Source of the DNA: Planctomycetota bacterium | GTDB lineage: Bacteria; Planctomycetota; UBA8108; SXIK01 | Reading direction: 5' to 3' | Length of the DNA: 64,000 nucleotides | Assembly: GCA_965223845.1 (NCBI GenBank) | Contig: CBDCXR010000004.1 | Location: 2,336,001-2,400,000, forward strand | In this document: positions 1 through 64,000 of the stretch, piece after piece | How positions within the stretch are numbered: position 1 is the stretch's first letter | Layout: every line of letters begins with the position of its first letter | Position numbers and translations under genes: made by a program | Notes under the pieces: generated by a model | The model's database searches: none | The model's input: the letters and a program-made list of their open reading frames with translations, nothing else | Told to the model about the DNA's origin: nothing

Positions 1-2597
1 TGCGAGGCGTGCCGCCGTCGCGCATGCCGCAGGTGAGTGGTGAGGTGACGCCGCCGCGGCTCAGCTCTCGACTGCGCGCTCCGGCCGGAGGAGGCTCCCT
101 CGGGTCCGCTCGGGGCGAACTCGATTGGATCGCCGCCAAAGCGATGGAGCGCGACCCCGATCGACGGTACGCCACCGCATCCGAGCTCGCGGCCGACGTG
201 GAGCGATTTCTCCGGCGCGAACCCGTCCTCGCCGGCCCACCGACCTTCGTCTATCGACTCCGGAAGACGATGCGCCGGCATCGCGGACCGATTGCGGCGG
301 TCGGCGCCGTCATGATCGCGCTCGCCGCCGGGCTCGTCGCGAGCCTCGTTCTCTACCTCGACACCGAGCGCGCACTCGACTCTGAACGCGAGGCGCTCGT
401 CATCTCCGAGGGACGACGCCTCACTGCCGAATCGGAGAGTTTGATCGGATCCGATCCTCGGCTTGCGCTCACGCGTGCGCTCGACGGCGTCGCTCGCCAC
501 CGAGACCTGCAATCGGTGAACGCGGTGTCATCCGCGCTCGCAGCGTGGATTCCGAACCGAACGCTTGCCGGGCACACCCAGACGATGGTCGAAGCCGCTG
601 CGTTCGACCACCGCGGTGAGCTTGTGATCACGGCGGGCTGGGACGGCACGGCGAGAGTGTGGGAGGCTGCGACCGGGAAGCTCCTCTCGACGCTCACGCA
701 CGTGGGCGGTGTCCGCGGAGCAGGTTTCAGTCCGGGCGGCGGGACGATCTACACCCTCGCCGGCGGGACTGCGTTCCTGTGGTCGATCGGCCGCGGCGCC
801 GAGCCAAAGCAGCGACCTCGCTTGCGGGCGGCGCTGGGAACGAGCGCCGTGACTTCCGTCGAGTTCAGCTTCGACGGCTCGCGGATCCTTACGGCGGAGA
901 CGAACGGTATGACGACCGTGTGGAACGCCCGCGATGCGACCAAGCTGCGCGAGATCGGAGGCGAGACGCGTCTCTCGTCGGCGCAGCTCAGCCCGCGCGG
1001 CGACCGCGTGCTCACGGTCGGGCGGCAGCGGCCGCCTCGGATGTACTCGGTCGAGACGGGAGAGTTGATCGCGTCGTACGGGCGCCGCGGCGCGTTCTTC
1101 GCCCGATTCAGCCCAAGCGGCGACCGGATCGTGTCGAGTCCGCTGTCAACGACGGTCGCGGTCGTTTGGGACGCACAGGAGGCGACGAGAGTCGCGGAGC
1201 TGCGCGGGCACACGAATCTCTTGACCGCAGCCGCGTTCAGCAGCGACGGTCGACAGCTCGTGACGGCCTCGCTCGATTGGACCGCGATCGTTTGGAACGC
1301 CAAGACGGGCGAGCGAATCGCCACTCTCCGGGGCCACGAGCTCGGCGTCCGATCGGCGTCGTTCGATCCGCGCGACGAGCTCGTGCTGACCGCGTCGATC
1401 GATGGTACGGCGCGCATCTGGAGCCCAGCGAACGGGGCTAGCTTGCTCGTCCTCAGGGGCCATTCGTCGAGTCTCAACTCGGCCTCGTTCGATTCCTCCG
1501 CGCGTCGCGTCGTCACCGCGGCGAAGGACGCTACGGCGCGTGTCTGGGACCTCGAGGCGGATTTCGGTCTCGCGGCGCGACAACACCACGGCGCCGAAAT
1601 CGAAACTCTGGCGTTCGCTCCCGGCGGCGATCGGCTTCTCACCGCCTCGCGCGATCGCACGGCGCAGATCTCGTGGACGAACGGAGGCGGAAAGCGGACC
1701 GTCTTGAGCGGACATCGATCGCACGTCTCCGACGGCCGGTTCAGTCCCGACGGTTCACGCGCGGCGACGGGGTCGCTCGATGGGACCGCCCGCCTGTGGG
1801 ACGTCGCCTCGGGTCGCGAGCTCCATCGCTGGTCTCACGTCGGGCCCGTTCACGCGGTTCGCTTCAGCCCCGACGGGGCGCGGCTCCTCACGGGCGCGGG
1901 GCGGGTCGCGAAGATCTGGGACGTGTCCTCGGGGAACGAGCTTCACTTGCTCAAAGGTCACCGCGGAGACGTGCACTCCGTCGGGTGGAGCCCAAACGGA
2001 CTCCGAATCCTGACCGCCTCGCGCGACAAAACGGCGCGCGTCTGGGATTCCGGCTCGGGCGACCTCATCCACCGCATGACGGCGCACGCTGAGAGGATTC
2101 TCGTCGCCAAATACACACCGGACGGTTCCCGGATCGTCACGGGATCCGGCGATCGAACCGCGCGCATCTGGGACGCGAGCTCTGGCGATGAACTGCTCTC
2201 ACTGCGAGGACACCGCGCCGGGATCGTCGACCTCGGGTTCAGCCCGAACGGTCGCCGGCTCGTCACGGCGAGCTACGACCGTGAGGCGCGAATCTGGAAC
2301 CTCGACAGCGGCGCCGAAGTCGCCCGACTTACGGGGCACGCCGATCGTGTCGTGTCGGCGCGATTCAGTCCGGATGGCGAGCTCGTCCTCACGGCATCGT
2401 GGGACAAGACCGCTCGTCTGTGGGATGCGGCCTCGGGACAAGAGATCGTCACGCTCAAGGGTCACGCCGGACGTCTCACGATCGCCGCCTTTGGCCCCGA
2501 CGGAAAGCGCATCGCGACGGGTTCCTGGGACCGGACGGCTCGAATCTGGCCCGTGGACCCCGTTGCTTTCAGCCGTCAGTACTCGATGACTCCGTGA
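1..2597 (+). CDS. Ser/Thr protein kinase (C-terminal remnant only) with TM helix and about 16 WD40 repeats; 5'-truncated by the window
   Basis: The frame is open from the window edge. ELDWIAAKAMERDPDRRYATASELAADVERFL is kinase subdomain XI. A hydrophobic helix (IAAVGAVMIALAAGLVASLVLY) follows, then 16 GH...FSPDG..TAS.D.TARxW repeats. Confidence 0.92.
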   Translation, partial: RGVPPSRMPQVSGEVTPPRLSSRLRAPAGGGSLGSARGELDWIAAKAMERDPDRRYATASELAADVERFLRREPVLAGPPTFVYRLRKTMRRHRGPIAAVGAVMIALAAGLVASLVLYLDTERALDSEREALVISEGRRLTAESESLIGSDPRLALTRALDGVARHRDLQSVNAVSSALAAWIPNRTLAGHTQTMVEAAAFDHRGELVITAGWDGTARVWEAATGKLLSTLTHVGGVRGAGFSPGGGTIYTLAGGTAFLWSIGRGAEPKQRPRLRAALGTSAVTSVEFSFDGSRILTAETNGMTTVWNARDATKLREIGGETRLSSAQLSPRGDRVLTVGRQRPPRMYSVETGELIASYGRRGAFFARFSPSGDRIVSSPLSTTVAVVWDAQEATRVAELRGHTNLLTAAAFSSDGRQLVTASLDWTAIVWNAKTGERIATLRGHELGVRSASFDPRDELVLTASIDGTARIWSPANGASLLVLRGHSSSLNSASFDSSARRVVTAAKDATARVWDLEADFGLAARQHHGAEIETLAFAPGGDRLLTASRDRTAQISWTNGGGKRTVLSGHRSHVSDGRFSPDGSRAATGSLDGTARLWDVASGRELHRWSHVGPVHAVRFSPDGARLLTGAGRVAKIWDVSSGNELHLLKGHRGDVHSVGWSPNGLRILTASRDKTARVWDSGSGDLIHRMTAHAERILVAKYTPDGSRIVTGSGDRTARIWDASSGDELLSLRGHRAGIVDLGFSPNGRRLVTASYDREARIWNLDSGAEVARLTGHADRVVSARFSPDGELVLTASWDKTARLWDAASGQEIVTLKGHAGRLTIAAFGPDGKRIATGSWDRTARIWPVDPVAFSRQYSMTP

Positions 2598-4789
2598 TCG
2601 GCGAAGTTTCTCCGGAAGCGATCTCTCCAGTTGCTCCCGTACTGATTGCCGATGTAGACGGCCATGTTTTCGACGAACTGCTCGTAGCTTTGAAGGTTCG
2701 AGAGACTCAGGGCGTAGAAGAGGGCGCGAAGGAAGATCATGCTGGCCGGAGGATCGCCCAAAGCGGCACGAAAGCCCGAACAGTCGTGGTCGCCTTCCAC
2801 GGCACACGTCCGGTAGTTCATGAATTTCCACTGCGCCTGCCAGAGCGAAGCCATGCGATATCCCGTGGAGACGGTGCAGGAATGACTGACGCTGGCGCTT
2901 GGACGGTCGAAAGCGAAATCGCCGACATCGCTCTCGCCCTCGCTGCAGCCTTCCCCGTGGACGGGAAAGGTCAAACCCAGCGCGTTAAACCAACACGGGT
3001 TATCGGTGGTCGAGAGGTCGTACGGGAGCGACGAATAGAGCTCGCGATAGAGTGCGAGGCGCACCAGATCCGCGATGGACTCCCGAAGCGGTAGAGCCTC
3101 GTCCGTTGTGTCCCAAACGCAGGTGTCCGAAACCAATCCCGAGCCGAAGATCCCGTGGCGCGAGTAGAGGTCGTAGTAGTGACCGATCTCGTGGAAGAGA
3201 TGTCCTTCGTCCCTCGAGCACATCGCGATCGCCGCCTGGGGAAACGACGCCGTCGGGTACGGGTGACCGATCTCGTCCCAGCCGTCGAAGTTGTACTCGT
3301 GGATCGCGGCGGGACTATCGGAGCAAGGATCGTTCTGAGGGGCAGCGTCGATGTTGCTCCAAATCGAAAGCGGAGCGGGGTCACCGCTTCCGAACGGAGC
3401 ATCGGGGTGGTGGTCCCACGGGAACGACTCCTTGAGCGGATCCAAGCGCCGAGTGGCGGCGGTCGCCTTCTGATAGATGTTTTGCGTCGTGAACGCGCGG
3501 ACCGAGTTCGGCTGCCGATTGAAGACTCCCCAGAGAAGCGGCGGGTCGCTGCCGGGGATGTACTCCGTCGCGGTGCGCACGATCGGAGGCGAGTCGTTGT
3601 CGCCGCGAAAGTCGTAAATCCCCACCCGGTCACTCCCCATCCGGAGGAGGCATCCGCGCCCACGCGGCGGCAACGCCTCGCAGCTGCCGTCGACGACCGA
3701 ACCGAGGGTCGGGTACGCGGCGGTTTCGCTCGTATCCGGGTTGTCCTCCACCTCGTAGGCGTGGACCGAGATCGCTCGGCGATCGAACGCGTCGAAATGC
3801 ACGAGCGAATTGTAGCCGAGGTACTCGCCGTCGGCTGCCGACACGAAGACGAGGGCGATGACTTGGCCGTCATCGAGAATCTCGCCGCGGTACGCGATCG
3901 CTTTCCGCTGAGGTACGGCGACGAGATCTACCTCGCCGACAGTGTGTTCCTCTGAAGGCCGGGGGCGCGCCTCGCGAAAGAGTTTGAGCCACGACAACCG
4001 GATGTTTCTCCTCGCAGACTGAAGGGGAATCTGTTCCTTGAGCCCCGAGTAGTCCGGCGCGGGATCGAGAACCGTGCCGGTGAAGGACATGGCACGGAAG
4101 CGGCCGTCTTCGAGGTTCTCGGCGATCGTAAGCGCAATCGAGTGCTCGGGGCCGACGACTTCATGCCCGCGGTAGGTCTGTCCGTAAAAGAAGATCGCGA
4201 GCTGATCGACGCGAAGGTCGCCTTCCGACGGTTGCAGGTGATCGAGATCGCGCGTCGATTCGATTCCGTTTAGCCCGAACTCGCTCGCGTTCGCGACGAT
4301 CCACTCCTTGAACGCGCTCTCGGCTCGCCCGGGTTCGAGCTCGAAGAGGCCGCTCGGATCCGTCTCGATGATGCCGTTCACGCTGCCGTCGGAATTGAGA
4401 GTGATTCTCTGCGACGGTGGCGGAGCGTCGTCGCAGAGGGGAAAGCTCTCGCAGGAAAGGAGATCGTCCGTCGGATCGAGCCCGCACTCGAACGGGCCCG
4501 GCGGAGACGGCAACGGGCCGTCGGAGAAGAGCCAATTGAGGAGCGCGATCGGGTCGATGATCGTGATGTCGCCGTCGTCGTGCGTGTCGAAAGCATCGAA
4601 GCACAGGGGATCCGGCCCGTCGGAGAAGAGCCAGTTGAGAATGAGCACGGGATCGCTGATGACGACGAGCCCATCGGCGTTCGCATCCCCGCGGATAAAG
4701 GGCGCGTCGCCGCCCGCGAGGCCTGCGTGAACCGCTCCGCTCGGGATGAGCGCGCAGAACAACACCGCGCGGAAACCGGACTTCGACAT
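2576..4789 (-). CDS. Secreted thermolysin/M4(M36)-like zinc metallopeptidase with N-terminal dockerin-like module
   Basis: Signal peptide (...GAVHA); FIRGDANADG double EF-hand module; FTP/PepSY-like propeptide (YGQTYRGHEV, FVSAADGEYL); HEIGH zinc motif plus LRESIAD (gluzincin ExxxD); GAAGGAGG Shine-Dalgarno upstream. Confidence 0.75.
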   Translation of the reverse strand: MSKSGFRAVLFCALIPSGAVHAGLAGGDAPFIRGDANADGLVVISDPVLILNWLFSDGPDPLCFDAFDTHDDGDITIIDPIALLNWLFSDGPLPSPPGPFECGLDPTDDLLSCESFPLCDDAPPPSQRITLNSDGSVNGIIETDPSGLFELEPGRAESAFKEWIVANASEFGLNGIESTRDLDHLQPSEGDLRVDQLAIFFYGQTYRGHEVVGPEHSIALTIAENLEDGRFRAMSFTGTVLDPAPDYSGLKEQIPLQSARRNIRLSWLKLFREARPRPSEEHTVGEVDLVAVPQRKAIAYRGEILDDGQVIALVFVSAADGEYLGYNSLVHFDAFDRRAISVHAYEVEDNPDTSETAAYPTLGSVVDGSCEALPPRGRGCLLRMGSDRVGIYDFRGDNDSPPIVRTATEYIPGSDPPLLWGVFNRQPNSVRAFTTQNIYQKATAATRRLDPLKESFPWDHHPDAPFGSGDPAPLSIWSNIDAAPQNDPCSDSPAAIHEYNFDGWDEIGHPYPTASFPQAAIAMCSRDEGHLFHEIGHYYDLYSRHGIFGSGLVSDTCVWDTTDEALPLRESIADLVRLALYRELYSSLPYDLSTTDNPCWFNALGLTFPVHGEGCSEGESDVGDFAFDRPSASVSHSCTVSTGYRMASLWQAQWKFMNYRTCAVEGDHDCSGFRAALGDPPASMIFLRALFYALSLSNLQSYEQFVENMAVYIGNQYGSNWRDRFRRNFADHGVIEY

Positions 4790-4824
4790 CGAACGTCCTC
4801 CTTCGAGTGTGTGGAACCACAGCT

Positions 4825-4848
4825 CCGGTGACTTACTTCCGTCACCGG
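4825..4848. other. Perfect 8-bp stem hairpin upstream of the peptidase gene
   Basis: CCGGTGAC-ttacttcc-GTCACCGG. No U-tract, so its role (terminator or operator) is uncertain. Confidence 0.35.
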
Positions 4849-4954
4849 GAGGAGGAGGACGTCAGGGTTTTCGTCAGATTCTTGATCGAGCGCATCGGGA
4901 CGGGTCCGCGGCTCGCATCGGCCTCAGCCCGCCGTTACCGATCGCTAGCCAAAC

Positions 4955-7900
4955 TCAATCCCCCGCACGAATGCCCGTCGCGGCCAGCAGGTGAAAGCAC
5001 GTGATCCGGTCGTTGGCACCTTCCGTCACGACGCCTCCGAAGTGCATGAGGAAGCGCCCGGATTCCGGCTCGAGAACGAAGCTCGCGAGCTCTCTCTGAG
5101 GGTCGGTCGGAACGACGATCTCGAAGACGGCGGGGTCGTTGTCGTCCTCGAACTGCCCCAAGGGCCAAGCGTCCATGCCGTCGTAGATCGGAGTGCTCCC
5201 GAATTGGACGCCGCGCAAATCATTCCGGAACGGATCGTCGTAGAAGTCGTCACACGGGAGCTGGCCGGTCTCGCGGCTGCCGTCGGCGTACTCGAGGGTT
5301 ACGGGCACGATCGAATCTCCTTCGGCCCCCGAGACGAGAAACCGGACGGCGACGTAACGACCGCGCGCAACTTCGACCCGCACCGACCGGTCCGCCTTTC
5401 TGAGCTTGACTACGTTCGGCGTCGAATAATCGCCGAGTCGGTGGACTCCGATGCGACGGTTCGTCGGTAGGCCCCGAACCGCTGGGTTGTCCGACCGCTC
5501 GCCGTCGTAACCGTCGACTCCGAGCCAGAACACCGCGCCGAACCAGTCGTTTCCGTCCGGGTCGTCGGGACCGGCGACGACGTCGGCGTTGAAGACCCCG
5601 GATAGATCGAACGGCACCGCCTCGAACGGAAACTCGGCCGTCGTGAACGAAACCTCCCCGCTTGCGGCGCTGACTCCGCCGTTTGCGTCCACGTGCCGAG
5701 CGCGCCAGAAGTACGTCGTCCGGGGACGGAGAAGGCCAGACGGCAGAGTGACCGAGACAAGATCGCGATCGCTGAGGACGTGATACACCGGCTCACGGTC
5801 GTACGCCGTCCCCGCCTCCCGCACCTCCCACCGCGTCGCTGCATGCTCGACGCGCGGATCGAGGTGAAAGAAGTCGCTCGACTCGAGGATGATCGGTAGC
5901 GCCAGCGGTGAGTCGGGCTCGGGTCGCTTAGCACGGGGCTGAGCCGGCACGACCGGCAGATGAGCGATCGGCAGGTTCTCGAGATTCAAATCGCCGCGAA
6001 AGCGCCGACGCGCCAACTCGGAGTCCTGCGCCTTGAGGCACTCCCAGAGTCGCAGGTGAGGCTCTGCCTGCGAGCGATCGTGCTCGACGAGCTCGCGGTA
6101 GATCTCCGCGGCGCGCTCGAGCTCGCCGTCACGCTGGAGGAATCGCGCCTCCAAATAGCGGGCGCGGAGCGCATCGTTCTCCCCCCGAGATCGAAGGAGC
6201 TCATGAAACGCGTCGAATCGATCGCGTTCCTCACCGCGGCGCAGCTCCGCGACCAGCTGGGGCACGAGCAAGAAATCGGAGCTATCGAGCGATCGATTGA
6301 GCCCCTGAATCGCGAGCACGTTCTCCCCGGACTCGAGCAGATCTCTCGGCAGCTCGAAGACTTCGACGTCCGTCGCCTCGTAGCTCGAACTCGCGACGTC
6401 GCTCGATTCGACGGGCCGCTGTCGCTCGCCAGCACGCCTCCGTACGACTTCCTGTCCGTTCAACCACGCGACGAAACCGTCGTCGCTTCGGAGAGACAGG
6501 AAGAAGCCGCGAAATCGCTCGAAATCGCGCGCAGTGAGCTCAAACCGCCGGCGGACGCTGAGCGTCGTATACTCGCCCTGCATATCCGCGAGGTTCGTGG
6601 TGAACGTGTACTCGCCTTCGGTGTCGTAGCCGAAACCGCTCTTCCCTTCCGTCCAGTCAGAATCATCGAACTGAGGCCGCTCCCAGCCCTCCGGATTCGC
6701 ACGATCCCCTTTGAAGTACCGCCAGGTCTCTCCCGCGCCGATAAGGACCGTCCGGTCCTCGAGCTTAGCGTCGATCGAGGCGTAGGTGACTAAGTCCGGC
6801 CTTACCGCGGCTCGATACGTTTCGAGGCGCGCCCAGTGACGCTGCTTGCTCGCACCGAGTTCGAGTGCGTCCTCGAGTGCGGCGACCGCCTCCGTCCGTC
6901 GCCCCGACGCGAAGAGTATCCGCGCCAAGAAATAGAAGGCTTGCGAGTCGCGGCGCATCGTCCGCTCGACTTCCTCGCGGGCGATCTCGATCGCTCGGGC
7001 GGACCCGACGATCTCGGGGTTGATGCTGCAGGCGAGGACATAGCTCCGAGCTACGATCGAATCGAACTCTGAGGTGGAGTCGACGAGCTCCGCGAGGAAT
7101 CGGATCACGTCGTTGAACCCCTCCGAGCGGGGTACAGTCGGCGCGTCCTCGAGAGTTGCCATCACCTCCTCGTAGAGAGGCCGAGAGGTCTGCTCCAGTC
7201 GGAGCGCTTTCACCAGCGCGCGGAGCGCGCGGTCGACATCTCCCGTGCCGAGGAGCGCGCCGTAAAGCGTGGTCCACGCCGCCGCGCTCGACGGATCGAT
7301 GGCCACGGCCGCTCGCAAATACTCGAGCGCGGCGACGTGACGCGGTGGATCGCTCGAGGCGAGCACGAAACCGAGGGCGAAGTTGATCAGGAAATCGCCC
7401 GGATGCCGACTCCACGCCGCGCGAAGCACGCGCTCCGCATCCTCCGGCGCGTTCGAGTAGAAGAGGAAGTGACCGAGGATCCCGAGAGTCTGCGGGTGCG
7501 CCGTTTCGAGCTCTCTCGATCGAGCAAGTCTCAGCAGCTCGTCTCCGACGCTCCTCTGCGCGGACGAGCCCAGTCTCGCCCACTCCGCCCGGAGTCGGGT
7601 GGCGATCGACTCTTCACCTTCCAGCGCATCGACGACACGACGCAGCTTCTCACGGTGCTGCGGATCGGCCCCGTAAGCACGCAGCACCCACAGCCAGTAG
7701 TCGAGCGTGAGGGCGATCCGCGGCAGCTCAGATTCGCGCAAGAACGCCACCGCCTCGTCGACCGAGACCGAGGGAGCGAGCAAATCGATGCCGAACTCCC
7801 CGAACGCTTCTCGGTACCGACGGTGGATCACCCACCACCGACCCACGGACCGTACGTTCTTGAGGCTTGCGGCTCGGATGTCGTCCAACGTCGTCAGCAT

Positions 7901-9448
7901 GCGTCCGTTTCGCAGCGCGAGCTCGAGCTCGCCCCTAAGGGAGACCGCACGCCTGAGCGCGTCCGGTGGTCCGTGAGGATCCTCGGCGAGCCCGACGCTC
8001 TGCTCGACGATCTCGATGGCGGACTCGAGCTTCGCGATCGCTTCGCGCCCCCCAGGGGCGGATTCGAACCGAAGATTCTGCGCGCGTTCGAGTCCCGCGT
8101 CGATCTGCTCGGTGAGCGTGTCTCTGCGCGCCTCGCGTTCGTTCTCGATCCAGAGATAACCACCGGTGACGAGGAGAAGCACACCGATGGCCAAAACCGC
8201 GATCCCCGTCTTGAATCGAGCCTTCGCGGCTCGGATCGCCATGGTTTGGGCCCGCTCTTCGAGCGAATCGAGATAAGCGCCCGTCTCCGCGGCGACCGCA
8301 CCGGCGTTCCGCGGACGCTCGAGTCGTTCGAAGGCGATGCACCGCTTCGCGAGCGCGATCAGCGTCGCGTCCGCGCTGGAGCGATCGAGGCGTGCAAATG
8401 CGTCGTCGAGGTGACCGCTCTTCGCCTTGCGGTAGACGTCCTCGACGCTGTCGCCCAAGTGTACCGGGCGACCGGTCAGGATCTCACAGAGAACCGCGCC
8501 GAGACCGAAGACGTCGGTGCGCTCGTCGAGGTCATCCACTTCGCCGCGCGCTTGTTCCGGAGCCATGTAAGCCGGCGTCCCGAGCACCGAGCCGGCGAGA
8601 GATTCGGAGCCGGTACTCCCCGACCGCAGGGTCCGGATGACGCTCGGCGGCTCCGCCGTGGTCGTCGCGCGCCGATCTTCCTGGGCGCCGCCGCGCGCGA
8701 GCACCTTCGCGAGGCCCCAATCCATCACCTGCACTTCGCCGAATGAGCCGACCATGATGTTGGAGGGCTTGAGGTCGCGATGAATGACTCCGCGAGCGTG
8801 CGCGTACGCGAGAGTCTGCGCGACTTGGAGAAAGATGCCGAGAAACCGTTGCCGTTCCACGGCGGGGTCGCGCCGCTCGGAGAGAAGCTCCGAGAGCGTG
8901 CGCCCCTTCACGAGCTTCATCGTGAAGAAGGGTCGATCGTCCGCGAAGAGCCCCATTTCGTGGACGGCGCACACTCCGGGATGGTGGAGCTGCCCGCCGA
9001 TCTGCGCTTCCTCGACAAAGCGTCGCAGCAGTTCCGGCTTCGTTCGATGCGCGTCGAGAATGACCTTGAACGCAACGTCGCGCCCGAGATCCACATCGTG
9101 CGCGCGATAGACTGCGCCGACGCCGCCGCGGGCGATCTCGCCCGTCAAGCGGTACCGCCCGACTCGCTCGGGCAGGTCGCCTTCTTCGGCCGTACGCGGC
9201 CGCACGATCGGGCTGCGATCGTCCAGGATGTCGCGTAGGGAAACGCGCGACACTTCGCCGGTGATCTCGCCCAGGCGCTGGACGATGCTCTCGTGCGCGC
9301 TCGTCTCCGAGCCGCCCGACGCTTCACCCGGATGGGTCTCAAAGACGGCGCGCAGACCGGCCTCGACTGGATCCGTCGATCCATCGGAGCGACTCGCTCC
9401 ATCGAGCGGCAGAGTTTCGCCGGCGGAATCGAGATCGGAATCGGTCAT
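4955..9448 (-). CDS. Membrane Ser/Thr kinase with extracytoplasmic TPR repeats, galactose-binding-like jelly-roll, Fn3-like and beta-sandwich domains
   Basis: Kinase motifs ARGGVG, VAFK, HRDLKPSN, DWG and GTPAYMAPE; TM helix (GIAVLAIGVLLLVTGGYLWI); TPR-like helices; WRYFKG...FDDSDW...DDGFVAWLNG jelly-roll; LRPRTTYFWRARH Fn3-like strand; GGAGGGG SD. Confidence 0.92.
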   Translation of the reverse strand: MTDSDLDSAGETLPLDGASRSDGSTDPVEAGLRAVFETHPGEASGGSETSAHESIVQRLGEITGEVSRVSLRDILDDRSPIVRPRTAEEGDLPERVGRYRLTGEIARGGVGAVYRAHDVDLGRDVAFKVILDAHRTKPELLRRFVEEAQIGGQLHHPGVCAVHEMGLFADDRPFFTMKLVKGRTLSELLSERRDPAVERQRFLGIFLQVAQTLAYAHARGVIHRDLKPSNIMVGSFGEVQVMDWGLAKVLARGGAQEDRRATTTAEPPSVIRTLRSGSTGSESLAGSVLGTPAYMAPEQARGEVDDLDERTDVFGLGAVLCEILTGRPVHLGDSVEDVYRKAKSGHLDDAFARLDRSSADATLIALAKRCIAFERLERPRNAGAVAAETGAYLDSLEERAQTMAIRAAKARFKTGIAVLAIGVLLLVTGGYLWIENEREARRDTLTEQIDAGLERAQNLRFESAPGGREAIAKLESAIEIVEQSVGLAEDPHGPPDALRRAVSLRGELELALRNGRMLTTLDDIRAASLKNVRSVGRWWVIHRRYREAFGEFGIDLLAPSVSVDEAVAFLRESELPRIALTLDYWLWVLRAYGADPQHREKLRRVVDALEGEESIATRLRAEWARLGSSAQRSVGDELLRLARSRELETAHPQTLGILGHFLFYSNAPEDAERVLRAAWSRHPGDFLINFALGFVLASSDPPRHVAALEYLRAAVAIDPSSAAAWTTLYGALLGTGDVDRALRALVKALRLEQTSRPLYEEVMATLEDAPTVPRSEGFNDVIRFLAELVDSTSEFDSIVARSYVLACSINPEIVGSARAIEIAREEVERTMRRDSQAFYFLARILFASGRRTEAVAALEDALELGASKQRHWARLETYRAAVRPDLVTYASIDAKLEDRTVLIGAGETWRYFKGDRANPEGWERPQFDDSDWTEGKSGFGYDTEGEYTFTTNLADMQGEYTTLSVRRRFELTARDFERFRGFFLSLRSDDGFVAWLNGQEVVRRRAGERQRPVESSDVASSSYEATDVEVFELPRDLLESGENVLAIQGLNRSLDSSDFLLVPQLVAELRRGEERDRFDAFHELLRSRGENDALRARYLEARFLQRDGELERAAEIYRELVEHDRSQAEPHLRLWECLKAQDSELARRRFRGDLNLENLPIAHLPVVPAQPRAKRPEPDSPLALPIILESSDFFHLDPRVEHAATRWEVREAGTAYDREPVYHVLSDRDLVSVTLPSGLLRPRTTYFWRARHVDANGGVSAASGEVSFTTAEFPFEAVPFDLSGVFNADVVAGPDDPDGNDWFGAVFWLGVDGYDGERSDNPAVRGLPTNRRIGVHRLGDYSTPNVVKLRKADRSVRVEVARGRYVAVRFLVSGAEGDSIVPVTLEYADGSRETGQLPCDDFYDDPFRNDLRGVQFGSTPIYDGMDAWPLGQFEDDNDPAVFEIVVPTDPQRELASFVLEPESGRFLMHFGGVVTEGANDRITCFHLLAATGIRAGD

Positions 9449-9539
9449 GGTACCCCTCCGGATTCGACGTCAACGGTTCGCGAGCATCCCCTGTTCCGGC
9501 CTCGGGGCAGTTTTCCGCGGAGTTTTTCGTCCTTTTTTT

Positions 9540-10223
9540 TCAGCTCACGATTGCGAGGAGTTCGCGGCAGCGTTCCTCGATCTCGGCCGCCGTCCCCGGA
9601 GAGTGAAAGGCGACCACCTCGGTGAGGGCGCGGCGGAACTCTCCTTTCGCCCGATCGAGGTCGCGGTGGAGAGCCTTCGCGTCCTCCTTCCACTCGTGCG
9701 CGATGTCTCGGACCGGTGTGCCGTCGCGAAAACGAAGCCGGAGGATTTCGATGCGCCGGGTCATCTCCGCGCCCGCGCGCTGAGCCTCATCTTCGAGCAG
9801 CTCGAACGCTTCCTTGAGGAGGGAACGTGCCCAGGCGCGGTCGAAAATCTGCGAAAGCGTCGCTTCGTCTCGCTCGACCTTCTGAAAGTCGATGCCGGTC
9901 GAGTACGCGCCGTCGCGCCGGCGGCCGGCGCGCTCTTCGAAACGACGCGCCACGTTGCGGGCAACGCCGTAAAGAAACGCGCGAAACCCACCTCGCCGCT
10001 CAGCGTCCGCCCGCTCGAGAACTCCACCTTCGCGGAAGCACTCGACGAAGATCTCCTGGAGAGCATCTTCGAGGTCGGCCGAGCGCGGAGACGTTCGCCA
10101 GCGCGCGCCGAGAAACGCTCGGAGGGCGGGGGTGTAACACCGGACGAACGTCTCGCGGTCCTTTTCGCGCCCCTCCGCGGCTCGCCGAATGAGCATCCAG
10201 CAGGTGGGGTTCGACTCGGGCAT
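9540..10223 (-). CDS. ECF-type RNA polymerase sigma factor (Planctomycete type, kinase-associated)
   Basis: Start reassigned to MPESNPTCWMLIRRA. It carries the T.W.LI N-terminus, DLEDALQEIF (region 2.2), RGGFRAFLYGVARN (2.3/2.4), FDRAWARSLL and a region 4 HTH. It lies directly upstream of the kinase. Confidence 0.88.
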   Translation of the reverse strand: MPESNPTCWMLIRRAAEGREKDRETFVRCYTPALRAFLGARWRTSPRSADLEDALQEIFVECFREGGVLERADAERRGGFRAFLYGVARNVARRFEERAGRRRDGAYSTGIDFQKVERDEATLSQIFDRAWARSLLKEAFELLEDEAQRAGAEMTRRIEILRLRFRDGTPVRDIAHEWKEDAKALHRDLDRAKGEFRRALTEVVAFHSPGTAAEIEERCRELLAIVS

Positions 10224-10235
10224 TCCGCGATGGTA
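10224..10235 (-). promoter_or_regulatory. Putative -10 element for a leaderless ECF sigma transcript
   Basis: Minus-strand TACCAT lies 6 nt before the ATG at 10223, and there is no SD sequence. Confidence 0.45.
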
Positions 10236-10290
10236 CGGAGGCGTCCGAGCGAAGAAAAGAACGCGCTCGCCGGACGAAGCCTCGCGGCGC

Positions 10291-11232
10291 TCAGACGAGA
10301 GCGAACACCCGAGAAGGCCCTCCAGAAGCGCCGGCGACCTTCGGCGCTCCGCAGACGATAGTCGCGCCGGCGGGCGGAACGTCGCCGAGACGCGCGACGT
10401 TTTCGAGAGCCCAGCGGTTGCGACCGAGCCACAGGGTGTGACACGGGAACTCCGTCGTCGGCCCGTGGTCGAAGCTCGCGGTGTCCGTCGCGATCGCCGC
10501 GATGTTTCGCTCCTCGACCACGAACTCGATCGCCTCGATGTGGAATCCCGGGAAGTGCCGCACGCCGTCCCCGTCGAGATTGATGAACCCCGGACCGTCG
10601 GCGCGGGCGTCCCATCCACTGAAGAGCGCCACGCACCCGCGCTCGGGGAGAGGGCCGTGCTCGGCCTCCCAGCGCCTAAGATCGTCGAGCGTCAATTCGG
10701 CGTCGGGATTCGTCCGCGCGCGGTCGCGAATGTCGACGATCGCGAGCGGGAGGACGAGATCGCGCGCCGGGATCTCCGCCACGTTCCAGCCGTCGGCGTT
10801 CCGATGAAACGGCGCGTCGATGTGAGTGCCCGCGTGCTCATCGATCGTCCACTGAAAGACGTTCCAGCCATCGCCGTTTGCGGTCGACGCTTCGGCGTCG
10901 AGTTTCACGATCGACGGCGTGCCGCGGAAGTGCGGAAACTCTGCGCTGTACGTGTGCGTGAGATCGACCACCCGAGAAAACGCCGAGAACAATTCGGCGA
11001 AAGTCGGCGCACTTCCCGCGCTCGACGCGCGGCCGAGCGTGCTTTCCTTCGCCGCCGTCCGACCCGAGCCTCCCCCGTCGTGCGTCGCCCGCGGGGCTTC
11101 GTCCGCACTCGCGGTGGCGTTTCCGCCGAGCGTCCGACAACCGCTGAGCGCCGCCGCAGCAGCGGCCGATCCGATGAAGGCTCGCCGCGACAAGTTTCGC
11201 ACGACCGCTTCGTGACATCCCGGAACACACAT
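10291..11232 (-). CDS. Cyclase / kynurenine-formamidase-family metal hydrolase, probable Tat lipoprotein
   Basis: EHAGTHIDAPFH signature, DTASFD and ALENV motifs; SRRAFIG twin-arginine motif and LSGC lipobox. Confidence 0.9.
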   Translation of the reverse strand: MCVPGCHEAVVRNLSRRAFIGSAAAAAALSGCRTLGGNATASADEAPRATHDGGGSGRTAAKESTLGRASSAGSAPTFAELFSAFSRVVDLTHTYSAEFPHFRGTPSIVKLDAEASTANGDGWNVFQWTIDEHAGTHIDAPFHRNADGWNVAEIPARDLVLPLAIVDIRDRARTNPDAELTLDDLRRWEAEHGPLPERGCVALFSGWDARADGPGFINLDGDGVRHFPGFHIEAIEFVVEERNIAAIATDTASFDHGPTTEFPCHTLWLGRNRWALENVARLGDVPPAGATIVCGAPKVAGASGGPSRVFALV

Positions 11233-11253
11233 TCGACCGTCTCCTGGGCGGGC

Positions 11254-11979
11254 TCACCGACCGAACAATCGTCGCCGCACGCGCTGCCGGAGCGTGCGCA
11301 CGAGACGTCGCGTCGACGGATTGGCTTTCTTCAGATACGTGAGTGGGTGAACGACATCCAGTCGATCGGCATCCGTACGCTCGCGCTCGGCTTCGAGCTC
11401 AGGTCGGGACGCGAGCTCGTCCGGATGGATGAAGAGCAGAGTATTCTGGCGATACCACCGCCGAACCGGCGCGAGGTTCCAGAGTCTCGGCCGCAGCGCG
11501 TCGATGGGGACGTAGCCGTGGGCGGCGAATCGTTCCGCCCAGTAGCTCGGCCACTGCTCGTTGAGATGTCCCGTTCCGCCTTGGTGCGGAATTGCCGCCG
11601 AGAAGAGGACGACCCGAGACAGCCGAACGAGCGAGGCGACGAAGGTCTCCGCCGATGATTCGGGGAGATGTTCGGCGACCTCGAGCGACACGGCGAGGTC
11701 GAACGTCCGGTCGAGCTCGACGCCCTGGGAAAGGTTGCGCTCGACGAACCGGTCGGCGGGAATGACGAGTCTCTCCCGCCGGACGTAATCGCCGTCGATG
11801 CCGAGAAAATCCTCCACGCCGGCATCGCGAAAGACGAGAAGCCACTCTCCCATCGCACAGCCGACATCGACGACGCTCTTCGGCTCGAGAAGCGAGACGA
11901 CCACCGGCACGACTGCGCGCGCGGAGTCCGTCGCCGAGGCCTGGCGCCCTTCGAAGAACTGCTCGTTGTATTCGATCAT
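11254..11979 (-). CDS. Class I SAM-dependent methyltransferase
   Basis: Start at MIEYNEQFF; motif I VVDVGCAMG; FDLAVSLEVAEHL; QGGTGHLNEQW. Confidence 0.88.
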   Translation of the reverse strand: MIEYNEQFFEGRQASATDSARAVVPVVVSLLEPKSVVDVGCAMGEWLLVFRDAGVEDFLGIDGDYVRRERLVIPADRFVERNLSQGVELDRTFDLAVSLEVAEHLPESSAETFVASLVRLSRVVLFSAAIPHQGGTGHLNEQWPSYWAERFAAHGYVPIDALRPRLWNLAPVRRWYRQNTLLFIHPDELASRPELEAERERTDADRLDVVHPLTYLKKANPSTRRLVRTLRQRVRRRLFGR

Positions 11980-12029
11980 CTTGCGTGGCCGGCTCCCACC
12001 CGGATCGACTCGACGTCCGGGTCGACACA

Positions 12030-12058
12030 ACTCAAGCAGGAGCCGGCCGGCGTGTCAA
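12030..12058 (-). promoter_or_regulatory. Putative sigma70 promoter for the methyltransferase
   Basis: Minus strand reads TTGACA-17 nt-TTGAGT: a perfect -35 and a weak -10 preceded by TGc. Confidence 0.4.
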
Positions 12059-12182
12059 TCGATGCTCGGCGATTCGCTCGGGACGCTCGAACTCTCCTCA
12101 CGAAGAGGTGACCGTGGACCGCGACCGTGGGTCTAGGTTCTCTCTCCGGAACGAGAACGAGCTTCAAGCCGCGTCGCTTCAC

Positions 12183-12755
12183 TCACGCGGAGCCCGAGTT
12201 CCCCGAGAGCCCCAGTCGTTCCGCTTGAGCGCGGATCGCGTCGATGCAGCGCTGGATGTGTTCCGTCAGGTCGACGCCGAGCTCGTCGATCCCCACTCGA
12301 ATGTCGTCCCGCGAGACCGCCGCGGCGAAGCTCTTGTCCTTGAGCTTCTTCTTCACCGACTTTGGCGTGAGATCAAGAATCCCGTTCGGACGCACCTTCG
12401 CGCACGCGACGAGGAATCCCGCGAGCTCGTCGACGGCGAAAAGAGCTTTTGCCATCGCCGTGTCGCGGGGAGTCCCCGTGTACTCCGCGTGCCCCAGAAT
12501 CGCCCGCAGGATCGGTTCTTCAACGCCGAGACTGCGAAGGTGTTCCACGCCGACGTAGGGATGCTCCTCCTCGGTCGGGTGACGCTCGTAGTCGAAATCG
12601 TGAAGCAAGCCGGCGACCGTCCAAGTTTCGATTTCTCCCGGCGCCTGAATCTCGGCGTAGGCCGCCATGCACGCCGCGACGGATTCCATGTGGACGCGAA
12701 GCGCCGGTGATGCGGTCCACTCCTCCATGAGCGCTCGCGCCGCCGTGGTGTTCAC
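12183..12755 (-). CDS. HD-domain metal-dependent phosphohydrolase (COG2316-like)
   Basis: The GTG start overlaps the RND stop (GTGA). Motifs are H...GLLHDFDYE, ILGH and LFAVDELAG, with a C-terminal KSVKKKLKDKSFAAAVSR. Confidence 0.88.
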   Translation of the reverse strand: MNTTAARALMEEWTASPALRVHMESVAACMAAYAEIQAPGEIETWTVAGLLHDFDYERHPTEEEHPYVGVEHLRSLGVEEPILRAILGHAEYTGTPRDTAMAKALFAVDELAGFLVACAKVRPNGILDLTPKSVKKKLKDKSFAAAVSRDDIRVGIDELGVDLTEHIQRCIDAIRAQAERLGLSGNSGSA

Positions 12756-15700
12756 GATCGCGGTCCCCCCTCGAGCGGCGGCGTGCCGCCGGCCTCGGCC
12801 CCGTTTAGGAGTTCTCCTCTCTCCGTCCAAGCAACGCTGCGGAGAAGTCGTCCGCAGAACGCCCGAGTGTCGTCGAGGACGGTGTAGAACACGGGGACCA
12901 TGTAGAGCGTAAAGAACGTCGAGGTCGCCAGTCCGCCGCTCAGAACCATCGCGAGGGGCTTGTAGTCGACCCCTTCTCCCTGCTGCGGAAACACGATCAG
13001 CGGTAGGAGGCCGAAGATCGTCGTGAGCGCCGTCATCCAAATCGGGCGAAATCGGATGCGGACGGCATCGGTGATCGCTGCGTCGCGCTCAACACCGCTG
13101 CGGCGAAGACGATTGATTTGATCCACGAGGACGATGGCATTGTTGACGACGATGCCGACGAGGATCAGGATTCCGATCATGCCGACGATGTCGAAGGGCG
13201 TCGACGTCACCCAGAGGAGCCCGATCGAGCCGAAGAGGGCGAAGGGGACGACGAAGAGGACGGAGAGCGGCAGAATGAACGATTCGAAGAGGACGCCCAT
13301 CAAGCAAAAGATGAGCGCGAACGCCATGAGCGCAGAAGTGGACGCGCTTTCTGCGTCTCCGTCGAACCCCCCGCGCTGGAGATCGAGCGTGAGCTCCACC
13401 GCCGGCGGAGTGGGATAGCGAGCGAGGTACGCGTCCAGCTTCTTCCGAAACTCGTCGCGCTTGATCCCCTTCTTGAGCCGCAGAGAGAACCCGAGCGTCA
13501 TCGTTCCGTCGAGCCGGTGGATCTCCCCCAGGCCTTCGGTAATCGCGTAGCTCGCGACATTCTCGAGGCGGACGAACTCGCCGTCCTCGCGAAAGACGCG
13601 CACGCGGTCGAGCGCACCGATCTCCTCCTTCACCGACTCGCCGTAGCGGACCCAAAACGGGTACTCCCGCTCCTCGACGGCGAAGTCGGGCAGCGGTGCC
13701 CCGCGGAGGGCCCACGCGACCGATTGAGATACCGTCGCCGTGTCGACGCCGTACTCCTGAGCGACTCGGCGGTGGATGTTCACTTCGATCTGATCGGAAT
13801 TCTCCCGGCGCCACTCGCTCACTTCGTCGATCTCCGGGAAGCGCTCGCGGTCCGCGAGATCGATCCTCAATCGACGACTCAGTTCGTCCATGGCGTCGAG
13901 ATCGTCCCCGCGAATGTACACGCGCTGGCGCTTCCCGCTCGTCTCGCGCATGAAATCCTCGAATCCGAAGCGGTACTCCACCCCCGGCAGCCGCGGTACG
14001 AGCGGACGAATCTCCGCGAAGAACTCGGTCTCCGTCTTTCGCACTTCCGGGCGGGGGAAGAGATTGAGCTCGCCGCGCGCCGAGTCGTACCAGGCGGTCA
14101 CCGATTGGATCCCGAGTCGCTCGCGTTGCTCGAGCAGCGCGGATTCGATTTTCCCGAAGATCTCGTCCGCCTCGCGAAGCGACGAGTTCTGCGGCAAGGT
14201 GACGTTGATCTCGAGTCGCCGGGGACCGTCCTGGATCGTCGCCTTTTCGAGACTCTCGTAGGCGACTTGCATGAGAAAGATCAGTCCGAAGGCCACGAGG
14301 ATGGTTTCGATTCGATGGCGGACGCAGAATCCGGTGAGGCGAGCGGAAACTCGATTGATCTTGGCCGGCTCGCCGACTCGTTCGCCGGTGAAGAAGCGAA
14401 GGAACCACGGCAGCCGAGACGATCGCGTGTCGGTCGTTTCCCCGGCCGCCGGCGCCCCGTTCTTTCGCGCGCGCCGCCACTGGAGTCGAAGCGCTCCCTG
14501 CGGGATGAACACGAGCGCGACGAGTAGCGAGGCGAGGACGCTCACGCACACGGGCTCGCCGATTTCGACCGCGATCACCTGAAAGCGCGGATCGCTGATG
14601 AAAAAGATCGGGAGGAACACCATCACGGTCGTCAGAGTCGCGAGGGTGACGGCGACGCCGACTCCGGTGACCCCGTGAATCGCCGCCGGACGCGGAGCGT
14701 AGCCGCGATCTTCGTGCCGGACGATGTTCTCGACGACGACGATCGAGTTGTCGACGAGCATTCCGATCGCGAGGGACATCCCCATGAGGCTCATGAGGTT
14801 GAACGTCCCCCCGCGAAAGTAGATCCAGATCACTGTGATCAAGAGCGAGAACGGGATCGCGAACGTGACGAGAAGAGTCATCCCCCACCGCCGAAAGAAG
14901 ACGTAGAGAACGGCGATCGCGAAGAGTCCTCCCCACATCGCGCTCCGGGCGAGCGAGTCGACGGAGAACCGGATCATCTCCCCCTGATCGAGCCACGTGT
15001 GGCGCTCCACCTTCGTGAGTCCGGGCACGGTGAGCCGAAGATCGTCCGCGAGGGTGTCCAGCGCGGCCTTGACGCGCTGGCACACCTCGACCGTGTTCGC
15101 GGATGACTCCTTGTGAATGACGAGCGACCGCGATCGGAATCCGTTCGCTCGCGCGAGCTGATCGCGCACCGCGTAGTTGTATTCGACCGCGGCGAAGTCA
15201 CGGACGCGCAAACGGTCGTCGGCGGGATAGTCGAGCACCGCGTCGAACGACCGAAAGCGATTGTCGAAGCGGACGAATAGTTCTTTCTCGCCTTGGCGAA
15301 TCGTGCCGGCGTTCACCGTTCGGTGGTCGGCGGACAGGCGGCCGATGAGACCACGGAGATCGACTCCGTAGGCGTCGACCTTTTCCGGATCGAGACCGAC
15401 CTCGACGAAGCGCTTGAGGATTCCCCATACGTTGACTCTTGCCACTCCGTCGACGGCCATCATGCGCTTAGTGATCACCTCGTCGAAGAGGTAGTCGACG
15501 TCGACCTTCTCTTCGTCGACGTCCATGCTGAGCGCGCACACGTAGATCGGCATGTCCCCTTCGCTCTGCCGCCAGAGAAAGTAGCGATCCACCCCGTCGA
15601 TCCACTCCGCTTTAGCGCGATCCATGCGGTCCCGAATCTCGGAGAGGACCACCTGGGGATCCGCGCTCGGCGAAAACTCGATCCGGATGCGGCAATCGCG

Positions 15701-15988
15701 CGAACTCGACGACGAGCCGACGCGACGGATTCCCTGCACCGTGCGAAGCTGAGCCTCGCAGGGCTTCGCGATGCGTTCCATCACTTCGCGCGGCGTGCCG
15801 TCCGGAACGGCGATGTAAAGAAAGCAACTCGGCGCGGTGAGGCCGTTCGGTACGAGTTGGAGCGGGATCTGGGGATACGCGACGAGACCGACGACGAGGA
15901 GTGCGGCGAAGGTCACGAATACCGCGATCGGGCGGTAGATCGTGGCGCGGATGAACGCCGAGGGTCGGGGTGCGGAGCCCGTCATCAC
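12752..15988 (-). CDS. RND efflux permease subunit (AcrB/AcrD/AcrF family)
   Basis: RPIAV N-terminus, GMLVDNSIVV (TM4), GIVVNNAIV (TM10) and RFRPIWMT (TM11); two periplasmic lobes. Confidence 0.95.
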   Translation of the reverse strand: MMTGSAPRPSAFIRATIYRPIAVFVTFAALLVVGLVAYPQIPLQLVPNGLTAPSCFLYIAVPDGTPREVMERIAKPCEAQLRTVQGIRRVGSSSSSRDCRIRIEFSPSADPQVVLSEIRDRMDRAKAEWIDGVDRYFLWRQSEGDMPIYVCALSMDVDEEKVDVDYLFDEVITKRMMAVDGVARVNVWGILKRFVEVGLDPEKVDAYGVDLRGLIGRLSADHRTVNAGTIRQGEKELFVRFDNRFRSFDAVLDYPADDRLRVRDFAAVEYNYAVRDQLARANGFRSRSLVIHKESSANTVEVCQRVKAALDTLADDLRLTVPGLTKVERHTWLDQGEMIRFSVDSLARSAMWGGLFAIAVLYVFFRRWGMTLLVTFAIPFSLLITVIWIYFRGGTFNLMSLMGMSLAIGMLVDNSIVVVENIVRHEDRGYAPRPAAIHGVTGVGVAVTLATLTTVMVFLPIFFISDPRFQVIAVEIGEPVCVSVLASLLVALVFIPQGALRLQWRRARKNGAPAAGETTDTRSSRLPWFLRFFTGERVGEPAKINRVSARLTGFCVRHRIETILVAFGLIFLMQVAYESLEKATIQDGPRRLEINVTLPQNSSLREADEIFGKIESALLEQRERLGIQSVTAWYDSARGELNLFPRPEVRKTETEFFAEIRPLVPRLPGVEYRFGFEDFMRETSGKRQRVYIRGDDLDAMDELSRRLRIDLADRERFPEIDEVSEWRRENSDQIEVNIHRRVAQEYGVDTATVSQSVAWALRGAPLPDFAVEEREYPFWVRYGESVKEEIGALDRVRVFREDGEFVRLENVASYAITEGLGEIHRLDGTMTLGFSLRLKKGIKRDEFRKKLDAYLARYPTPPAVELTLDLQRGGFDGDAESASTSALMAFALIFCLMGVLFESFILPLSVLFVVPFALFGSIGLLWVTSTPFDIVGMIGILILVGIVVNNAIVLVDQINRLRRSGVERDAAITDAVRIRFRPIWMTALTTIFGLLPLIVFPQQGEGVDYKPLAMVLSGGLATSTFFTLYMVPVFYTVLDDTRAFCGRLLRSVAWTERGELLNGAEAGGTPPLEGGPRS

Positions 15989-18900
15989 GTGTCCCCTTCG
16001 CGTGGTGTCGGCGCCGGGCCGTCGAGACCGAGCTCGGCATCCGGCGCGGTCAAAGTCGCATCTCTGCCGACGACGAGCAGGTACATCACGGGCACGACGA
16101 CGAGCGTGAGAAAGGTGGATGTGACGAGTCCCGAGATGACTGTGATCGCGAGGGGTCCACGGATCTCCGCCCCCTCGCCCGCGCCGAAGATCGACTCGAC
16201 GCCGGGAAGGCCGTGAAGCAATCCAGTGAGCGGAAGAAGACCGAGGACGGTCGTCGCCGTCGTCATGAGAATCGGTCGAAGACGGACGCTACCGGCTTCG
16301 AGAAGCGCGTCGGTGACGTTCTTTCCGCGACTCCGCACCTGATTGACGCGATCGACGAGCACGATCGCGTTGTTCACGACGATGCCCGCGAGGACGATCA
16401 TCCCGATGAAGGAAACGATGCTCAGAGCCAGCCCGGCAAACCAGAGGGCAGGACTCACTCCGATCATCGCGAGCGGGACCGCCGCGATGACGACGATCGG
16501 CTGGCGCAGCGATTCGAACTGAACCGCGAGGACGACGTACACGAGAAACACCGCGAGGAGAAGCGCCCAGCGAAGACTGCTCAGCGCCGCGTCCATCTCC
16601 TCCTTCTGACCGCCGAAACCGATCGCGAAATCCGCGCTGCGCACTCGCTTCAGGCCGCCGTCCTGGTGGAGCACGCGCTCGATCTCCCCAGTCACACCGC
16701 CTAGGTCGATGCCTTCGAGGTCGGCGCTCACGACACCGGCGCGTTGGTGACCGATCCGCCGGATCTCTGCCGGCCCCTCGCTCACTTCGATATCGGCGAT
16801 GTCCTCGAGCCGGAGCGGACTCGAGGCGTCGGCGATGACGGTCAACCCACGAAGCTGCTCGAGCGTCTCCCGATCCTCCTCGACGAGCCTTACCCGCATG
16901 CCGATCTTGCGATCGCCGTCGGTGAGCTCCGAGGAGACTTCGCCTTGCAGCTTCCGCCGGACGAGCTGTCCGATCGCCTCCGCGGTGAGTCCGTAGTGAC
17001 TCATCACGTCGGGGCGAAAGCGGAGACGAACCTCCGGGTATCCGGGTGCGATGTTGCTGCGGACATCTTCGAGTCCGGGTACGCTTCGGATCGACGCCTC
17101 GACCGCATCGGTGATTCTCTCCAGTCGATCGAGATCGTAGCCCTTCACCTCGATCTCGATCGGAGTTTTGAAGGTGAAGAGAACGGGGTTCTCGAACTGA
17201 ACCTTGTCGATCTCCGGCGAGCGAGAGAAGACGCTGCGAAGCTCGCGCATCGCCTGTTCTTCCGCCGCCCGGGGATCGATGCCGGGCTTCAGCCGGACGA
17301 GCATCTGCGCCGAGTGCTCTCCGCGATCGCCCGAGTCGACGTCATCGGGTTCGACGCCGACGGTCGTCGTCAGCGTCTCCATCCTGGCGGCGAGCGGTGA
17401 AGCGAGCACTGCCTCCTCGAGCGGTCGAACGATCGAGTCGGTCCGCTCGATCCGCGTTCCTACGGGAAGGCGGACGTCCGCCGTGAACTCACCCTGATGC
17501 ACTTCGGGGATGAGCTCCGTCCCGAGCCGAGTGAACACCCGAAACGATCCGTACGCCGTCGCGGCGACGACGAGGAGTGTCGCGACCGGGTGCGCGAGGC
17601 ACCAGGACAGCAGAGCACGGTAGACCGACGTCACTGCCTCGAATCCGCGATCGAATCCGCGGAAGATCGCCCCCGTCCCCGCCCGCACGGGTCGCGCCAC
17701 AAGGCGGAACGCGACCGCCGCGAGAGCGACGAGGCCGTACAGAATCGTCGTAACGACGGCGCGGACGAGCTCGACGAGCGCGGTCACGACTGCCACGAGT
17801 GCGAGAATGATGCAAACCGGAAGATAGACCAGGATACGGAGCGGCGACGACATCCGAGTGAAGACGATCGAGAAGCGATCTCTCAAACGGCGAAACACGG
17901 CGCGATTGAAACCGACGGTGACCTGCGACGAGCGAGCGCCGAGATCGATGTGGCGCGCGACGAGCGCCGGAATGAAATAGAGGGCGACGATCAGCGAAGC
18001 GGTGAGCGAGAGCACGACGGCGAGCGCCTGATCACGGAACACCTGACCGGCGATTCCCTGAACGAAGACGATCGGGAAGAAAACCGAGAGCGTCGTCAAC
18101 GTGGACGCCGTGACGGCCGCGGCGACCTCTCGCGTCCCGCGCACTGCGGCTTCCATCCGCGAGTCGCCCTCCTCTCGACAGCGAAAGATGCTCTCTAGAA
18201 CGACGATCGAGTTGTCGACGAGCATTCCGATCCCGAGCGCGATGCCTCCGAGCGACATCATGTTGAGCGACACGTCGAAAACAAAGAGCCCGATGAATGT
18301 CGCGACGACGGAGATCGGGATCGAAAGACCGACCGCGGCCGTGAATCCCAAGCGCCGGAGAAACACGTAGAGAACGAGAATCGCGAGTACGCCGCCCGAG
18401 ATCGCGGTTCGGCGGACGTTGTCGAGCGCGCTTTCGATGAACACGGATTGGTCGGCCATGATCGCCATCTCGACGCCGGACGGGAGCTGGTCCGCGATCG
18501 CGCGTCGACGTCGGCCCGTCGCGCCGCGTCGCTCGCTCTCGCCGTTCGACTTCGCGGCGGTGTCGTCCTCGGCGTCCTCGGCGTCCTCGTCCTTCCGATC
18601 CGATCGGCCGGGGCCGTCGGCGGAGCCGAAGAGACGCGCGCGCACTCCGCGCACGACGTCGACGACGTTCGCGTCCGCTTCCTTGTAGAAGTCGAGCTTG
18701 ACGCAGGGATGGCCGTTCAATCGCGTGATGACGTCCGGCTCGCGGTAGCTGAAGCTCACGTCGGCAACCTGGTGGAGCCGCACGGGAACCGTGTCCGCTC
18801 GTTTCACGATGAGGTTGCGAATCTCATCGAGACCTTCGAATTCGTTCACCGTGCGGACGACGTACGACTGGTCTCCCTCGTAGAGGAGACCGCTCGCTTG

Positions 18901-19674
18901 GTTGCGGTTCTCCTCCTGGAGCCGCCGATTGATGTCCGCGAGATCGATGCCGTAGTCGCGGAGGCGATCTTCTTGCACTTCGATCCGAATCTCGCGTTCG
19001 AGGCCACCGCGGACCTGCACCGCGGCTAGACCGTCGACGCGGAGGCGCTCCTCGATCTCCTCCTCCGCGAGGAGTCGGAGCTGAATCAGCGCCGCCTCGT
19101 CAGACTCGAGCGCCGCCAGCTCGGCGCTTCCACCGCCGAAGTCGATCGCCTCGGCGTCGCTGGTGGCGTAGAGGCCGACCTGCAGCACCGGATCGAGCGT
19201 CGGGTCGTAGCGAAGAAGGATCGGCCGCGGCACCTCGAGCGGGAGCACGGCTTGCTCGAGCTTCTCGCGCACGTCCATCGTCGCCACGCTCATCGGAGTT
19301 CCCCACACGAACTCGAGAATGACGTCCGACGCCTCGGCGCGCGAAATCGAGCTGATGCGACGGAGCCCGCGTACCTGGGACAGGCTCTCCTCGAGACGAC
19401 GGGAAACGCGAAGCTCGACGTCGTCCGGCGCGGCGCCGGGATACTCCGTACGAACCGTTACGGACGGATACGAGATGTCGGGCATCAACGTGCGGGGAAG
19501 GCGCCGAAACGCGATCGCACCGAAGATCACCACGGTGAGGACGATCATCGTCACCGCGACGGGACGGCGCGTCGCGAGCGCGGTCAGGCCCCCACCCGAC
19601 GCCTCTGGTCGCGCGGGGACTCCTCCGGGAGCGGGGGGCGGCGCGTCACCATTCGGCGGCGAAGCGTCGGTCAA
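15985..19674 (-). CDS. RND efflux permease subunit (AcrB/AcrD/AcrF family)
   Basis: RRPVAV, PDISYPSVTVRTEYPGA, GMLVDNSIVV, GIVVNNAIV and RLRPILMT; 4-bp overlaps with both neighbours. Confidence 0.95.
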   Translation of the reverse strand: MTDASPPNGDAPPPAPGGVPARPEASGGGLTALATRRPVAVTMIVLTVVIFGAIAFRRLPRTLMPDISYPSVTVRTEYPGAAPDDVELRVSRRLEESLSQVRGLRRISSISRAEASDVILEFVWGTPMSVATMDVREKLEQAVLPLEVPRPILLRYDPTLDPVLQVGLYATSDAEAIDFGGGSAELAALESDEAALIQLRLLAEEEIEERLRVDGLAAVQVRGGLEREIRIEVQEDRLRDYGIDLADINRRLQEENRNQASGLLYEGDQSYVVRTVNEFEGLDEIRNLIVKRADTVPVRLHQVADVSFSYREPDVITRLNGHPCVKLDFYKEADANVVDVVRGVRARLFGSADGPGRSDRKDEDAEDAEDDTAAKSNGESERRGATGRRRRAIADQLPSGVEMAIMADQSVFIESALDNVRRTAISGGVLAILVLYVFLRRLGFTAAVGLSIPISVVATFIGLFVFDVSLNMMSLGGIALGIGMLVDNSIVVLESIFRCREEGDSRMEAAVRGTREVAAAVTASTLTTLSVFFPIVFVQGIAGQVFRDQALAVVLSLTASLIVALYFIPALVARHIDLGARSSQVTVGFNRAVFRRLRDRFSIVFTRMSSPLRILVYLPVCIILALVAVVTALVELVRAVVTTILYGLVALAAVAFRLVARPVRAGTGAIFRGFDRGFEAVTSVYRALLSWCLAHPVATLLVVAATAYGSFRVFTRLGTELIPEVHQGEFTADVRLPVGTRIERTDSIVRPLEEAVLASPLAARMETLTTTVGVEPDDVDSGDRGEHSAQMLVRLKPGIDPRAAEEQAMRELRSVFSRSPEIDKVQFENPVLFTFKTPIEIEVKGYDLDRLERITDAVEASIRSVPGLEDVRSNIAPGYPEVRLRFRPDVMSHYGLTAEAIGQLVRRKLQGEVSSELTDGDRKIGMRVRLVEEDRETLEQLRGLTVIADASSPLRLEDIADIEVSEGPAEIRRIGHQRAGVVSADLEGIDLGGVTGEIERVLHQDGGLKRVRSADFAIGFGGQKEEMDAALSSLRWALLLAVFLVYVVLAVQFESLRQPIVVIAAVPLAMIGVSPALWFAGLALSIVSFIGMIVLAGIVVNNAIVLVDRVNQVRSRGKNVTDALLEAGSVRLRPILMTTATTVLGLLPLTGLLHGLPGVESIFGAGEGAEIRGPLAITVISGLVTSTFLTLVVVPVMYLLVVGRDATLTAPDAELGLDGPAPTPREGDT

Positions 19675-20957
19675 GATTCCACCTCGACCGGAGAGCCTTC
19701 CTCGAGGTTGTCGTGACCGACGAGGACGAGCGCACCGAGCTCGGCGATACCGGGCGCGTCGTCATCTCCCGCGCGGAACACCGATCCGTCCATCGCCGTG
19801 AGAGACACGAGCTCGACCGCGTCGCGCTGCGACAGACCGGGACTCATGACGTAGCGGTGCGCGACGCCGTCGCGGACGAAGAAGAGGATCGCCTGTCGAT
19901 TCTCGTAGGAGATCGCTTTCTTCGGGATCAAGTAGACGCTCGGCCGGGTCTCGAGAACGATATCGCCGCTCACGTACATCCCGGGCTTCAAGACCCCGCG
20001 GTCATCGGAGATGCCGACGATCACCTCGATCGTCCCCTTCACGTCGTCCACCACCGGATTGATCACCTCGACGCGCCCGGCGAACTCGAGCTCCGGAAAC
20101 ACCTCGCACCGTAGGTGCACAGTGAGACCGGGCTTGACGCGGACGACCTCCCGCTGCGGGACGAACAGACGGGCTTCGAGCCGCGAGAGGTCGACGACGC
20201 TGAATGCCTTCGTCGCCGTCGACACAAGCTCGCCGGGCTTCAGCCGGAGGTAGCTGATCACTCCCTCGATCGGCGAAGCGAGAACCGTCTGCGAGAGCTG
20301 AAACGTCGCCGTCTCGACCGCGACGCGCGCCAGTTCCTCTTCTTGACGCTTCTGCTCGTGGCTGAGCGCGTAGCCCTCACCCTGAATCTGCGCCGCCTCG
20401 GCATCGATCTTTTTTTGCTCGAGCTCGGCGCGCTTCTGCTCGATCTCCTCTTCTGAGGCGACCGCGGCGCCGCCGCGCTCGATGCGCTCGAGTTCCTTCT
20501 CGACCTGCAGGCGAATCAGCTCCTTCTGGCGGGCGATCTTCTCGCCCTCGCGCTTCGAGTTCTCCGCCTGTCGGGTGGCAATCTTCGCCTGCTCATATGC
20601 GATGCGCTTGTTGTCGAGGGCGAGCCGAAGCTGCGTGTCGACGAGAGTGACGACGGGCTCGAGGGCGCCGACGCGATCGCCCTCGCGCTTGTGGACCGTC
20701 GCGACGACCCCGGCGATTTCGGGAGTGAGATCTGCGCGCGATACCGCCTCGAGGTCGGCGGCGACCGCGAGCCGGCGTGAGATGTCACCGCGGGTCAAGT
20801 CGACCGTTCGCACGAGGATGCGATCGTCCTCGTCCGCTTCGCCTCCCGAGTCGGCCGAGACGGCCCCGTCGTTCGGCGGACTGCAGCCCGCGACGAGCCA
20901 AACGAGGGCGGCGGCGATCGTCGCTCGACCGCTAAATTCGCATCTGGAGCAGATCAC
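19671..20957 (-). CDS. RND periplasmic adaptor (membrane fusion protein), lipoprotein
   Basis: LVAGC lipobox; lipoyl halves (PEIAGVV...EGDRV and SPIEGVI...GELV); long alpha-hairpin; LKPGMYV. The exact start is uncertain. Confidence 0.9.
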   Translation of the reverse strand: MICSRCEFSGRATIAAALVWLVAGCSPPNDGAVSADSGGEADEDDRILVRTVDLTRGDISRRLAVAADLEAVSRADLTPEIAGVVATVHKREGDRVGALEPVVTLVDTQLRLALDNKRIAYEQAKIATRQAENSKREGEKIARQKELIRLQVEKELERIERGGAAVASEEEIEQKRAELEQKKIDAEAAQIQGEGYALSHEQKRQEEELARVAVETATFQLSQTVLASPIEGVISYLRLKPGELVSTATKAFSVVDLSRLEARLFVPQREVVRVKPGLTVHLRCEVFPELEFAGRVEVINPVVDDVKGTIEVIVGISDDRGVLKPGMYVSGDIVLETRPSVYLIPKKAISYENRQAILFFVRDGVAHRYVMSPGLSQRDAVELVSLTAMDGSVFRAGDDDAPGIAELGALVLVGHDNLEEGSPVEVES

Positions 20958-21717
20958 CGATCTTGTCCTTCAGAATCTCAAGGCGCGCGTCGTCTAGCTC
21001 GGGATTGAGCACAGTGTGAACTCGGTCGCGCTGTTTTCGCTCGACGAGAACGAGCCACTCCCGTCCTTCGCGTACGGTCGAACTCTTGAACTCGAGGAAC
21101 TTCTTACGGATGAGGAGAAGGGAGAGGAAGAATCGCAGTTCCTCGCGCTCGTTGTCCGCGACCGCTCCGGCTTTCTTCTCTTTGGAGACGTCTCCGGCCC
21201 CCGGGAGTTCCGTCGAAACTTCGCGCGTCTCGCCGACAGATTGTCGCTCCGCGTCGGTCGGGGGCTCGCCGTCGACCCGATCGGCGTCGTGTTGGGCCGC
21301 GTCCTGAGAATCGCCGCGTTCGGGCCCTTCCGCCGATTCGGTCTCCGGCGCGGCGCTTTCGCCCCCGGCAGGCTCGACCGTCGGTTCGATCGGCTCCCGG
21401 AGCCCGAGGAAGAACTCGAAGACGACTTGGGCGTCGAAGCGGACGCGGCGCGGCTCGTGCGACGGGGGAGGCGGTCGTCTCGTCCGCCAGTAGGCGAACA
21501 CCTCCTCGCCCGCACACCTTGGGCGCCCGCCGTCCGGGTCCTCACTTAAGTGACTCAACCAACAGGCATTACAGTAGTCTGAGCGACAGAACTCTTCGTC
21601 TTGCCAACGCACGGCAGAGAAATAGAGCTCGTCTGCTGCGATCTCCGCCTCGCAGAGCGCGCAGCGGTGGTCGGATGTCGAGATCGAGTACTTGGGATCT
21701 TTGACTGCGCTCACCAT
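20932..21717 (-). CDS. Conserved hypothetical protein with putative Zn finger
   Basis: CALC...RSDYCNACW...YW at the N-terminus, an acidic disordered insert, and C-terminal RFFLSLLLIRKKFL; GAGGAG SD. Confidence 0.75.
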   Translation of the reverse strand: MVSAVKDPKYSISTSDHRCALCEAEIAADELYFSAVRWQDEEFCRSDYCNACWLSHLSEDPDGGRPRCAGEEVFAYWRTRRPPPPSHEPRRVRFDAQVVFEFFLGLREPIEPTVEPAGGESAAPETESAEGPERGDSQDAAQHDADRVDGEPPTDAERQSVGETREVSTELPGAGDVSKEKKAGAVADNEREELRFFLSLLLIRKKFLEFKSSTVREGREWLVLVERKQRDRVHTVLNPELDDARLEILKDKIGDLLQMRI

Positions 21718-22027
21718 CGCCGCCTCGTCACTCCTCTTCGCTTCGCTTCGAGCCCGCTAGCCCGGTTCCGCGCCCGTCGACGTCGCCGGTCCCACGCCGG
21801 ATCGGCGGAGGAGCGCGGACGTCGTCGCCGTCCCGACGCGGCCGGAACGAACGGGTGACCGTCGGGCCAACCCTCGACGAACGAAGATTTTAGAACTCGA
21901 AGAACCGGAACTCAAACAGCGCCCGGGACGTACGACAACTCTCGACACGGCGCCCGCAGAGGCGGCGGCCGGGCCCGTCCCGAACGGAGCGCGAAAATCG
22001 GCGTAGATCTGACGGCGGAACTTCCGG

Positions 22028-22071
22028 TATAATGCGGGCGCCCTCGTAACCTACATATTATCAACAACTTA
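22028..22071 (+). promoter_or_regulatory. dnaE promoter -10 (TATAAT) and IHF-consensus site
   Basis: TATAAT at 22028-22033. TATCAACAACTTA at 22059-22071 matches WATCAANNNNTTR exactly and sits in an AT-rich patch. Confidence 0.55.
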
Positions 22072-22148
22072 CAACCGCGCGCGCGATCGTCGACGGGTGC
22101 GAGCGAAGCCCTCGCGGGCGCGGATTCGCGTCGAAAGGAAGTGACACG

Positions 22149-25100
22149 GTGAGCTTCGTCCATCTACACGTCCACAGCCATTACAGCCTTCTCGACGGGG
22201 CGGCGAATCACAAGAAGCTCGTCGCGGCGGCGAAATCGCTCGGGATGCCGGGGCTCGCCCTCACCGACCACGGCAACCTCTTCGGCGCGGTGAAGTTCGT
22301 TCTCGCCTGCAAGGAAGCCGGGATTCAGCCGATCGTCGGCATGGAGGCCTACATGGCCCCGGGGCATCGCACCGAGCGAAAGAAGTCCGCCGGCGGCGCG
22401 TTTTTCCACCAGCTACTTCTCGCGAGAAACCTCGAGGGCTACTTCAACTTGATGAAGCTGTCGTCTCTCTCCTACCTCGAGGGCTTCTACTACAAGCCGC
22501 GCATCGACAAGGAGATCCTCCGCGAGCACTCTGCGGGCCTCATCGGAACGAGCTCGTGCCTATCGGGACAGATCAATCGCGCGATCGTCGGCGGTTCCGA
22601 CGACGACATCCGCCGCGAAATCGAAGAGTACGTCGAGATCTTCGAGCCGGGTTGCTTCTTCCTCGAGATCCAGCGCCACGGCCTCGCTGAGCAGGACCGC
22701 ATCCTCGAGAAGATTCCCGCGCTCGCGAAGGAGTACGGCCTCCCACTTCTCCCCACGAACGACGTCCACTACCTCGAACGCGACGATGCCCGGGCGCAAG
22801 AGGTTCACCTCTGCATCAGCACCGGTCAGACGATGGACGACGACGACCGCCTCCGCTTCGACTGCGATCAGTTCTATTTCCGAACCGAGGCGGAAATGGA
22901 GCGGGTGCTCGGCGACTTCAAGGACTCGTTCGAGAACACCGTCGGGATCATGGAGATGTGTACACTCCATGACGAGCTCGAACAGGAGAACTACTTCGCT
23001 CCCGGGAGCCACCTCCCGACGTATGTCATCGATGCGCCCGAGTACCAGCACCTCTCCGACGCGGAGTACTTTCGCGAACTCTGCGTCGAAGGTTGTCGGA
23101 AACGCTATCCCGACTACGACACGAACGAGGCGATCCGATCTCGGCTGGAGTTCGAGATCGGGGTGATCGAGGAGATGGGCTATCCGAGCTACTTCCTCAT
23201 CACGTGGGACTTCATCAAGTACGCGCGCGATCACCAGATCCCGGTCGGTCCCGGTCGCGGCTCCGCGGCCGGCAGCATCGTCGCGTATTCACTCGGGATC
23301 ACGAACGTCGATCCGCTCAAGTACGACCTCCTCTTCGAGCGCTTCCTCAATCCCGATCGCGTCACCATGCCCGACATCGACATCGATTTTTGCATGGACG
23401 GACGCGAGCAGGTGATCGACTACGTCAAGCGCAAGTACGGCGAGGATCGTGTCTGCCAGATCATCACCTTCGGGACGATGGCGGCGCGCGCCGTGATCCG
23501 CGACGTGGGACGCGCCATGAACGTGCCGCTCGCCGAGGTCGACGGGATCGCGAAGCGGATCCCCGCGGGTCCGGGGGTGAAACTGCGCGAGAGTATCGAC
23601 GCCGATCCGGATCTCCAGCGGATTCGCGACAGCGATCCGAAGCTCCGAGACCTGTTCGAGATCTCGCTCCGGCTCGAAGGCCTCAATCGGCACTGCTCGA
23701 CCCACGCCGCCGGCGTGGTGATCGGCGACGCTCCTCTCATCGACACGCTCCCGCTCTACAAGAACGGCGACGACATCACGACGCAGTTCGTCATGGAGGA
23801 TCTCGACCTCGTCGGGATGCTCAAGATGGATTTCCTGGGGCTGCGTACGCTCACGATCATCGATCAGGCGATCCAGCTCGTGAAGAAGTCGCGCGGCGTC
23901 GAGATCGACATCGACGAGATTCCCCTCGACGACCCGAAGACGTTCGAGCTCCTGTGTGCAGGCGACACGGTCGCAGTGTTCCAGCTCGAATCTCAAGGCA
24001 TGCGCGATCTTCTCCGCCGCATGAAGCCCGATCAGTTCGAGGACATCATCGCGATCCTCGCACTCTACCGCCCCGGCCCTCTCGAGGGCGGCATGGTCGA
24101 CACCTACATCGAGCGAAAGCACGGTCGCGAGCCGCTCGTCTACGAGCACGACGTCCTCGAGCCGATCCTTCGCGAAACCTACGGCGTCATCCTTTACCAA
24201 GAACAGGTGATGCGGATCGCGAACCAGATGGCGGGCTTTTCTCTCGCCCAAGCCGACATGCTTCGCCGAGCGATGGGAAAGAAGAAGGTCGAGGTGATGA
24301 AGGAGTACAAGGATCGCTTCATCGCCGGTTCGAAAGAGAACCGCATCGACGGAAAGATCGCCGAACGGATCTTCGACCTGATCGAGTTTTTCGCCGGCTA
24401 CGGCTTCAACAAATCGCACTCGACCGCCTACGCGCTCGTCACGTACCAGACCGCGTACCTGAAGGCGAACTTCCCGACCGAGTTCATGGCGGCGGTGATG
24501 AGCTGCGAGCTCTCGAATACTGAGCGGATCGTGGAGTACCTCGACGAATGCCGCAAGATGTCGATTGAGATTCGGCCGCCCGACATCAATCGATCGGAGG
24601 CGAGATTCTCCGTCGAGGGGCAGACGATTTGGTACGGCCTCGCGGCGGTGAAGGGAGTTGGAACACGCGTCATCGACGCGGTCATTCGCGCGCGCGAAAC
24701 GGGGGCGTTTCAGTCGATCTTCGACCTCTGTCGGCGCGTCGACAGCAAGGAAGGACTCACCAAAGCAGCGCTCGAAACCTTGATCTCCTCCGGCGCCCTC
24801 GACGGCTTCGAGCGAAAGCGTGCTGCGCTCGCGGCCGTGACGGACATCGCCGTCTCTCGCGGCAACGAGAATCGGCGCGACCGCGAGGTCGGTCAGCTCA
24901 CGCTCTTCGATCTTCTGGGCGAGGCCGGCGGAGACGATTCCGGCGAAAGCGCGGACGACGATCAGGAGTCCTACCCCGACGTCGATGAATGGTCGGAGAA
25001 GGAGCGGCTTCAGCGCGAGAAGCAGACTCTCGGGTTCTACCTCACCGGACACCCGCTCGACGGCTGGAGCGGAGTCATCAAGAAGTACGCACCGCAGTCG

Positions 25101-25658
25101 CTCTCCGATCTCACCGCACTCAAGGACGGTGATCCGATGACGGTCGCGGTTCAGGTCACGAAGATCACGAAGAAGGTATCGAAGAAAACGGGCGAGCCCT
25201 TCTGGATCGTCGTCGTCGAGGACAAGACGACCGCCGAGGAGATCTTCGTCAACAAGGACAAGTACGAGAAGGCTTACGAGTTCCTCCGCACCGACGCGCT
25301 CGTCGTCGTCCAGGGCGCCGTAAAGTATCGCGACACGACCGCCGGCCTTCGCCTCGAGCGATTTCTTCCGATCGAAGACGCGCCGGCGCAGCTCACTCGC
25401 GACGTGAGCGTCCTCGTCGACGCAGACGCCGCCGACGCCGAGGACCACATCTTCCGCATCAAGCAGCTCCTCGAGGAGCACCGCGGGCGTTGTCCGTTCT
25501 TCGTCATCTTTCGCAGTCGCGACGGCCAGAACGCCGTCCTCCGCGTGGGCGACGAGAACTTCGTGAACGCCGACGCGGCGTTCATCTCTCGGGCGAACGA
25601 TCTGTGCGGGAAGGAACGCGTTCGAGTGAATCGTATGGGAGATTTCTTGCGCGTTTGA
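22149..25658 (+). CDS. dnaE: DNA polymerase III alpha subunit
   Basis: PHP domain HLHVHSHYSLLDG; GPGRGSAAGS; MPDIDIDF; KMDFLGLRTL; YGFNKSH; C-terminal OB fold; AAGGAAG SD. Confidence 0.99.
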   Translation: MSFVHLHVHSHYSLLDGAANHKKLVAAAKSLGMPGLALTDHGNLFGAVKFVLACKEAGIQPIVGMEAYMAPGHRTERKKSAGGAFFHQLLLARNLEGYFNLMKLSSLSYLEGFYYKPRIDKEILREHSAGLIGTSSCLSGQINRAIVGGSDDDIRREIEEYVEIFEPGCFFLEIQRHGLAEQDRILEKIPALAKEYGLPLLPTNDVHYLERDDARAQEVHLCISTGQTMDDDDRLRFDCDQFYFRTEAEMERVLGDFKDSFENTVGIMEMCTLHDELEQENYFAPGSHLPTYVIDAPEYQHLSDAEYFRELCVEGCRKRYPDYDTNEAIRSRLEFEIGVIEEMGYPSYFLITWDFIKYARDHQIPVGPGRGSAAGSIVAYSLGITNVDPLKYDLLFERFLNPDRVTMPDIDIDFCMDGREQVIDYVKRKYGEDRVCQIITFGTMAARAVIRDVGRAMNVPLAEVDGIAKRIPAGPGVKLRESIDADPDLQRIRDSDPKLRDLFEISLRLEGLNRHCSTHAAGVVIGDAPLIDTLPLYKNGDDITTQFVMEDLDLVGMLKMDFLGLRTLTIIDQAIQLVKKSRGVEIDIDEIPLDDPKTFELLCAGDTVAVFQLESQGMRDLLRRMKPDQFEDIIAILALYRPGPLEGGMVDTYIERKHGREPLVYEHDVLEPILRETYGVILYQEQVMRIANQMAGFSLAQADMLRRAMGKKKVEVMKEYKDRFIAGSKENRIDGKIAERIFDLIEFFAGYGFNKSHSTAYALVTYQTAYLKANFPTEFMAAVMSCELSNTERIVEYLDECRKMSIEIRPPDINRSEARFSVEGQTIWYGLAAVKGVGTRVIDAVIRARETGAFQSIFDLCRRVDSKEGLTKAALETLISSGALDGFERKRAALAAVTDIAVSRGNENRRDREVGQLTLFDLLGEAGGDDSGESADDDQESYPDVDEWSEKERLQREKQTLGFYLTGHPLDGWSGVIKKYAPQSLSDLTALKDGDPMTVAVQVTKITKKVSKKTGEPFWIVVVEDKTTAEEIFVNKDKYEKAYEFLRTDALVVVQGAVKYRDTTAGLRLERFLPIEDAPAQLTRDVSVLVDADAADAEDHIFRIKQLLEEHRGRCPFFVIFRSRDGQNAVLRVGDENFVNADAAFISRANDLCGKERVRVNRMGDFLRV

Positions 25659-25710
25659 GCGACTCGAAGCTCGCCCGTCCGCGTCCCATCCCGCCTTACC
25701 GCCAGCGACG

Positions 25711-26481
25711 ATGGCCGAAGTCCACACTGCCCCGCTCCCCCCGGACGCGCGCGAGATCCTCGCGGAGAATCTCTCCCGCATCCGCGAGGAGTTTGCCTCC
25801 GCCGCGGCGCGGGCCGGACGAGCGCCCGAGAGCGTCCAGCTTCTTCCGGTGACAAAGTACGTGACCGGAGACGTGGTCCGGCTCTTGCACTCGCTCGGCC
25901 TTCAGTCCTTCGCGGAAAACCGCGTCCAGCGAGGGGTCGCCCTCTGCGAAGAGGTCGAGGATCTCGAACCGGTGACCTGGCACTTCATCGGGCATCTGCA
26001 AAGGAACAAAGTACGCCGAGCTCTCGGGTGGTTCGACGTCCTCCACTCGATCGACTCGGCGCGACTCGCCCGCGAGGTCGCGGCGCGGCTCCGTGAACGA
26101 AACGAGCGGCGCGCGAATCCCCTCCGCCTCTACGTGGAAGTCAACACCTCGGGCGAGGAGGCCAAGACCGGACTTTCTGCGAGCGAGGCCCCCGCCGTTC
26201 TCGAGGTGCTCGCGAACGAACAAGCGGCAGACGAGTCGCCGCTCTTCGTCGTCGAAGGTCTCATGACGATGGCACGCTTCACCGACGATCCGGAGAACGC
26301 GCGACGCGATTTCGCGTGCCTCCGCGAGCTCCGCGACAAACTCTGCGAGCGCGGCGCTCTCCCCGCGGGAGCAGGGCTCTCGATGGGCATGAGCCGGGAT
26401 TTTTCCTCGGCGATCGCCGAGGGCGCGACCGTCGTTCGCATCGGTCGCAGACTTTTCGACGGCATCCTCCCGGAACGGTAA
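25711..26481 (+). CDS. yggS: PLP homeostasis protein, YggS family
   Basis: PVTK (PLP lysine), ENRVQ, WHFIGHLQRNKV, LSMGMS and VRIGR. Confidence 0.96.
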   Translation: MAEVHTAPLPPDAREILAENLSRIREEFASAAARAGRAPESVQLLPVTKYVTGDVVRLLHSLGLQSFAENRVQRGVALCEEVEDLEPVTWHFIGHLQRNKVRRALGWFDVLHSIDSARLAREVAARLRERNERRANPLRLYVEVNTSGEEAKTGLSASEAPAVLEVLANEQAADESPLFVVEGLMTMARFTDDPENARRDFACLRELRDKLCERGALPAGAGLSMGMSRDFSSAIAEGATVVRIGRRLFDGILPER

Positions 26482-26535
26482 CCCACATTCATAGGTCGGA
26501 CTTTCAAGCGCTGGACGTGGGCTAAGCGAGCGAAC

Positions 26536-27804
26536 GTGGCAAGGCTTCGAATCCTCAGCGGGCGGCAAGAGGGACGGACGCTCTACGTTCGCCCTCCGGG
26601 CCCGTTCGTGTTCGGCCGCTCCCTCGATTCGAACTTTCCGCTCATCGACCCGCTCGTCTCGCGCCGACACTTCCGTCTGGAGTTTACGACGGGCGCCTAC
26701 CGGGTCGTCGACCTCGGGAGCAAATCCGGAACGCGAGTGGATGGCGTCGCCGTCGACCGCGCGAACATCGAGATCGGGGCGCGCCTCACCGCGGGAGATT
26801 GTGAGCTCGAGCTCTGCGCTGAGCCGGATCCTTTGAACGGTCGCGAGCTCGGCGGCTACCGCATCCTCGAGCGCGTTGGTCGCGGCGGGATGGGAACGGT
26901 CTACCGGGCTCGCCAGACGAGCCTCCAGCGCGTCGTCGCGATCAAGGTCCTCGCTGAGCGGTTTTCCCGAGACTCGTCGTTCAGTGCGAAATTCGTCGAA
27001 GAGGCCAAGCGCGCCGCCGAGCTCTCGCATCCGAACATCGTTCGCGTCTACGACGTGAACCGGCTCGACGGCCTACTTTTCTACGCGATGGAATACACGT
27101 CGCGCGGCAGTCTCGAAGATCGACTCCGGCGCGACGGCAGTCTCTCCGCGAAGGATGCGGTTGATGTTATTCGCCAGGCGGCTGCCGGCCTCGCCTACGC
27201 GGAGAAGGCGGGAGTGGTCCACCGCGACATCAAACCGGCGAACCTGATGGTCGACGGCACCGGCACGGTGAAGATCGGCGACCTCGGCATCGCGACGCGC
27301 GCGGGCGCGGCGCCCTCCGTCCGGTCCGGCGCCCCTCCGCAAGACGCCGGTGCACCCGTCGAGCCCGGCGGGCTGAGCGGCTCACCGCCGTACATGTCTC
27401 CGGAGCAGATTCTCAACCGCCCCGTCGATCACCGGGGAGATCTTTACTCGCTCGGGATTTGTCTCTACGAACTCCTCAGCGGAGCGCCGCCCTTTCGCGG
27501 ATCGAGCGTCAAGGAAATCCTCTACGCCCACATCCGAGATCGCGTACCCGACCTCTCCTCCCTCCGCCCGGAGCTTCCCGCGGTGCTGACCGCGCTCGCG
27601 AGCAAGCTGCTCGAGAAGCGCCCGGAGGACCGTCCGGAGAGCGCGGCTCGTCTCATCGAATCGCTCGACGCCGTTGCCGAGTCGCTCGGGAACGACGCGA
27701 AACCTCGACCGCTCGGCGAGTTCGCTCCGCGGCTCGTCCACGCGGCGCTGTTCATCGTCGGTGTCGCTGCCGGCGCGTTAATCGCCTGGGCGTTGATCGA
27801 TTGA
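26536..27804 (+). CDS. FHA-domain Ser/Thr protein kinase with C-terminal membrane anchor
   Basis: FHA motifs FGR, VSRRH and DLGSKSGT; kinase motifs GRGGMG, VAIK, HRDIKPAN, DLG and YMSPE; hydrophobic C-terminus. Confidence 0.93.
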   Translation: MARLRILSGRQEGRTLYVRPPGPFVFGRSLDSNFPLIDPLVSRRHFRLEFTTGAYRVVDLGSKSGTRVDGVAVDRANIEIGARLTAGDCELELCAEPDPLNGRELGGYRILERVGRGGMGTVYRARQTSLQRVVAIKVLAERFSRDSSFSAKFVEEAKRAAELSHPNIVRVYDVNRLDGLLFYAMEYTSRGSLEDRLRRDGSLSAKDAVDVIRQAAAGLAYAEKAGVVHRDIKPANLMVDGTGTVKIGDLGIATRAGAAPSVRSGAPPQDAGAPVEPGGLSGSPPYMSPEQILNRPVDHRGDLYSLGICLYELLSGAPPFRGSSVKEILYAHIRDRVPDLSSLRPELPAVLTALASKLLEKRPEDRPESAARLIESLDAVAESLGNDAKPRPLGEFAPRLVHAALFIVGVAAGALIAWALID

Positions 27805-27814
27805 GCCGCCTCGA

Positions 27815-28120
27815 GTGAAGACCCCGCCCGAGTACATCGTCGTTCGCCCGGACACCGTTCTCCTCCTCGTGCACGTCACCCCAGGCGCCGCACGCACGCG
27901 CATCGTGGGGATCCACGACGGGGCGATCAAAATCGCGGTCACTGCACCGCCGGAGAAAGGTAAGGCCAACCGCGAGGTCTGCCGGACGGTCGCGACGGCA
28001 CTCGGCGTTCGCGCCGGCTGTGTACGCATCGCCGCCGGGGAGACGAGCCGATCGAAACGACTCGCGATCGATGGGATCGGGTGGGACGAGGTCGCCGAAC
28101 GACTGAGCTCGCACCTCTAG
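27815..28120 (+). CDS. yggU: DUF167 / YggU family protein
   Basis: VHVTPGA, IAVTAPPEKGKAN and GETSRSK. Confidence 0.92.
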   Translation: MKTPPEYIVVRPDTVLLLVHVTPGAARTRIVGIHDGAIKIAVTAPPEKGKANREVCRTVATALGVRAGCVRIAAGETSRSKRLAIDGIGWDEVAERLSSHL

Positions 28121-28265
28121 CGGGCGTCCTCCGAAACCACCGGGGATCACCGAGTACCGAACTCCATCCAAATTCGCCGCGTCAGTCTTCCCCACGCGCG
28201 TTACACTGGACGCGGGCGAGTTCGACCATCGTCGAACTCCGCGGGTCAGCCTCGATCGGGAGAAG

Positions 28266-31200
28266 ATGATGGTGCGTGGACGGTTTTCCTATCTCGTCGT
28301 GTTCGCGTCGTGTATCGCGTGGACGTCTCCGGCCCCAGCGGTCGTGATCTCGGAGATTCACTACCATCCTCCCGTCGGTGAGGAATCCCTCGAATTCGTC
28401 GAGGTGACGAACGAGTGGAACACTCCCATCGATCTCGGCGGCTACGCGTTCAATGACGGCATCCGCTTCGTGTTTCCGGACGGCACGATTCTCGAGAGCG
28501 GAGAGACGCTCGTGGTCGCAGCGGACGCCGACGCCATTCGCCGCCACTACGGCATCGAAAACGTCGTGGGCAACTTCGAGGGGCGCCTCGACGGCGGTGG
28601 TGAACGCATCACTCTCGTCAACTACGCCGCCGTCGAGGTGGATTCGGTCCGCTACGACGACGACGGCAAATGGCCCGTTGGAGCTGACGGCTCGGGGCAC
28701 AGCCTCGTCCTCCGACGCATCCGCTCGGATTCCTCCGAGCCGGAGAACTGGACGCAAAGTCCCGAGCTCGGCGGGAATCCCGGCCGACGCAACTTTCCCG
28801 AGGATCGACCGCCGGATTACGACGTGACCGTGTTCATCGACGTCGGCGAGGAATGGAAATACCGCGAAGGGCGCGAGGCGTTCTCGGATCCTCCGGAGGC
28901 GTGGACCACGCCCGAATTCGACGACGGGGCGTGGGAGAGCGGACCGTCCGGGTTCGGCTTCGGAGACGACGACGACAACACAGTGTTCGAAACAATGCGC
29001 GGCGAGTTCAGCTCGATCGCGATTCGAAAGCGCATCGAGCTCACCGAAGAGGAGGTGAATGCGCCCGGCGAGTTCCTCTTTTCGGTCCTCTACGACGATG
29101 GGTTCTGCGCGTTCGTGAATGGAGAGCAAGTCACCGGCGCGAATTGCCCCGAGGAGATCAAATGGGACTCCTCGGCCGACGGGTCTCACGAAGCGCGAGA
29201 AGCAGAGCTGTTTCCCATTCCCCGCGAAGCGCTCGTCGCGGGACTGAACACGATCGCGATCGTTGGATACAACCGCAGCATCGGCGGGAACGATTTCTCG
29301 CTCGCGCCGCAGTTCATTCACCGCGTGCTCGTTTCCGAGGATGCCCCCCCGCCGCTCGAGGGCGGGTTCAACGAGCTCTTCCGCGGCGACGACAACGAGG
29401 GCGGCTGGGTGGAGCTCTTCAACGGCGGAGACGAAGAGTACGATCTCGCCGGATTCCGCATCACGACCTCACCGGACCTCACCGGTGTCGTGCTCGGCGA
29501 CGACGCGCGGCTCTCGCCGGGCGAGTTCCTCGTCGTCGACGCCGAAGGGACCGAGCTCGATCTGAGCACCGAGATCGTTCAGTTCTTCCTCATCGCCGAG
29601 ACCGGCCACGTCGCTGCCGCAGCCGCGTTCGACGAGAGCCCTCCGGAAGCGGCCGGATTGGCGACGTATTCCGAAGCTCGCTATCCCGACGGCGGCCGGA
29701 TCGGATGGATCACCCCTTCGCCGACTCGCGGCGCCGCGAACGTCGTTCCGCGCGAAGAGCGCATCGTGATCAACGAGATCTTCTACCACCCACCGGAGGA
29801 CCGCGTCGGCGAGTTCATCGAGCTCTACAATATCTCAGACGAAGCGGTCGACCTCGGCGGCTTCCGCTTCACGCGCGGCATCGATCTCGAGTTTCCGCCG
29901 GGGACGTCGATCGGTCCCGGCGAGTACATCGTCGCCGCGGAGGACGCCCAAATCCTCGCCGATCATTACGACGTCCGTACGCCGTACGAGTACGAGGGGC
30001 GGCTCGCCGACCGCGGAGAGAACGTCCGTCTCGTCGACGCCCTCGGCAACCTCGTCGATGAAGTCCGCTATCACGACGGCGGTCGGTGGTCTCTCTGGGC
30101 GGACGGCCGTGGCTCGAGCCTCGAGCTCGCCGATCCGCGCAGCGACAACGACTTCGCCGGCGCATGGCGCGCGAGCGACGAGAGCGAAAAGGCGAGCTGG
30201 GAAGAGCTCTCCTACACGGTGGACGAATACGTTCCGGCGGGCGAATCGGAACTCCACATACTCCTCGTCGAACGCGGGATCTGTCACATCGACGACGTTT
30301 CGATCACGCGGGCCGAAGGCGGCGACAACGTCATTCGGAATCCCGGCTTCGAAGAGGACACGGCCGGTTGGCGCATCGAGGGGACTCACGTCGACAGCGT
30401 GCGCATAACGGAGGACCGCCACTCCGGTGAAGCAAGCCTCCGACTCGTCGCAACCGGGAAGGGTGACAGCACCTGCAATCGCATCGAGACCGACACATCG
30501 CCGCGACTCACGCGCGGTGCGTACGACGTCTCGCTGTGGGCTCGCTGGCAAGCGGGGAGCAGCCTCCTCGTTCTTCACGGCGAGTTCGCCCCGGGTCCGT
30601 GGTTCGGGACGCGCGACGTCAATATGTCGAACAACAGTCTCGGCGCGCGGCTCCGGCTGACCGTACCCCGAAATCTCGGGACTCCGGGAGCGGAGAATAC
30701 GGCGCGCCGAATCCTCCGCGAGACGACTGGCGACGACAACCTCGGACCGACGATCGACTCGGTCGTCCACTCACCGCCATCGCCGGCCGAGCTCGAACGG
30801 GTTCGAGTCACGGCGCGGATCGCGGATCCCGACGGGATCGCGATGGCGCGCGTCGTCTTTCGCCTCGACTCGAGCCAAGCGGAAGATCAGTTCGCGGAGC
30901 TCTTCGACGACGGTGAGCACGGAGACGGCGCACCGGGCGACGGACTCTACGCGGCCACGCTGCCCGGATTCGATACCCGCGCGCGCGTCGTCTTTGCGAT
31001 CGAAGCCGAAGACACTAAGGGCGCAGTCACCTCCTTTCCGGGCGAGTCGCCCTCGTGGTGCACCTTTCGCGTCGACGGCCGGCGACCGACGGCGCTTCAA
31101 ATCATTCAAAGCGCCGACAGCGTCCGGGAGCTCGCGCGCCGTCCACTCCATTCGAACGATCTCGTCGATGCGACCGTCGTCTTTGACGACAGCGAGGTCT

Positions 31201-32705
31201 ACTACAATGTCGGACTCCGCTACCGGGGAAGTCCCTGGGGACGGCCGCAGCGGGCGAGCTACCGCGTCCGCTTCGCAAAGGATCGCCCACTCGGTGAACG
31301 GAAGGGAGCGATCAACGTCTCGAACCGCGACACCAACGACGGCGTCGCGTACGGCCTCATCGGCCGCGCCGGCGTTCCCGGATCCCCCGCGCCCGTTCCC
31401 GACTACGATTACATGCCGACTTTCATCAACGGCGCTTCGTTCCAGGTTCCGGGCGTCTTCGATCCGGTCGACCGAGACTTCATCGAGAAGTGGTACGGCG
31501 GAGATGCAGCCGACGGTGCGGTTGTCCTCAAGGGAAACGGACGCCTCCGCTTCAGCGACGCCTGTCAGCGAACGGGCTGGGACGAAGCGACGCTGCTTCA
31601 CATGGATACGTCGTCCGAAAACTATCGATTCTATTGGTTCCATTCGGTCAACCAGACCGCCGACCAGTGGGAACCGTTCATGGAGCTCACGCGAGTCCTC
31701 GATTCGCGCGAGACTCCGGAGGAAGAATTCGAGGAGAAGGTGGGGACCGTGCTCGACACGGAGTCGTTCTTTCGCGTTCTCGGGTCGCGCATCCTGATGA
31801 ACGATGGCGACGCACTGTTCGTTGGAAACGGCCACAACGGCTACATGACTTGGAATCCCGTCACCGGTCTCTGGGGACACCTCGCCTTCGACATGGGGGG
31901 CGGACTCCGAAACGGCAACGTGTCGCTCCTCGGGGTCCGTGATCGATCGGTGCGGCGACTTCTCAACAACCCAAGGCAGCAGCGTCTCTACTACCGGGTG
32001 ATCGATGACATCGTGAGTCGCTACTGGTCCGCGAGTGCCGGTCCGTGGCTCACCGCTCTGCAAAGCTCTCCGGCGCGCCGCGGCACGACTCTGCTCGCCA
32101 TCGTGCGCCAGTCGTCCGACCGGGCGAAGGGTGCGCTCCGCCGCGTCGTCAACGTCGACTTCGAGATTCTCACCGGCGATGGCGAACCGATCGTGAGCGA
32201 GGAGCCGACCATCCTGCTCACCGGCCAGGCGTCGGTCCAGGTCACCACGTTCCTCGTCAGCCGAAACGATGGCGACCCCATCGAGTTCGATCCGACGTTT
32301 ACGACGCGCGGACGTCCGAACCGCTGGGAACACGAGTTCGCGCTGCCGGATCCCGCGAATCGATTCACGTTCATCGGACTCAGCGACTCCGGCGAGCTTC
32401 TCGCGTCGACGACCGTCGAGGTGAGCTCGATGGCGGCGCCGCAATTCGTCCGCGGCGATGTCGACGGAAACGGTTCGCTCAACGTGAGCGATCCGATTCG
32501 TACGCTCCTCCATCTCTTCGTCGGCCAGGAGATCGCCTGTCGGGACGCGGCCGACGTCGACGACGATGAGTCGCTCAATATCAGCGACGCAATCCTCCTT
32601 CTCGAGTACATCTTCCGGGACGGCACGCCACCGGCGCCGCCCTTCCCGGAGCTCGGCCCCGACTCGGAAGGAGAAGACGCGCTCGGCTGCTCGAGCGGGG
32701 TCTGA
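28266..32705 (+). CDS. Large secreted lamin-tail-domain / CotH-kinase-like protein with C-terminal dockerin-like module
   Basis: Signal peptide; about 3 LTD repeats (ISEIHYHP..EFVE, NEL...WVELFN, INEIFYHP..EFIELYN); jelly-roll and CBM4/9-like (NPGFE) domains; LFDDG.HGDG.PGDG.Y motif; CotH-like VGLRYRG; FVRGDVDGNG module. Confidence 0.88.
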   Translation: MMVRGRFSYLVVFASCIAWTSPAPAVVISEIHYHPPVGEESLEFVEVTNEWNTPIDLGGYAFNDGIRFVFPDGTILESGETLVVAADADAIRRHYGIENVVGNFEGRLDGGGERITLVNYAAVEVDSVRYDDDGKWPVGADGSGHSLVLRRIRSDSSEPENWTQSPELGGNPGRRNFPEDRPPDYDVTVFIDVGEEWKYREGREAFSDPPEAWTTPEFDDGAWESGPSGFGFGDDDDNTVFETMRGEFSSIAIRKRIELTEEEVNAPGEFLFSVLYDDGFCAFVNGEQVTGANCPEEIKWDSSADGSHEAREAELFPIPREALVAGLNTIAIVGYNRSIGGNDFSLAPQFIHRVLVSEDAPPPLEGGFNELFRGDDNEGGWVELFNGGDEEYDLAGFRITTSPDLTGVVLGDDARLSPGEFLVVDAEGTELDLSTEIVQFFLIAETGHVAAAAAFDESPPEAAGLATYSEARYPDGGRIGWITPSPTRGAANVVPREERIVINEIFYHPPEDRVGEFIELYNISDEAVDLGGFRFTRGIDLEFPPGTSIGPGEYIVAAEDAQILADHYDVRTPYEYEGRLADRGENVRLVDALGNLVDEVRYHDGGRWSLWADGRGSSLELADPRSDNDFAGAWRASDESEKASWEELSYTVDEYVPAGESELHILLVERGICHIDDVSITRAEGGDNVIRNPGFEEDTAGWRIEGTHVDSVRITEDRHSGEASLRLVATGKGDSTCNRIETDTSPRLTRGAYDVSLWARWQAGSSLLVLHGEFAPGPWFGTRDVNMSNNSLGARLRLTVPRNLGTPGAENTARRILRETTGDDNLGPTIDSVVHSPPSPAELERVRVTARIADPDGIAMARVVFRLDSSQAEDQFAELFDDGEHGDGAPGDGLYAATLPGFDTRARVVFAIEAEDTKGAVTSFPGESPSWCTFRVDGRRPTALQIIQSADSVRELARRPLHSNDLVDATVVFDDSEVYYNVGLRYRGSPWGRPQRASYRVRFAKDRPLGERKGAINVSNRDTNDGVAYGLIGRAGVPGSPAPVPDYDYMPTFINGASFQVPGVFDPVDRDFIEKWYGGDAADGAVVLKGNGRLRFSDACQRTGWDEATLLHMDTSSENYRFYWFHSVNQTADQWEPFMELTRVLDSRETPEEEFEEKVGTVLDTESFFRVLGSRILMNDGDALFVGNGHNGYMTWNPVTGLWGHLAFDMGGGLRNGNVSLLGVRDRSVRRLLNNPRQQRLYYRVIDDIVSRYWSASAGPWLTALQSSPARRGTTLLAIVRQSSDRAKGALRRVVNVDFEILTGDGEPIVSEEPTILLTGQASVQVTTFLVSRNDGDPIEFDPTFTTRGRPNRWEHEFALPDPANRFTFIGLSDSGELLASTTVEVSSMAAPQFVRGDVDGNGSLNVSDPIRTLLHLFVGQEIACRDAADVDDDESLNISDAILLLEYIFRDGTPPAPPFPELGPDSEGEDALGCSSGV

Positions 32706-32753
32706 GTTCGCGACTCGGCCCGAGAAACCGAATGGAGAGGGGAATCGCTCCGC

Positions 32754-33197
32754 TCACGCGCTCTGGTCGTCCGAGACGCTCGAGGCGCGCGAGCGGCGCG
32801 CTCGCGGCAACACGAACACCTCGCGGGCAAGCTCCGAGTCGAGCTCAGCGCGCGAGTAGTAGCCGCCACGCGTGAGCGCCGAGCTTTCGAGCAGCTCCGG
32901 GTGGAGAGCGGCGAACGTTCCCCAAGACTTGCTCGGATCCTTTCGCATGCCCTCGTGAATCAGGACGAGGTACGCCCACGTGATCGTCTCGTGGTAGAGG
33001 GCGGGCATTCCCTTCGACTCCGCGTAGCGCCGGAGCTTCCGCGGAAACTCGGCGAGGACATCCGCGAGCGGCGGCCGGCGAAGATAGAGATACGCGAGCC
33101 GGACGTGGTCTTCGTGGGAAAGACTCGGCAGGCTGCACGTCTCGAATCCTCGCACGAGCTCCTCGTCCGTACGCGCGCTCGACGAATGCGTCGTCAC
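32754..33197 (-). CDS. Conserved hypothetical protein
   Basis: Coding-like ORF with SHEDHVRLAYLYL, YHETITWAY and YYS..L.S..AR..FVLP motifs; GTGA overlap with the upstream gene. Confidence 0.75.
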   Translation of the reverse strand: MTTHSSSARTDEELVRGFETCSLPSLSHEDHVRLAYLYLRRPPLADVLAEFPRKLRRYAESKGMPALYHETITWAYLVLIHEGMRKDPSKSWGTFAALHPELLESSALTRGGYYSRAELDSELAREVFVLPRARRSRASSVSDDQSA

Positions 33198-33481
33198 GAC
33201 CCCTTCTCCGCGAGACGATGGCTGTCTGAGGCGTCGAGATCGAGTCGGTAGACGCGCTTCAGGTCCTCGATCACGCTCAGTGATTCTCTCCCGAACGGCC
33301 GCTTGCCCTCGAAGGCGTGCAGACAGATCCCCTCGAGCAAATCGCCGAGCGAGATGTCGTGGTACTCCGCGAGCGCTTTCAGCACTTTGACGAGGCGGCG
33401 CTCCATCCGTACGCCGGTCTGAACACGCTCGACCTCGTGGCGCTTCGAGCGCCGTTCGCGGTGTTGTCGTCGCGGTGACAT
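33194..33481 (-). CDS. Small hypothetical protein, probable ribbon-helix-helix DNA-binding protein
   Basis: RVQTGVRM (ribbon), ERRLVKVLKALAEYH (helix A), SLGDLLEGICLHAF (helix B). The start is placed by the leaderless promoter; 33490 is an alternative. Confidence 0.75.
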   Translation of the reverse strand: MSPRRQHRERRSKRHEVERVQTGVRMERRLVKVLKALAEYHDISLGDLLEGICLHAFEGKRPFGRESLSVIEDLKRVYRLDLDASDSHRLAEKGS

Positions 33482-33517
33482 AGTTACCATGGTACCAAGA
33501 TCACGGACTGATGTCCA
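33482..33517 (-). promoter_or_regulatory. sigma70 promoter for a leaderless transcript, overlapping palindromes
   Basis: TGGACA-17 nt-(TGg)TACCAT-7 nt-ATG(33481). Palindromes TACCATGGTA (33485-33494) and TGGTACCA (33490-33497). Confidence 0.65.
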
Positions 33518-33657
33518 GCCGCCGAGAGACCCTCCGGAGTTTCGCCCCGGCGGCGATGGGATGGACTCCTCCCATCCGAATCCGTACTCTTTCTCGGTCC
33601 CGCCCGAGAGGTCGGGGACAACGCCCAAACCGCGAGCGATGCGAGGAGCTGAGTTTC

Positions 33658-34488
33658 ATGCCACCGTCCCCTCCCCTCCGCGAGACGATCGAGCGCGCCG
33701 CCACGGCGATTCGGGCGCGCACGGACGCGCGTCCCCGCTACGGCATCACGCTCGGGACGGGTCTCGGCGGACTCGCCGGCGAGATCGACGTCGACGTCCG
33801 CATCCGCTACGAGGAGATCCCGGGATTTCCCGAGCCCCGCGTGGAGTCTCACGAGGGGACGCTGATCATCGGCCGTCTCGGCGGTCAGACCGTCGCCGCG
33901 CTCGAAGGTCGCTACCACTTCTACGAAGGGTATACCCTCGACGAGATGACGCTTCCCCTGAGAGTCCTCAAGGCACTCGGCGTCGAGATCGCGATCTTTT
34001 CGAACGCCGCGGGTGGACTGAACCCGCAGTTCGACCGCGGCGACATCATGATCATCGTCGATCACATCAACCTGATGGGCGTCAACCCCCTCATCGGCCC
34101 GAACGACGACTCGCTCGGCCCCCGTTTCCCCGACATGGCTCGACCCTACGACGAGGCCCTCTCGGCAAGACTCGAAGACATCGCGCGCGCTGAGCGAATC
34201 GCCGTCCGTCGCGGAATCTATGCGGCGATGACGGGCCCGTGCCTCGAAACTCGGGCCGAGTACCGGATGCTTCGCACCATCGGCGCCGACGCGATCGGCA
34301 TGTCGACCGTGCCCGAGGTGATCGTCGGCGTCCACGCGGGCTTGCGAAACGTCGGGATCTCGTGCATTACGGACCTCTGCCTTCCCGACGCGCTCGAGCC
34401 GGTCGTGATCGAAGACATCATCGCGGTCGCCAACGAGGCCGAACCGAAGATGACGAAACTGATCACGGAGCTGATCGGAGAGGACTAG
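33658..34488 (+). CDS. punA: Purine-nucleoside phosphorylase (trimeric PNP family)
   Basis: GITLGTGLGG, GRYHFYEG, NAAGGLN, DHINL, GPCLETRAE and GMSTVPE; GAGGAG SD before ATG 33658. Confidence 0.95.
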   Translation: MPPSPPLRETIERAATAIRARTDARPRYGITLGTGLGGLAGEIDVDVRIRYEEIPGFPEPRVESHEGTLIIGRLGGQTVAALEGRYHFYEGYTLDEMTLPLRVLKALGVEIAIFSNAAGGLNPQFDRGDIMIIVDHINLMGVNPLIGPNDDSLGPRFPDMARPYDEALSARLEDIARAERIAVRRGIYAAMTGPCLETRAEYRMLRTIGADAIGMSTVPEVIVGVHAGLRNVGISCITDLCLPDALEPVVIEDIIAVANEAEPKMTKLITELIGED

Positions 34489-34895
34489 GAGCCAATCCAA
34501 GAGACCGCACTCGGCCGCGAAGCGACCTCCCGGGTGCCTTCGCGGGCGCGAATCTTTGACGAAATCACAGAATCGCCCGCGATCGCTACGCCTCGCCGTC
34601 CGAGCGGCCTCGTTCTCGGCTTCGAACCGATTCTTCGCGCGAGCTCGTGGCCCAGGTGTTTCCGTCGGCACACGCGCAGTAGAATCTGGCGAAGGCGCCG
34701 GCCAGAGCGAGACTCCGGAGGCGAGGTCCCGAAGCGAGCGAGAACGGTTCTTCGGAACGTCTCGCCGCGCGGCGTCTATCCGGAACTAGCGGGTCCCGGC
34801 GGCGAGATACTCACCCGCGAATTCCCGAAATGCTCGACCCGGTTCGAGCCGACGAAAAGAAGGATCCACGAGTCACCCACAAGGAGCCCACTCTC

Positions 34896-35549
34896 ATGGG
34901 ACGAAATCTCGACGACTTGAAGACACAGCCGGCCCCCAACGACGATCTCCCCCGCTTCGACGACGAAGACGACGACTGCGAGAGCGGACGGGGCCTCGGC
35001 CGCGAATCGCGTGCGGAGTACGACCTCCTTCGGAACGAGCGGACGATCTTCGTCTCCGAGCCCGTCTCGCCGAAGCTCACCCAGCGCCTTACGACGCAGC
35101 TCCTCTGGCTCGACTCGCAGAGCGAAGACCCGATCAAGCTCTACATCAACACGCCGGGTGGATCCGCCGACGATGGCTTCGCGATTCACGACATGCTGAG
35201 CTACGTGAAAGCCCCGGTATACAACATCTGCTTCGGCCTCAACGCGAGCGCGGGAATCCTCATCCTCCTCGGCGTCCCGAAGGAACGCCGGCTCGCCCTG
35301 CCGAACGCTCGCCTCATGATGCACCAGCCGTCCGGCGGCGGCCGCGGTCAGGCATCTGACATCGAGATCACGGCCCAAGAGATTCTCAAGCTGCGCGAGC
35401 GCGCGAACGAGTTGATCGCCGCGGGGACCGGCAAGCCGGTCGAGACCGTCGCGTCGGTGACCGACCGCGACTACTGGCTCTCTGCGGAGGAAGCGCAAGA
35501 GTTCGGCCTCGTATCGCGCGTGATCACGTCGCTCCGCGACATCATGTAG
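34896..35549 (+). CDS. clpP: ATP-dependent Clp protease proteolytic subunit
   Basis: LYINTPGG; catalytic triad in GLNAS (Ser), MMHQP (His) and DRDYW (Asp); AAGGAG SD before ATG 34896. Confidence 0.95.
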   Translation: MGRNLDDLKTQPAPNDDLPRFDDEDDDCESGRGLGRESRAEYDLLRNERTIFVSEPVSPKLTQRLTTQLLWLDSQSEDPIKLYINTPGGSADDGFAIHDMLSYVKAPVYNICFGLNASAGILILLGVPKERRLALPNARLMMHQPSGGGRGQASDIEITAQEILKLRERANELIAAGTGKPVETVASVTDRDYWLSAEEAQEFGLVSRVITSLRDIM

Positions 35550-35592
35550 CCGCGCGGGCTCGCGAATCACCGAATCTCGAGAGAGGGGATCG

Positions 35593-36246
35593 ATGTCCGC
35601 GGAACCAGCGCCTGCGGCGCGTTCGTCGACGCGGCCGCGCCTAGGAGTCTTGTTTTCGGGCGGGGGGCGAACGCTCGAAAACCTCGCGCGGAGCTGCCGC
35701 GACGGGAGCCTCGCGGCGGACGTCGTCGTCGCGGTCTCTAGCCACCGCGGTGCCGGCGGAGTCGAGCGCGCCGCCGAGTACGGCATCCCGTGCGAGGTCG
35801 TCGACTATCGCGAGCACGCGAGCGACTTCGCCAGCCGAATCGAGAAGGTCATCCGTGAGCACTCGGTCGACCTTGTTCTCCTCGCCGGCTTCATCCGGCA
35901 TTTTCCGGTCGCTCCCGAACGCGCCGGACGGGTGCTCAACATCCATCCGTCGCTGCTCCCGAAGTTCGGCGGACGCGGCTACTACGGGGAGCGAGTTCAC
36001 GCGGCCGTTCTCGCCGCGGGCGAGACTGTCTCCGGTTGTACGGTCCACGTCGTGACCGACGAGTACGACCAAGGGCCGATCGTCGTCCAGCGCGTGGTCC
36101 CGGTAGAAGAAAGCGACACGCCCGCCAGCCTCGCCGAGCGAGTCTTTCGCGAGGAATGCATCGCCTACCCGGAAGCCGTTCGGCTCTTCGCGGCAGGGCG
36201 AGTCCGCATCGACGGCGGCTCGGCGGTGATTCTCCCCGCCGACTGA
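35593..36246 (+). CDS. purN: Phosphoribosylglycinamide formyltransferase
   Basis: SGGGRTL, LAGF, NIHPSLLPKFGG, SGCTVH and YDQGPI. Confidence 0.96.
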   Translation: MSAEPAPAARSSTRPRLGVLFSGGGRTLENLARSCRDGSLAADVVVAVSSHRGAGGVERAAEYGIPCEVVDYREHASDFASRIEKVIREHSVDLVLLAGFIRHFPVAPERAGRVLNIHPSLLPKFGGRGYYGERVHAAVLAAGETVSGCTVHVVTDEYDQGPIVVQRVVPVEESDTPASLAERVFREECIAYPEAVRLFAAGRVRIDGGSAVILPAD

Positions 36247-36295
36247 CCGTTTTCGGTGGACTCCTCGGCGGAACGCTCCGCTCGCGTTTGAGCGT

Positions 36296-36727
36296 TCAGC
36301 GAACCGGTGAGTATTCCGTCGGGACGAGAAACGTCGAGTCGATCTTCTTGACGAGCCGGCCGTTCGCGATCGACGCCCCGTACGCCGCTTTCCAGTCGGG
36401 ATCGTTCAGAAAGCCGTCCCAGGACTTCTTGCGCGCTTCGCGGCTCGGGTACGCGAGGATGTACACCAGCGTGTCCCGGTCGTCGGCGGGCGTCCAGTAC
36501 CCGACGAGCGTCATCCCGTGCTTCACGAAGAGTGCGTTCGTGTGCTCGCGGAAACGCCGATGGAGATCGTCGATCTTGCCTTCGTTCGTGTAGTAGGTCC
36601 GCATCTCGTAGACGCGAAATCCCGGTGGAAGCTCGGAGGGGCGCTTCTCCGCTTCCCCGTTTCCGAGGGCGAACGAGCTGACGGCAACGACAACGAGAAG
36701 GGTGGAAAGGAGCGCGGAGCGGAGCAT
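36296..36727 (-). CDS. Secreted NIPSNAP family protein
   Basis: Signal peptide; YEMRTY...HGMTLVGYW...LVYILAYPS...F..DPDW...PTEYSP. Confidence 0.9.
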   Translation of the reverse strand: MLRSALLSTLLVVVAVSSFALGNGEAEKRPSELPPGFRVYEMRTYYTNEGKIDDLHRRFREHTNALFVKHGMTLVGYWTPADDRDTLVYILAYPSREARKKSWDGFLNDPDWKAAYGASIANGRLVKKIDSTFLVPTEYSPVR

Positions 36728-36873
36728 GGGATTCCTCGTCTGCGAGTCGAGTGCGGGACGATCGATGGCGGTCAAGAACGCGCCCGATGAGACTCGCAAC
36801 CCGTAGGCGGGTCAAGCGCGCGGGATCGCGTCCTCGCGCGGCCGAGACGACGGAAGCGGCGATTTCTGCCGCG

Positions 36874-38301
36874 TCAGTTCCCGACTCCGCTCGCGGCTTC
36901 GTCCCCGCGGTACTGCTGCCACCACTCGCGCCACTTCGTGGCGTTCGCCCCGCAGTCGACGCCCGTCGCCTGCGCGAGGAGGCGTCCGGCGATGCCGAGG
37001 CGCGTCGGGTCGAGGTCATCGAGGTTTTCGATGAGCGTCTCGACGAGCCGGCCGTTGTAGACCGCGTCCTCCTCTCCCGCCCAGACCGCCAACTGACCGC
37101 CGACGAAGAAGGCCTCCGCTTTGCCGAAGAGAAGGGCCGCGGTCATCTTCTCGAGCGGACGATCGCTGAGCGAGATCTGACCGGGCGGGACGACCCAGAA
37201 CTCAAGCGCCGGGAGGCTGAGGGTCAGGTTCGCGTTGGGATCGTTCCCCGTCCAGCGCGTCGGCCGGAACCGACCCGCCACCACGATTCGTGCGACCGCC
37301 CCGACGAGCGGTAGATCCTCTTCGAGCTCGAAATCGACCTCGTGCGTCCAAGAGGTTCCGGGATCGAGCACGATCTGCTTTTCGCGCGCGTCGACCTCGA
37401 CGCGGAGACGGCGCTTCACCGTCGATCGATCGCCGCTCGCGAGGACGCGCGTCACCTCGACTTCGGCGTAGCCGAGAACGCCCTGCTCGAGGTGTACGTA
37501 CGCGCGCTGATTCATGTGGTTGCGCAGGCGAAACGTCAAATCGGGGATGCTGCCGAGATCGAAGACCGCGCCCGAAACCTCGAACGACGGCTCGAGCAGC
37601 TCGCGCGCCGCGAGGCGATCGCGACAACGCCGCCGCAGGCGGCGGATCTCCCAGGCGTGCGGGTGGTTCGGATCGAGCGTGAGGAGAGCCTCCGCGATAT
37701 CCTGCGCCTCACGGAGACGCCCGCTTTGCGCGAGGCGCTCGGCCTCTTCGCGCTTCGCGGCGAGAAAGAGCGCGACGGCCCCATCGATGCGGCCGGTGAC
37801 GCCGGCACCGCCGTCGACCGTCGCGATGATGCTCTCGACGCGAGCGGTTCGCGTCTGAGCGCTCCGCAACCAGTAGCGAAGCTGCGGCAAAACCGCCGGG
37901 CCGAGGAGGTGAAGCTTGCTCGCGCCGCGATTCTGATCGCGGGGGTTCGACGACAAGACGAGACGAATGGCCTGCATGACCTCCGGCGTCGGCCGGCGGA
38001 GGGCGTCAGTCGGCGGATCTGGCACGTTTTCGCTTGCGAGGTTTGGCGAATTCGCCCCCTCCGCCTCCGCGCCCGAACTCGCGGTCCCTGCGGAGCTGCC
38101 GGTCTCTCGAGCGGCGGCAGTGCCTCGGGGAGATTCGGCCGAGACCGAGCCGGGCTCCGGCGTCGACGAATCACCATCGACGGGCGCGGGACTCTCCGTC
38201 TCTGCGCCCTTGATCTCCCCTCCGGGCGACTCGACCTCTTGTCCTCGGACGGGATTCAAGAGAAAGAGCGAGAACGAGAGGATAGCGACGATCCGGTTCA
38301 T
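36874..38301 (-). CDS. Secreted hypothetical protein (HEAT/TPR-like helices and an Ig-like domain)
   Basis: Signal peptide MNRIVAILSFSLFLL; acidic linker; TPR-like LLTLDPNHPHA; C-terminal L..ATG..CG....WREWW motif. Confidence 0.7.
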   Translation of the reverse strand: MNRIVAILSFSLFLLNPVRGQEVESPGGEIKGAETESPAPVDGDSSTPEPGSVSAESPRGTAAARETGSSAGTASSGAEAEGANSPNLASENVPDPPTDALRRPTPEVMQAIRLVLSSNPRDQNRGASKLHLLGPAVLPQLRYWLRSAQTRTARVESIIATVDGGAGVTGRIDGAVALFLAAKREEAERLAQSGRLREAQDIAEALLTLDPNHPHAWEIRRLRRRCRDRLAARELLEPSFEVSGAVFDLGSIPDLTFRLRNHMNQRAYVHLEQGVLGYAEVEVTRVLASGDRSTVKRRLRVEVDAREKQIVLDPGTSWTHEVDFELEEDLPLVGAVARIVVAGRFRPTRWTGNDPNANLTLSLPALEFWVVPPGQISLSDRPLEKMTAALLFGKAEAFFVGGQLAVWAGEEDAVYNGRLVETLIENLDDLDPTRLGIAGRLLAQATGVDCGANATKWREWWQQYRGDEAASGVGN

Positions 38302-38513
38302 GCGACGAGTCTCGAAGCGATCTGGGCTCGGTTTGGACCAGCGCGATCCGGCGCCGGCTCCGGCCAATCGAATGCATTCCGCGGGACGCGGACGCTTTGC
38401 GAACAGCGCGGCACAACGAACAGCGATAGGGAAAGAGAGGCGTCGCCGGCCCCACCGCGTCGACCGCCCCCGCGGACTCGGCGTCTCGGCTGGTGCCCCT
38501 GGAAGCCCTTACT

Positions 38514-38540
38514 ATCCTACCATCGGGGACTTTTCGTCAA
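38514..38540 (-). promoter_or_regulatory. Putative sigma70 promoter
   Basis: Minus strand TTGACG-15 nt-(TGg)TAGGAT: an extended -10 with a short spacer. Confidence 0.45.
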
Positions 38541-38681
38541 CCGCCCCGTCGGTCTCGCCGCTCCCCGCGAAAAAGAGCGGCCGGAAGACGCCCTGAGGAA
38601 CGTCTTCCGGCCGCGATCCTGCCGCCCCGTACGCTAGACCGGCGCAACCCGCACACACGCCCGAACGAGGGCGTAAGAACC

Positions 38682-40622
38682 CTATTCGGAGGGCTTCTCT
38701 CCGTCCGCGGGCTCGCTCGCAGCTTCCTCGGGAGCGGCCTCCCCGCTTTCGGCGGGAGCAGCTTCCTCGGCCGGAGCCGTCGTTTCGGTCGTCTCGGGCG
38801 CACTCTCCGCCTCAGCCGCGGGCTCGGCAGTTTCGGCGGGCTCCGCCGCTGCGGCCGGCTCCGCTTCGGCGCTCGGCGCGGCCTCCGCGGCGGGCTCCGC
38901 CGCCGCAGCCGTACCGGTGTCGTCGCCACCATCTTCCGTCTGCGCTTGATAGCGCGCGAGAGCGGTCTCCGCCTCGTCGGCATCGACTCCCTTCAGACTG
39001 AGACCGATCTTCCTCTGATCGACGTCGACCTTGATCACCTTGACGACGACCGTCTCGCCGACCTTCACCACCTCCTCCGGCGTCGCGACCTTGCGGTCCG
39101 CGAGTTCGGAGATGTGAAGGAGACCTTCGAGCTCGTCGTCGAGCTTCACGAACACACCGAAGTTCGTGATCTTCGTCACTTCGCCGACGACGATCGTTCC
39201 GATGATGAAGCGCGCGGGGATCTCGACCTCCCACGGATCCTGCTCGAGCTGCTTGATGCCGAGCGCGATCCGCTTTCGCTCCTGGTCGACCTGAAGGACC
39301 ATCGCACGGATGTTGTCGCCCTTCTTCACCACCTCGCTCGGGTGGATCACCTTTCGCGTCCACGACATGTCGGCGACGTGGAGAAGGCCGTCGATGCCGT
39401 CCTCGAGCTCGACGAACGCACCGTAGTTGGTCAGGTTCCGGACCTTGCCTTCGATGATCGTTCCCGGCGGGTACTTCCCTTCAACCTGCGTCCAGGGGTT
39501 GACCCCGACCTGCTTCATGCCGAGCGAGATCTCTTGCTTCTCCTTCTTGATCTCGAGGACGACGACCTCGATCTCCTCACCCACGGAGACGACCTGGTTC
39601 GGATGGCTGATCCGCTTCGTCCAGGACATCTCGGAAATGTGGACGAGCCCTTCGACGCCCTCCTCGAGCTGGACGAACGCGCCGTAGGAAAGAACGTTGA
39701 CGACCGTGCCCTTCGCCTTCGATCCGACGGGGTACTTCGTCTCGATGTTCGTCCACGGACTCTCTTGCCGCTGCTTGAGACCGAGCGAGATCCGCTCCTT
39801 CTCCTTGTCGACTTTGAGGACCTTAATCTCGAGCTCCTGCTCGATCTTGAGGAGCTCCGAGGGGTGATTGATCCGTCCCCAGCTCATGTCGGTGATGTGG
39901 AGGAGGCCGTCGATCCCGCCGAGATCGACGAAGGCACCGAAGTCCGTGATGTTCTTCACAACACCCTTGCGGACCTGACCGATCTCGATGTCGGCGAGGA
40001 GCTGGTTCTTCTGCGCTTCGCGCTTCTCCTCGAGGAGCTTCCGACGCGAGACGACGATGTTCATCCGCGACTCGTCGATCTTGATGATCTTACACTCGAG
40101 ATCCTGACCGATGTACTCGGCGATGTCGCCCGTTCGGCGGATCCCGATCTGCGATGCCGGAAGAAAGACCGGAACGCCGATGTCGACGAGCAGTCCACCC
40201 TTGATCTTCCGCGCCACCTTGCCGCGAACGACGTCCCCTTCGTTGTACGTCGTGATGACGCGCTCCCAGCCGCGGATGCGATCGGCCTTCCGCTTCGAGA
40301 GCATCAACATCCCGTTCTCGTCCTCGTCGATCGACTCGAGGAGGACTTCCACCTCGTCGTCGACGCTGACCTCTTCGGGATTGTCGAATTGCTCGAGGGG
40401 TACGACACCCTCGGACTTGTAGCCGATGTCGACGATCACGTCGCTCGAGAGCTTATTGACGATCTTGCCCGTGATGATCTTCTCGGCTTCGAACTCCTTG
40501 ACGGACTGATTGTAGATCGAGTCCATCGCTTCGACGCTCTTTCCTCCGAGCGCTTCCTCCATCTGCTTGAGGATGTCGGCGTCGTCGAGCTCGAACTGCT
40601 TCACGAGGGGGTTGGTGGACAT
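38682..40622 (-). CDS. rpsA: 30S ribosomal protein S1
   Basis: Six S1 repeats (e.g. [24 protein letters not shown]) and an acidic Ala/Glu/Pro tail. Confidence 0.98.
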
Positions 40623-40715
40623 AGGGATCCGTGGACCTTTCCGACCTGGCTTCTGCGGCGATCGCCGCTGGGGTTGCGATCGAGTCCGGCGCTCCTGCCG
40701 AGCGCGCGCCGTCGA

Positions 40716-41465
40716 TCAGTCTTCGTTCGATGGGGAAGGGCTCTCGACCGCCTCCCCGGTCTGCGACTCGTCCGCGAAGATCCGCTCCGCGCCCGCGTCG
40801 CGCGCCAGGTCGCGCCACGCGGCTCGGAGCCGCTCGAGGAACGAATCGTACGATTCTTTCTTTACGTACTGGATCGGCGAACCGAACCACACCGCAATAG
40901 GGTGACGCTTCGGCCACCGCCGCCCGCGCGGCCACGCCTCGAACGTGCCGAGGACGAGGACGGGGACCACCGGCGCGCCGCTTCGCTTCGCCACGAGGGC
41001 GATCCCTGATTGCAAACGCTGCACTCTACCATCGGGGCTGCGCGTTCCCTCAGGAAAAAACGCGAGGACGCGGTTCGCTTCGAGCGCACGGAGCGAGATC
41101 CTCAAGCCCTCGATCGCGCCGCGCTCCGGCGTGCGATCGACGGGGATGGAGCCGAGCTTCCGCAGGTACCAAGCGCCCAGCCGACGGCGAAAGAGCGTGT
41201 CCTTCGCGAGATACGCGAGTGGGCGCTTCGCGGCGCATCCGACCACCGGCGGATCGAGATTGCTCTGGTGGGTGCAAGCGAGGATGACGGGCCCCGATTC
41301 CGGGACGCTCTCCCGGTGGTACCGCCGAAATTGAAAGAAGAGTCTGAGAACGAGGCGACAGAAGCCTCGCGTGACGCCGTGGACACTGAGGAGCCCCGGC
41401 TCGGGACCGATCGCGGTCAGCTCGCCCGTCCGCCCGCTCTCCGCCGCTCCGCCTCCCGTTGGCAT
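40716..41465 (-). CDS. plsC: 1-acyl-sn-glycerol-3-phosphate acyltransferase
   Basis: HQSNLD (HX4D), YLAK and FPEGTRS. Confidence 0.93.
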   Translation of the reverse strand: MPTGGGAAESGRTGELTAIGPEPGLLSVHGVTRGFCRLVLRLFFQFRRYHRESVPESGPVILACTHQSNLDPPVVGCAAKRPLAYLAKDTLFRRRLGAWYLRKLGSIPVDRTPERGAIEGLRISLRALEANRVLAFFPEGTRSPDGRVQRLQSGIALVAKRSGAPVVPVLVLGTFEAWPRGRRWPKRHPIAVWFGSPIQYVKKESYDSFLERLRAAWRDLARDAGAERIFADESQTGEAVESPSPSNED

Positions 41466-41498
41466 CGACCTTCCCCGTCGAATTCGATTTGCCGAGAT

Positions 41499-42185
41499 TC
41501 ACTCCGGCGCCGCCTCGAACGCCCGGACGTGCCCGACGAGCGCCGCGACGACGCCGGCGGCGTCCAGCCCGTCGGTCTCGACGACCGTCGCACCCGGCGG
41601 GACGACGAGCGGTGCGTGCTCGCGCTCGCGATCGTGGCGATCGCGGCGGAGCGTCTCGGCGAGAACGTCGTCGTACGATTTCGAGTGACCCGCGGCCTCG
41701 AGATCGCGCCAGGCCCGCCGCGCCCTCTCCTCCGCCGTCGCGTCGAGGAAGAACTTGAGCGGCGCATCGGGAAAAATCACGGTGCCCATGTCGCGTCCCT
41801 CCGCGACCACTCCGGGCGGCCGCGCGAAGCCGCGCTGAAACTCCACGAGGAGCTCGCGATATTCGCCGTTGTTCGCAATCCGGTAAACCTGCGGCGTAAC
41901 GTCCGGCGCCTTGAGCCGGTCGGTGACTTCTCGGTCGCCGATGTAGACGCGAGTCCGATCGTTTTCCTCGAACCGGAGCGCAAGCTTTCCGATCAATCGA
42001 CCGACGAGGCCGGCGTCGTCGAACTCGCCGCCCGATTCGAGGACGAGGAGGGTCACCGCGCGGTAAATGAAGCCGGAGTTGAGATACGTGAGCTCCAGCT
42101 CGCGTGCGAGGCGACGCGCCACCGTGCTCTTTCCCGCGCCGGCGGGACCGTCGATGGTGATGACGAGGGAAGGGGAGTCGGGCAT
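41499..42185 (-). CDS. cmk: Cytidylate kinase
   Basis: ITIDGPAGAGKSTVA, EGRDMGTVIFPDA and RD..D..R..APL. Confidence 0.96.
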   Translation of the reverse strand: MPDSPSLVITIDGPAGAGKSTVARRLARELELTYLNSGFIYRAVTLLVLESGGEFDDAGLVGRLIGKLALRFEENDRTRVYIGDREVTDRLKAPDVTPQVYRIANNGEYRELLVEFQRGFARPPGVVAEGRDMGTVIFPDAPLKFFLDATAEERARRAWRDLEAAGHSKSYDDVLAETLRRDRHDREREHAPLVVPPGATVVETDGLDAAGVVAALVGHVRAFEAAPE

Positions 42186-42216
42186 CGTGTAGGCCGGGTG
42201 ACGGTGAGGCTCGCGG

Positions 42217-43215
42217 TCAGTCGGAATCTAGTCGCGAGACGCTGTCGACCGGAACGACGGTCCCGGGCGGGAGAGCGCTATTGAGGCTCCCGGAGCGGAA
42301 GCCCTCGACGTCGAGTGCGACGAAAAGGAAACCGGCGGCTTTGACCACACGCGCGACGTCCGCCCGCCGGGCGGGATCGGCGAACACCGCGAGATCCTCG
42401 GGCGGCAGTTCGACCCTCGCGACCTGCCCGTGGTGCCGCACCCGCAAAACGCGGAACCCGAGCGACCGGAGACCCGCCTCCGCACTCTCGACCTGACGCA
42501 GTTTCTCGTGGGTCACCTCGCTCCCGTAGGGGATGCGCGAAGCGAGGCACGGCGCGGCAGGCTTGTCCCAAGTCGGAAGACCGAGCGCGCGCGAATAGCG
42601 ACGAATCGCGTTCTTGTTGAGCCCACACTCGAGGAGTGGGCTCCTCACGCCGCGCTCCGATTTCGCGCGAAGTCCCGGACGATAGTCGGCGGTGTCGTCG
42701 GCGTTCGAGCCATCGAGGACGTAAGGGATTCCGCGGGAGGAGGCAAACTCTCGCACCTTGTCGAAGAGCTCGCTCTTACAGTGGTAGCAACGGTTTTCGT
42801 CGTTCTTCCGATAATTCGGGTTCGAGTACTCGTCGGTGCGCAGGATCTCGAGCGGGGCCCCCATGCTCGCCGCGAGGTCGCGGGCGGCGACGAACTCGTT
42901 TCGGTCGAGGCTCTCCGAGTGAGCGAGGACACCCGTCGCGCGGTCGCCGAGCACGGCGTGAGCCACCCGGAGGAGGAACGCGCTGTCGACTCCGCCCGAG
43001 TAGGCCACGGCGACGCGATCGAGCTCGATGAGCGCGTCGAAGAGCGCGACGAACTCGCGCTCCGCGAACACCGGATCGGCGAATCCGGCGGCGACGACGC
43101 GCGCGGGAACGCACGGGGACGTGTCAGCTTCGCCGACCGGGCCGGATTCGGCCGAGTCGTACGGGGGACGGGTGTCCCGCGCCGAAGTGAGGTTCGTTCT
43201 CGTCCGTCGCACCAT
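42217..43215 (-). CDS. larE: ATP-dependent sulfur transferase LarE (PP-loop)
   Basis: AYSGGVDS, RCYHCK, DGSNADD..DYRPG, PCLASRIPYG and GFRSGSLN. The start is uncertain (43215 or further downstream). Confidence 0.93.
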   Translation of the reverse strand: MVRRTRTNLTSARDTRPPYDSAESGPVGEADTSPCVPARVVAAGFADPVFAEREFVALFDALIELDRVAVAYSGGVDSAFLLRVAHAVLGDRATGVLAHSESLDRNEFVAARDLAASMGAPLEILRTDEYSNPNYRKNDENRCYHCKSELFDKVREFASSRGIPYVLDGSNADDTADYRPGLRAKSERGVRSPLLECGLNKNAIRRYSRALGLPTWDKPAAPCLASRIPYGSEVTHEKLRQVESAEAGLRSLGFRVLRVRHHGQVARVELPPEDLAVFADPARRADVARVVKAAGFLFVALDVEGFRSGSLNSALPPGTVVPVDSVSRLDSD

Positions 43216-43257
43216 GTGTCTAGCGTCCCGCGTGCTCAGCTCTCCGATCGAAACCGC

Positions 43258-43266
43258 ATGATACCA
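43258..43266 (-). promoter_or_regulatory. Extended -10 for the larE-cmk-plsC-rpsA run
   Basis: Minus strand TGgTATCAT. Confidence 0.45.
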
Positions 43267-43352
43267 CGACTCGCGAGGGTTTCCGTCGGCGCCTTGTCCC
43301 ACCGCGGGGACTCGAGTTCAATGAGCGTTCGTCCCGACGGGATCGCCTCGCC

Positions 43353-44063
43353 ATGCCTTTCCTCTACACATTCGCCGCCTGTCTGATCGCTTACCTCGTC
43401 GGCAGCGTTCCGTTTGGCCTTCTGCTCGGCTTCCTTCGCGGGACCGACATCCGGCGTCACGGAAGTGGCAACATCGGCGCAACGAATCTCGCGCGGACGC
43501 TCGGGGCGCGCTGGGGCGCCGCCGCGTTCGTCCTCGATTTCGCCAAGGGCCTCGGGCCCACGCTCGCGGCGGTTTGGCTCGTCGGCTCGAACTCAGAACG
43601 ATTCTGGCTCGGCGCGAGCGGCTGGGTTCCCGTCCTCGTCGGCATCGCGGCCTTCAGCGGCCACGTGTTTCCCATCTACCTCCGGTTTCGCGGAGGGAAG
43701 GGAGTCGCCACCGCCTTCGGAGTCGTCGCGGCTCTCGCGTGGCTCCCCACCGCGATCGCGGCCGCGATTTGGGTTCTTCTCTTCGCATTGACCAGAACGG
43801 TGTCGATCGCATCGATCGTCGGAGCGGGATTTCACCCGATCGCCGTGGCCCTCCTCCGCCCGGGAGACGACGTCGGGGTGTACGTTCCGATCCAAGTCGC
43901 GAGCGTCGTCGCGGCCCTGCTCATCGTCGTTCGTCACCGAGCGAACATCGCGCGGCTGATCGCAGGGACGGAGTCGTCCTTCCGCCGCGGGCGATCGACG
44001 TCCGAGTCGCCACCGAAGTCGGGTGACGACAGCGACGCCGAAGGCGCGGAGAAGACGAAATGA
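43353..44063 (+). CDS. plsY: Glycerol-3-phosphate 1-O-acyltransferase
   Basis: YLVGSVPFG, DIRRHGSGNIGATN, GHVFP.Y..FRGGKGVAT and RHRANI.RL..GTE. Confidence 0.97.
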   Translation: MPFLYTFAACLIAYLVGSVPFGLLLGFLRGTDIRRHGSGNIGATNLARTLGARWGAAAFVLDFAKGLGPTLAAVWLVGSNSERFWLGASGWVPVLVGIAAFSGHVFPIYLRFRGGKGVATAFGVVAALAWLPTAIAAAIWVLLFALTRTVSIASIVGAGFHPIAVALLRPGDDVGVYVPIQVASVVAALLIVVRHRANIARLIAGTESSFRRGRSTSESPPKSGDDSDAEGAEKTK

Positions 44064-45085
44064 AGGAAGACCCGAGCACCACTCAAGATCGCCGAGCCGT
44101 GCTCGTGCTCGGCTCGGGGGCCTGGGGAACGGCGATCGCGATGCTCCTCGACGCGCGCGGACACGACGTGCGCGTATGGGGTCACGACGCAGACTACGCG
44201 GAAGATATTCAGCGCACGCGGCGAAATCCGAAGTACCTTCCGGACGTCGAGATTCCCGGCGCGATCGAGTTCAGCGGCGATGCAGCTCGACTGGCAGAAG
44301 GCGCGACGACCGTGTTCAGCGTCGTCCCGACGCAGTGTCTCACGGCGACGCTCGATTCGATCGCCGCTTCCCTGCCGGAAGAAGCCGACTACGTGTCGTG
44401 CTCGAAGGGATTCGAGATCGGATCGCTTCTTCGCCCGTCGGAAATCCTCGCGCGACGCTTCGAGCGGGCGGGGGTCGTCGTCCTCAGCGGGCCGAGCCAC
44501 GCCGAGGAAGTTTCGCGCTTCCTCCCCGCCGCACTGGTCGCCGCGGCCGACCACGCTCCGTCCGGCGAGCGTGTGCAGAGTCTTCTCACCGGGCCATCGG
44601 TTCGTGTGTACACGAGCGCGGACGTCGTCGGCGTCGAAATCGGCGGGGCGACGAAGAACGTGATCGCCATCGCGTGCGGAATCGCCGACGGCCTCGGATT
44701 CGGGATCAATACGAGGTCGGCACTGATGACGCGGGGGCTCCACGAGATTCGACGACTCGGACTCGCACTCGGCGGCGAACGCGCGAGCTTCTCGGGACTC
44801 TCGGGAATGGGGGATCTCGTCGCGACGTGCTCGAGTCGCCTGTCTCGAAACTACTCCGTCGGCGAACGGATCGGGCGCGGCGAGACGCTGGATGCAATCC
44901 TGGCCTCGACGACGAAGGTGGCCGAGGGAGTCCCGACGACGCGGTCGGTGCGGGCGTTGTCGGAGACGCGAGGGGTCGATCTCCCGATCACGCGCGAGGT
45001 GCACCGCGTGCTCTTCGAGGGTGGGACTGCGCGCTCGGCCGTCGAGGCCTTGATGGCTCGGGAGGCTCGTCCGGAGTCGGATTAG
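44060..45085 (+). CDS. gpsA: NAD(P)H-dependent glycerol-3-phosphate dehydrogenase
   Basis: GSGAWGTA, SKG, SGPSHA.EV, KNVIAIA.G, GDLVATC.S.LSRN and AEGV.T; ATGA overlap with plsY. Confidence 0.97.
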   Translation: MKEDPSTTQDRRAVLVLGSGAWGTAIAMLLDARGHDVRVWGHDADYAEDIQRTRRNPKYLPDVEIPGAIEFSGDAARLAEGATTVFSVVPTQCLTATLDSIAASLPEEADYVSCSKGFEIGSLLRPSEILARRFERAGVVVLSGPSHAEEVSRFLPAALVAAADHAPSGERVQSLLTGPSVRVYTSADVVGVEIGGATKNVIAIACGIADGLGFGINTRSALMTRGLHEIRRLGLALGGERASFSGLSGMGDLVATCSSRLSRNYSVGERIGRGETLDAILASTTKVAEGVPTTRSVRALSETRGVDLPITREVHRVLFEGGTARSAVEALMAREARPESD

Positions 45086-45111
45086 GCGCGGGGAAGAGAT
45101 GGACCACGACG

Positions 45112-45963
45112 ATGAGTGAATCGCTGTCTCCCAGTTCTCGTGTCGTGCCTTGCTCTCGCGCCGCCGATGGATCTTCGGTTCTCGCCGATTCGAGCGATGT
45201 CGTCGTGGTCGAGGAGCCGCTCGAGCTCCGTGTCGACGGGCGGGCCATCGCGACGCTCATGCGGACGCCCTCTGACGATCGCGATCTCGCGCTTGGCTTC
45301 TTCTTCGGAGAAGGCTGGATCGAATCGCCGAGCGACGTCATGGCGCTCCAGATTTGCGGCTCAGCCGCGGAAGCCTCGGAAGCGAACAACGTGGTCGACC
45401 TCCGCCCGCGCCCCGGGCTCCGTCCCCCCGCAACGGGAGAGGATCGGATGGTGTCGACATCGAGCTGTGGGGTCTGCGGCAAGCGTACGATCGACGAGGT
45501 CTTCGCGCTCGCACCTCGCGCCGACTCGACGCGCCTAGACTCCCGCTCGGGCGCCCCCCTTCGCATCCCGCGCTCCTCCTTCGCGTTCTTCGCCGAGCGT
45601 CTTCGCGCCGGTCAAGAGGTGTTTGCGTCGACCGGGGCGCTTCACGGCGCGGCGCTCTTCGAGGGCGACGCGTGCCGGGTGATCCGCGAAGATGTCGGTC
45701 GCCACAACGCGGTAGACAAAGTCATCGGCTGGGCTTTTCTCAACGAGCGCCTGGCGCTCGATCGCTGCGTGCTTCAAGTGAGCGGACGGGTGAGCTTCGA
45801 GATCGTGCAGAAGGCCTACCGCGCGCGCATCCCGGTGATCTCGGCTGTCTCGGGAGTGTCCTCGCTCGCCATCGACCTCGCCGAGCGCGCGGGAATCACG
45901 CTCGTCGGGTTCCTCCGCGGAACGAGCTTCAACGTCTACTCGGGAGCCGAGCGGCTCGAGTAG
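45112..45963 (+). CDS. fdhD: Formate dehydrogenase accessory sulfurtransferase
   Basis: EEPL, LMRTP..D..LALGF, SSCGVCG, TGALH and [14 protein letters not shown]. The start is reassigned within the 646-aa ORF. Confidence 0.95.
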
Positions 45964-46094
45964 TCCCGGTTGACCCTGGAACGCTTCGCACCCACCGGCC
46001 TCCTGCGGTGGCATTTCGGCCCGGCGAGAGCTATTCTCCACTTCTCGGTGCAACGTTGCCCCGAGAGAGAATCACCGCATTTCAGACGACCTCG

Positions 46095-46976
<882 letters not shown>

Positions 46977-47037
46977 ATCGCAGGCCGGGGTACCGCCCGC
47001 CGGCGGCGCGGTGCCGCGCGAGCGGGACGGCGATCGG

Positions 47038-47616
47038 ATGAAGCCCGTCGGCGTCCTCGCCCTCCAAGGATCGTTCCCGCTCCACGAGAGAGCGCTCCGC
47101 CGCCTCGGGGTCGACGTGCGCCGCGTGCGACGCGCGGCCGACCTCGAGGGTCTCCGCGGCTTGATCATTCCCGGCGGCGAGAGCACGACGATGTCGCATC
47201 TCGCGCGGGAGTACGAGCTGTTCGAACCGCTCGTCAGCGCGGCTCGGCGCGAGCTGCCGATCTTCGGCACTTGCGCCGGGGCGATCTTGCTCGCGCGCGG
47301 AGACGGTGATCCGCCCACGCTCGGCGTCGCGCCGATCGGCATCGAGCGGAACGCCTACGGCCGACAAGTCGACAGCTTCACGGCGCCCATATCGCTCTCG
47401 TTCGCCTCTCGACCGATCCACGGAGTGTTCATTCGAGCGCCTCGACTCGCGGAACCGGACGCGGGAAGCGGAGCGGAGGTCTTCGCGCGTCATGAGGGGA
47501 GCCCGGTACTTTTGCGCTGGTCGAATCTACTTTTGGGGACGTTTCATCCGGAGCTGACCGAGGATCTTCTGGTGCACAGGTACTTCCTCGGCATGTGCGG
47601 GGGCGAGGAAGAATGA
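47038..47616 (+). CDS. pdxT: Pyridoxal 5'-phosphate synthase glutaminase subunit
   Basis: GVLALQG, PGGESTT, GTCAG, RNAYGRQ, FIRAP and FHPEL. Confidence 0.97.
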   Translation: MKPVGVLALQGSFPLHERALRRLGVDVRRVRRAADLEGLRGLIIPGGESTTMSHLAREYELFEPLVSAARRELPIFGTCAGAILLARGDGDPPTLGVAPIGIERNAYGRQVDSFTAPISLSFASRPIHGVFIRAPRLAEPDAGSGAEVFARHEGSPVLLRWSNLLLGTFHPELTEDLLVHRYFLGMCGGEEE

Positions 47617-47695
47617 AGAGGGAAGAGGGAAGAAAGAAGAGAGGAGTTACCACGAAGGACACGAAGGGCAGGAAGGGAAGAGGAAGGAGAGAGGG
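47615..47695 (+). repeat. Purine-rich short tandem repeats: 4 x GAAGARR heptamer and 3 x CAsGAAGGR nonamer
   Basis: GAAGAGG GAAGAGG GAAGAAA GAAGAGA (47615-47642); CACGAAGGA CACGAAGGG CAGGAAGGG (47651-47677). Confidence 0.8.
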
Positions 47696-47765
47696 TAAGT
47701 AGCTGAGAGTGATGACGAGATATTAGTTTTTGGGGAATGGTTTTTGGATTTGTTGAGAGTGCGCA

Positions 47766-48749
47766 GTGACTGATTCGAGTTCTGGCGTTCGTCGCGATGT
47801 TGGGATCGCCCTCCGGGGGTTTTGCATGGGCGCGGCGGACGTCGTCCCCGGAGTCTCCGGTGGAACGATGGCGTTTATCCTCGGGATTTATGAGGAGCTC
47901 ATCGACAGTATCCGCTCGTTTGGACGGGGCGAGTTCCTGAGTGCTCTCCTCCGCGGTCGATTTCCGGCCGCGTGGCGCGCCGTGAACGGTCGCTTTCTCG
48001 TCGCGCTTGCCGCCGGGATCGGGACGGCGATCGTCGTTCTCGCGCATCTCATCGTTTCGCTCCTCGAGTCGCACGGCGTCTATGTCTGGAGCTTCTTCTT
48101 CGGGCTGATCGTAGCGTCGATCGCCGTCGTCGGCCGTCGCATCGACCGTTGGCGGCCGGCACTCCTCGGCGCACTCGCGGCGGGCACCGCTTTCGCCTAC
48201 GGGATCGTCGGTCTCGTTCCGGTGCAGACACCAGAGACGTGGTGGTTTCTCGTCGCGAGCGGAGCGATCGCGAGTTGCGCGATGATCCTCCCCGGAGTTT
48301 CCGGCGCGTTCCTCCTCGTTCTTCTCGGCAAGTACCGCTTCGTTCTCGACGCCGTGAAGACGATCGACGTCGCGACCATCGCGTGCGTCGGAATCGGCGC
48401 GACGCTCGGGATCATCACGTTCGCACAGATCCTCGGCTGGTTGTTTCGGCGCTACCACGACCTCGTCGTCACGCTCCTCGTCGGGCTGATGCTCGGAAGC
48501 CTCCGGAAAATCTGGCCGTGGAAAGAGGCTACCGAGTGGCTCCGCGACGATTCCGGGGCGATCGTCGAGATCTCCGGGGGGCAGCGCGTCCCCCTCGGCG
48601 AAACGAACGTGCTTCCGCCGATGGGCACCACCGCCGAGTGGCTCACCGTCGCCGGAGCGACGGCGCTCGCGCTTCTCGGGTGCGGGCTCGTTCTCCTCCT
48701 CGAGCGCTCCGCTCGGACCGGAGACCCGAGTGTTGCGCCGGGGAGCTGA
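47766..48749 (+). CDS. DUF368 family membrane protein (putative undecaprenyl-phosphate translocase family)
   Basis: MGAADVVPGVSGGTMA.ILGIY and the internal repeat AMILPGVSGA; multiple TM helices. Confidence 0.93.
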   Translation: MTDSSSGVRRDVGIALRGFCMGAADVVPGVSGGTMAFILGIYEELIDSIRSFGRGEFLSALLRGRFPAAWRAVNGRFLVALAAGIGTAIVVLAHLIVSLLESHGVYVWSFFFGLIVASIAVVGRRIDRWRPALLGALAAGTAFAYGIVGLVPVQTPETWWFLVASGAIASCAMILPGVSGAFLLVLLGKYRFVLDAVKTIDVATIACVGIGATLGIITFAQILGWLFRRYHDLVVTLLVGLMLGSLRKIWPWKEATEWLRDDSGAIVEISGGQRVPLGETNVLPPMGTTAEWLTVAGATALALLGCGLVLLLERSARTGDPSVAPGS

Positions 48750-48764
48750 TCTCTCGCCGACGAC

Positions 48765-49493
48765 TCAGTCGGTTCGCGGCCGGACGACGATCGCACGCGG
48801 CTCGGTCGGGCAGTACATCTGGCAGACTCCGCAGCCGGTGCAACCTTCGACTTTCACCTCGACTTCACCGCCGTAGTCGGGGATGTCGATCGCCAGCGGA
48901 CCGAGCGGGCACTTGTCGACGCAGATCTGGCAGTCTTCGCCCTGACTCCGCACGCAGAGGTGCACGTCGACCTCGGCGAGCCCCATGTCGATCTCCTCGG
49001 CGCGCACGGACTGCAGCGCACCGGTCGGACAGGCCTTCATGCAGGAGAGATCTTCGCAGACGACGCAGGCCTGAGACTCCGGCTCGATCATCGGCTTGTT
49101 CGCGCGTTCGGGCTCGGGATCGGCGACGAGCTTGATGGCGCTCACCGGGCAGGCGGCGACGCAACTCCCGCTCGAGACGCAGCGCGCGAGAAACTCGAGC
49201 TCGGGGAGCGCGCCCGGCGGTCGAAGAAGCGTCGCCCCGCTCGAGCTCGGCTCCGCGGGGACCGCTCCCGCCCCGTACGCCCCACCACCGTACGCGCCCG
49301 CCCCGTACTCGCCGCCGCTCGACGGCGGATTGTCTTCCCAGGTCTTGAACTCCGAGATCCGTTGCTCGGCGAGATCGGCGATCGGCTCGAACAGTTTCCG
49401 AAAGCCTTGGCGAAAGAACCCTCGGCGATGCACCCGGGCGCCCTCGTCTTCGCTGTCGGCGTCGTCCTGGCGCTTCAAATCTTGGTCACTCAT
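48765..49493 (-). CDS. NapG/MauM/NapF-type 4x[4Fe-4S] ferredoxin
   Basis: LRPPGA; CVSSGSCVAACP; CVVCEDLSCMKACP; C...CQICVDKCP; CTGCGVCQMYCP. Confidence 0.88.
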   Translation of the reverse strand: MSDQDLKRQDDADSEDEGARVHRRGFFRQGFRKLFEPIADLAEQRISEFKTWEDNPPSSGGEYGAGAYGGGAYGAGAVPAEPSSSGATLLRPPGALPELEFLARCVSSGSCVAACPVSAIKLVADPEPERANKPMIEPESQACVVCEDLSCMKACPTGALQSVRAEEIDMGLAEVDVHLCVRSQGEDCQICVDKCPLGPLAIDIPDYGGEVEVKVEGCTGCGVCQMYCPTEPRAIVVRPRTD

Positions 49494-49611
49494 CGCGATC
49501 GATGACGGTGGTCGTCTGCGGGAGGGAAGGGCGCGGCCGGCCCGGCGAATCGCCGCCGCGCGACGCGCGGACGCGAGCATCCAGAGTGCGACTCGCGCCG
49601 CAATCGCCCTC

Positions 49612-49620
49612 AGTATACCA
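49612..49620 (-). promoter_or_regulatory. Extended -10 for the ferredoxin gene
   Basis: Minus strand TGgTATACT. Confidence 0.5.
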
Positions 49621-49794
49621 GAACCTAGCCGGCGAACGTCGACGCCGCCTCGTGCTCGACGAGGCGCTCAACCGCCGAGAGAAAGATGAAAATTCAAGCG
49701 GGTCCTGGCGGCGGCGCTCGAATTACCGTAGATCTTGCGTCGATCTCGGCCGTACCGAGCCCGGTTCTCTCACCCAAGACGGGAGTCGATCGAA

Positions 49795-51501
49795 GTGCAC
49801 GCCACCTACAGCCTGGGGCTCGATTTCGGGACGAGCAGCGTGCGGGCGCTCGTCGTTCGCCTGGCCGACGGCGCGGAAATCGGCGCCGGCCAAGGACCGT
49901 ACGCACACGGCACGGGCGGCGTGATCGGCGACCCGCGGGATCCGAACTTCGCGCGACAAGACCCTCGCGACTATTTCGACTCGCTCGTCACCGCCGTCAC
50001 CGCGGCGGTCGAAGAGGCGCGCGAGGACGCAGAGTTCGTCACCGGCAGAATCGTCGGAATCGGGATCGACAGCACGGCGAGCACGCCGATCCCCGTCGAC
50101 GACGAGATGCTTCCACTCGCCGCCCGGCCGGAGTGGGAAGACCACCCCGACGCCCTCGCGTGGCTGTGGAAGGACCACACCGCGCACGCCGAGGCCGCGC
50201 GGATTACGGCGCGAGCGCTCGAGCTCCGGCCCGAGTACCTCACCAAATGCGGGGGGACGTACTCGAGCGAGTGGTACTGGGCGAAGCTCCTCCATGCGCT
50301 CGAGCGAGCGCCGGAAGTCCTCGCCGCCACCGCGGGCTGGATCGAGCAGGGCGACTACATCGCCGCGCGACTCACGGGCGTCTCGCGCGTCGAGAACGTC
50401 ACCGTCAATTCGTGCGCCGCGGGACACAAGGCGCTCTATCACTCATTATGGGGATTCCCCGACGAAGACTTCCTCCGCGCCGTCGATCCGCGGCTCGGCG
50501 ATTGGACGAGACGCCACCCGCTCCCTCGTCCCCGGCCGGCCGGGACTCAAGTCGGCGGCCTCGCCGCGGATTGGGCGCAGCGGCTCGCACTCGAACCCGG
50601 AATCCCGGTATCGGCCGCCGCAATCGACGCGCACGTCGGAGCCGTCGGTGCCGGCGTCCGACCGGGCGTTCTCGTCAAGATCCTCGGGACGAGCGGCTGC
50701 GACATGGCCGTCCATCCGGCAGCGGAACCGCTCGGTGACATCCCGGGTCTCTGCGGCATCGCCGAGGAGTCCATCCTCCCCGGACACTGGGGACTCGAAG
50801 CGGGCCAGTCGGCGCTCGGTGACCTCTTCGGCTGGTTCGAGCGTCAGTTTGGGGCGCCCGCCGGATTGACTCACGCGGAGCTCACTCGTCGGGCCGATCG
50901 ATTTCGCCCCGGCGAGACGGGACTCCTCGCGCTCGACTGGAACAACGGCAACCGCACGGTGCTCGCCGACCCGCGCCTGACGGGTCTTCTCGTCGGCCAG
51001 ACGCTTTTGACGCCGCCCGAGGCGATCTACCGCGCACTCATCGAAGCGACCGGGTTCGGCGCGCGCGTGATCCTGGACCGGTTCGAAGAGTTCGGCGTCC
51101 CGATCGAGGAGATCGTCGTTTGCGGCGGGATCGCCGAGAAGAGTCCGTTTCTGCTCCAAACCTACGCCGACATCACGGGACGCGCGATCGCCGTGTCCCG
51201 GTCGCGCCAGACCTGCGCCCTCGGCGCGGCGATCTTCGGCGCCGTCGCGGGGGGAACGGACCGCGGGGGACACGCCTCCGTCGAAGCGGCGCAGCGCGCG
51301 ATGACCGGCCGAAAACCCGAGGTGTACCGTCCGCGCACCGACGCGAACTCGGTCTACTCCGAGCTCTACCGACTTTATCGACGGCTCCACGACGCGTTCG
51401 GCGGAGTCACGAGCGGGAACGCGTCGACAAAGAACGATGGCTTGGGATCCGTGATGAAGGATCTCATCCGGCTCCGGGAAGAGTCGACGGCCCCGCGTTG
51501 A
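49795..51501 (+). CDS. araB: Ribulokinase (FGGY family)
   Basis: GLDFGTSSVRA, LWKDHTA, YSSEWYWAK, CAAGHKA, LEAGQSA.GD and LDWNNGNRT; GGGAG SD before the GTG. Confidence 0.93.
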   Translation: MHATYSLGLDFGTSSVRALVVRLADGAEIGAGQGPYAHGTGGVIGDPRDPNFARQDPRDYFDSLVTAVTAAVEEAREDAEFVTGRIVGIGIDSTASTPIPVDDEMLPLAARPEWEDHPDALAWLWKDHTAHAEAARITARALELRPEYLTKCGGTYSSEWYWAKLLHALERAPEVLAATAGWIEQGDYIAARLTGVSRVENVTVNSCAAGHKALYHSLWGFPDEDFLRAVDPRLGDWTRRHPLPRPRPAGTQVGGLAADWAQRLALEPGIPVSAAAIDAHVGAVGAGVRPGVLVKILGTSGCDMAVHPAAEPLGDIPGLCGIAEESILPGHWGLEAGQSALGDLFGWFERQFGAPAGLTHAELTRRADRFRPGETGLLALDWNNGNRTVLADPRLTGLLVGQTLLTPPEAIYRALIEATGFGARVILDRFEEFGVPIEEIVVCGGIAEKSPFLLQTYADITGRAIAVSRSRQTCALGAAIFGAVAGGTDRGGHASVEAAQRAMTGRKPEVYRPRTDANSVYSELYRLYRRLHDAFGGVTSGNASTKNDGLGSVMKDLIRLREESTAPR

Positions 51502-51571
51502 GCGGCTCCTTCCCGGCGGACTCAGCCACGCGGAGACGCCGAAAGCGGCGCGGCGCCTTGCCCCCGGAGCT

Positions 51572-51600
51572 TTGCGCGCCGGATACCGCCGTGCTAAGAT
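51572..51600 (+). promoter_or_regulatory. sigma70 promoter for the S41 protease
   Basis: TTGCGC-17 nt-(TGc)TAAGAT. Confidence 0.55.
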
Positions 51601-51685
51601 CCACGTATCCTATCCTGGACAAGCGACTTACGTACGAGTCGATCCGACCCGTACCGAGGAGAGAACCCAGCGGAGACAACCCAGT

Positions 51686-54625
51686 ATGGTGACTACGCCG
51701 AGCGATCACGGCTCTGGGGGCGTTGTGCCTCGCGCGGAACCGGACGCGCTGCGCAGCGCGGCGGCCCGCGCGCTCTTTCGCGGCTTGCTGCTCGTCGCAC
51801 TCACGGTCGTGGTAATCGTTCTCGCCGTCTCACCCGGGTTCACCCCGGTCGAGGGCGGTGACAACAACTCGGTGCGCGAGCCGTTCGCGGTCGGTCTCCT
51901 GCCCGAGCTCGCGGAGCACCTCGAACGGAACTACCTCGATCCGCAGAAGCTCGCCGAGCCGCGCGAGCTCCTCCGTCGTGCGTTCGTCGCGCTCGAGACC
52001 TCCGTCGACGAAATCTACGTAGAAAACTCCGACCCAGACGACCCGTACGTCCGAGTTCACATCGGGAACAAGGTCCACGTTTACGACCTGCTCACCGTCG
52101 ACCGCTTGAGCGAGGCGGTCCCGATGCTGAACGCCCTCTTTCGGTACATTCAGAACAACTACGAGGGCGAGCTCAGCGTCCGCGACATACAGTACGACGT
52201 CCTCAATGGATTCTTGACCGGGCTCGATCCGCACACGCTGGTGTTCAGCCCGAAAGAGTTCGAGGACTTTTCCGTCCACATCGAAGGCGAGATCGCCGGT
52301 GTGGGCATGTACGTCGGGACGCGCGACGGCAAGCTGACCGCGGTCGAGATTCTGAAGGGAACGCCGGCCGAACGTGCCGGCTTTCAGCGCGGCGACGTGA
52401 TCGTGCAGATTGGGGACGAGTCGACGGTCAATATGACCGTGCTCGAAGCGGTCGACATCATCCGCGGGCCGATCAAGTCGACGGTGACGCTCACCGTCAA
52501 ACGGAAGTCGAAGGATGATCCGAAGAAAGTCGAGACGCTCGCGATCGACGTCGTGCGCGAACGGGTCGTCATCAAGAGCGTCGAATCGTCCCTCATCCGC
52601 GACTGGAAGGGCCCCGGCCTCGGCTCCGCGGACGCGCCCGTCGGTTACGTATCGATTCGCAATTTCGACAAGAACACGACCAGCGGACTCGTGGAGCACC
52701 TCGAGAAGCTGTCGGAGCAGAACGAAGGGAAGCCTCTCGCGGGACTGATCCTCGATTTCCGCGGCAACTCCGGCGGTCTCCTCGACCAGGCCGTCAAGAT
52801 GTGCGACCTCTTCCTGAAGGAAGGCGATGTCGTCGTCCAGGCGTACCGCGGACGCCTCGCGAACCGGCAGAGAGCCGTCGACGACGGCTCGGAGCCCGAG
52901 ATGCCGTTGGTCGTTCTCGGCGACGAACGCTCGGCCTCTGGCGCCGAGATCGTCATCGGTGCTCTGCAAAGAAACGACCGCGCGGTCGTTCTCGGCACCC
53001 GCACGTTCGGCAAGGGCTCCGTGCAGCAGCTCCACCCGCTTCACAGCGTCGCGCCGAAGGTGGCCCAGCTCAAGATCACGGTCAGCGAATATCTAATCCC
53101 GGGCGATATCTCGATCCAAGAAAACGGCGTCGTGCCTGACATCCGCGCGATCCCGGTCGTTCTGAACGGCGATCTCACCGCGGAGGAGTTCGATCTCTTC
53201 CCGGACGAAGATCGGCTGAGCGAAAGGAACTACAACCGCCGCATCGTCTCCCGCTTCGCGCGCGACGAGAAACCTGCACACACGATCAAGTATCTCCATG
53301 TTCCGGAAGAGTACGACCCCGACAACGATCTCTTCGTTCGCGGCGAATTGACGCCGACGACCGACAAGCTCGTCACCGTGGCGCTCAGCGTGCTCGAAGA
53401 GCTTCGGGAGACGCCGAAGCGTTCGGAGATGCTCGCGGAAAAGAGCGCTGCGATCCGCACGCTCGGTGACTCGCTCTTCGGCGAGATCGTCACGAAGCTC
53501 GGAGAGCTCGGCATCGACTGGACCGCCGGTCCGGCGCCGGAACGGCCCTCGGTGGAGCTGAGCCTCAGCACCAAGCTGATCCAGGAGCCGTCGGGCGACG
53601 AAGAGGATCCCGTCCCGATCAACAAGCTCCTCGTGACCGCAAAGCTCAAGAACCGAGGCGACGAAACGCTCTACCGAGTGAAGGGCCGGTCGTCGTCCGA
53701 CTATGTCTTCTACCGCGACCGCGAGTTTCTCTTCGGCAAGATCGAGCCGGGTGCGACCGTCGAACGGTCCCTCCGCGTCACGCTGCCGTACTTTCCGATC
53801 GCCCGGAGTGACGTGATGGGCGTCGAGCTCAGTGGGCACGACAACGCGGTCTTCGCGACCGCGGAGACCGCGATCGCGCTCTCGGGCGCGGGCCGGCCGC
53901 GTTTTTCGATCTCGACGTCACTCGTCGATCGCGAGACCGACGCCGCTCTCGGGCATCTCAGCCCAGGTCGCGAGGTCCGGCTGCGGGCGGTGGTGACGAA
54001 CACGGGAAACGGACCGTCTCACAAGGGCGCGCTGATCCTCCGCAACGAAACCGGCCGGCAAATCTTCCTCACGAAGGGACGGATCGAGTTCAAGGACCTC
54101 GCCCCCGGAGAAGAGAGCGTCGCGGAATTCGAGTTCTCCGTCCGGGATGGGGAACCAGTCTCGGAGTACGAGCTCGAAGTCGCCGCGATCGACACCTACG
54201 CCGGCGCGTCCATCAGCCGTCGCCTCAAGATTCCGAGCGAAGACGACGGCGGCCTCCCGCCAAAGGAGATCACCTACGAGGCGCCGCGGATCACCGCGAG
54301 GCTGAACGCGTCGCCCGAGACATCCGGCCAGCCCGAGCCGCTCCTCGTCACGTCTCTCGCCGCGGTCGAACTCGAGGCGAAGGTGTCCACTCCTACCGGC
54401 GTCCCGTTCAAGTTCTGGATCGTTCGCACGACGGGCGCACGGCACAGCGAGGAGCTCCCGGACAAGATCTTCTACGACGACTCGAAGGGCGCGACGGAGG
54501 CGTCGTTTTCGACGCGCGTTGCGCTCGAGGAGGGAACGAACGTGTTCACCCTCGTCGCGCACGATCGAAACGAACTCGAGACCCGCGAGCGCCTGGTCAT
54601 TCGCCGAGCGACACCGGAGAAATAG
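51686..54625 (+). CDS. C-terminal processing protease (S41) with PDZ and C-terminal CARDB/Ig-like domains (MXAN_5808-like architecture)
   Basis: LDPHT; PDZ GVGM; LDFRGNSGGLL; SASGAEI (Ser); TFGKGSVQ (Lys); GVVPDI; two TAKLKN/VTNTG Ig-like modules. Confidence 0.92.
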   Translation: MVTTPSDHGSGGVVPRAEPDALRSAAARALFRGLLLVALTVVVIVLAVSPGFTPVEGGDNNSVREPFAVGLLPELAEHLERNYLDPQKLAEPRELLRRAFVALETSVDEIYVENSDPDDPYVRVHIGNKVHVYDLLTVDRLSEAVPMLNALFRYIQNNYEGELSVRDIQYDVLNGFLTGLDPHTLVFSPKEFEDFSVHIEGEIAGVGMYVGTRDGKLTAVEILKGTPAERAGFQRGDVIVQIGDESTVNMTVLEAVDIIRGPIKSTVTLTVKRKSKDDPKKVETLAIDVVRERVVIKSVESSLIRDWKGPGLGSADAPVGYVSIRNFDKNTTSGLVEHLEKLSEQNEGKPLAGLILDFRGNSGGLLDQAVKMCDLFLKEGDVVVQAYRGRLANRQRAVDDGSEPEMPLVVLGDERSASGAEIVIGALQRNDRAVVLGTRTFGKGSVQQLHPLHSVAPKVAQLKITVSEYLIPGDISIQENGVVPDIRAIPVVLNGDLTAEEFDLFPDEDRLSERNYNRRIVSRFARDEKPAHTIKYLHVPEEYDPDNDLFVRGELTPTTDKLVTVALSVLEELRETPKRSEMLAEKSAAIRTLGDSLFGEIVTKLGELGIDWTAGPAPERPSVELSLSTKLIQEPSGDEEDPVPINKLLVTAKLKNRGDETLYRVKGRSSSDYVFYRDREFLFGKIEPGATVERSLRVTLPYFPIARSDVMGVELSGHDNAVFATAETAIALSGAGRPRFSISTSLVDRETDAALGHLSPGREVRLRAVVTNTGNGPSHKGALILRNETGRQIFLTKGRIEFKDLAPGEESVAEFEFSVRDGEPVSEYELEVAAIDTYAGASISRRLKIPSEDDGGLPPKEITYEAPRITARLNASPETSGQPEPLLVTSLAAVELEAKVSTPTGVPFKFWIVRTTGARHSEELPDKIFYDDSKGATEASFSTRVALEEGTNVFTLVAHDRNELETRERLVIRRATPEK

Positions 54626-54721
54626 TGATCCAACGAACTCGACCGCTGCGGCGACCGCCCCCACCGGCGCCGCGGCGCGTGCCTGCGGGTGAAGGCGTCT
54701 CTCGGGCGAAAGTCGCCGTTT

Positions 54722-56545
54722 TCAGCGAGCGGACTCGAGGTTCGCCTTGAGTCGCGCGATCTTCGCTTCGAGCTCCTTCTTTCGAAGCGAGAACTTCGCC
54801 AGATCGGTCTCGGCCTTCTCACGGCGACTCTTGAGCTGGGATTCGAGATCGTTCTTCGCCCAGCGGAGCTCCTCGAGCACGTCCGCGAACTCGAGCTCGG
54901 CCTTCCCGAGCTCGGATCGCCGCTCGGCGTCTCGGCGGCGCGAGGCGATCGCCCCCGCGGAGGCAGCCGCCGTACCTTCGATCTTCGCGCGGGCTTCGTC
55001 CACGTCGCACTGCGCGAGATCGCGGTCTGCGGCGATCGTTCGGATCTGCGCGTCGATGCGGTATCGATCGCCTTCGAAGAGCTCCCGGAGATACCCGTCT
55101 TCATCCTCGAGCTCGGCGAGTCGACTCTCGACGTACCGTCGATTGCCCTGCGCGATACGTACGTCCCGGGAGTGAACGAGGACCTCGATTTCCTTCGCGA
55201 GCGCCGTCCACTGAGGAGCGTCGGGAGCAACGCCGCGCTCGTCGAGCCGCGCCATCGCCGCTCGTCGCTCCGCCATTTTCGGCTCGAACAGGAAGCCGTC
55301 GCGCGCGAGCACTGTCGCCTCCTCGCGAAGGGGAGGAGGAACGCTCTCTTCGCGCTTGAGCCACTCGAGCTTGAACTCTTCCTGAAGCGCGTAGATCCGA
55401 AGATAGGTCCACTCGATCTCCTCGACGATCACTCGCCCGCGAGCCAGGAGACGAAGCGTCTCGCGCGCACGAGTTTCCGCGCCACTAACGTCTGCGGCGG
55501 CGGGCTCCGCCTTCGCGAGGAGCGTTTCGATCTTCGCGGCGATCGCGCGGAGCTCCGACTTCTTTTCGTCGATCGAAGTCGCGAGCGGGAGAAGTGCATC
55601 GTAGAGACCGAGTCGACTCTCTAGCTTTCTCAGGACCGCCACCGATCGGAGATAATCGATCCACTCTCGCTCCGACCGGATCCGGCGGAGGACGAGCGTC
55701 GCGGGAGTGCGCCGCGAGGCGAGCTCGGCGAGGCTCTCGACGACATCGGTGTTCACGATGGGAGGAAGCATCCACCGCCGGAGGCGTGACGAGGTCGTTG
55801 CGTGCCAGAGGAGCGAATGCGTCGCGCTTCGCCGAAGAGTGCCGCCGAGAGTGATCTCGCAGACCTCGGGAATCGCACTGCCGAAGCTTTCCTCTCGCGA
55901 CGGCACGTCCCCACGGTCCGGGTCGAGCGAGTCCCCGCCCGGCTCAACCGTCTCGTCGGCCGCCGAGTCTCGATCCTCCGCTGGAGCTCCGTCGCGGGCT
56001 TCCGCGCTCCCGTCGCCGTCGCCCTCTTCCGCGGGGGGAGCCGGTTCGGGGCGCGCACGGCGAGCGCCATACGAAAAGCCTCGGACGAACGCGGGAAAGC
56101 CGAAGTCGCCGTCGTTCAGCAAGCCTTCGGCCGGGTACTCCCGGGCGACACCTCCGTCTTCCCACCGGACAATCGCGAGGAGACGATCGCCTTGCGTCTT
56201 TTCGAAGTCCTCCGGGCCCGTGATGTTCCACGCGCTCGCGCCGCGACAGCCGATCGCCTCGAGTGCGCGCGCGATCTCGGGTCCGGTCGCGTCGAACTCG
56301 AGCACGGTCTCGTGCGTCGGACCGCTCCGGTGACAGGCGAAGACCTCGAGGATGCGCGATGGGTTGACGAAGCGGCTCGCGATGTGCACTTCCCCCCGTT
56401 CGGGGACGGCGACGACACTTCCACTCGGCGTCGTGGGCGATTCCTCGGCGAGAACGTCTCGACCCAGCCCACAGAGGAGCAACAACGAGACGGTGACGAC
56501 CACGACTCCCGCCGAAGCGGGGTTCAGGGACCCAGACATTCTCAC
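54722..56545 (-). CDS. Secreted hypothetical protein with YdjY-like domain and long C-terminal coiled coil
   Basis: Signal peptide; ILEVFAC...THETVL....GPEIARALEAIG...GDRL...WE pattern; heptad-rich C-terminal half; TACAAT -10 upstream at 56626-56631. Confidence 0.65.
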   Translation of the reverse strand: MRMSGSLNPASAGVVVVTVSLLLLCGLGRDVLAEESPTTPSGSVVAVPERGEVHIASRFVNPSRILEVFACHRSGPTHETVLEFDATGPEIARALEAIGCRGASAWNITGPEDFEKTQGDRLLAIVRWEDGGVAREYPAEGLLNDGDFGFPAFVRGFSYGARRARPEPAPPAEEGDGDGSAEARDGAPAEDRDSAADETVEPGGDSLDPDRGDVPSREESFGSAIPEVCEITLGGTLRRSATHSLLWHATTSSRLRRWMLPPIVNTDVVESLAELASRRTPATLVLRRIRSEREWIDYLRSVAVLRKLESRLGLYDALLPLATSIDEKKSELRAIAAKIETLLAKAEPAAADVSGAETRARETLRLLARGRVIVEEIEWTYLRIYALQEEFKLEWLKREESVPPPLREEATVLARDGFLFEPKMAERRAAMARLDERGVAPDAPQWTALAKEIEVLVHSRDVRIAQGNRRYVESRLAELEDEDGYLRELFEGDRYRIDAQIRTIAADRDLAQCDVDEARAKIEGTAAASAGAIASRRRDAERRSELGKAELEFADVLEELRWAKNDLESQLKSRREKAETDLAKFSLRKKELEAKIARLKANLESAR

Positions 56546-56676
56546 GCGACGCCTCCTCTGCGGGGGGTGAAGAAAGTCGACGATCGATCCTTCGGAAAAC
56601 GAGATTTACGCTCGACGGCCGCGGTATTGTACCCCGGAGAGCTCGGGGGACCGGAACCGGAGCCCGGAAGCCGCGA

Positions 56677-57927
56677 TCAGATGCCGGAGAAATCGAGCGT
56701 CGCAAAGAGATCGTCGAGGGTCTCTGCACGCCGGATCTCCTCGACCGCACCGTTCTCGCGAACGAGCAGCTCCGCCGAGCGCAGCTTTCCGTTGTAGTTG
56801 AACCCCATGGCGTGACCGTGGGCGCCGGTGTCGTGAATGACGACGAGGTCGCCGATGTCGATCTCCGGAAGCGCACGATCGATTGCGAACTTGTCGTTGT
56901 TTTCGCACAGCGACCCCGTGACGTCATAGACGTGGTCGGCGGGGGCGGTCTCCTTGCCGACGACCGTGAGGTGGTGGTAGGCCCCGTACATCCCAGGTCG
57001 CATGAGATTCGCCATCGACGCGTCGAGCCCGACGAAGTTCTTGTAGGTCCCCTTCTTGTGGCGGACGCGGGACACGAGGAAGCCGTGTGGCCCGGTGATG
57101 AGACGGCCACTTTCGGTGTACACGCGGAGCGGATCGAGACCCGCGGGAACGATGATCTCCTCGTAGAGGTCCCGAACGGAGCGCCCCACCGCCTCGAGGT
57201 CGACGGGAGACTCCTCCGGCCGGTACGGAACGCCGAAGCCACCGCCGAGGTTCACGAACTCGACCCGGAGATCCAGGCGATCTTTCAAATCCCGAGCGAG
57301 CTCGAAGAGCATCCGCGCGGTCGTCGAAAACGCCTCGAGCTCGAGCGCGTTCGAGATCACCATGGTGTGGAGCCCGAACCGCGTCGCCCCCGCCTCGCGC
57401 GCGGCCGCGTACGCGTCGAAGAACTGCGCGCGCGTCACCCCGAACTTCGCCTCCTTCGGGTCGCCGATGATGCGGTTCCCCTCACGCTCCGGCCCGGGGT
57501 TGAACCGAAACGAGATCATCTCGGGCATGCCCGCGTGCTCGATGAGAAACGGCAGATGGCTCACATCGTCTAGGTTGACGATCGCCCCGATCTCGCGCGC
57601 CTTGACGAACTCTTCCGCGGGCGTGTTGTTGGACGAGAACATCACGTCCTCGCCGCGGATGCCGACGCGATCGGCGAGCACGAGCTCGGCGAGCGAGCTG
57701 CAATCCGCCCCGAAGCCCTCGTCGGCGAGAAGCTTCAAAATGAACGGATTCGGCGTCGCCTTGACCGCGAAGAACTCCTTGAATCCTTCGCACCAAGCGA
57801 ACGCCTCGTTGAGGCGCCGCGCGGTGCGGCGAATGCCCGTCTCGTCGTAGATGTGGAGGGGCGTCGGGTACTCGGCGGTGATCCGCTCGAGCAGCTCTCG
57901 ACTGAACGGAAGAGTCTTGTCGTTCAT
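56677..57927 (-). CDS. lysA: Diaminopimelate decarboxylase
   Basis: FFAVKA (PLP lysine), KFG, NLGGGFG, ESGR, GSLCENND and GAHGHAMGFNYNG; CAGGA SD before MNDKTLPF. Confidence 0.96.
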   Translation of the reverse strand: MNDKTLPFSRELLERITAEYPTPLHIYDETGIRRTARRLNEAFAWCEGFKEFFAVKATPNPFILKLLADEGFGADCSSLAELVLADRVGIRGEDVMFSSNNTPAEEFVKAREIGAIVNLDDVSHLPFLIEHAGMPEMISFRFNPGPEREGNRIIGDPKEAKFGVTRAQFFDAYAAAREAGATRFGLHTMVISNALELEAFSTTARMLFELARDLKDRLDLRVEFVNLGGGFGVPYRPEESPVDLEAVGRSVRDLYEEIIVPAGLDPLRVYTESGRLITGPHGFLVSRVRHKKGTYKNFVGLDASMANLMRPGMYGAYHHLTVVGKETAPADHVYDVTGSLCENNDKFAIDRALPEIDIGDLVVIHDTGAHGHAMGFNYNGKLRSAELLVRENGAVEEIRRAETLDDLFATLDFSGI

Positions 57928-58018
57928 GGATTCCTGGCGCGAAGTCAACCGGCGGCGCGCGGAACGCCGACCGCCGGAGACGGTCGGCGAGATCGGAGCG
58001 CCGCGAAGAGAATCGGGG

Positions 58019-58027
58019 AGCATACCA
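58019..58027 (-). promoter_or_regulatory. Extended -10 for lysA; leader contains a 9-bp hairpin
   Basis: Minus strand TGgTATGCT. CGCCGACCG-N7-CGGTCGGCG at about 57965-57989. Confidence 0.45.
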
Positions 58028-58468
58028 CACGGGGCGCGCGGAGTCCCGGGAACCGGATTCCGGGCAAGGAGCCCCGGCGGTCGCCCCACTCGGCGTGAGA
58101 TTCGCGCGAGGGCGCCGGGCGGCGACGGCGGATCGTGACCGCGACCTCGACGGCCACTCGGGCCGTCGAATCCCGCAGTCATCGCGGTGCCGAACACCGG
58201 CTCTTCGAGAAGACGTCGAGTTCGTTCGTTCGACGTTAGCCGGCCGTCGTACCCCGATTTGGGCCGCCGCCTCACGCCCCGGTCTCTCTCCGTGCGTTCG
58301 CCACGTCCGAAAGTGACCTGGACGCTCGTCCCCCAACGCGTAAGATGGACTCGGTGATGTTCTATCCGGCGTCATCGCCCGCGCGTCGCCACGAGGCGAA
58401 CCGACGACGCCCTCTTCGGCTAGTGTCGATAGCTTCCTCGATTCGATAGTCTTCCGAAACACGTCGGC

Positions 58469-60412
58469 GTGTTCGTGGGAGATCGTATGCGCCCCATGAG
58501 GGTACTCTTCGTAGTTCTCTTGGCGATTGCGCCGACCGCGATGACTCGCGCGGCGTCCTCGTTTTCGCTAGGCGACGGGACGGCGGCGGTCGGCGCGAGC
58601 GCGACGATCGAGCTGAGCCTGTCCTCGGACGAACCCGTTCAGGGTCTGACCGCCGCCATCGAATGGAACGGTGCCGAGCTCGAGGCCGTCGCGCTGACTC
58701 CGGCCGATGTTCTCGCGGGCGCCGATACGGTCGTCACCCGGCTCGAGGGCGACTACGCCGTTCTGGGTGTGATCGTCGATGACGACGGCGTGGGCGATCC
58801 GGCGCTTCCGATCGGCGATCAGGTTCTCGCTGCGATCGAGGTTCGCTGCCGCGGCGCGGTCGAAACCACGGAGCTGCGCTTCGCTGACGGTAAGTACGCC
58901 GTAGCCGAAGGTGGCCCGCTCCTCGACAACCTCGTCGTCGTCGAAGGTCAAACGATCGACCGAGAGACCGGCCTCGGGCTGTCGGCAGGTTCTGTCACCT
59001 GCGGCGAAGGAGTGACGCGTCTCTCGTTCGACGATCGCGGTCGAGAATCGAAGGCCGGCGTTTTGCTGTCGAACACCGGACCGGTCGAAGGCTACACCGT
59101 CGCCGTCTGCCACGCTCCGTCCGATCTGAGTCTACGTTCCATCGAAGTCGGTGCGGCGGCCATCGCGGTCGGCGTCGAGTTCTCGGCGGCGTCGGTCTTC
59201 GATGGCGGCGGGACGCTGGCGGTGATTTTCGATATCGATGCGCCGTTTCAGGGTCAAGCGCTCGCCGTCGGGGATCGCCACGAGATCGCCGTGTTCGAGT
59301 ACGAGTGCCTCTCTCCCGGCGCTCCGACGAGACTCGAGTTTTGTGATGCAATTCTGGGCGAACCTGCGCTCGCGAACACGGTGGTCATCGCCGGACTCTC
59401 CGTGGCTCCAGTTCGGAGCGGCATCACGTACGAATGCGCGCCTGCCGACCCGTGCGGACCGGAGATTTGCGGCAACGGAGTCGACGACGATTGCGACGGA
59501 TCGATCGACGAGGAAGACTGCGCGTCCGTCGCGTTTTCCTGCGGCCCGCGGAAGGCCGCGGACATCGGCCAGCCGATTCTCGGCACGGTCGGAAGCGACG
59601 TCGAGCTCTGCTTCTTCCTCGAGACGAGGGAGGATCACGCGGTCGGTGAGCTGCCGCAGTTCGATCACGTCCAGGGCTTCTCGATGGGGGTCGCTCACCC
59701 CTGCTCCCTCACGGCCGGCAAGGACTTCGACATCTCGGGAACGATCCTCGAAGCGATCGGCGCGGAATTCGTATCTCTCGAAACGGACGCCGTCGCGACG
59801 GACGGCGACGGTTGCGAGCTCGTCATCGGAGTACTCGTCGATGCGCTCCCGCCGTTCGATGGAGCGACGATCCCGCCCCTCGACGGCCCACAGCGAATGG
59901 GTTGCCTCACGATGACGATCGCCGACGACGAGGCGCTCTGCGGCACTCCGCTCGCGGTAGAGTTCGTCGACGGCGTGAATATCGCGGGTCAGGCACCGGT
60001 GAAGAATCTCGTCTCGGTCGAGAACACGGCACGCGCGCCCGCGCTGATCAGCTGTGAAATCGAACCTGTGAGTCGCGGCCGTTTCTACCGGGGAGACTGC
60101 GATTTCAGCGGCGGGGAAATCGGGCTCGCCCTCAACATCAACGACGCCGGGGCGATGATTAGCTTCTTCTTCCATGATCCCGCCGTGCGCTTCGAGCCCC
60201 CGTGCCTCGACGCGTGCGACTGCAATGACGATGGTCGCCTCGATCTCGCCGATACGACCTGCGTCCTTCGGTTTCTGTTTCGGAGTGGTCCGATCCCGCC
60301 GCCACCCGGCCCGGGAGTCGAACGGGTCGACGGAGGATTCGCCGACACGCGCGCCGGAATCGATCCGACCTTCGATCTCCTCGACTGCGTAGAAGGCAGT
60401 CGCTGCGATTGA
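58469..60412 (+). CDS. Secreted scaffoldin-like protein: three cohesin-like domains, a Cys/Asp metal-binding repeat and a C-terminal dockerin-like module
   Basis: Signal peptide (ATG 58487 or 58496 are alternative starts); three related beta-rich units (PVQGLTAAI, PVEGYTVAV, HVQGFSMGV); EICGNGVDDDCDGSIDE; FYRGDCD...DCNDDGRLDLAD...DPT.D.L.C. Confidence 0.72.
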   Translation: MFVGDRMRPMRVLFVVLLAIAPTAMTRAASSFSLGDGTAAVGASATIELSLSSDEPVQGLTAAIEWNGAELEAVALTPADVLAGADTVVTRLEGDYAVLGVIVDDDGVGDPALPIGDQVLAAIEVRCRGAVETTELRFADGKYAVAEGGPLLDNLVVVEGQTIDRETGLGLSAGSVTCGEGVTRLSFDDRGRESKAGVLLSNTGPVEGYTVAVCHAPSDLSLRSIEVGAAAIAVGVEFSAASVFDGGGTLAVIFDIDAPFQGQALAVGDRHEIAVFEYECLSPGAPTRLEFCDAILGEPALANTVVIAGLSVAPVRSGITYECAPADPCGPEICGNGVDDDCDGSIDEEDCASVAFSCGPRKAADIGQPILGTVGSDVELCFFLETREDHAVGELPQFDHVQGFSMGVAHPCSLTAGKDFDISGTILEAIGAEFVSLETDAVATDGDGCELVIGVLVDALPPFDGATIPPLDGPQRMGCLTMTIADDEALCGTPLAVEFVDGVNIAGQAPVKNLVSVENTARAPALISCEIEPVSRGRFYRGDCDFSGGEIGLALNINDAGAMISFFFHDPAVRFEPPCLDACDCNDDGRLDLADTTCVLRFLFRSGPIPPPPGPGVERVDGGFADTRAGIDPTFDLLDCVEGSRCD

Positions 60413-60530
60413 TCGAACGCCGACCTGTCCGGCGAGGCTCGACACTCGAGCCCGAATCTCCCAAAATGCTCGCTCGTCGGCCGCGGGGCTGATCGAGAGC
60501 GGAGTGTGAGAGAGGGAGCGTCGAGTCGCG

Positions 60531-61763
60531 GTGGCGAAGCGGAAACCGGCGGGGACGGCCAGAAAGCGTCGTGCGCCAGGCGAAGGCGGCGGATCAAGTC
60601 CCTTCGACCGGCGGGCGCTGCGCCATTTGACGGATCTCCTCGAGATCGAGGGCGTCAGCGGTGATGAAGCTCGCGTCGCCGAGGCCGTACGCGACAAGCT
60701 CGTCGCCGCAGGCGTCTCTCGCCGTTCGATCGGGCACGATCGCGCCCACGAGTCGATACCGGGCGACTTTCGCACCGGGAATCTCATCGTCAAGTTGCCC
60801 GGTACGTTCCGCGCGCCGCGACGACTTCTCGCGGGTCACCTCGACACCGTTCCGCTCTGCCGCGGCGCGAAAGTCGCTCGGCGAGGCGATCGTCTCGAGT
60901 CGGAAGGAGCGACCGCGCTCGGCGCCGACAACCGCACGGCGGTCGCGTGCATCGTTTCAGTTCTCGAGGAGATCGTTCAGCGGAAGCTCCCCCACCCTCC
61001 GCTGACCGCGCTCTTCACCGTGGCCGAAGAGGTCGGGCTTCAGGGCGCGAAACGAGTCAAGATCAGCGATCTCGGGCGGCCGCGCCTCGGGATCAACATC
61101 GACTCCGGCGCACCCTACAAGATCATCGTCGGAGCCGTCGGAGCCGAGCGCTGGGAGGCGCACGTCCACGGAATCTCTTCCCACGCCGGCGTCCATCCCG
61201 AACACGGGGTCTCCGCCGCGCTGATCGCGAGTCGAGCGATCGCGGACGTCGCGGAGCGCGGGTACTTCGGCAAGATTCTCAAGGCGAGGCGGCGCGGTAC
61301 ATCGAACGTCGGAAGCCTGAACGGCGGCGAGGCGACGAACCAGGTCACCGACTACGTTCACGTGCGCGGGGAGTCGCGAAGCCACGATCCTCGATTCGCG
61401 GCGCGGATCACAGGAATCTACCGATCGGCATTCGAGCGCGCGGCGAAGTCGGTCAAGAACACTCGGCGAGACTCGGGTCGCGTGCGATTCTCGTCACACG
61501 TCGACTACTCACCGTTTCGGTTGAGCGCGGACGAGCCCGTCGTTCAGCTCGCGTTCGAGACCGCGCGCGAGCTCGGCGGCACGCCCGAAACGATCATTGC
61601 GGACGGCGGCCTCGATGCGAGCGCGCTCAACGCGAAGGGGATTCCGACGATCACGGTCGGAGCCGGGCAGCACGGCGCGCACACGACGTCGGAGTACGTC
61701 GACCTCGACGAGTACTTCGCCGGGTGCCGATTCGTTCTCGAGCTCGCTACCCGACGAGCTTGA
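60531..61763 (+). CDS. M20 family metallopeptidase (PepT-like/YqjE)
   Basis: GHLDTV, LGADNR, AEEVGL.GA, SSHAG..PE.G, GGLDA and GAHT..E. Confidence 0.92.
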   Translation: MAKRKPAGTARKRRAPGEGGGSSPFDRRALRHLTDLLEIEGVSGDEARVAEAVRDKLVAAGVSRRSIGHDRAHESIPGDFRTGNLIVKLPGTFRAPRRLLAGHLDTVPLCRGAKVARRGDRLESEGATALGADNRTAVACIVSVLEEIVQRKLPHPPLTALFTVAEEVGLQGAKRVKISDLGRPRLGINIDSGAPYKIIVGAVGAERWEAHVHGISSHAGVHPEHGVSAALIASRAIADVAERGYFGKILKARRRGTSNVGSLNGGEATNQVTDYVHVRGESRSHDPRFAARITGIYRSAFERAAKSVKNTRRDSGRVRFSSHVDYSPFRLSADEPVVQLAFETARELGGTPETIIADGGLDASALNAKGIPTITVGAGQHGAHTTSEYVDLDEYFAGCRFVLELATRRA

Positions 61764-61932
61764 ATCGCGCGCCGACTGGGAAGCGAGCCTCAGACAGGTT
61801 CCCAAAATGTAGTGTGCCTCGGCGACCACTTGATCCGGGCGTCGACGAGACGACAATGGTCCGCGTCGCACCCCATCCTCGCGCGTTCCGCGCGATCTCT
61901 TCCCGCATGGATCAGCTCGAACGGACTCTCGC

Positions 61933-63531
61933 ATGGCACAGCCGGAAACCGACTCCTCCGCCCCGTCTCTCTCCGGATTCCTCGGCGCCGTCGAACGCAT
62001 CGGGAATCGCCTGCCCGATCCCGTCACGCTGTTCTTTCTCGGCTCGATTCTGATCCTCGTCCTATCGGAGATCGCGAGCGCGGCGGGTTGGTCGGTGGAC
62101 CACCCCGTGACCGGCGAAGAGCAGACGGTGAAGAGCCTCCTTCGCCGCGACGGGCTCTACTGGGTCTGGGAGAATCTCGTCACGAACTTCACCGGCTTCG
62201 CGCCGCTCGGAGTCGTGCTCGTCGCGATGCTCGGCATCGGCGTCGCCGAGCGCTCGGGTCTCGTCGGGACCTTGCTCAAGCTCATCGTCCTCATCACGCC
62301 GGAAAAGCTGCTCACTCCGGCCGTCATGTTCGCCGGAGTGATGAGCAGCATGGCGATCGACGCGGGCTACGTCGTGCTTCCGCCCCTCGCGGCGGCGGTC
62401 TTCCTTCGCGCGGGCCGATCACCGATCGTCGGCATCGCATGCGTCTTCGCGGGCGTCGCTGCGGGATTCAGCGCGAATCTCCTCGTGACGGCGCTCGACC
62501 CTCTGCTCCAGAATCTGACGCAGAGCGCAGCCGCGATCCTCGACCCAGACTACACTGTCGATCCCCGCTGCAATTATTACTTCATGATCGTCTCGACGAT
62601 CATGATCACGCTGGTCGGCTGGTACGTCACGGACCGCATCGTCGAGCCTCGCTACCGCGATCGCCCCCTCGATCCACCCGAAGACGACGACGGGGCGAGC
62701 GGAGCCGGCGCGGCCGCAGACGATCCGAACTCAACGCAGATCACTGCGGACGACCGGCGCGGCATGATCGGTGCGGCGATCGCTCTCGCTCTCGCGAGTG
62801 GGGTCGTTCTCGCGATGATCTTCGTCGATGGTTGGGCACTCCAGGGAACAGTCGAACTACAACCGGGCTGGCCCGTCGATCGCTGGGTTCGGGCGATCGT
62901 CCCGATCCTCTTCGTGCTCTTCCTCGCGCCGGGGATCGGGTTCGGAATCGCTACCGGGTCGATCAAAAGCGATCGCGACGTCGCCCGCATGATGACAGAG
63001 ACGATGAAGATGATGGGCTCGTATGTCGTCCTCGCCTTCTTCGCTGGACAGTTCGTCGCGTGGTTCAGCGAGTCGAATCTCGGGGTCCTGTTCGCGCTCG
63101 AGGGAATCGCGTACCTGAGTGAGAAAGATCTCCCGCTTTGGCTCTTCGTGCTCGCGATCATCGCTCTCACCGCGGGACTCAATCTTTTCGTGGGCTCCGC
63201 GTCGGCGAAGTGGGCGTTCATCTCGACGGTGTTCGTTCCGGTCCTGATGGGGCTCGGAGTCAGTCCGGAACTCACGCAGGCGGCCTACCGCGTGGGCGAC
63301 TCTGTCTCGAACTCGATCGCGCCGCTCAACCCGTACGTCGTCGTCATGCTCGTCTTCCTCCAGCGCTACGTGCGCCGAGCGGGCATCGGCTCACTCGTCG
63401 CCCTGATGCTCCCCTACACCGTTTGGTTCAGCATCGTTTGGAGCGCCCTCCTCCTCGGCTGGATGGCACTCGGGATCCCGCTCGGTCCGGACGCGAAGCC
63501 ACTCTTCATCGAGCCGATCGGCGGACAGTAG
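61933..63531 (+). CDS. abgT: AbgT family transporter
   Basis: VERIGNRLPDPVTLF, NFTGFAPLG, GFSAN, GSASAKW and YRVGDS..N.I.PL.PY. Confidence 0.95.
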   Translation: MAQPETDSSAPSLSGFLGAVERIGNRLPDPVTLFFLGSILILVLSEIASAAGWSVDHPVTGEEQTVKSLLRRDGLYWVWENLVTNFTGFAPLGVVLVAMLGIGVAERSGLVGTLLKLIVLITPEKLLTPAVMFAGVMSSMAIDAGYVVLPPLAAAVFLRAGRSPIVGIACVFAGVAAGFSANLLVTALDPLLQNLTQSAAAILDPDYTVDPRCNYYFMIVSTIMITLVGWYVTDRIVEPRYRDRPLDPPEDDDGASGAGAAADDPNSTQITADDRRGMIGAAIALALASGVVLAMIFVDGWALQGTVELQPGWPVDRWVRAIVPILFVLFLAPGIGFGIATGSIKSDRDVARMMTETMKMMGSYVVLAFFAGQFVAWFSESNLGVLFALEGIAYLSEKDLPLWLFVLAIIALTAGLNLFVGSASAKWAFISTVFVPVLMGLGVSPELTQAAYRVGDSVSNSIAPLNPYVVVMLVFLQRYVRRAGIGSLVALMLPYTVWFSIVWSALLLGWMALGIPLGPDAKPLFIEPIGGQ

Positions 63532-63671
63532 CACCGTCCGGTCGGACGGATCGAGCACGCGGCAGTTTCGCGCCTTGAGCTCGGCGGACCGCGTCGCCGA
63601 GAATGGAGCGTGCGAGCGACAGATCGGGTCGTCTGTCGACGTTCTCCTCCTCCTTCGAACCCGAGCGTTAG

Positions 63672-64000
63672 ATGCGAAACCGCCTTCTCGCCATCCTCGT
63701 CGTCGGCATCGCTCCGTTCACTCTCGCCGACGACACTCGTCCGAAGAACGTCCTCTTCATCGCGATCGATGACCTCCGGCCGGAGCTCGGCTGCTACGGC
63801 GTCCCGTACGCGCAGACGCCGCATCTTGACCGGTTCGCCGAGAGCGGTGTCGTCTTTCGCAATCATTTCGTCCAGGTGCCGACGTGCGGTGCTTCGCGCT
63901 ACGCGCTTCTCACCGGACGAAGTCCAGCGCGCTCCGGCGTCACGCGCGGAAACCACTCGTTCTACGGCGGTCCGTCCGCGCTCGTTCGCGGGCCGACCGC
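63672..64000 (+). CDS. Secreted formylglycine-dependent sulfatase (iduronate-2-sulfatase-like); 3'-truncated
   Basis: Manual translation gives MRNRLLAILVVGIAPFTLA-DDTRPKNVLFIAIDDLRPELGCYG...TPHLD...PTCGASRYALLTG. It is absent from the ORF track because it has no stop in the window. Confidence 0.93.
   Translation, partial: MRNRLLAILVVGIAPFTLADDTRPKNVLFIAIDDLRPELGCYGVPYAQTPHLDRFAESGVVFRNHFVQVPTCGASRYALLTGRSPARSGVTRGNHSFYGGPSALVRGPT

Follow-up and report, generated by a model that had tools for sequence, protein, structure and literature searches.

Three secreted proteins of a planctomycete as probable members of a cohesin-dockerin assembly system with no tie to cellulose

In cellulosomes in the strict sense, dockerins are mainly found on glycoside hydrolases (GHs) and other CAZymes, the scaffoldin carries a carbohydrate-binding module (CBM), and anchoring is achieved by SLH domains or by sortase. 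The type I dockerin (Pfam PF00404) is built from two tandem repeats of about 22 residues, each with an EF-hand-like Ca loop of 12 residues and then a helix, and the cohesin fold is a nine-stranded flattened beta-sandwich (jelly-roll). Dockerins borne by scaffoldins bind a different class of cohesins than those of cargo proteins. Cohesin/dockerin systems of a non-cellulosomal kind outside Clostridia were reportedly surveyed by Peer et al. in 2009.

Going by its reference list, dockerin-like modules outside cellulosomes had been known since 2009 when Andrei et al. (ISME J 2019, PMC6461901) put forward, as a bioinformatic proposal, the 'planctosome', a peptide-degrading surface complex of freshwater Planctomycetes. 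In the available text of that paper, an LTD protein with a cohesin serves as the anchor, a Doc-HYR-Coh protein is the adaptor, and M12B and M14 peptidases are included. As cellulosomal components of Clostridium thermocellum that bear dockerins without being glycosidases, the accessible part of PMC6083626 lists Cthe_0239 (LTD, LTD, Fn3, CotH), CseP (CotH), the serpins PinA/PinB and the subtilisin-like protease CprA. Excerpts of two further sources describe a dockerin together with up to five cohesins in ANME archaea (PMC9012536) and a cohesin/dockerin complex with peptidases in Cloacimonadota (PMC8542988). No experimentally demonstrated cohesin-dockerin pair from Planctomycetota was found in the literature searched, as far as its accessible text goes.

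The window, i.e. the whole stretch of 64,000 nucleotides of planctomycete DNA that was analysed, encodes three secreted, unlinked proteins, P0001, P0002 and P0003, with one common module of 86-109 aa (Table 1). We consider it fairly likely that the three are parts of a cohesin-dockerin system for protein assembly which occurs widely among Planctomycetota and has no tie to cellulose. Pairs of the modules could be aligned by BLASTP (E = 4e-17, 5e-9 and 2e-8), and the alignment of all three has 26 invariant columns, which reproduce the motif given in a preliminary description of this DNA. The positions claimed there (about 4430-4700, 32445-32705 and 60083-60412) were likewise confirmed, with the boundaries in Table 1. 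An HMM built from the three modules, a check proposed at the same time, was run on all 810 six-frame ORFs of at least 40 aa in the window and matched the three modules only (E 4e-45 to 2e-38); no fourth copy was found, the next-best ORF having an E of 2.3. A single hydrophobic segment, at the N-terminus, is present in each protein. The genes are separated by about 23.5 and 26 kb, occupy both strands and have housekeeping genes around them, and no functional link among them was seen beyond the common module.

Table 1. Features of the three module-bearing proteins in the window
Feature	Position (nt)	Strand	Residues	Description
P0001	2576..4789	-		737 aa (from translation); signal peptide, N-terminal dockerin, FTP-like propeptide, divergent HExxH domain
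P0001 dockerin module	4430..4702	-	30-120	Cargo type; directly after signal peptide
P0001 FTP/PepSY-like propeptide region	3800..4252	-	about 180-330	Approximate; mapped from profile positions
P0001 HEIGH motif	3179..3193	-	533-537	Putative zinc-binding/catalytic motif; invariant in 8/8 family members
P0002	28266..32705	+		1479 aa; signal peptide, 3 LTD stretches, choice-of-anchor-X motif, CotH, C-terminal dockerin
P0002 CotH kinase-like domain		+	984-1248	
P0002 dockerin module	32445..32702	+	1394-1479	Cargo type, two-Cys form; C-terminus
P0003	58469..60412	+		647 aa; signal peptide, three cohesin-like domains, one dockerin (CCCD, scaffoldin-like)
P0003 cohesin-like domain 1	58550..59014	+	28-182	
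P0003 cohesin-like domain 2	59024..59446	+	186-326	
P0003 linker	59444..59536	+	326-356	Acidic, Cys-rich
P0003 cohesin-like domain 3	59534..60079	+	356-537	Longer, more divergent
P0003 dockerin module	60083..60409	+	539-647	Scaffoldin-borne subtype; C-terminus

Residues 1 to about 60 of the module make up its dockerin part, in which both loop-helix repeats are seen in 3/3 copies, and the last 30 or so form a Pro-rich, Cys-bearing tail. At E<=1e-3, a profile of the three modules matched 12 chains of solved structure, with best values of 1e-6 to 2.8e-6 and with profile positions 1-60 aligned in every case. Cellulosomal dockerins make up ten of these chains, and the top two matches belong to a chain deposited as 'Serine protease', which aligns as two dockerin-like stretches; the solved clostridial entries matched include 1ohz, 2ccl, 1daq/2mte, 4fl4 and 3kcp. 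Many relatives carry PF00404, either precomputed or by passing our Pfam scan, and together with the solved chains they bear out the dockerin nature that had been proposed for the module. The comparison with the Pfam model Dockerin_1 counts against it: despite the profile matches to solved dockerins, the window modules themselves stay under the cut-off of 22.9 bits (14.8 bits in P0001, 13.3 bits in P0002, no match in P0003). Taking loop positions 1, 3, 5 and 12 as those of the EF-hand ligands, we found them filled in 89-100% of the instances per class; loop 2 has a His at position 3 in P0001 and a Glu at position 6 in P0002. The two 22-residue repeats are identical at 12 positions in P0001, 11 in P0002 and 7 in P0003, the average for cargo modules being 10.8/22. 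An integrin-type reading of the 'RGD' in the module was rejected, as the Gly-Asp is where Ca loop 1 starts, and repeat 2 has 'AAD' in the corresponding place. By homology, the common module is a dockerin extended by a lineage-typical Pro-rich tail, with putative cohesin binding.

None of the matches to solved dockerins extended into the tail. Models for it, for the CCCD family and for the P0001 family are absent from NCBIfam, where the only matches obtained were to the dockerin end of CelK and, weakly, to an acidic-disulfide repeat. Among 548 full-length instances of the module, a cysteine between the loops (C33) and one in the tail (C83) occurred together in 511, C33 alone in 27, C83 alone in none and neither in 10, and this co-occurrence makes a C33-C83 disulfide probable. 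The P0001 module has four cysteines in total (C34, C73, C84 and C90 in module numbering). A tail folding onto the module would amount to a covalent version of the 'intramolecular clasp' which, in the available part of PMC3821032, is a Trp-Pro stacking of the termini of the Ruminococcus flavefaciens ScaA dockerin. It would differ from that clasp as a disulfide-stapled extension of 25-30 aa, read here from Cys co-occurrence alone.

Scaffoldin-borne dockerins are set apart by C6 and C37 (95% each) and by an insertion in loop 1 (78%), each of which is found in at most 10% of any other class. In the dockerin tree, 45 of the 46 scaffoldin-borne modules fall inside a clade of 48 (support 0.888), and the nearest neighbors of the P0001 and P0002 modules are of the cargo type. 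The P0003 module, with a loop-1 insertion, extra conserved Cys and a longer tail, belongs to the separate, scaffoldin-specific clade, as in systems where scaffoldin-borne dockerins have a specificity of their own, and this suggests at least two cohesin-dockerin binding specificities.

P0003 is the sole cohesin carrier in the window and belongs to a conserved family (133 matches). Its three repeated domains are beta-rich and mutually homologous (hhalign probability 99.9% for domains 1 and 2, 98.2% for 1 and 3, 98.7% for 2 and 3), and they also align with the middle domain of Doc-Coh-Doc proteins (97.1%, 98.8% with E 8.6e-17, and 97.9% for domains 1, 2 and 3, respectively). The profile of that Doc-Coh-Doc cohesin family in turn matches solved cohesins, with best values of 1.3e-7, 3.5e-7 and 1.6e-6 and a range up to 1e-3, and the Doc-Coh-Doc proteins P0021 and P0027 pass the Pfam Cohesin cut-off, P0017 being below it. 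Among 74 of the 106 P0003 orthologues in our alignment A3, Pfam Cohesin (PF00963) was found in ten at E<=0.01 (best 4.8e-7), and 21 pass or match PF00404. Other comparisons count against this. P0003 itself has no Pfam Cohesin match at E<=0.1, its domain 2 scanned alone no Pfam match at E<=1, and the P0003-family profile alone reaches solved cohesins at E 0.05-0.33. For a cohesin-only profile including the three window domains, the top PDB match was a spirochaete FlgE fragment (3.1e-4), with the ScaB cohesin just behind (4.2e-4); FlgE chains account for 5 of its 20 matches. The three cohesin-like domains of the preliminary description thus hold up as profile homology to cohesins, the fold being no part of this basis and P0003 itself going unmatched by Pfam Cohesin. 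The domains are cohesin homologues at the family level, and P0003 is, by homology, a secreted scaffoldin-like protein with three such domains and a dockerin of a separate clade. Its linker gave weak matches to the MopE motif (E 0.0034), an acidic double-disulfide repeat (E 0.0083) and a teneurin Cys-rich region. Downstream of P0003 follow an M20 peptidase gene and an AbgT gene, after a gap with one promoter-like site; no terminator-like site was found in the stretch scanned around and after P0003 (58200-62000), which says little either way.

P0001 had been described as an M4-like protease, and of this the propeptide stood up but the catalytic domain did not. The P0001-family profile matches residues 77-229 of the thermolysin precursor 5a3y_A (E = 0.002), and Pfam FTP matches six of the eight family members (best 3.6e-5), P0001 itself not among them. 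As in thermolysin-family (M4) prepropeptidases, an FTP-type propeptide is thus detectable, and downstream of HEIGH the residues D563, E564 and E570 are invariant in 8/8 family members. Gluzincins have an HExxH motif with a conserved acidic residue downstream at a set spacing, and the acidic residues of P0001, 26-33 residues downstream, fit this rule. The difference lies in the catalytic domain, for which neither P0001 nor its family has a Peptidase_M4 or M4_C match in Pfam, and a PDB profile search found no solved protease catalytic domain matching this part, which searched by itself gave no PDB match at all. No Pfam family was found on P0001 at E<=0.1, and when it was compared by hhalign with a true dockerin-bearing M4 ORF from another locus (L015), the propeptide alone aligned (probability 11.9%). 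Seven homologues of the catalytic part were found, all of which lack a dockerin. By homology, P0001 is thus secreted and metalloprotease-like, with an HExxH motif and a propeptide of the thermolysin type.

The LTD/CotH identity of P0002 was corroborated by its domain scores (2.9e-41 for LTD over three stretches, 1.5e-7 for CotH), so that this protein is, by homology, a secreted LTD/CotH protein with a cargo-type dockerin. Compared by description, its domain set (three LTD, CotH, dockerin) is nearly the same as that listed for Cthe_0239 in the accessible part of PMC6083626, where proteases are likewise among the cellulosomal parts; the dockerin subfamily and the host lineage are different. The window also has the domain repertoire of the planctosome as given in the available text of PMC6461901, i.e. 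planctomycete cohesin and dockerin modules, an LTD protein and a Zn peptidase, with no cellulases and no link to cellulose. It differs from that proposal in that its LTD/CotH protein has a dockerin in place of the cohesin and would therefore be cargo, that the scaffoldin-like protein is Coh3-Doc, and that the protease is of a rare FTP-propeptide/HExxH family.

With the clostridial type I pair, as in C. thermocellum CipA, the window system shares the two 22-residue loop-helix repeats with their internal symmetry, as well as repeated cohesin homologues on a non-catalytic secreted protein that ends in a dockerin. The host is, in contrast, a member of the Planctomycetota with an outer membrane, the dockerin is extended by a conserved, Pro-rich tail that probably forms a disulfide, and the window sequences fall under the Pfam cut-offs. 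Furthermore, a GH, CBM or SLH domain was found neither on the three proteins nor in the rest of the window, whose components likewise showed no sortase signal, lipobox or membrane anchor. Cargo is almost never a GH: in a Pfam survey of 69 out of 101 carrier ORFs, all from other genomes, we found FG-GAP (8), DUF1800 (4), CotH, LTD, PKD, Laminin_G_3 and beta-helix (3 each), and one each of an M4+FTP peptidase, an S8 peptidase and Kazal, with the dockerin only in six ORFs, nothing in 26 and a single GH2-like match (25.7 bits). That such modules carry other proteins instead of glycoside hydrolases is hence well founded, but the novelty implied for this was overstated: going by the accessible parts of the sources, the idea is not new, a protease/LTD planctosome having been proposed in 2019 (PMC6461901) and LTD/CotH and protease parts being listed for C. 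thermocellum (PMC6083626). The ANME and Cloacimonadota systems, in the excerpts at hand, are alike in their multi-cohesin/one-dockerin scaffoldin-like proteins and non-cellulase cargo, with functions unknown or inferred; they rest on generic Pfam calls. In the Planctomycetota set there are, in addition, (Doc-Coh)n arrays of a regular kind, a dockerin clade specific to scaffoldins and the Cys/Pro tail.

The expectation of many further carriers was amply borne out, with at least six apparently on the same 7.87-Mb contig as the window and tens of thousands in public data. The module was found in 39,292 cluster representatives at E<=1e-3 (21,704 at <=1e-10) and in at least 454 confirmed stretches of genome contigs; 69 of the 80 best loci, which do not include the window's own genome, have titles with the stem Planctomycet-. 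It is thus one of the commonest extracellular domains of Planctomycetota, occurring in recognisable classes. This abundance bears on whether the three window genes belong together at all. It is quite possible that they are unrelated members of a very large family, that P0003 binds neither P0001 nor P0002, and that their partners are elsewhere, three genes being found in one window perhaps only because such genes are so common. The genes are unlinked and lie among housekeeping genes, and at least three further carriers with cohesins of their own, P0011 (DCDCDCD), P0014 (DCDCD) and P0039 (DCD), are apparently on the same contig as the window proteins P0043 and P0048, the contig measuring 7,869,199 bp for all five. 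Clustered carriers in other genomes are, moreover, mostly Doc-Coh-Doc genes beside cargo genes (e.g. in L030, L048, L069 and L075), not CCCD. Nothing speaks directly against such a coincidence, although a pairing is possible given that the window has no cohesin carrier other than P0003 and that the dockerins of P0001 and P0002 are of the general cargo type.

Less probable, and in our view unlikely, is that the module is a dockerin by descent that mostly does not bind cohesins and instead serves as an anchoring tag, fixing secreted proteins in a Ca-dependent manner to the outer membrane, a glycan or the proteinaceous cell coat, with the P0003 type as a minority case. Out of the 101 carrier ORFs in the best loci, 85 have a dockerin without a cohesin, 15 have a cohesin and one is DD, so that many dockerins may have other partners. 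The module is C-terminal in 29/39 fetched and 65/85 locus single-module proteins, its conserved Pro-rich Cys tail, unmatched by solved dockerins, could be the real binding element, and no anchor was found for a scaffoldin. An excess of dockerins is, however, also the rule in true cellulosomes, and cargo modules retain the internal symmetry typical of cohesin-binding dockerins. Cohesin homologues are found apparently on the same contig and also share polypeptides with the module, in regular alternation (DCD 61, DCDCD 27 and CCCD 110 of 378 fetched proteins, besides DCCD 19 and CCCCCD 6), which is hard to explain without an interaction. A secretion or sorting signal that an export or attachment machine recognises and that is possibly removed, like the T9SS C-terminal domain or PEP-CTERM, is very improbable: the module is lineage-restricted and sits mostly C-terminally on signal-peptide proteins, but it shares homology with dockerins that bind Ca, and its place is N-terminal in P0001 as well as in 9/39 fetched and 14/85 locus single-module proteins, and internal in a few. 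It also forms tandem arrays with as many as 7-8 copies or alternates with cohesins, and the window has no sorting-machine gene near the three genes.

If the three proteins do belong to a cohesin-dockerin assembly system, Ca2+ would fold the dockerins after export, and the C33-C83 disulfide would staple the tail back onto the helices. The cargo-type dockerins would then plug into cohesins of P0003-like scaffoldins, or of the (Doc-Coh)n proteins apparently on the same contig, and the divergent P0003 dockerin into a different cohesin, giving a two-level assembly. The outcome would be an extracellular multi-protein complex with proteases, CotH-type proteins and many adhesin-like beta-propeller/lectin domains, which may serve in attachment and in the breakdown of proteinaceous or other non-cellulosic material. 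A bolder and rather doubtful reading is that Coh3-Doc and (Doc-Coh)n proteins form a self-assembling, Ca-dependent, disulfide-hardened extracellular lattice with at least two orthogonal specificities, a general surface-display or matrix system for a phylum without SLH and sortase anchoring, on which proteases, CotH-type proteins and hundreds of adhesin-like domains could be mounted. With n cohesins and n+1 dockerins per chain, (Doc-Coh)n proteins could polymerise or branch together, for which we know of no counterpart among classical scaffoldins. No description of a (Doc-Coh)n array or of the Cys/Pro dockerin tail was found in the accessible text of the literature searched.

Lastly, the window offers a compact test set, i.e. 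a three-cohesin protein with a special dockerin together with two cargo proteins bearing ordinary ones. If no binding takes place, many 'dockerin type I' annotations in the phylum would be misleading as a guide to function. If it does, it would explain how secreted planctomycete proteases, CotH and adhesin-like proteins are organised on particles or prey, and protein engineering would gain cohesin-dockerin pairs that are new, orthogonal and possibly stabilised by disulfides.

A dockerin-like module of 86-109 aa, with a proline-rich tail containing cysteine, was found in three unlinked proteins of the window, namely the HExxH protease-like P0001, the LTD/CotH protein P0002, and P0003, which carries three cohesin-like domains (see table). 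The residues mapped exactly to the positions named in the preliminary description, pairwise BLASTP among the modules gave E = 4e-17, 5e-9 and 2e-8, and the 26 invariant columns of their alignment reproduced the motif described there, confirming that observation as real and precisely described. P0001 scored 146 bits against an HMM of the three modules, and a search of 810 six-frame ORFs of the window with this HMM yielded no fourth copy (next best E = 2.3). Each of the three proteins has a single N-terminal hydrophobic stretch and no second one, consistent with putative secretion without a membrane anchor.

Positions of the module carriers and of other features in the window
Feature	Positions	Strand	Size (aa)	Remarks
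P0001	2576-4789	-	737	Module at residues 30-120
P0001 residues 121-737	2576-4429	-		Part that belongs to a very rare HExxH protein family
Efflux cluster	12752-21717	-	1078 + 1229	Neighbouring pump genes of RND type (AcrB family)
P0002	28266-32705	+	1479	Module at residues 1394-1479
P0003	58469-60412	+	647	Module at residues 539-647
Acidic linker with several Cys	59444-59536	+		P0003 residues 326-356, between cohesin-like domains 2 and 3
M20-family peptidase	60531-61763	+		Directly downstream of P0003
AbgT-family transporter	61933-63531	+		Beyond the M20 peptidase

The three genes lie about 23.5 and 26 kb from one another amid housekeeping genes, in what looks like ordinary chromosome with a G+C content of 64-68%. 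Window genes include DnaE, ribosomal protein S1, a Clp protease, cytidylate kinase, PlsY/GpsA, two RND pumps, Ser/Thr kinases, a WD40 protein and a sulfatase fragment. After the RND pump genes come a gene for a HlyD-type membrane-fusion protein and an ORF of 261 aa without a family match; this cluster represents ordinary efflux and bears no relation to the dockerins. In the 118-bp gap between P0003 and the M20 peptidase gene, one promoter-like site and no terminator were found. The M20/AbgT pair recalls the E. coli abg genes, through which a dipeptide-like compound is imported and cleaved; its adjacency to P0003 could be a coincidence or a tie to peptide use.

The identification of the module as a dockerin was upheld at the profile level. 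In Pfam, Dockerin_1 scored 14.8 and 13.3 bits for the P0001 and P0002 modules, below the 22.9 cut-off, and was not matched by the P0003 module. At E<=1e-3 the three-module profile matched 12 solved chains, the best at 1e-6. Ten of these are cellulosomal dockerin chains, and the two top-scoring matches fall on a chain whose deposited name is 'Serine protease' and in which two dockerin-like stretches align. All of these matches are confined to profile positions 1-60. The consensus of 228 instances, FxRGDxNxDGxxDISDAxxxLxxLFxGG..P.C.DAADVNDDGxxDIxDAIxLLxxLFxGGPxPPxPFPxCGxDPTxDxLxC, consists of two loop-helix repeats followed by a proline-rich tail of about 30 residues; its 'RGD' is the start of loop 1 and nothing more. 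Among 548 full-length instances, C33 (between the repeats) and C83 (in the tail) occur together in 511, C33 alone in 27, C83 alone in 0 and neither in 10, a co-occurrence from which we infer a probable disulfide stapling the tail back onto the module. The two repeats are identical at 12/22 positions in P0001, 11/22 in P0002 and 7/22 in P0003, and mean symmetry is 10.8/22 in cargo-type modules versus 8.8/22 in scaffoldin-borne ones (Mann-Whitney p = 8e-7).

Database searches with a profile of the three modules showed how widespread the module is. The profile found 674 proteins in a word-indexed protein database, and out of 1.84 billion cluster representatives it matched 39,292 at E<=1e-3, a list whose weak end surely includes ordinary dockerins, 21,704 at <=1e-10 and 422 at <=1e-30. 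In contigs from one genome per species, at least 454 stretches out of 597 candidates were confirmed. The best 80 loci were labeled Planctomycet* in 69 cases and unnamed bacteria in five, the remaining six being Woesearchaeota (two), Parcubacteria, Nanoarchaeota, Eisenbacteria and Bacillota (one each). As all 80 loci derive from MAGs, mis-binning is possible. Five loci (L009, L023, L052, L064 and L076) come from MAGs assigned to Parcubacteria, Woesearchaeota, Nanoarchaeota or Bacillota. At 49-52% identity to the window module, as read for L009, L023 and L052, these five seem more likely to be mis-binned planctomycete contigs than cases of gene transfer.

The 80 loci comprise 101 carrier ORFs, with two or three in 14 loci, and 15 of the 101 also have a cohesin. 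Pfam annotation was run on 69 of these ORFs, the other 32, short ones among them, being left out. The most common domain was FG-GAP (8 ORFs), followed by DUF1800 (4), CotH, LTD, PKD, Laminin_G_3 and beta-helix (3 each), and Malectin and P_proprotein (2 each). An M4+FTP peptidase, an S8 peptidase, Kazal inhibitors and a GH2-like match (25.7 bits) were found once each, while six ORFs had only a dockerin and 26 matched nothing. The module is mostly C-terminal: of 39 fetched single-module proteins without cohesin, 29 had it at the C-terminus, 9 at the N-terminus and 1 internally, and in 85 corresponding locus ORFs the figures were 65, 14 and 3, with 3 undetermined.

Of the window's own cargo proteins, P0002 combines LTD in three stretches (2.9e-41) with a choice-of-anchor-X motif and a domain of the CotH family (1.5e-7). 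P0001, with 15 Cys, had no Pfam or PDB match when queried alone without its dockerin, and its remaining region had only 7 homologues among 8000 scored candidates from a 5.8-billion-sequence collection, all of them devoid of both the dockerin and any Pfam annotation. The family profile matches the thermolysin precursor propeptide (5a3y_A residues 77-229, E 0.002), and Pfam FTP is found in 6/8 family members (best 3.6e-5), P0001 itself giving no match. HEIGH (533-537), D563, E564 and E570 are invariant in the family. Aligned with a true dockerin-bearing M4 peptidase ORF (L015), P0001 matches over the propeptide only, at 11.9% probability. As the matches are limited to the propeptide, the earlier term 'M4-like' is justified for that part but not for the catalytic domain, which is a divergent HExxH domain without a family match. 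P0001 and its homologues may represent a metalloprotease family, so far undescribed, whose propeptide is of the FTP type.

For P0003, the cohesin assignment is one of chained profile homology, as P0003 itself had no Cohesin match in Pfam, the profile of its family alignment (106 aligned of 133 matches) reached solved cohesins at E 0.05-0.33 only, and FlgE ranked first in a further search. The three beta-rich domains are homologous to one another (hhalign 98.2-99.9%) and to the middle domain of dockerin-X-dockerin proteins of about 365-440 aa (97.1-98.8%). A profile of 20 of the latter matches solved cohesins over the X domain, many down to 1e-3, among them 3l8q_A (1.3e-7), 5lxv_A (3.5e-7) and 3kcp_A (1.6e-6), and two scanned Doc-Coh-Doc proteins pass the Pfam Cohesin cut-off, a third scoring below. 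Of the 106 aligned P0003-family members, 74 were scanned; Cohesin was matched at E<=0.01 by 10 of these, the best at 4.8e-7, and Dockerin_1 by 21. When 20 cohesin domains alone, the window's three among them, were made into a profile, the top PDB match was to spirochaete FlgE fragments (3.1e-4), narrowly ahead of a ScaB cohesin (4.2e-4); 5 of its 20 matches were FlgE and 15 came from cellulosomal cohesin entries. The FlgE hook-protein entries (6ndx, 6ndw, 6ndt and 6ndv) matched at E about 3e-4 across ~109 positions, either by chance or through a shared beta-sandwich. The beta domains of P0003 are putative cohesin homologues, as the preliminary description had it, and the protein is predicted to be scaffoldin-like. 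Its acidic linker weakly matched a MopE metal-binding motif, an NCBIfam acidic double-disulfide repeat and a teneurin Cys-rich region.

Annotation of 378 fetched proteins with local HMMs, a set biased to high module scores and P0003 relatives, revealed regular combinations of cohesin-like domains (C) and dockerins (D). The most frequent architectures were CCCD, the P0003 type (110 proteins), DCD (61), D (39), DD (28), DCDCD (27), DCCD (19) and CCCCCD (6). Up to 7-8 dockerins stand in tandem. Proteins such as P0004-P0007, P0247, P0250, P0260 and P0261 contain 5-12 matched module stretches and little besides; such poly-dockerin proteins might be cross-linkers. Among the best 120 of the 674 database matches, the window's contig (7,869,199 bp) apparently also encodes P0011 (DCDCDCD), P0014 (DCDCD) and P0039 (DCD), giving at least six carriers and at least nine cohesin-like domains. 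P0002 (as P0048) and P0003 (as P0043) are present in this list and P0001 is absent, its gene perhaps being uncalled in the source annotation or missed by the word index.

Dockerins of proteins with both domains (scaffoldin-type) form a separate class: C6 and C37 are each present in 95% of them and loop 1 has an insertion in 78%, whereas no other class exceeds 10% for any of these features. A tree of 294 sampled modules placed 45/46 scaffoldin-type dockerins in a single clade with 48 members (support 0.888) and the modules of P0001 and P0002 among the cargo type. The class resembles the scaffoldin dockerins of cellulosomes, which have a separate specificity, and two levels of assembly are therefore proposed. 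Doc-Coh-Doc genes adjoin cargo genes in L030, L048, L069 and L075, all Planctomycetota MAGs, where they are divergent from a large dockerin-bearing protein; the last three have an additional dockerin ORF on the other side of this pair. The large protein of L030 and L048, the two that were Pfam-scanned, has a proprotein-convertase P-domain, reminiscent of a P-domain protein in the planctosome model from the literature (PMC6461901).

By homology, this lineage has secreted proteins with dockerin homologues, one of them with three cohesin homologues, and both domains are abundant and form regular arrays together. The dockerins would fold Ca-dependently, with a disulfide stapling the tail in place. 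Cargo dockerins (P0001, P0002) would bind the cohesins of P0003 or of (Doc-Coh)n proteins, the dockerin of P0003 binding another cohesin class. What would result is a complex outside the cell that attaches to and breaks down proteinaceous or other non-cellulosic material.

A cohesin-dockerin assembly is a reasonable reading of these sequences; the domain assignments behind it hold, but it restates the planctosome hypothesis. Andrei et al. (ISME J 2019, PMC6461901) proposed from sequence analysis a 'planctosome' in freshwater Planctomycetes, in which Zn peptidases and an LTD protein would join cohesin/dockerin proteins in degrading peptides, a proposal cited by later papers. Other publications describe LTD-LTD-Fn3-CotH, CotH (CseP), serpins and a subtilisin-like protease among C. 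thermocellum cellulosomal proteins (PMC6083626), scaffoldin-like ANME proteins with a dockerin, up to five cohesins and non-cellulase cargo (PMC9012536), a peptidase-bearing cellulosome-like complex in Cloacimonadota (PMC8542988) and dockerin expansion in kelp-associated Planctomycetes (PMC5264255). At NCBI, relatives already go under the name 'dockerin type I repeat-containing protein'. In the literature listings and passages searched, we found no description of the conserved Cys/Pro tail, of a dockerin clade specific to scaffoldins, of the CCCD family in its own right or of regular (Doc-Coh)n arrays, and no experimental cohesin-dockerin pair from Planctomycetota. The window offers a clean, small construct set for finding out what planctomycete dockerins bind, a question of long standing.
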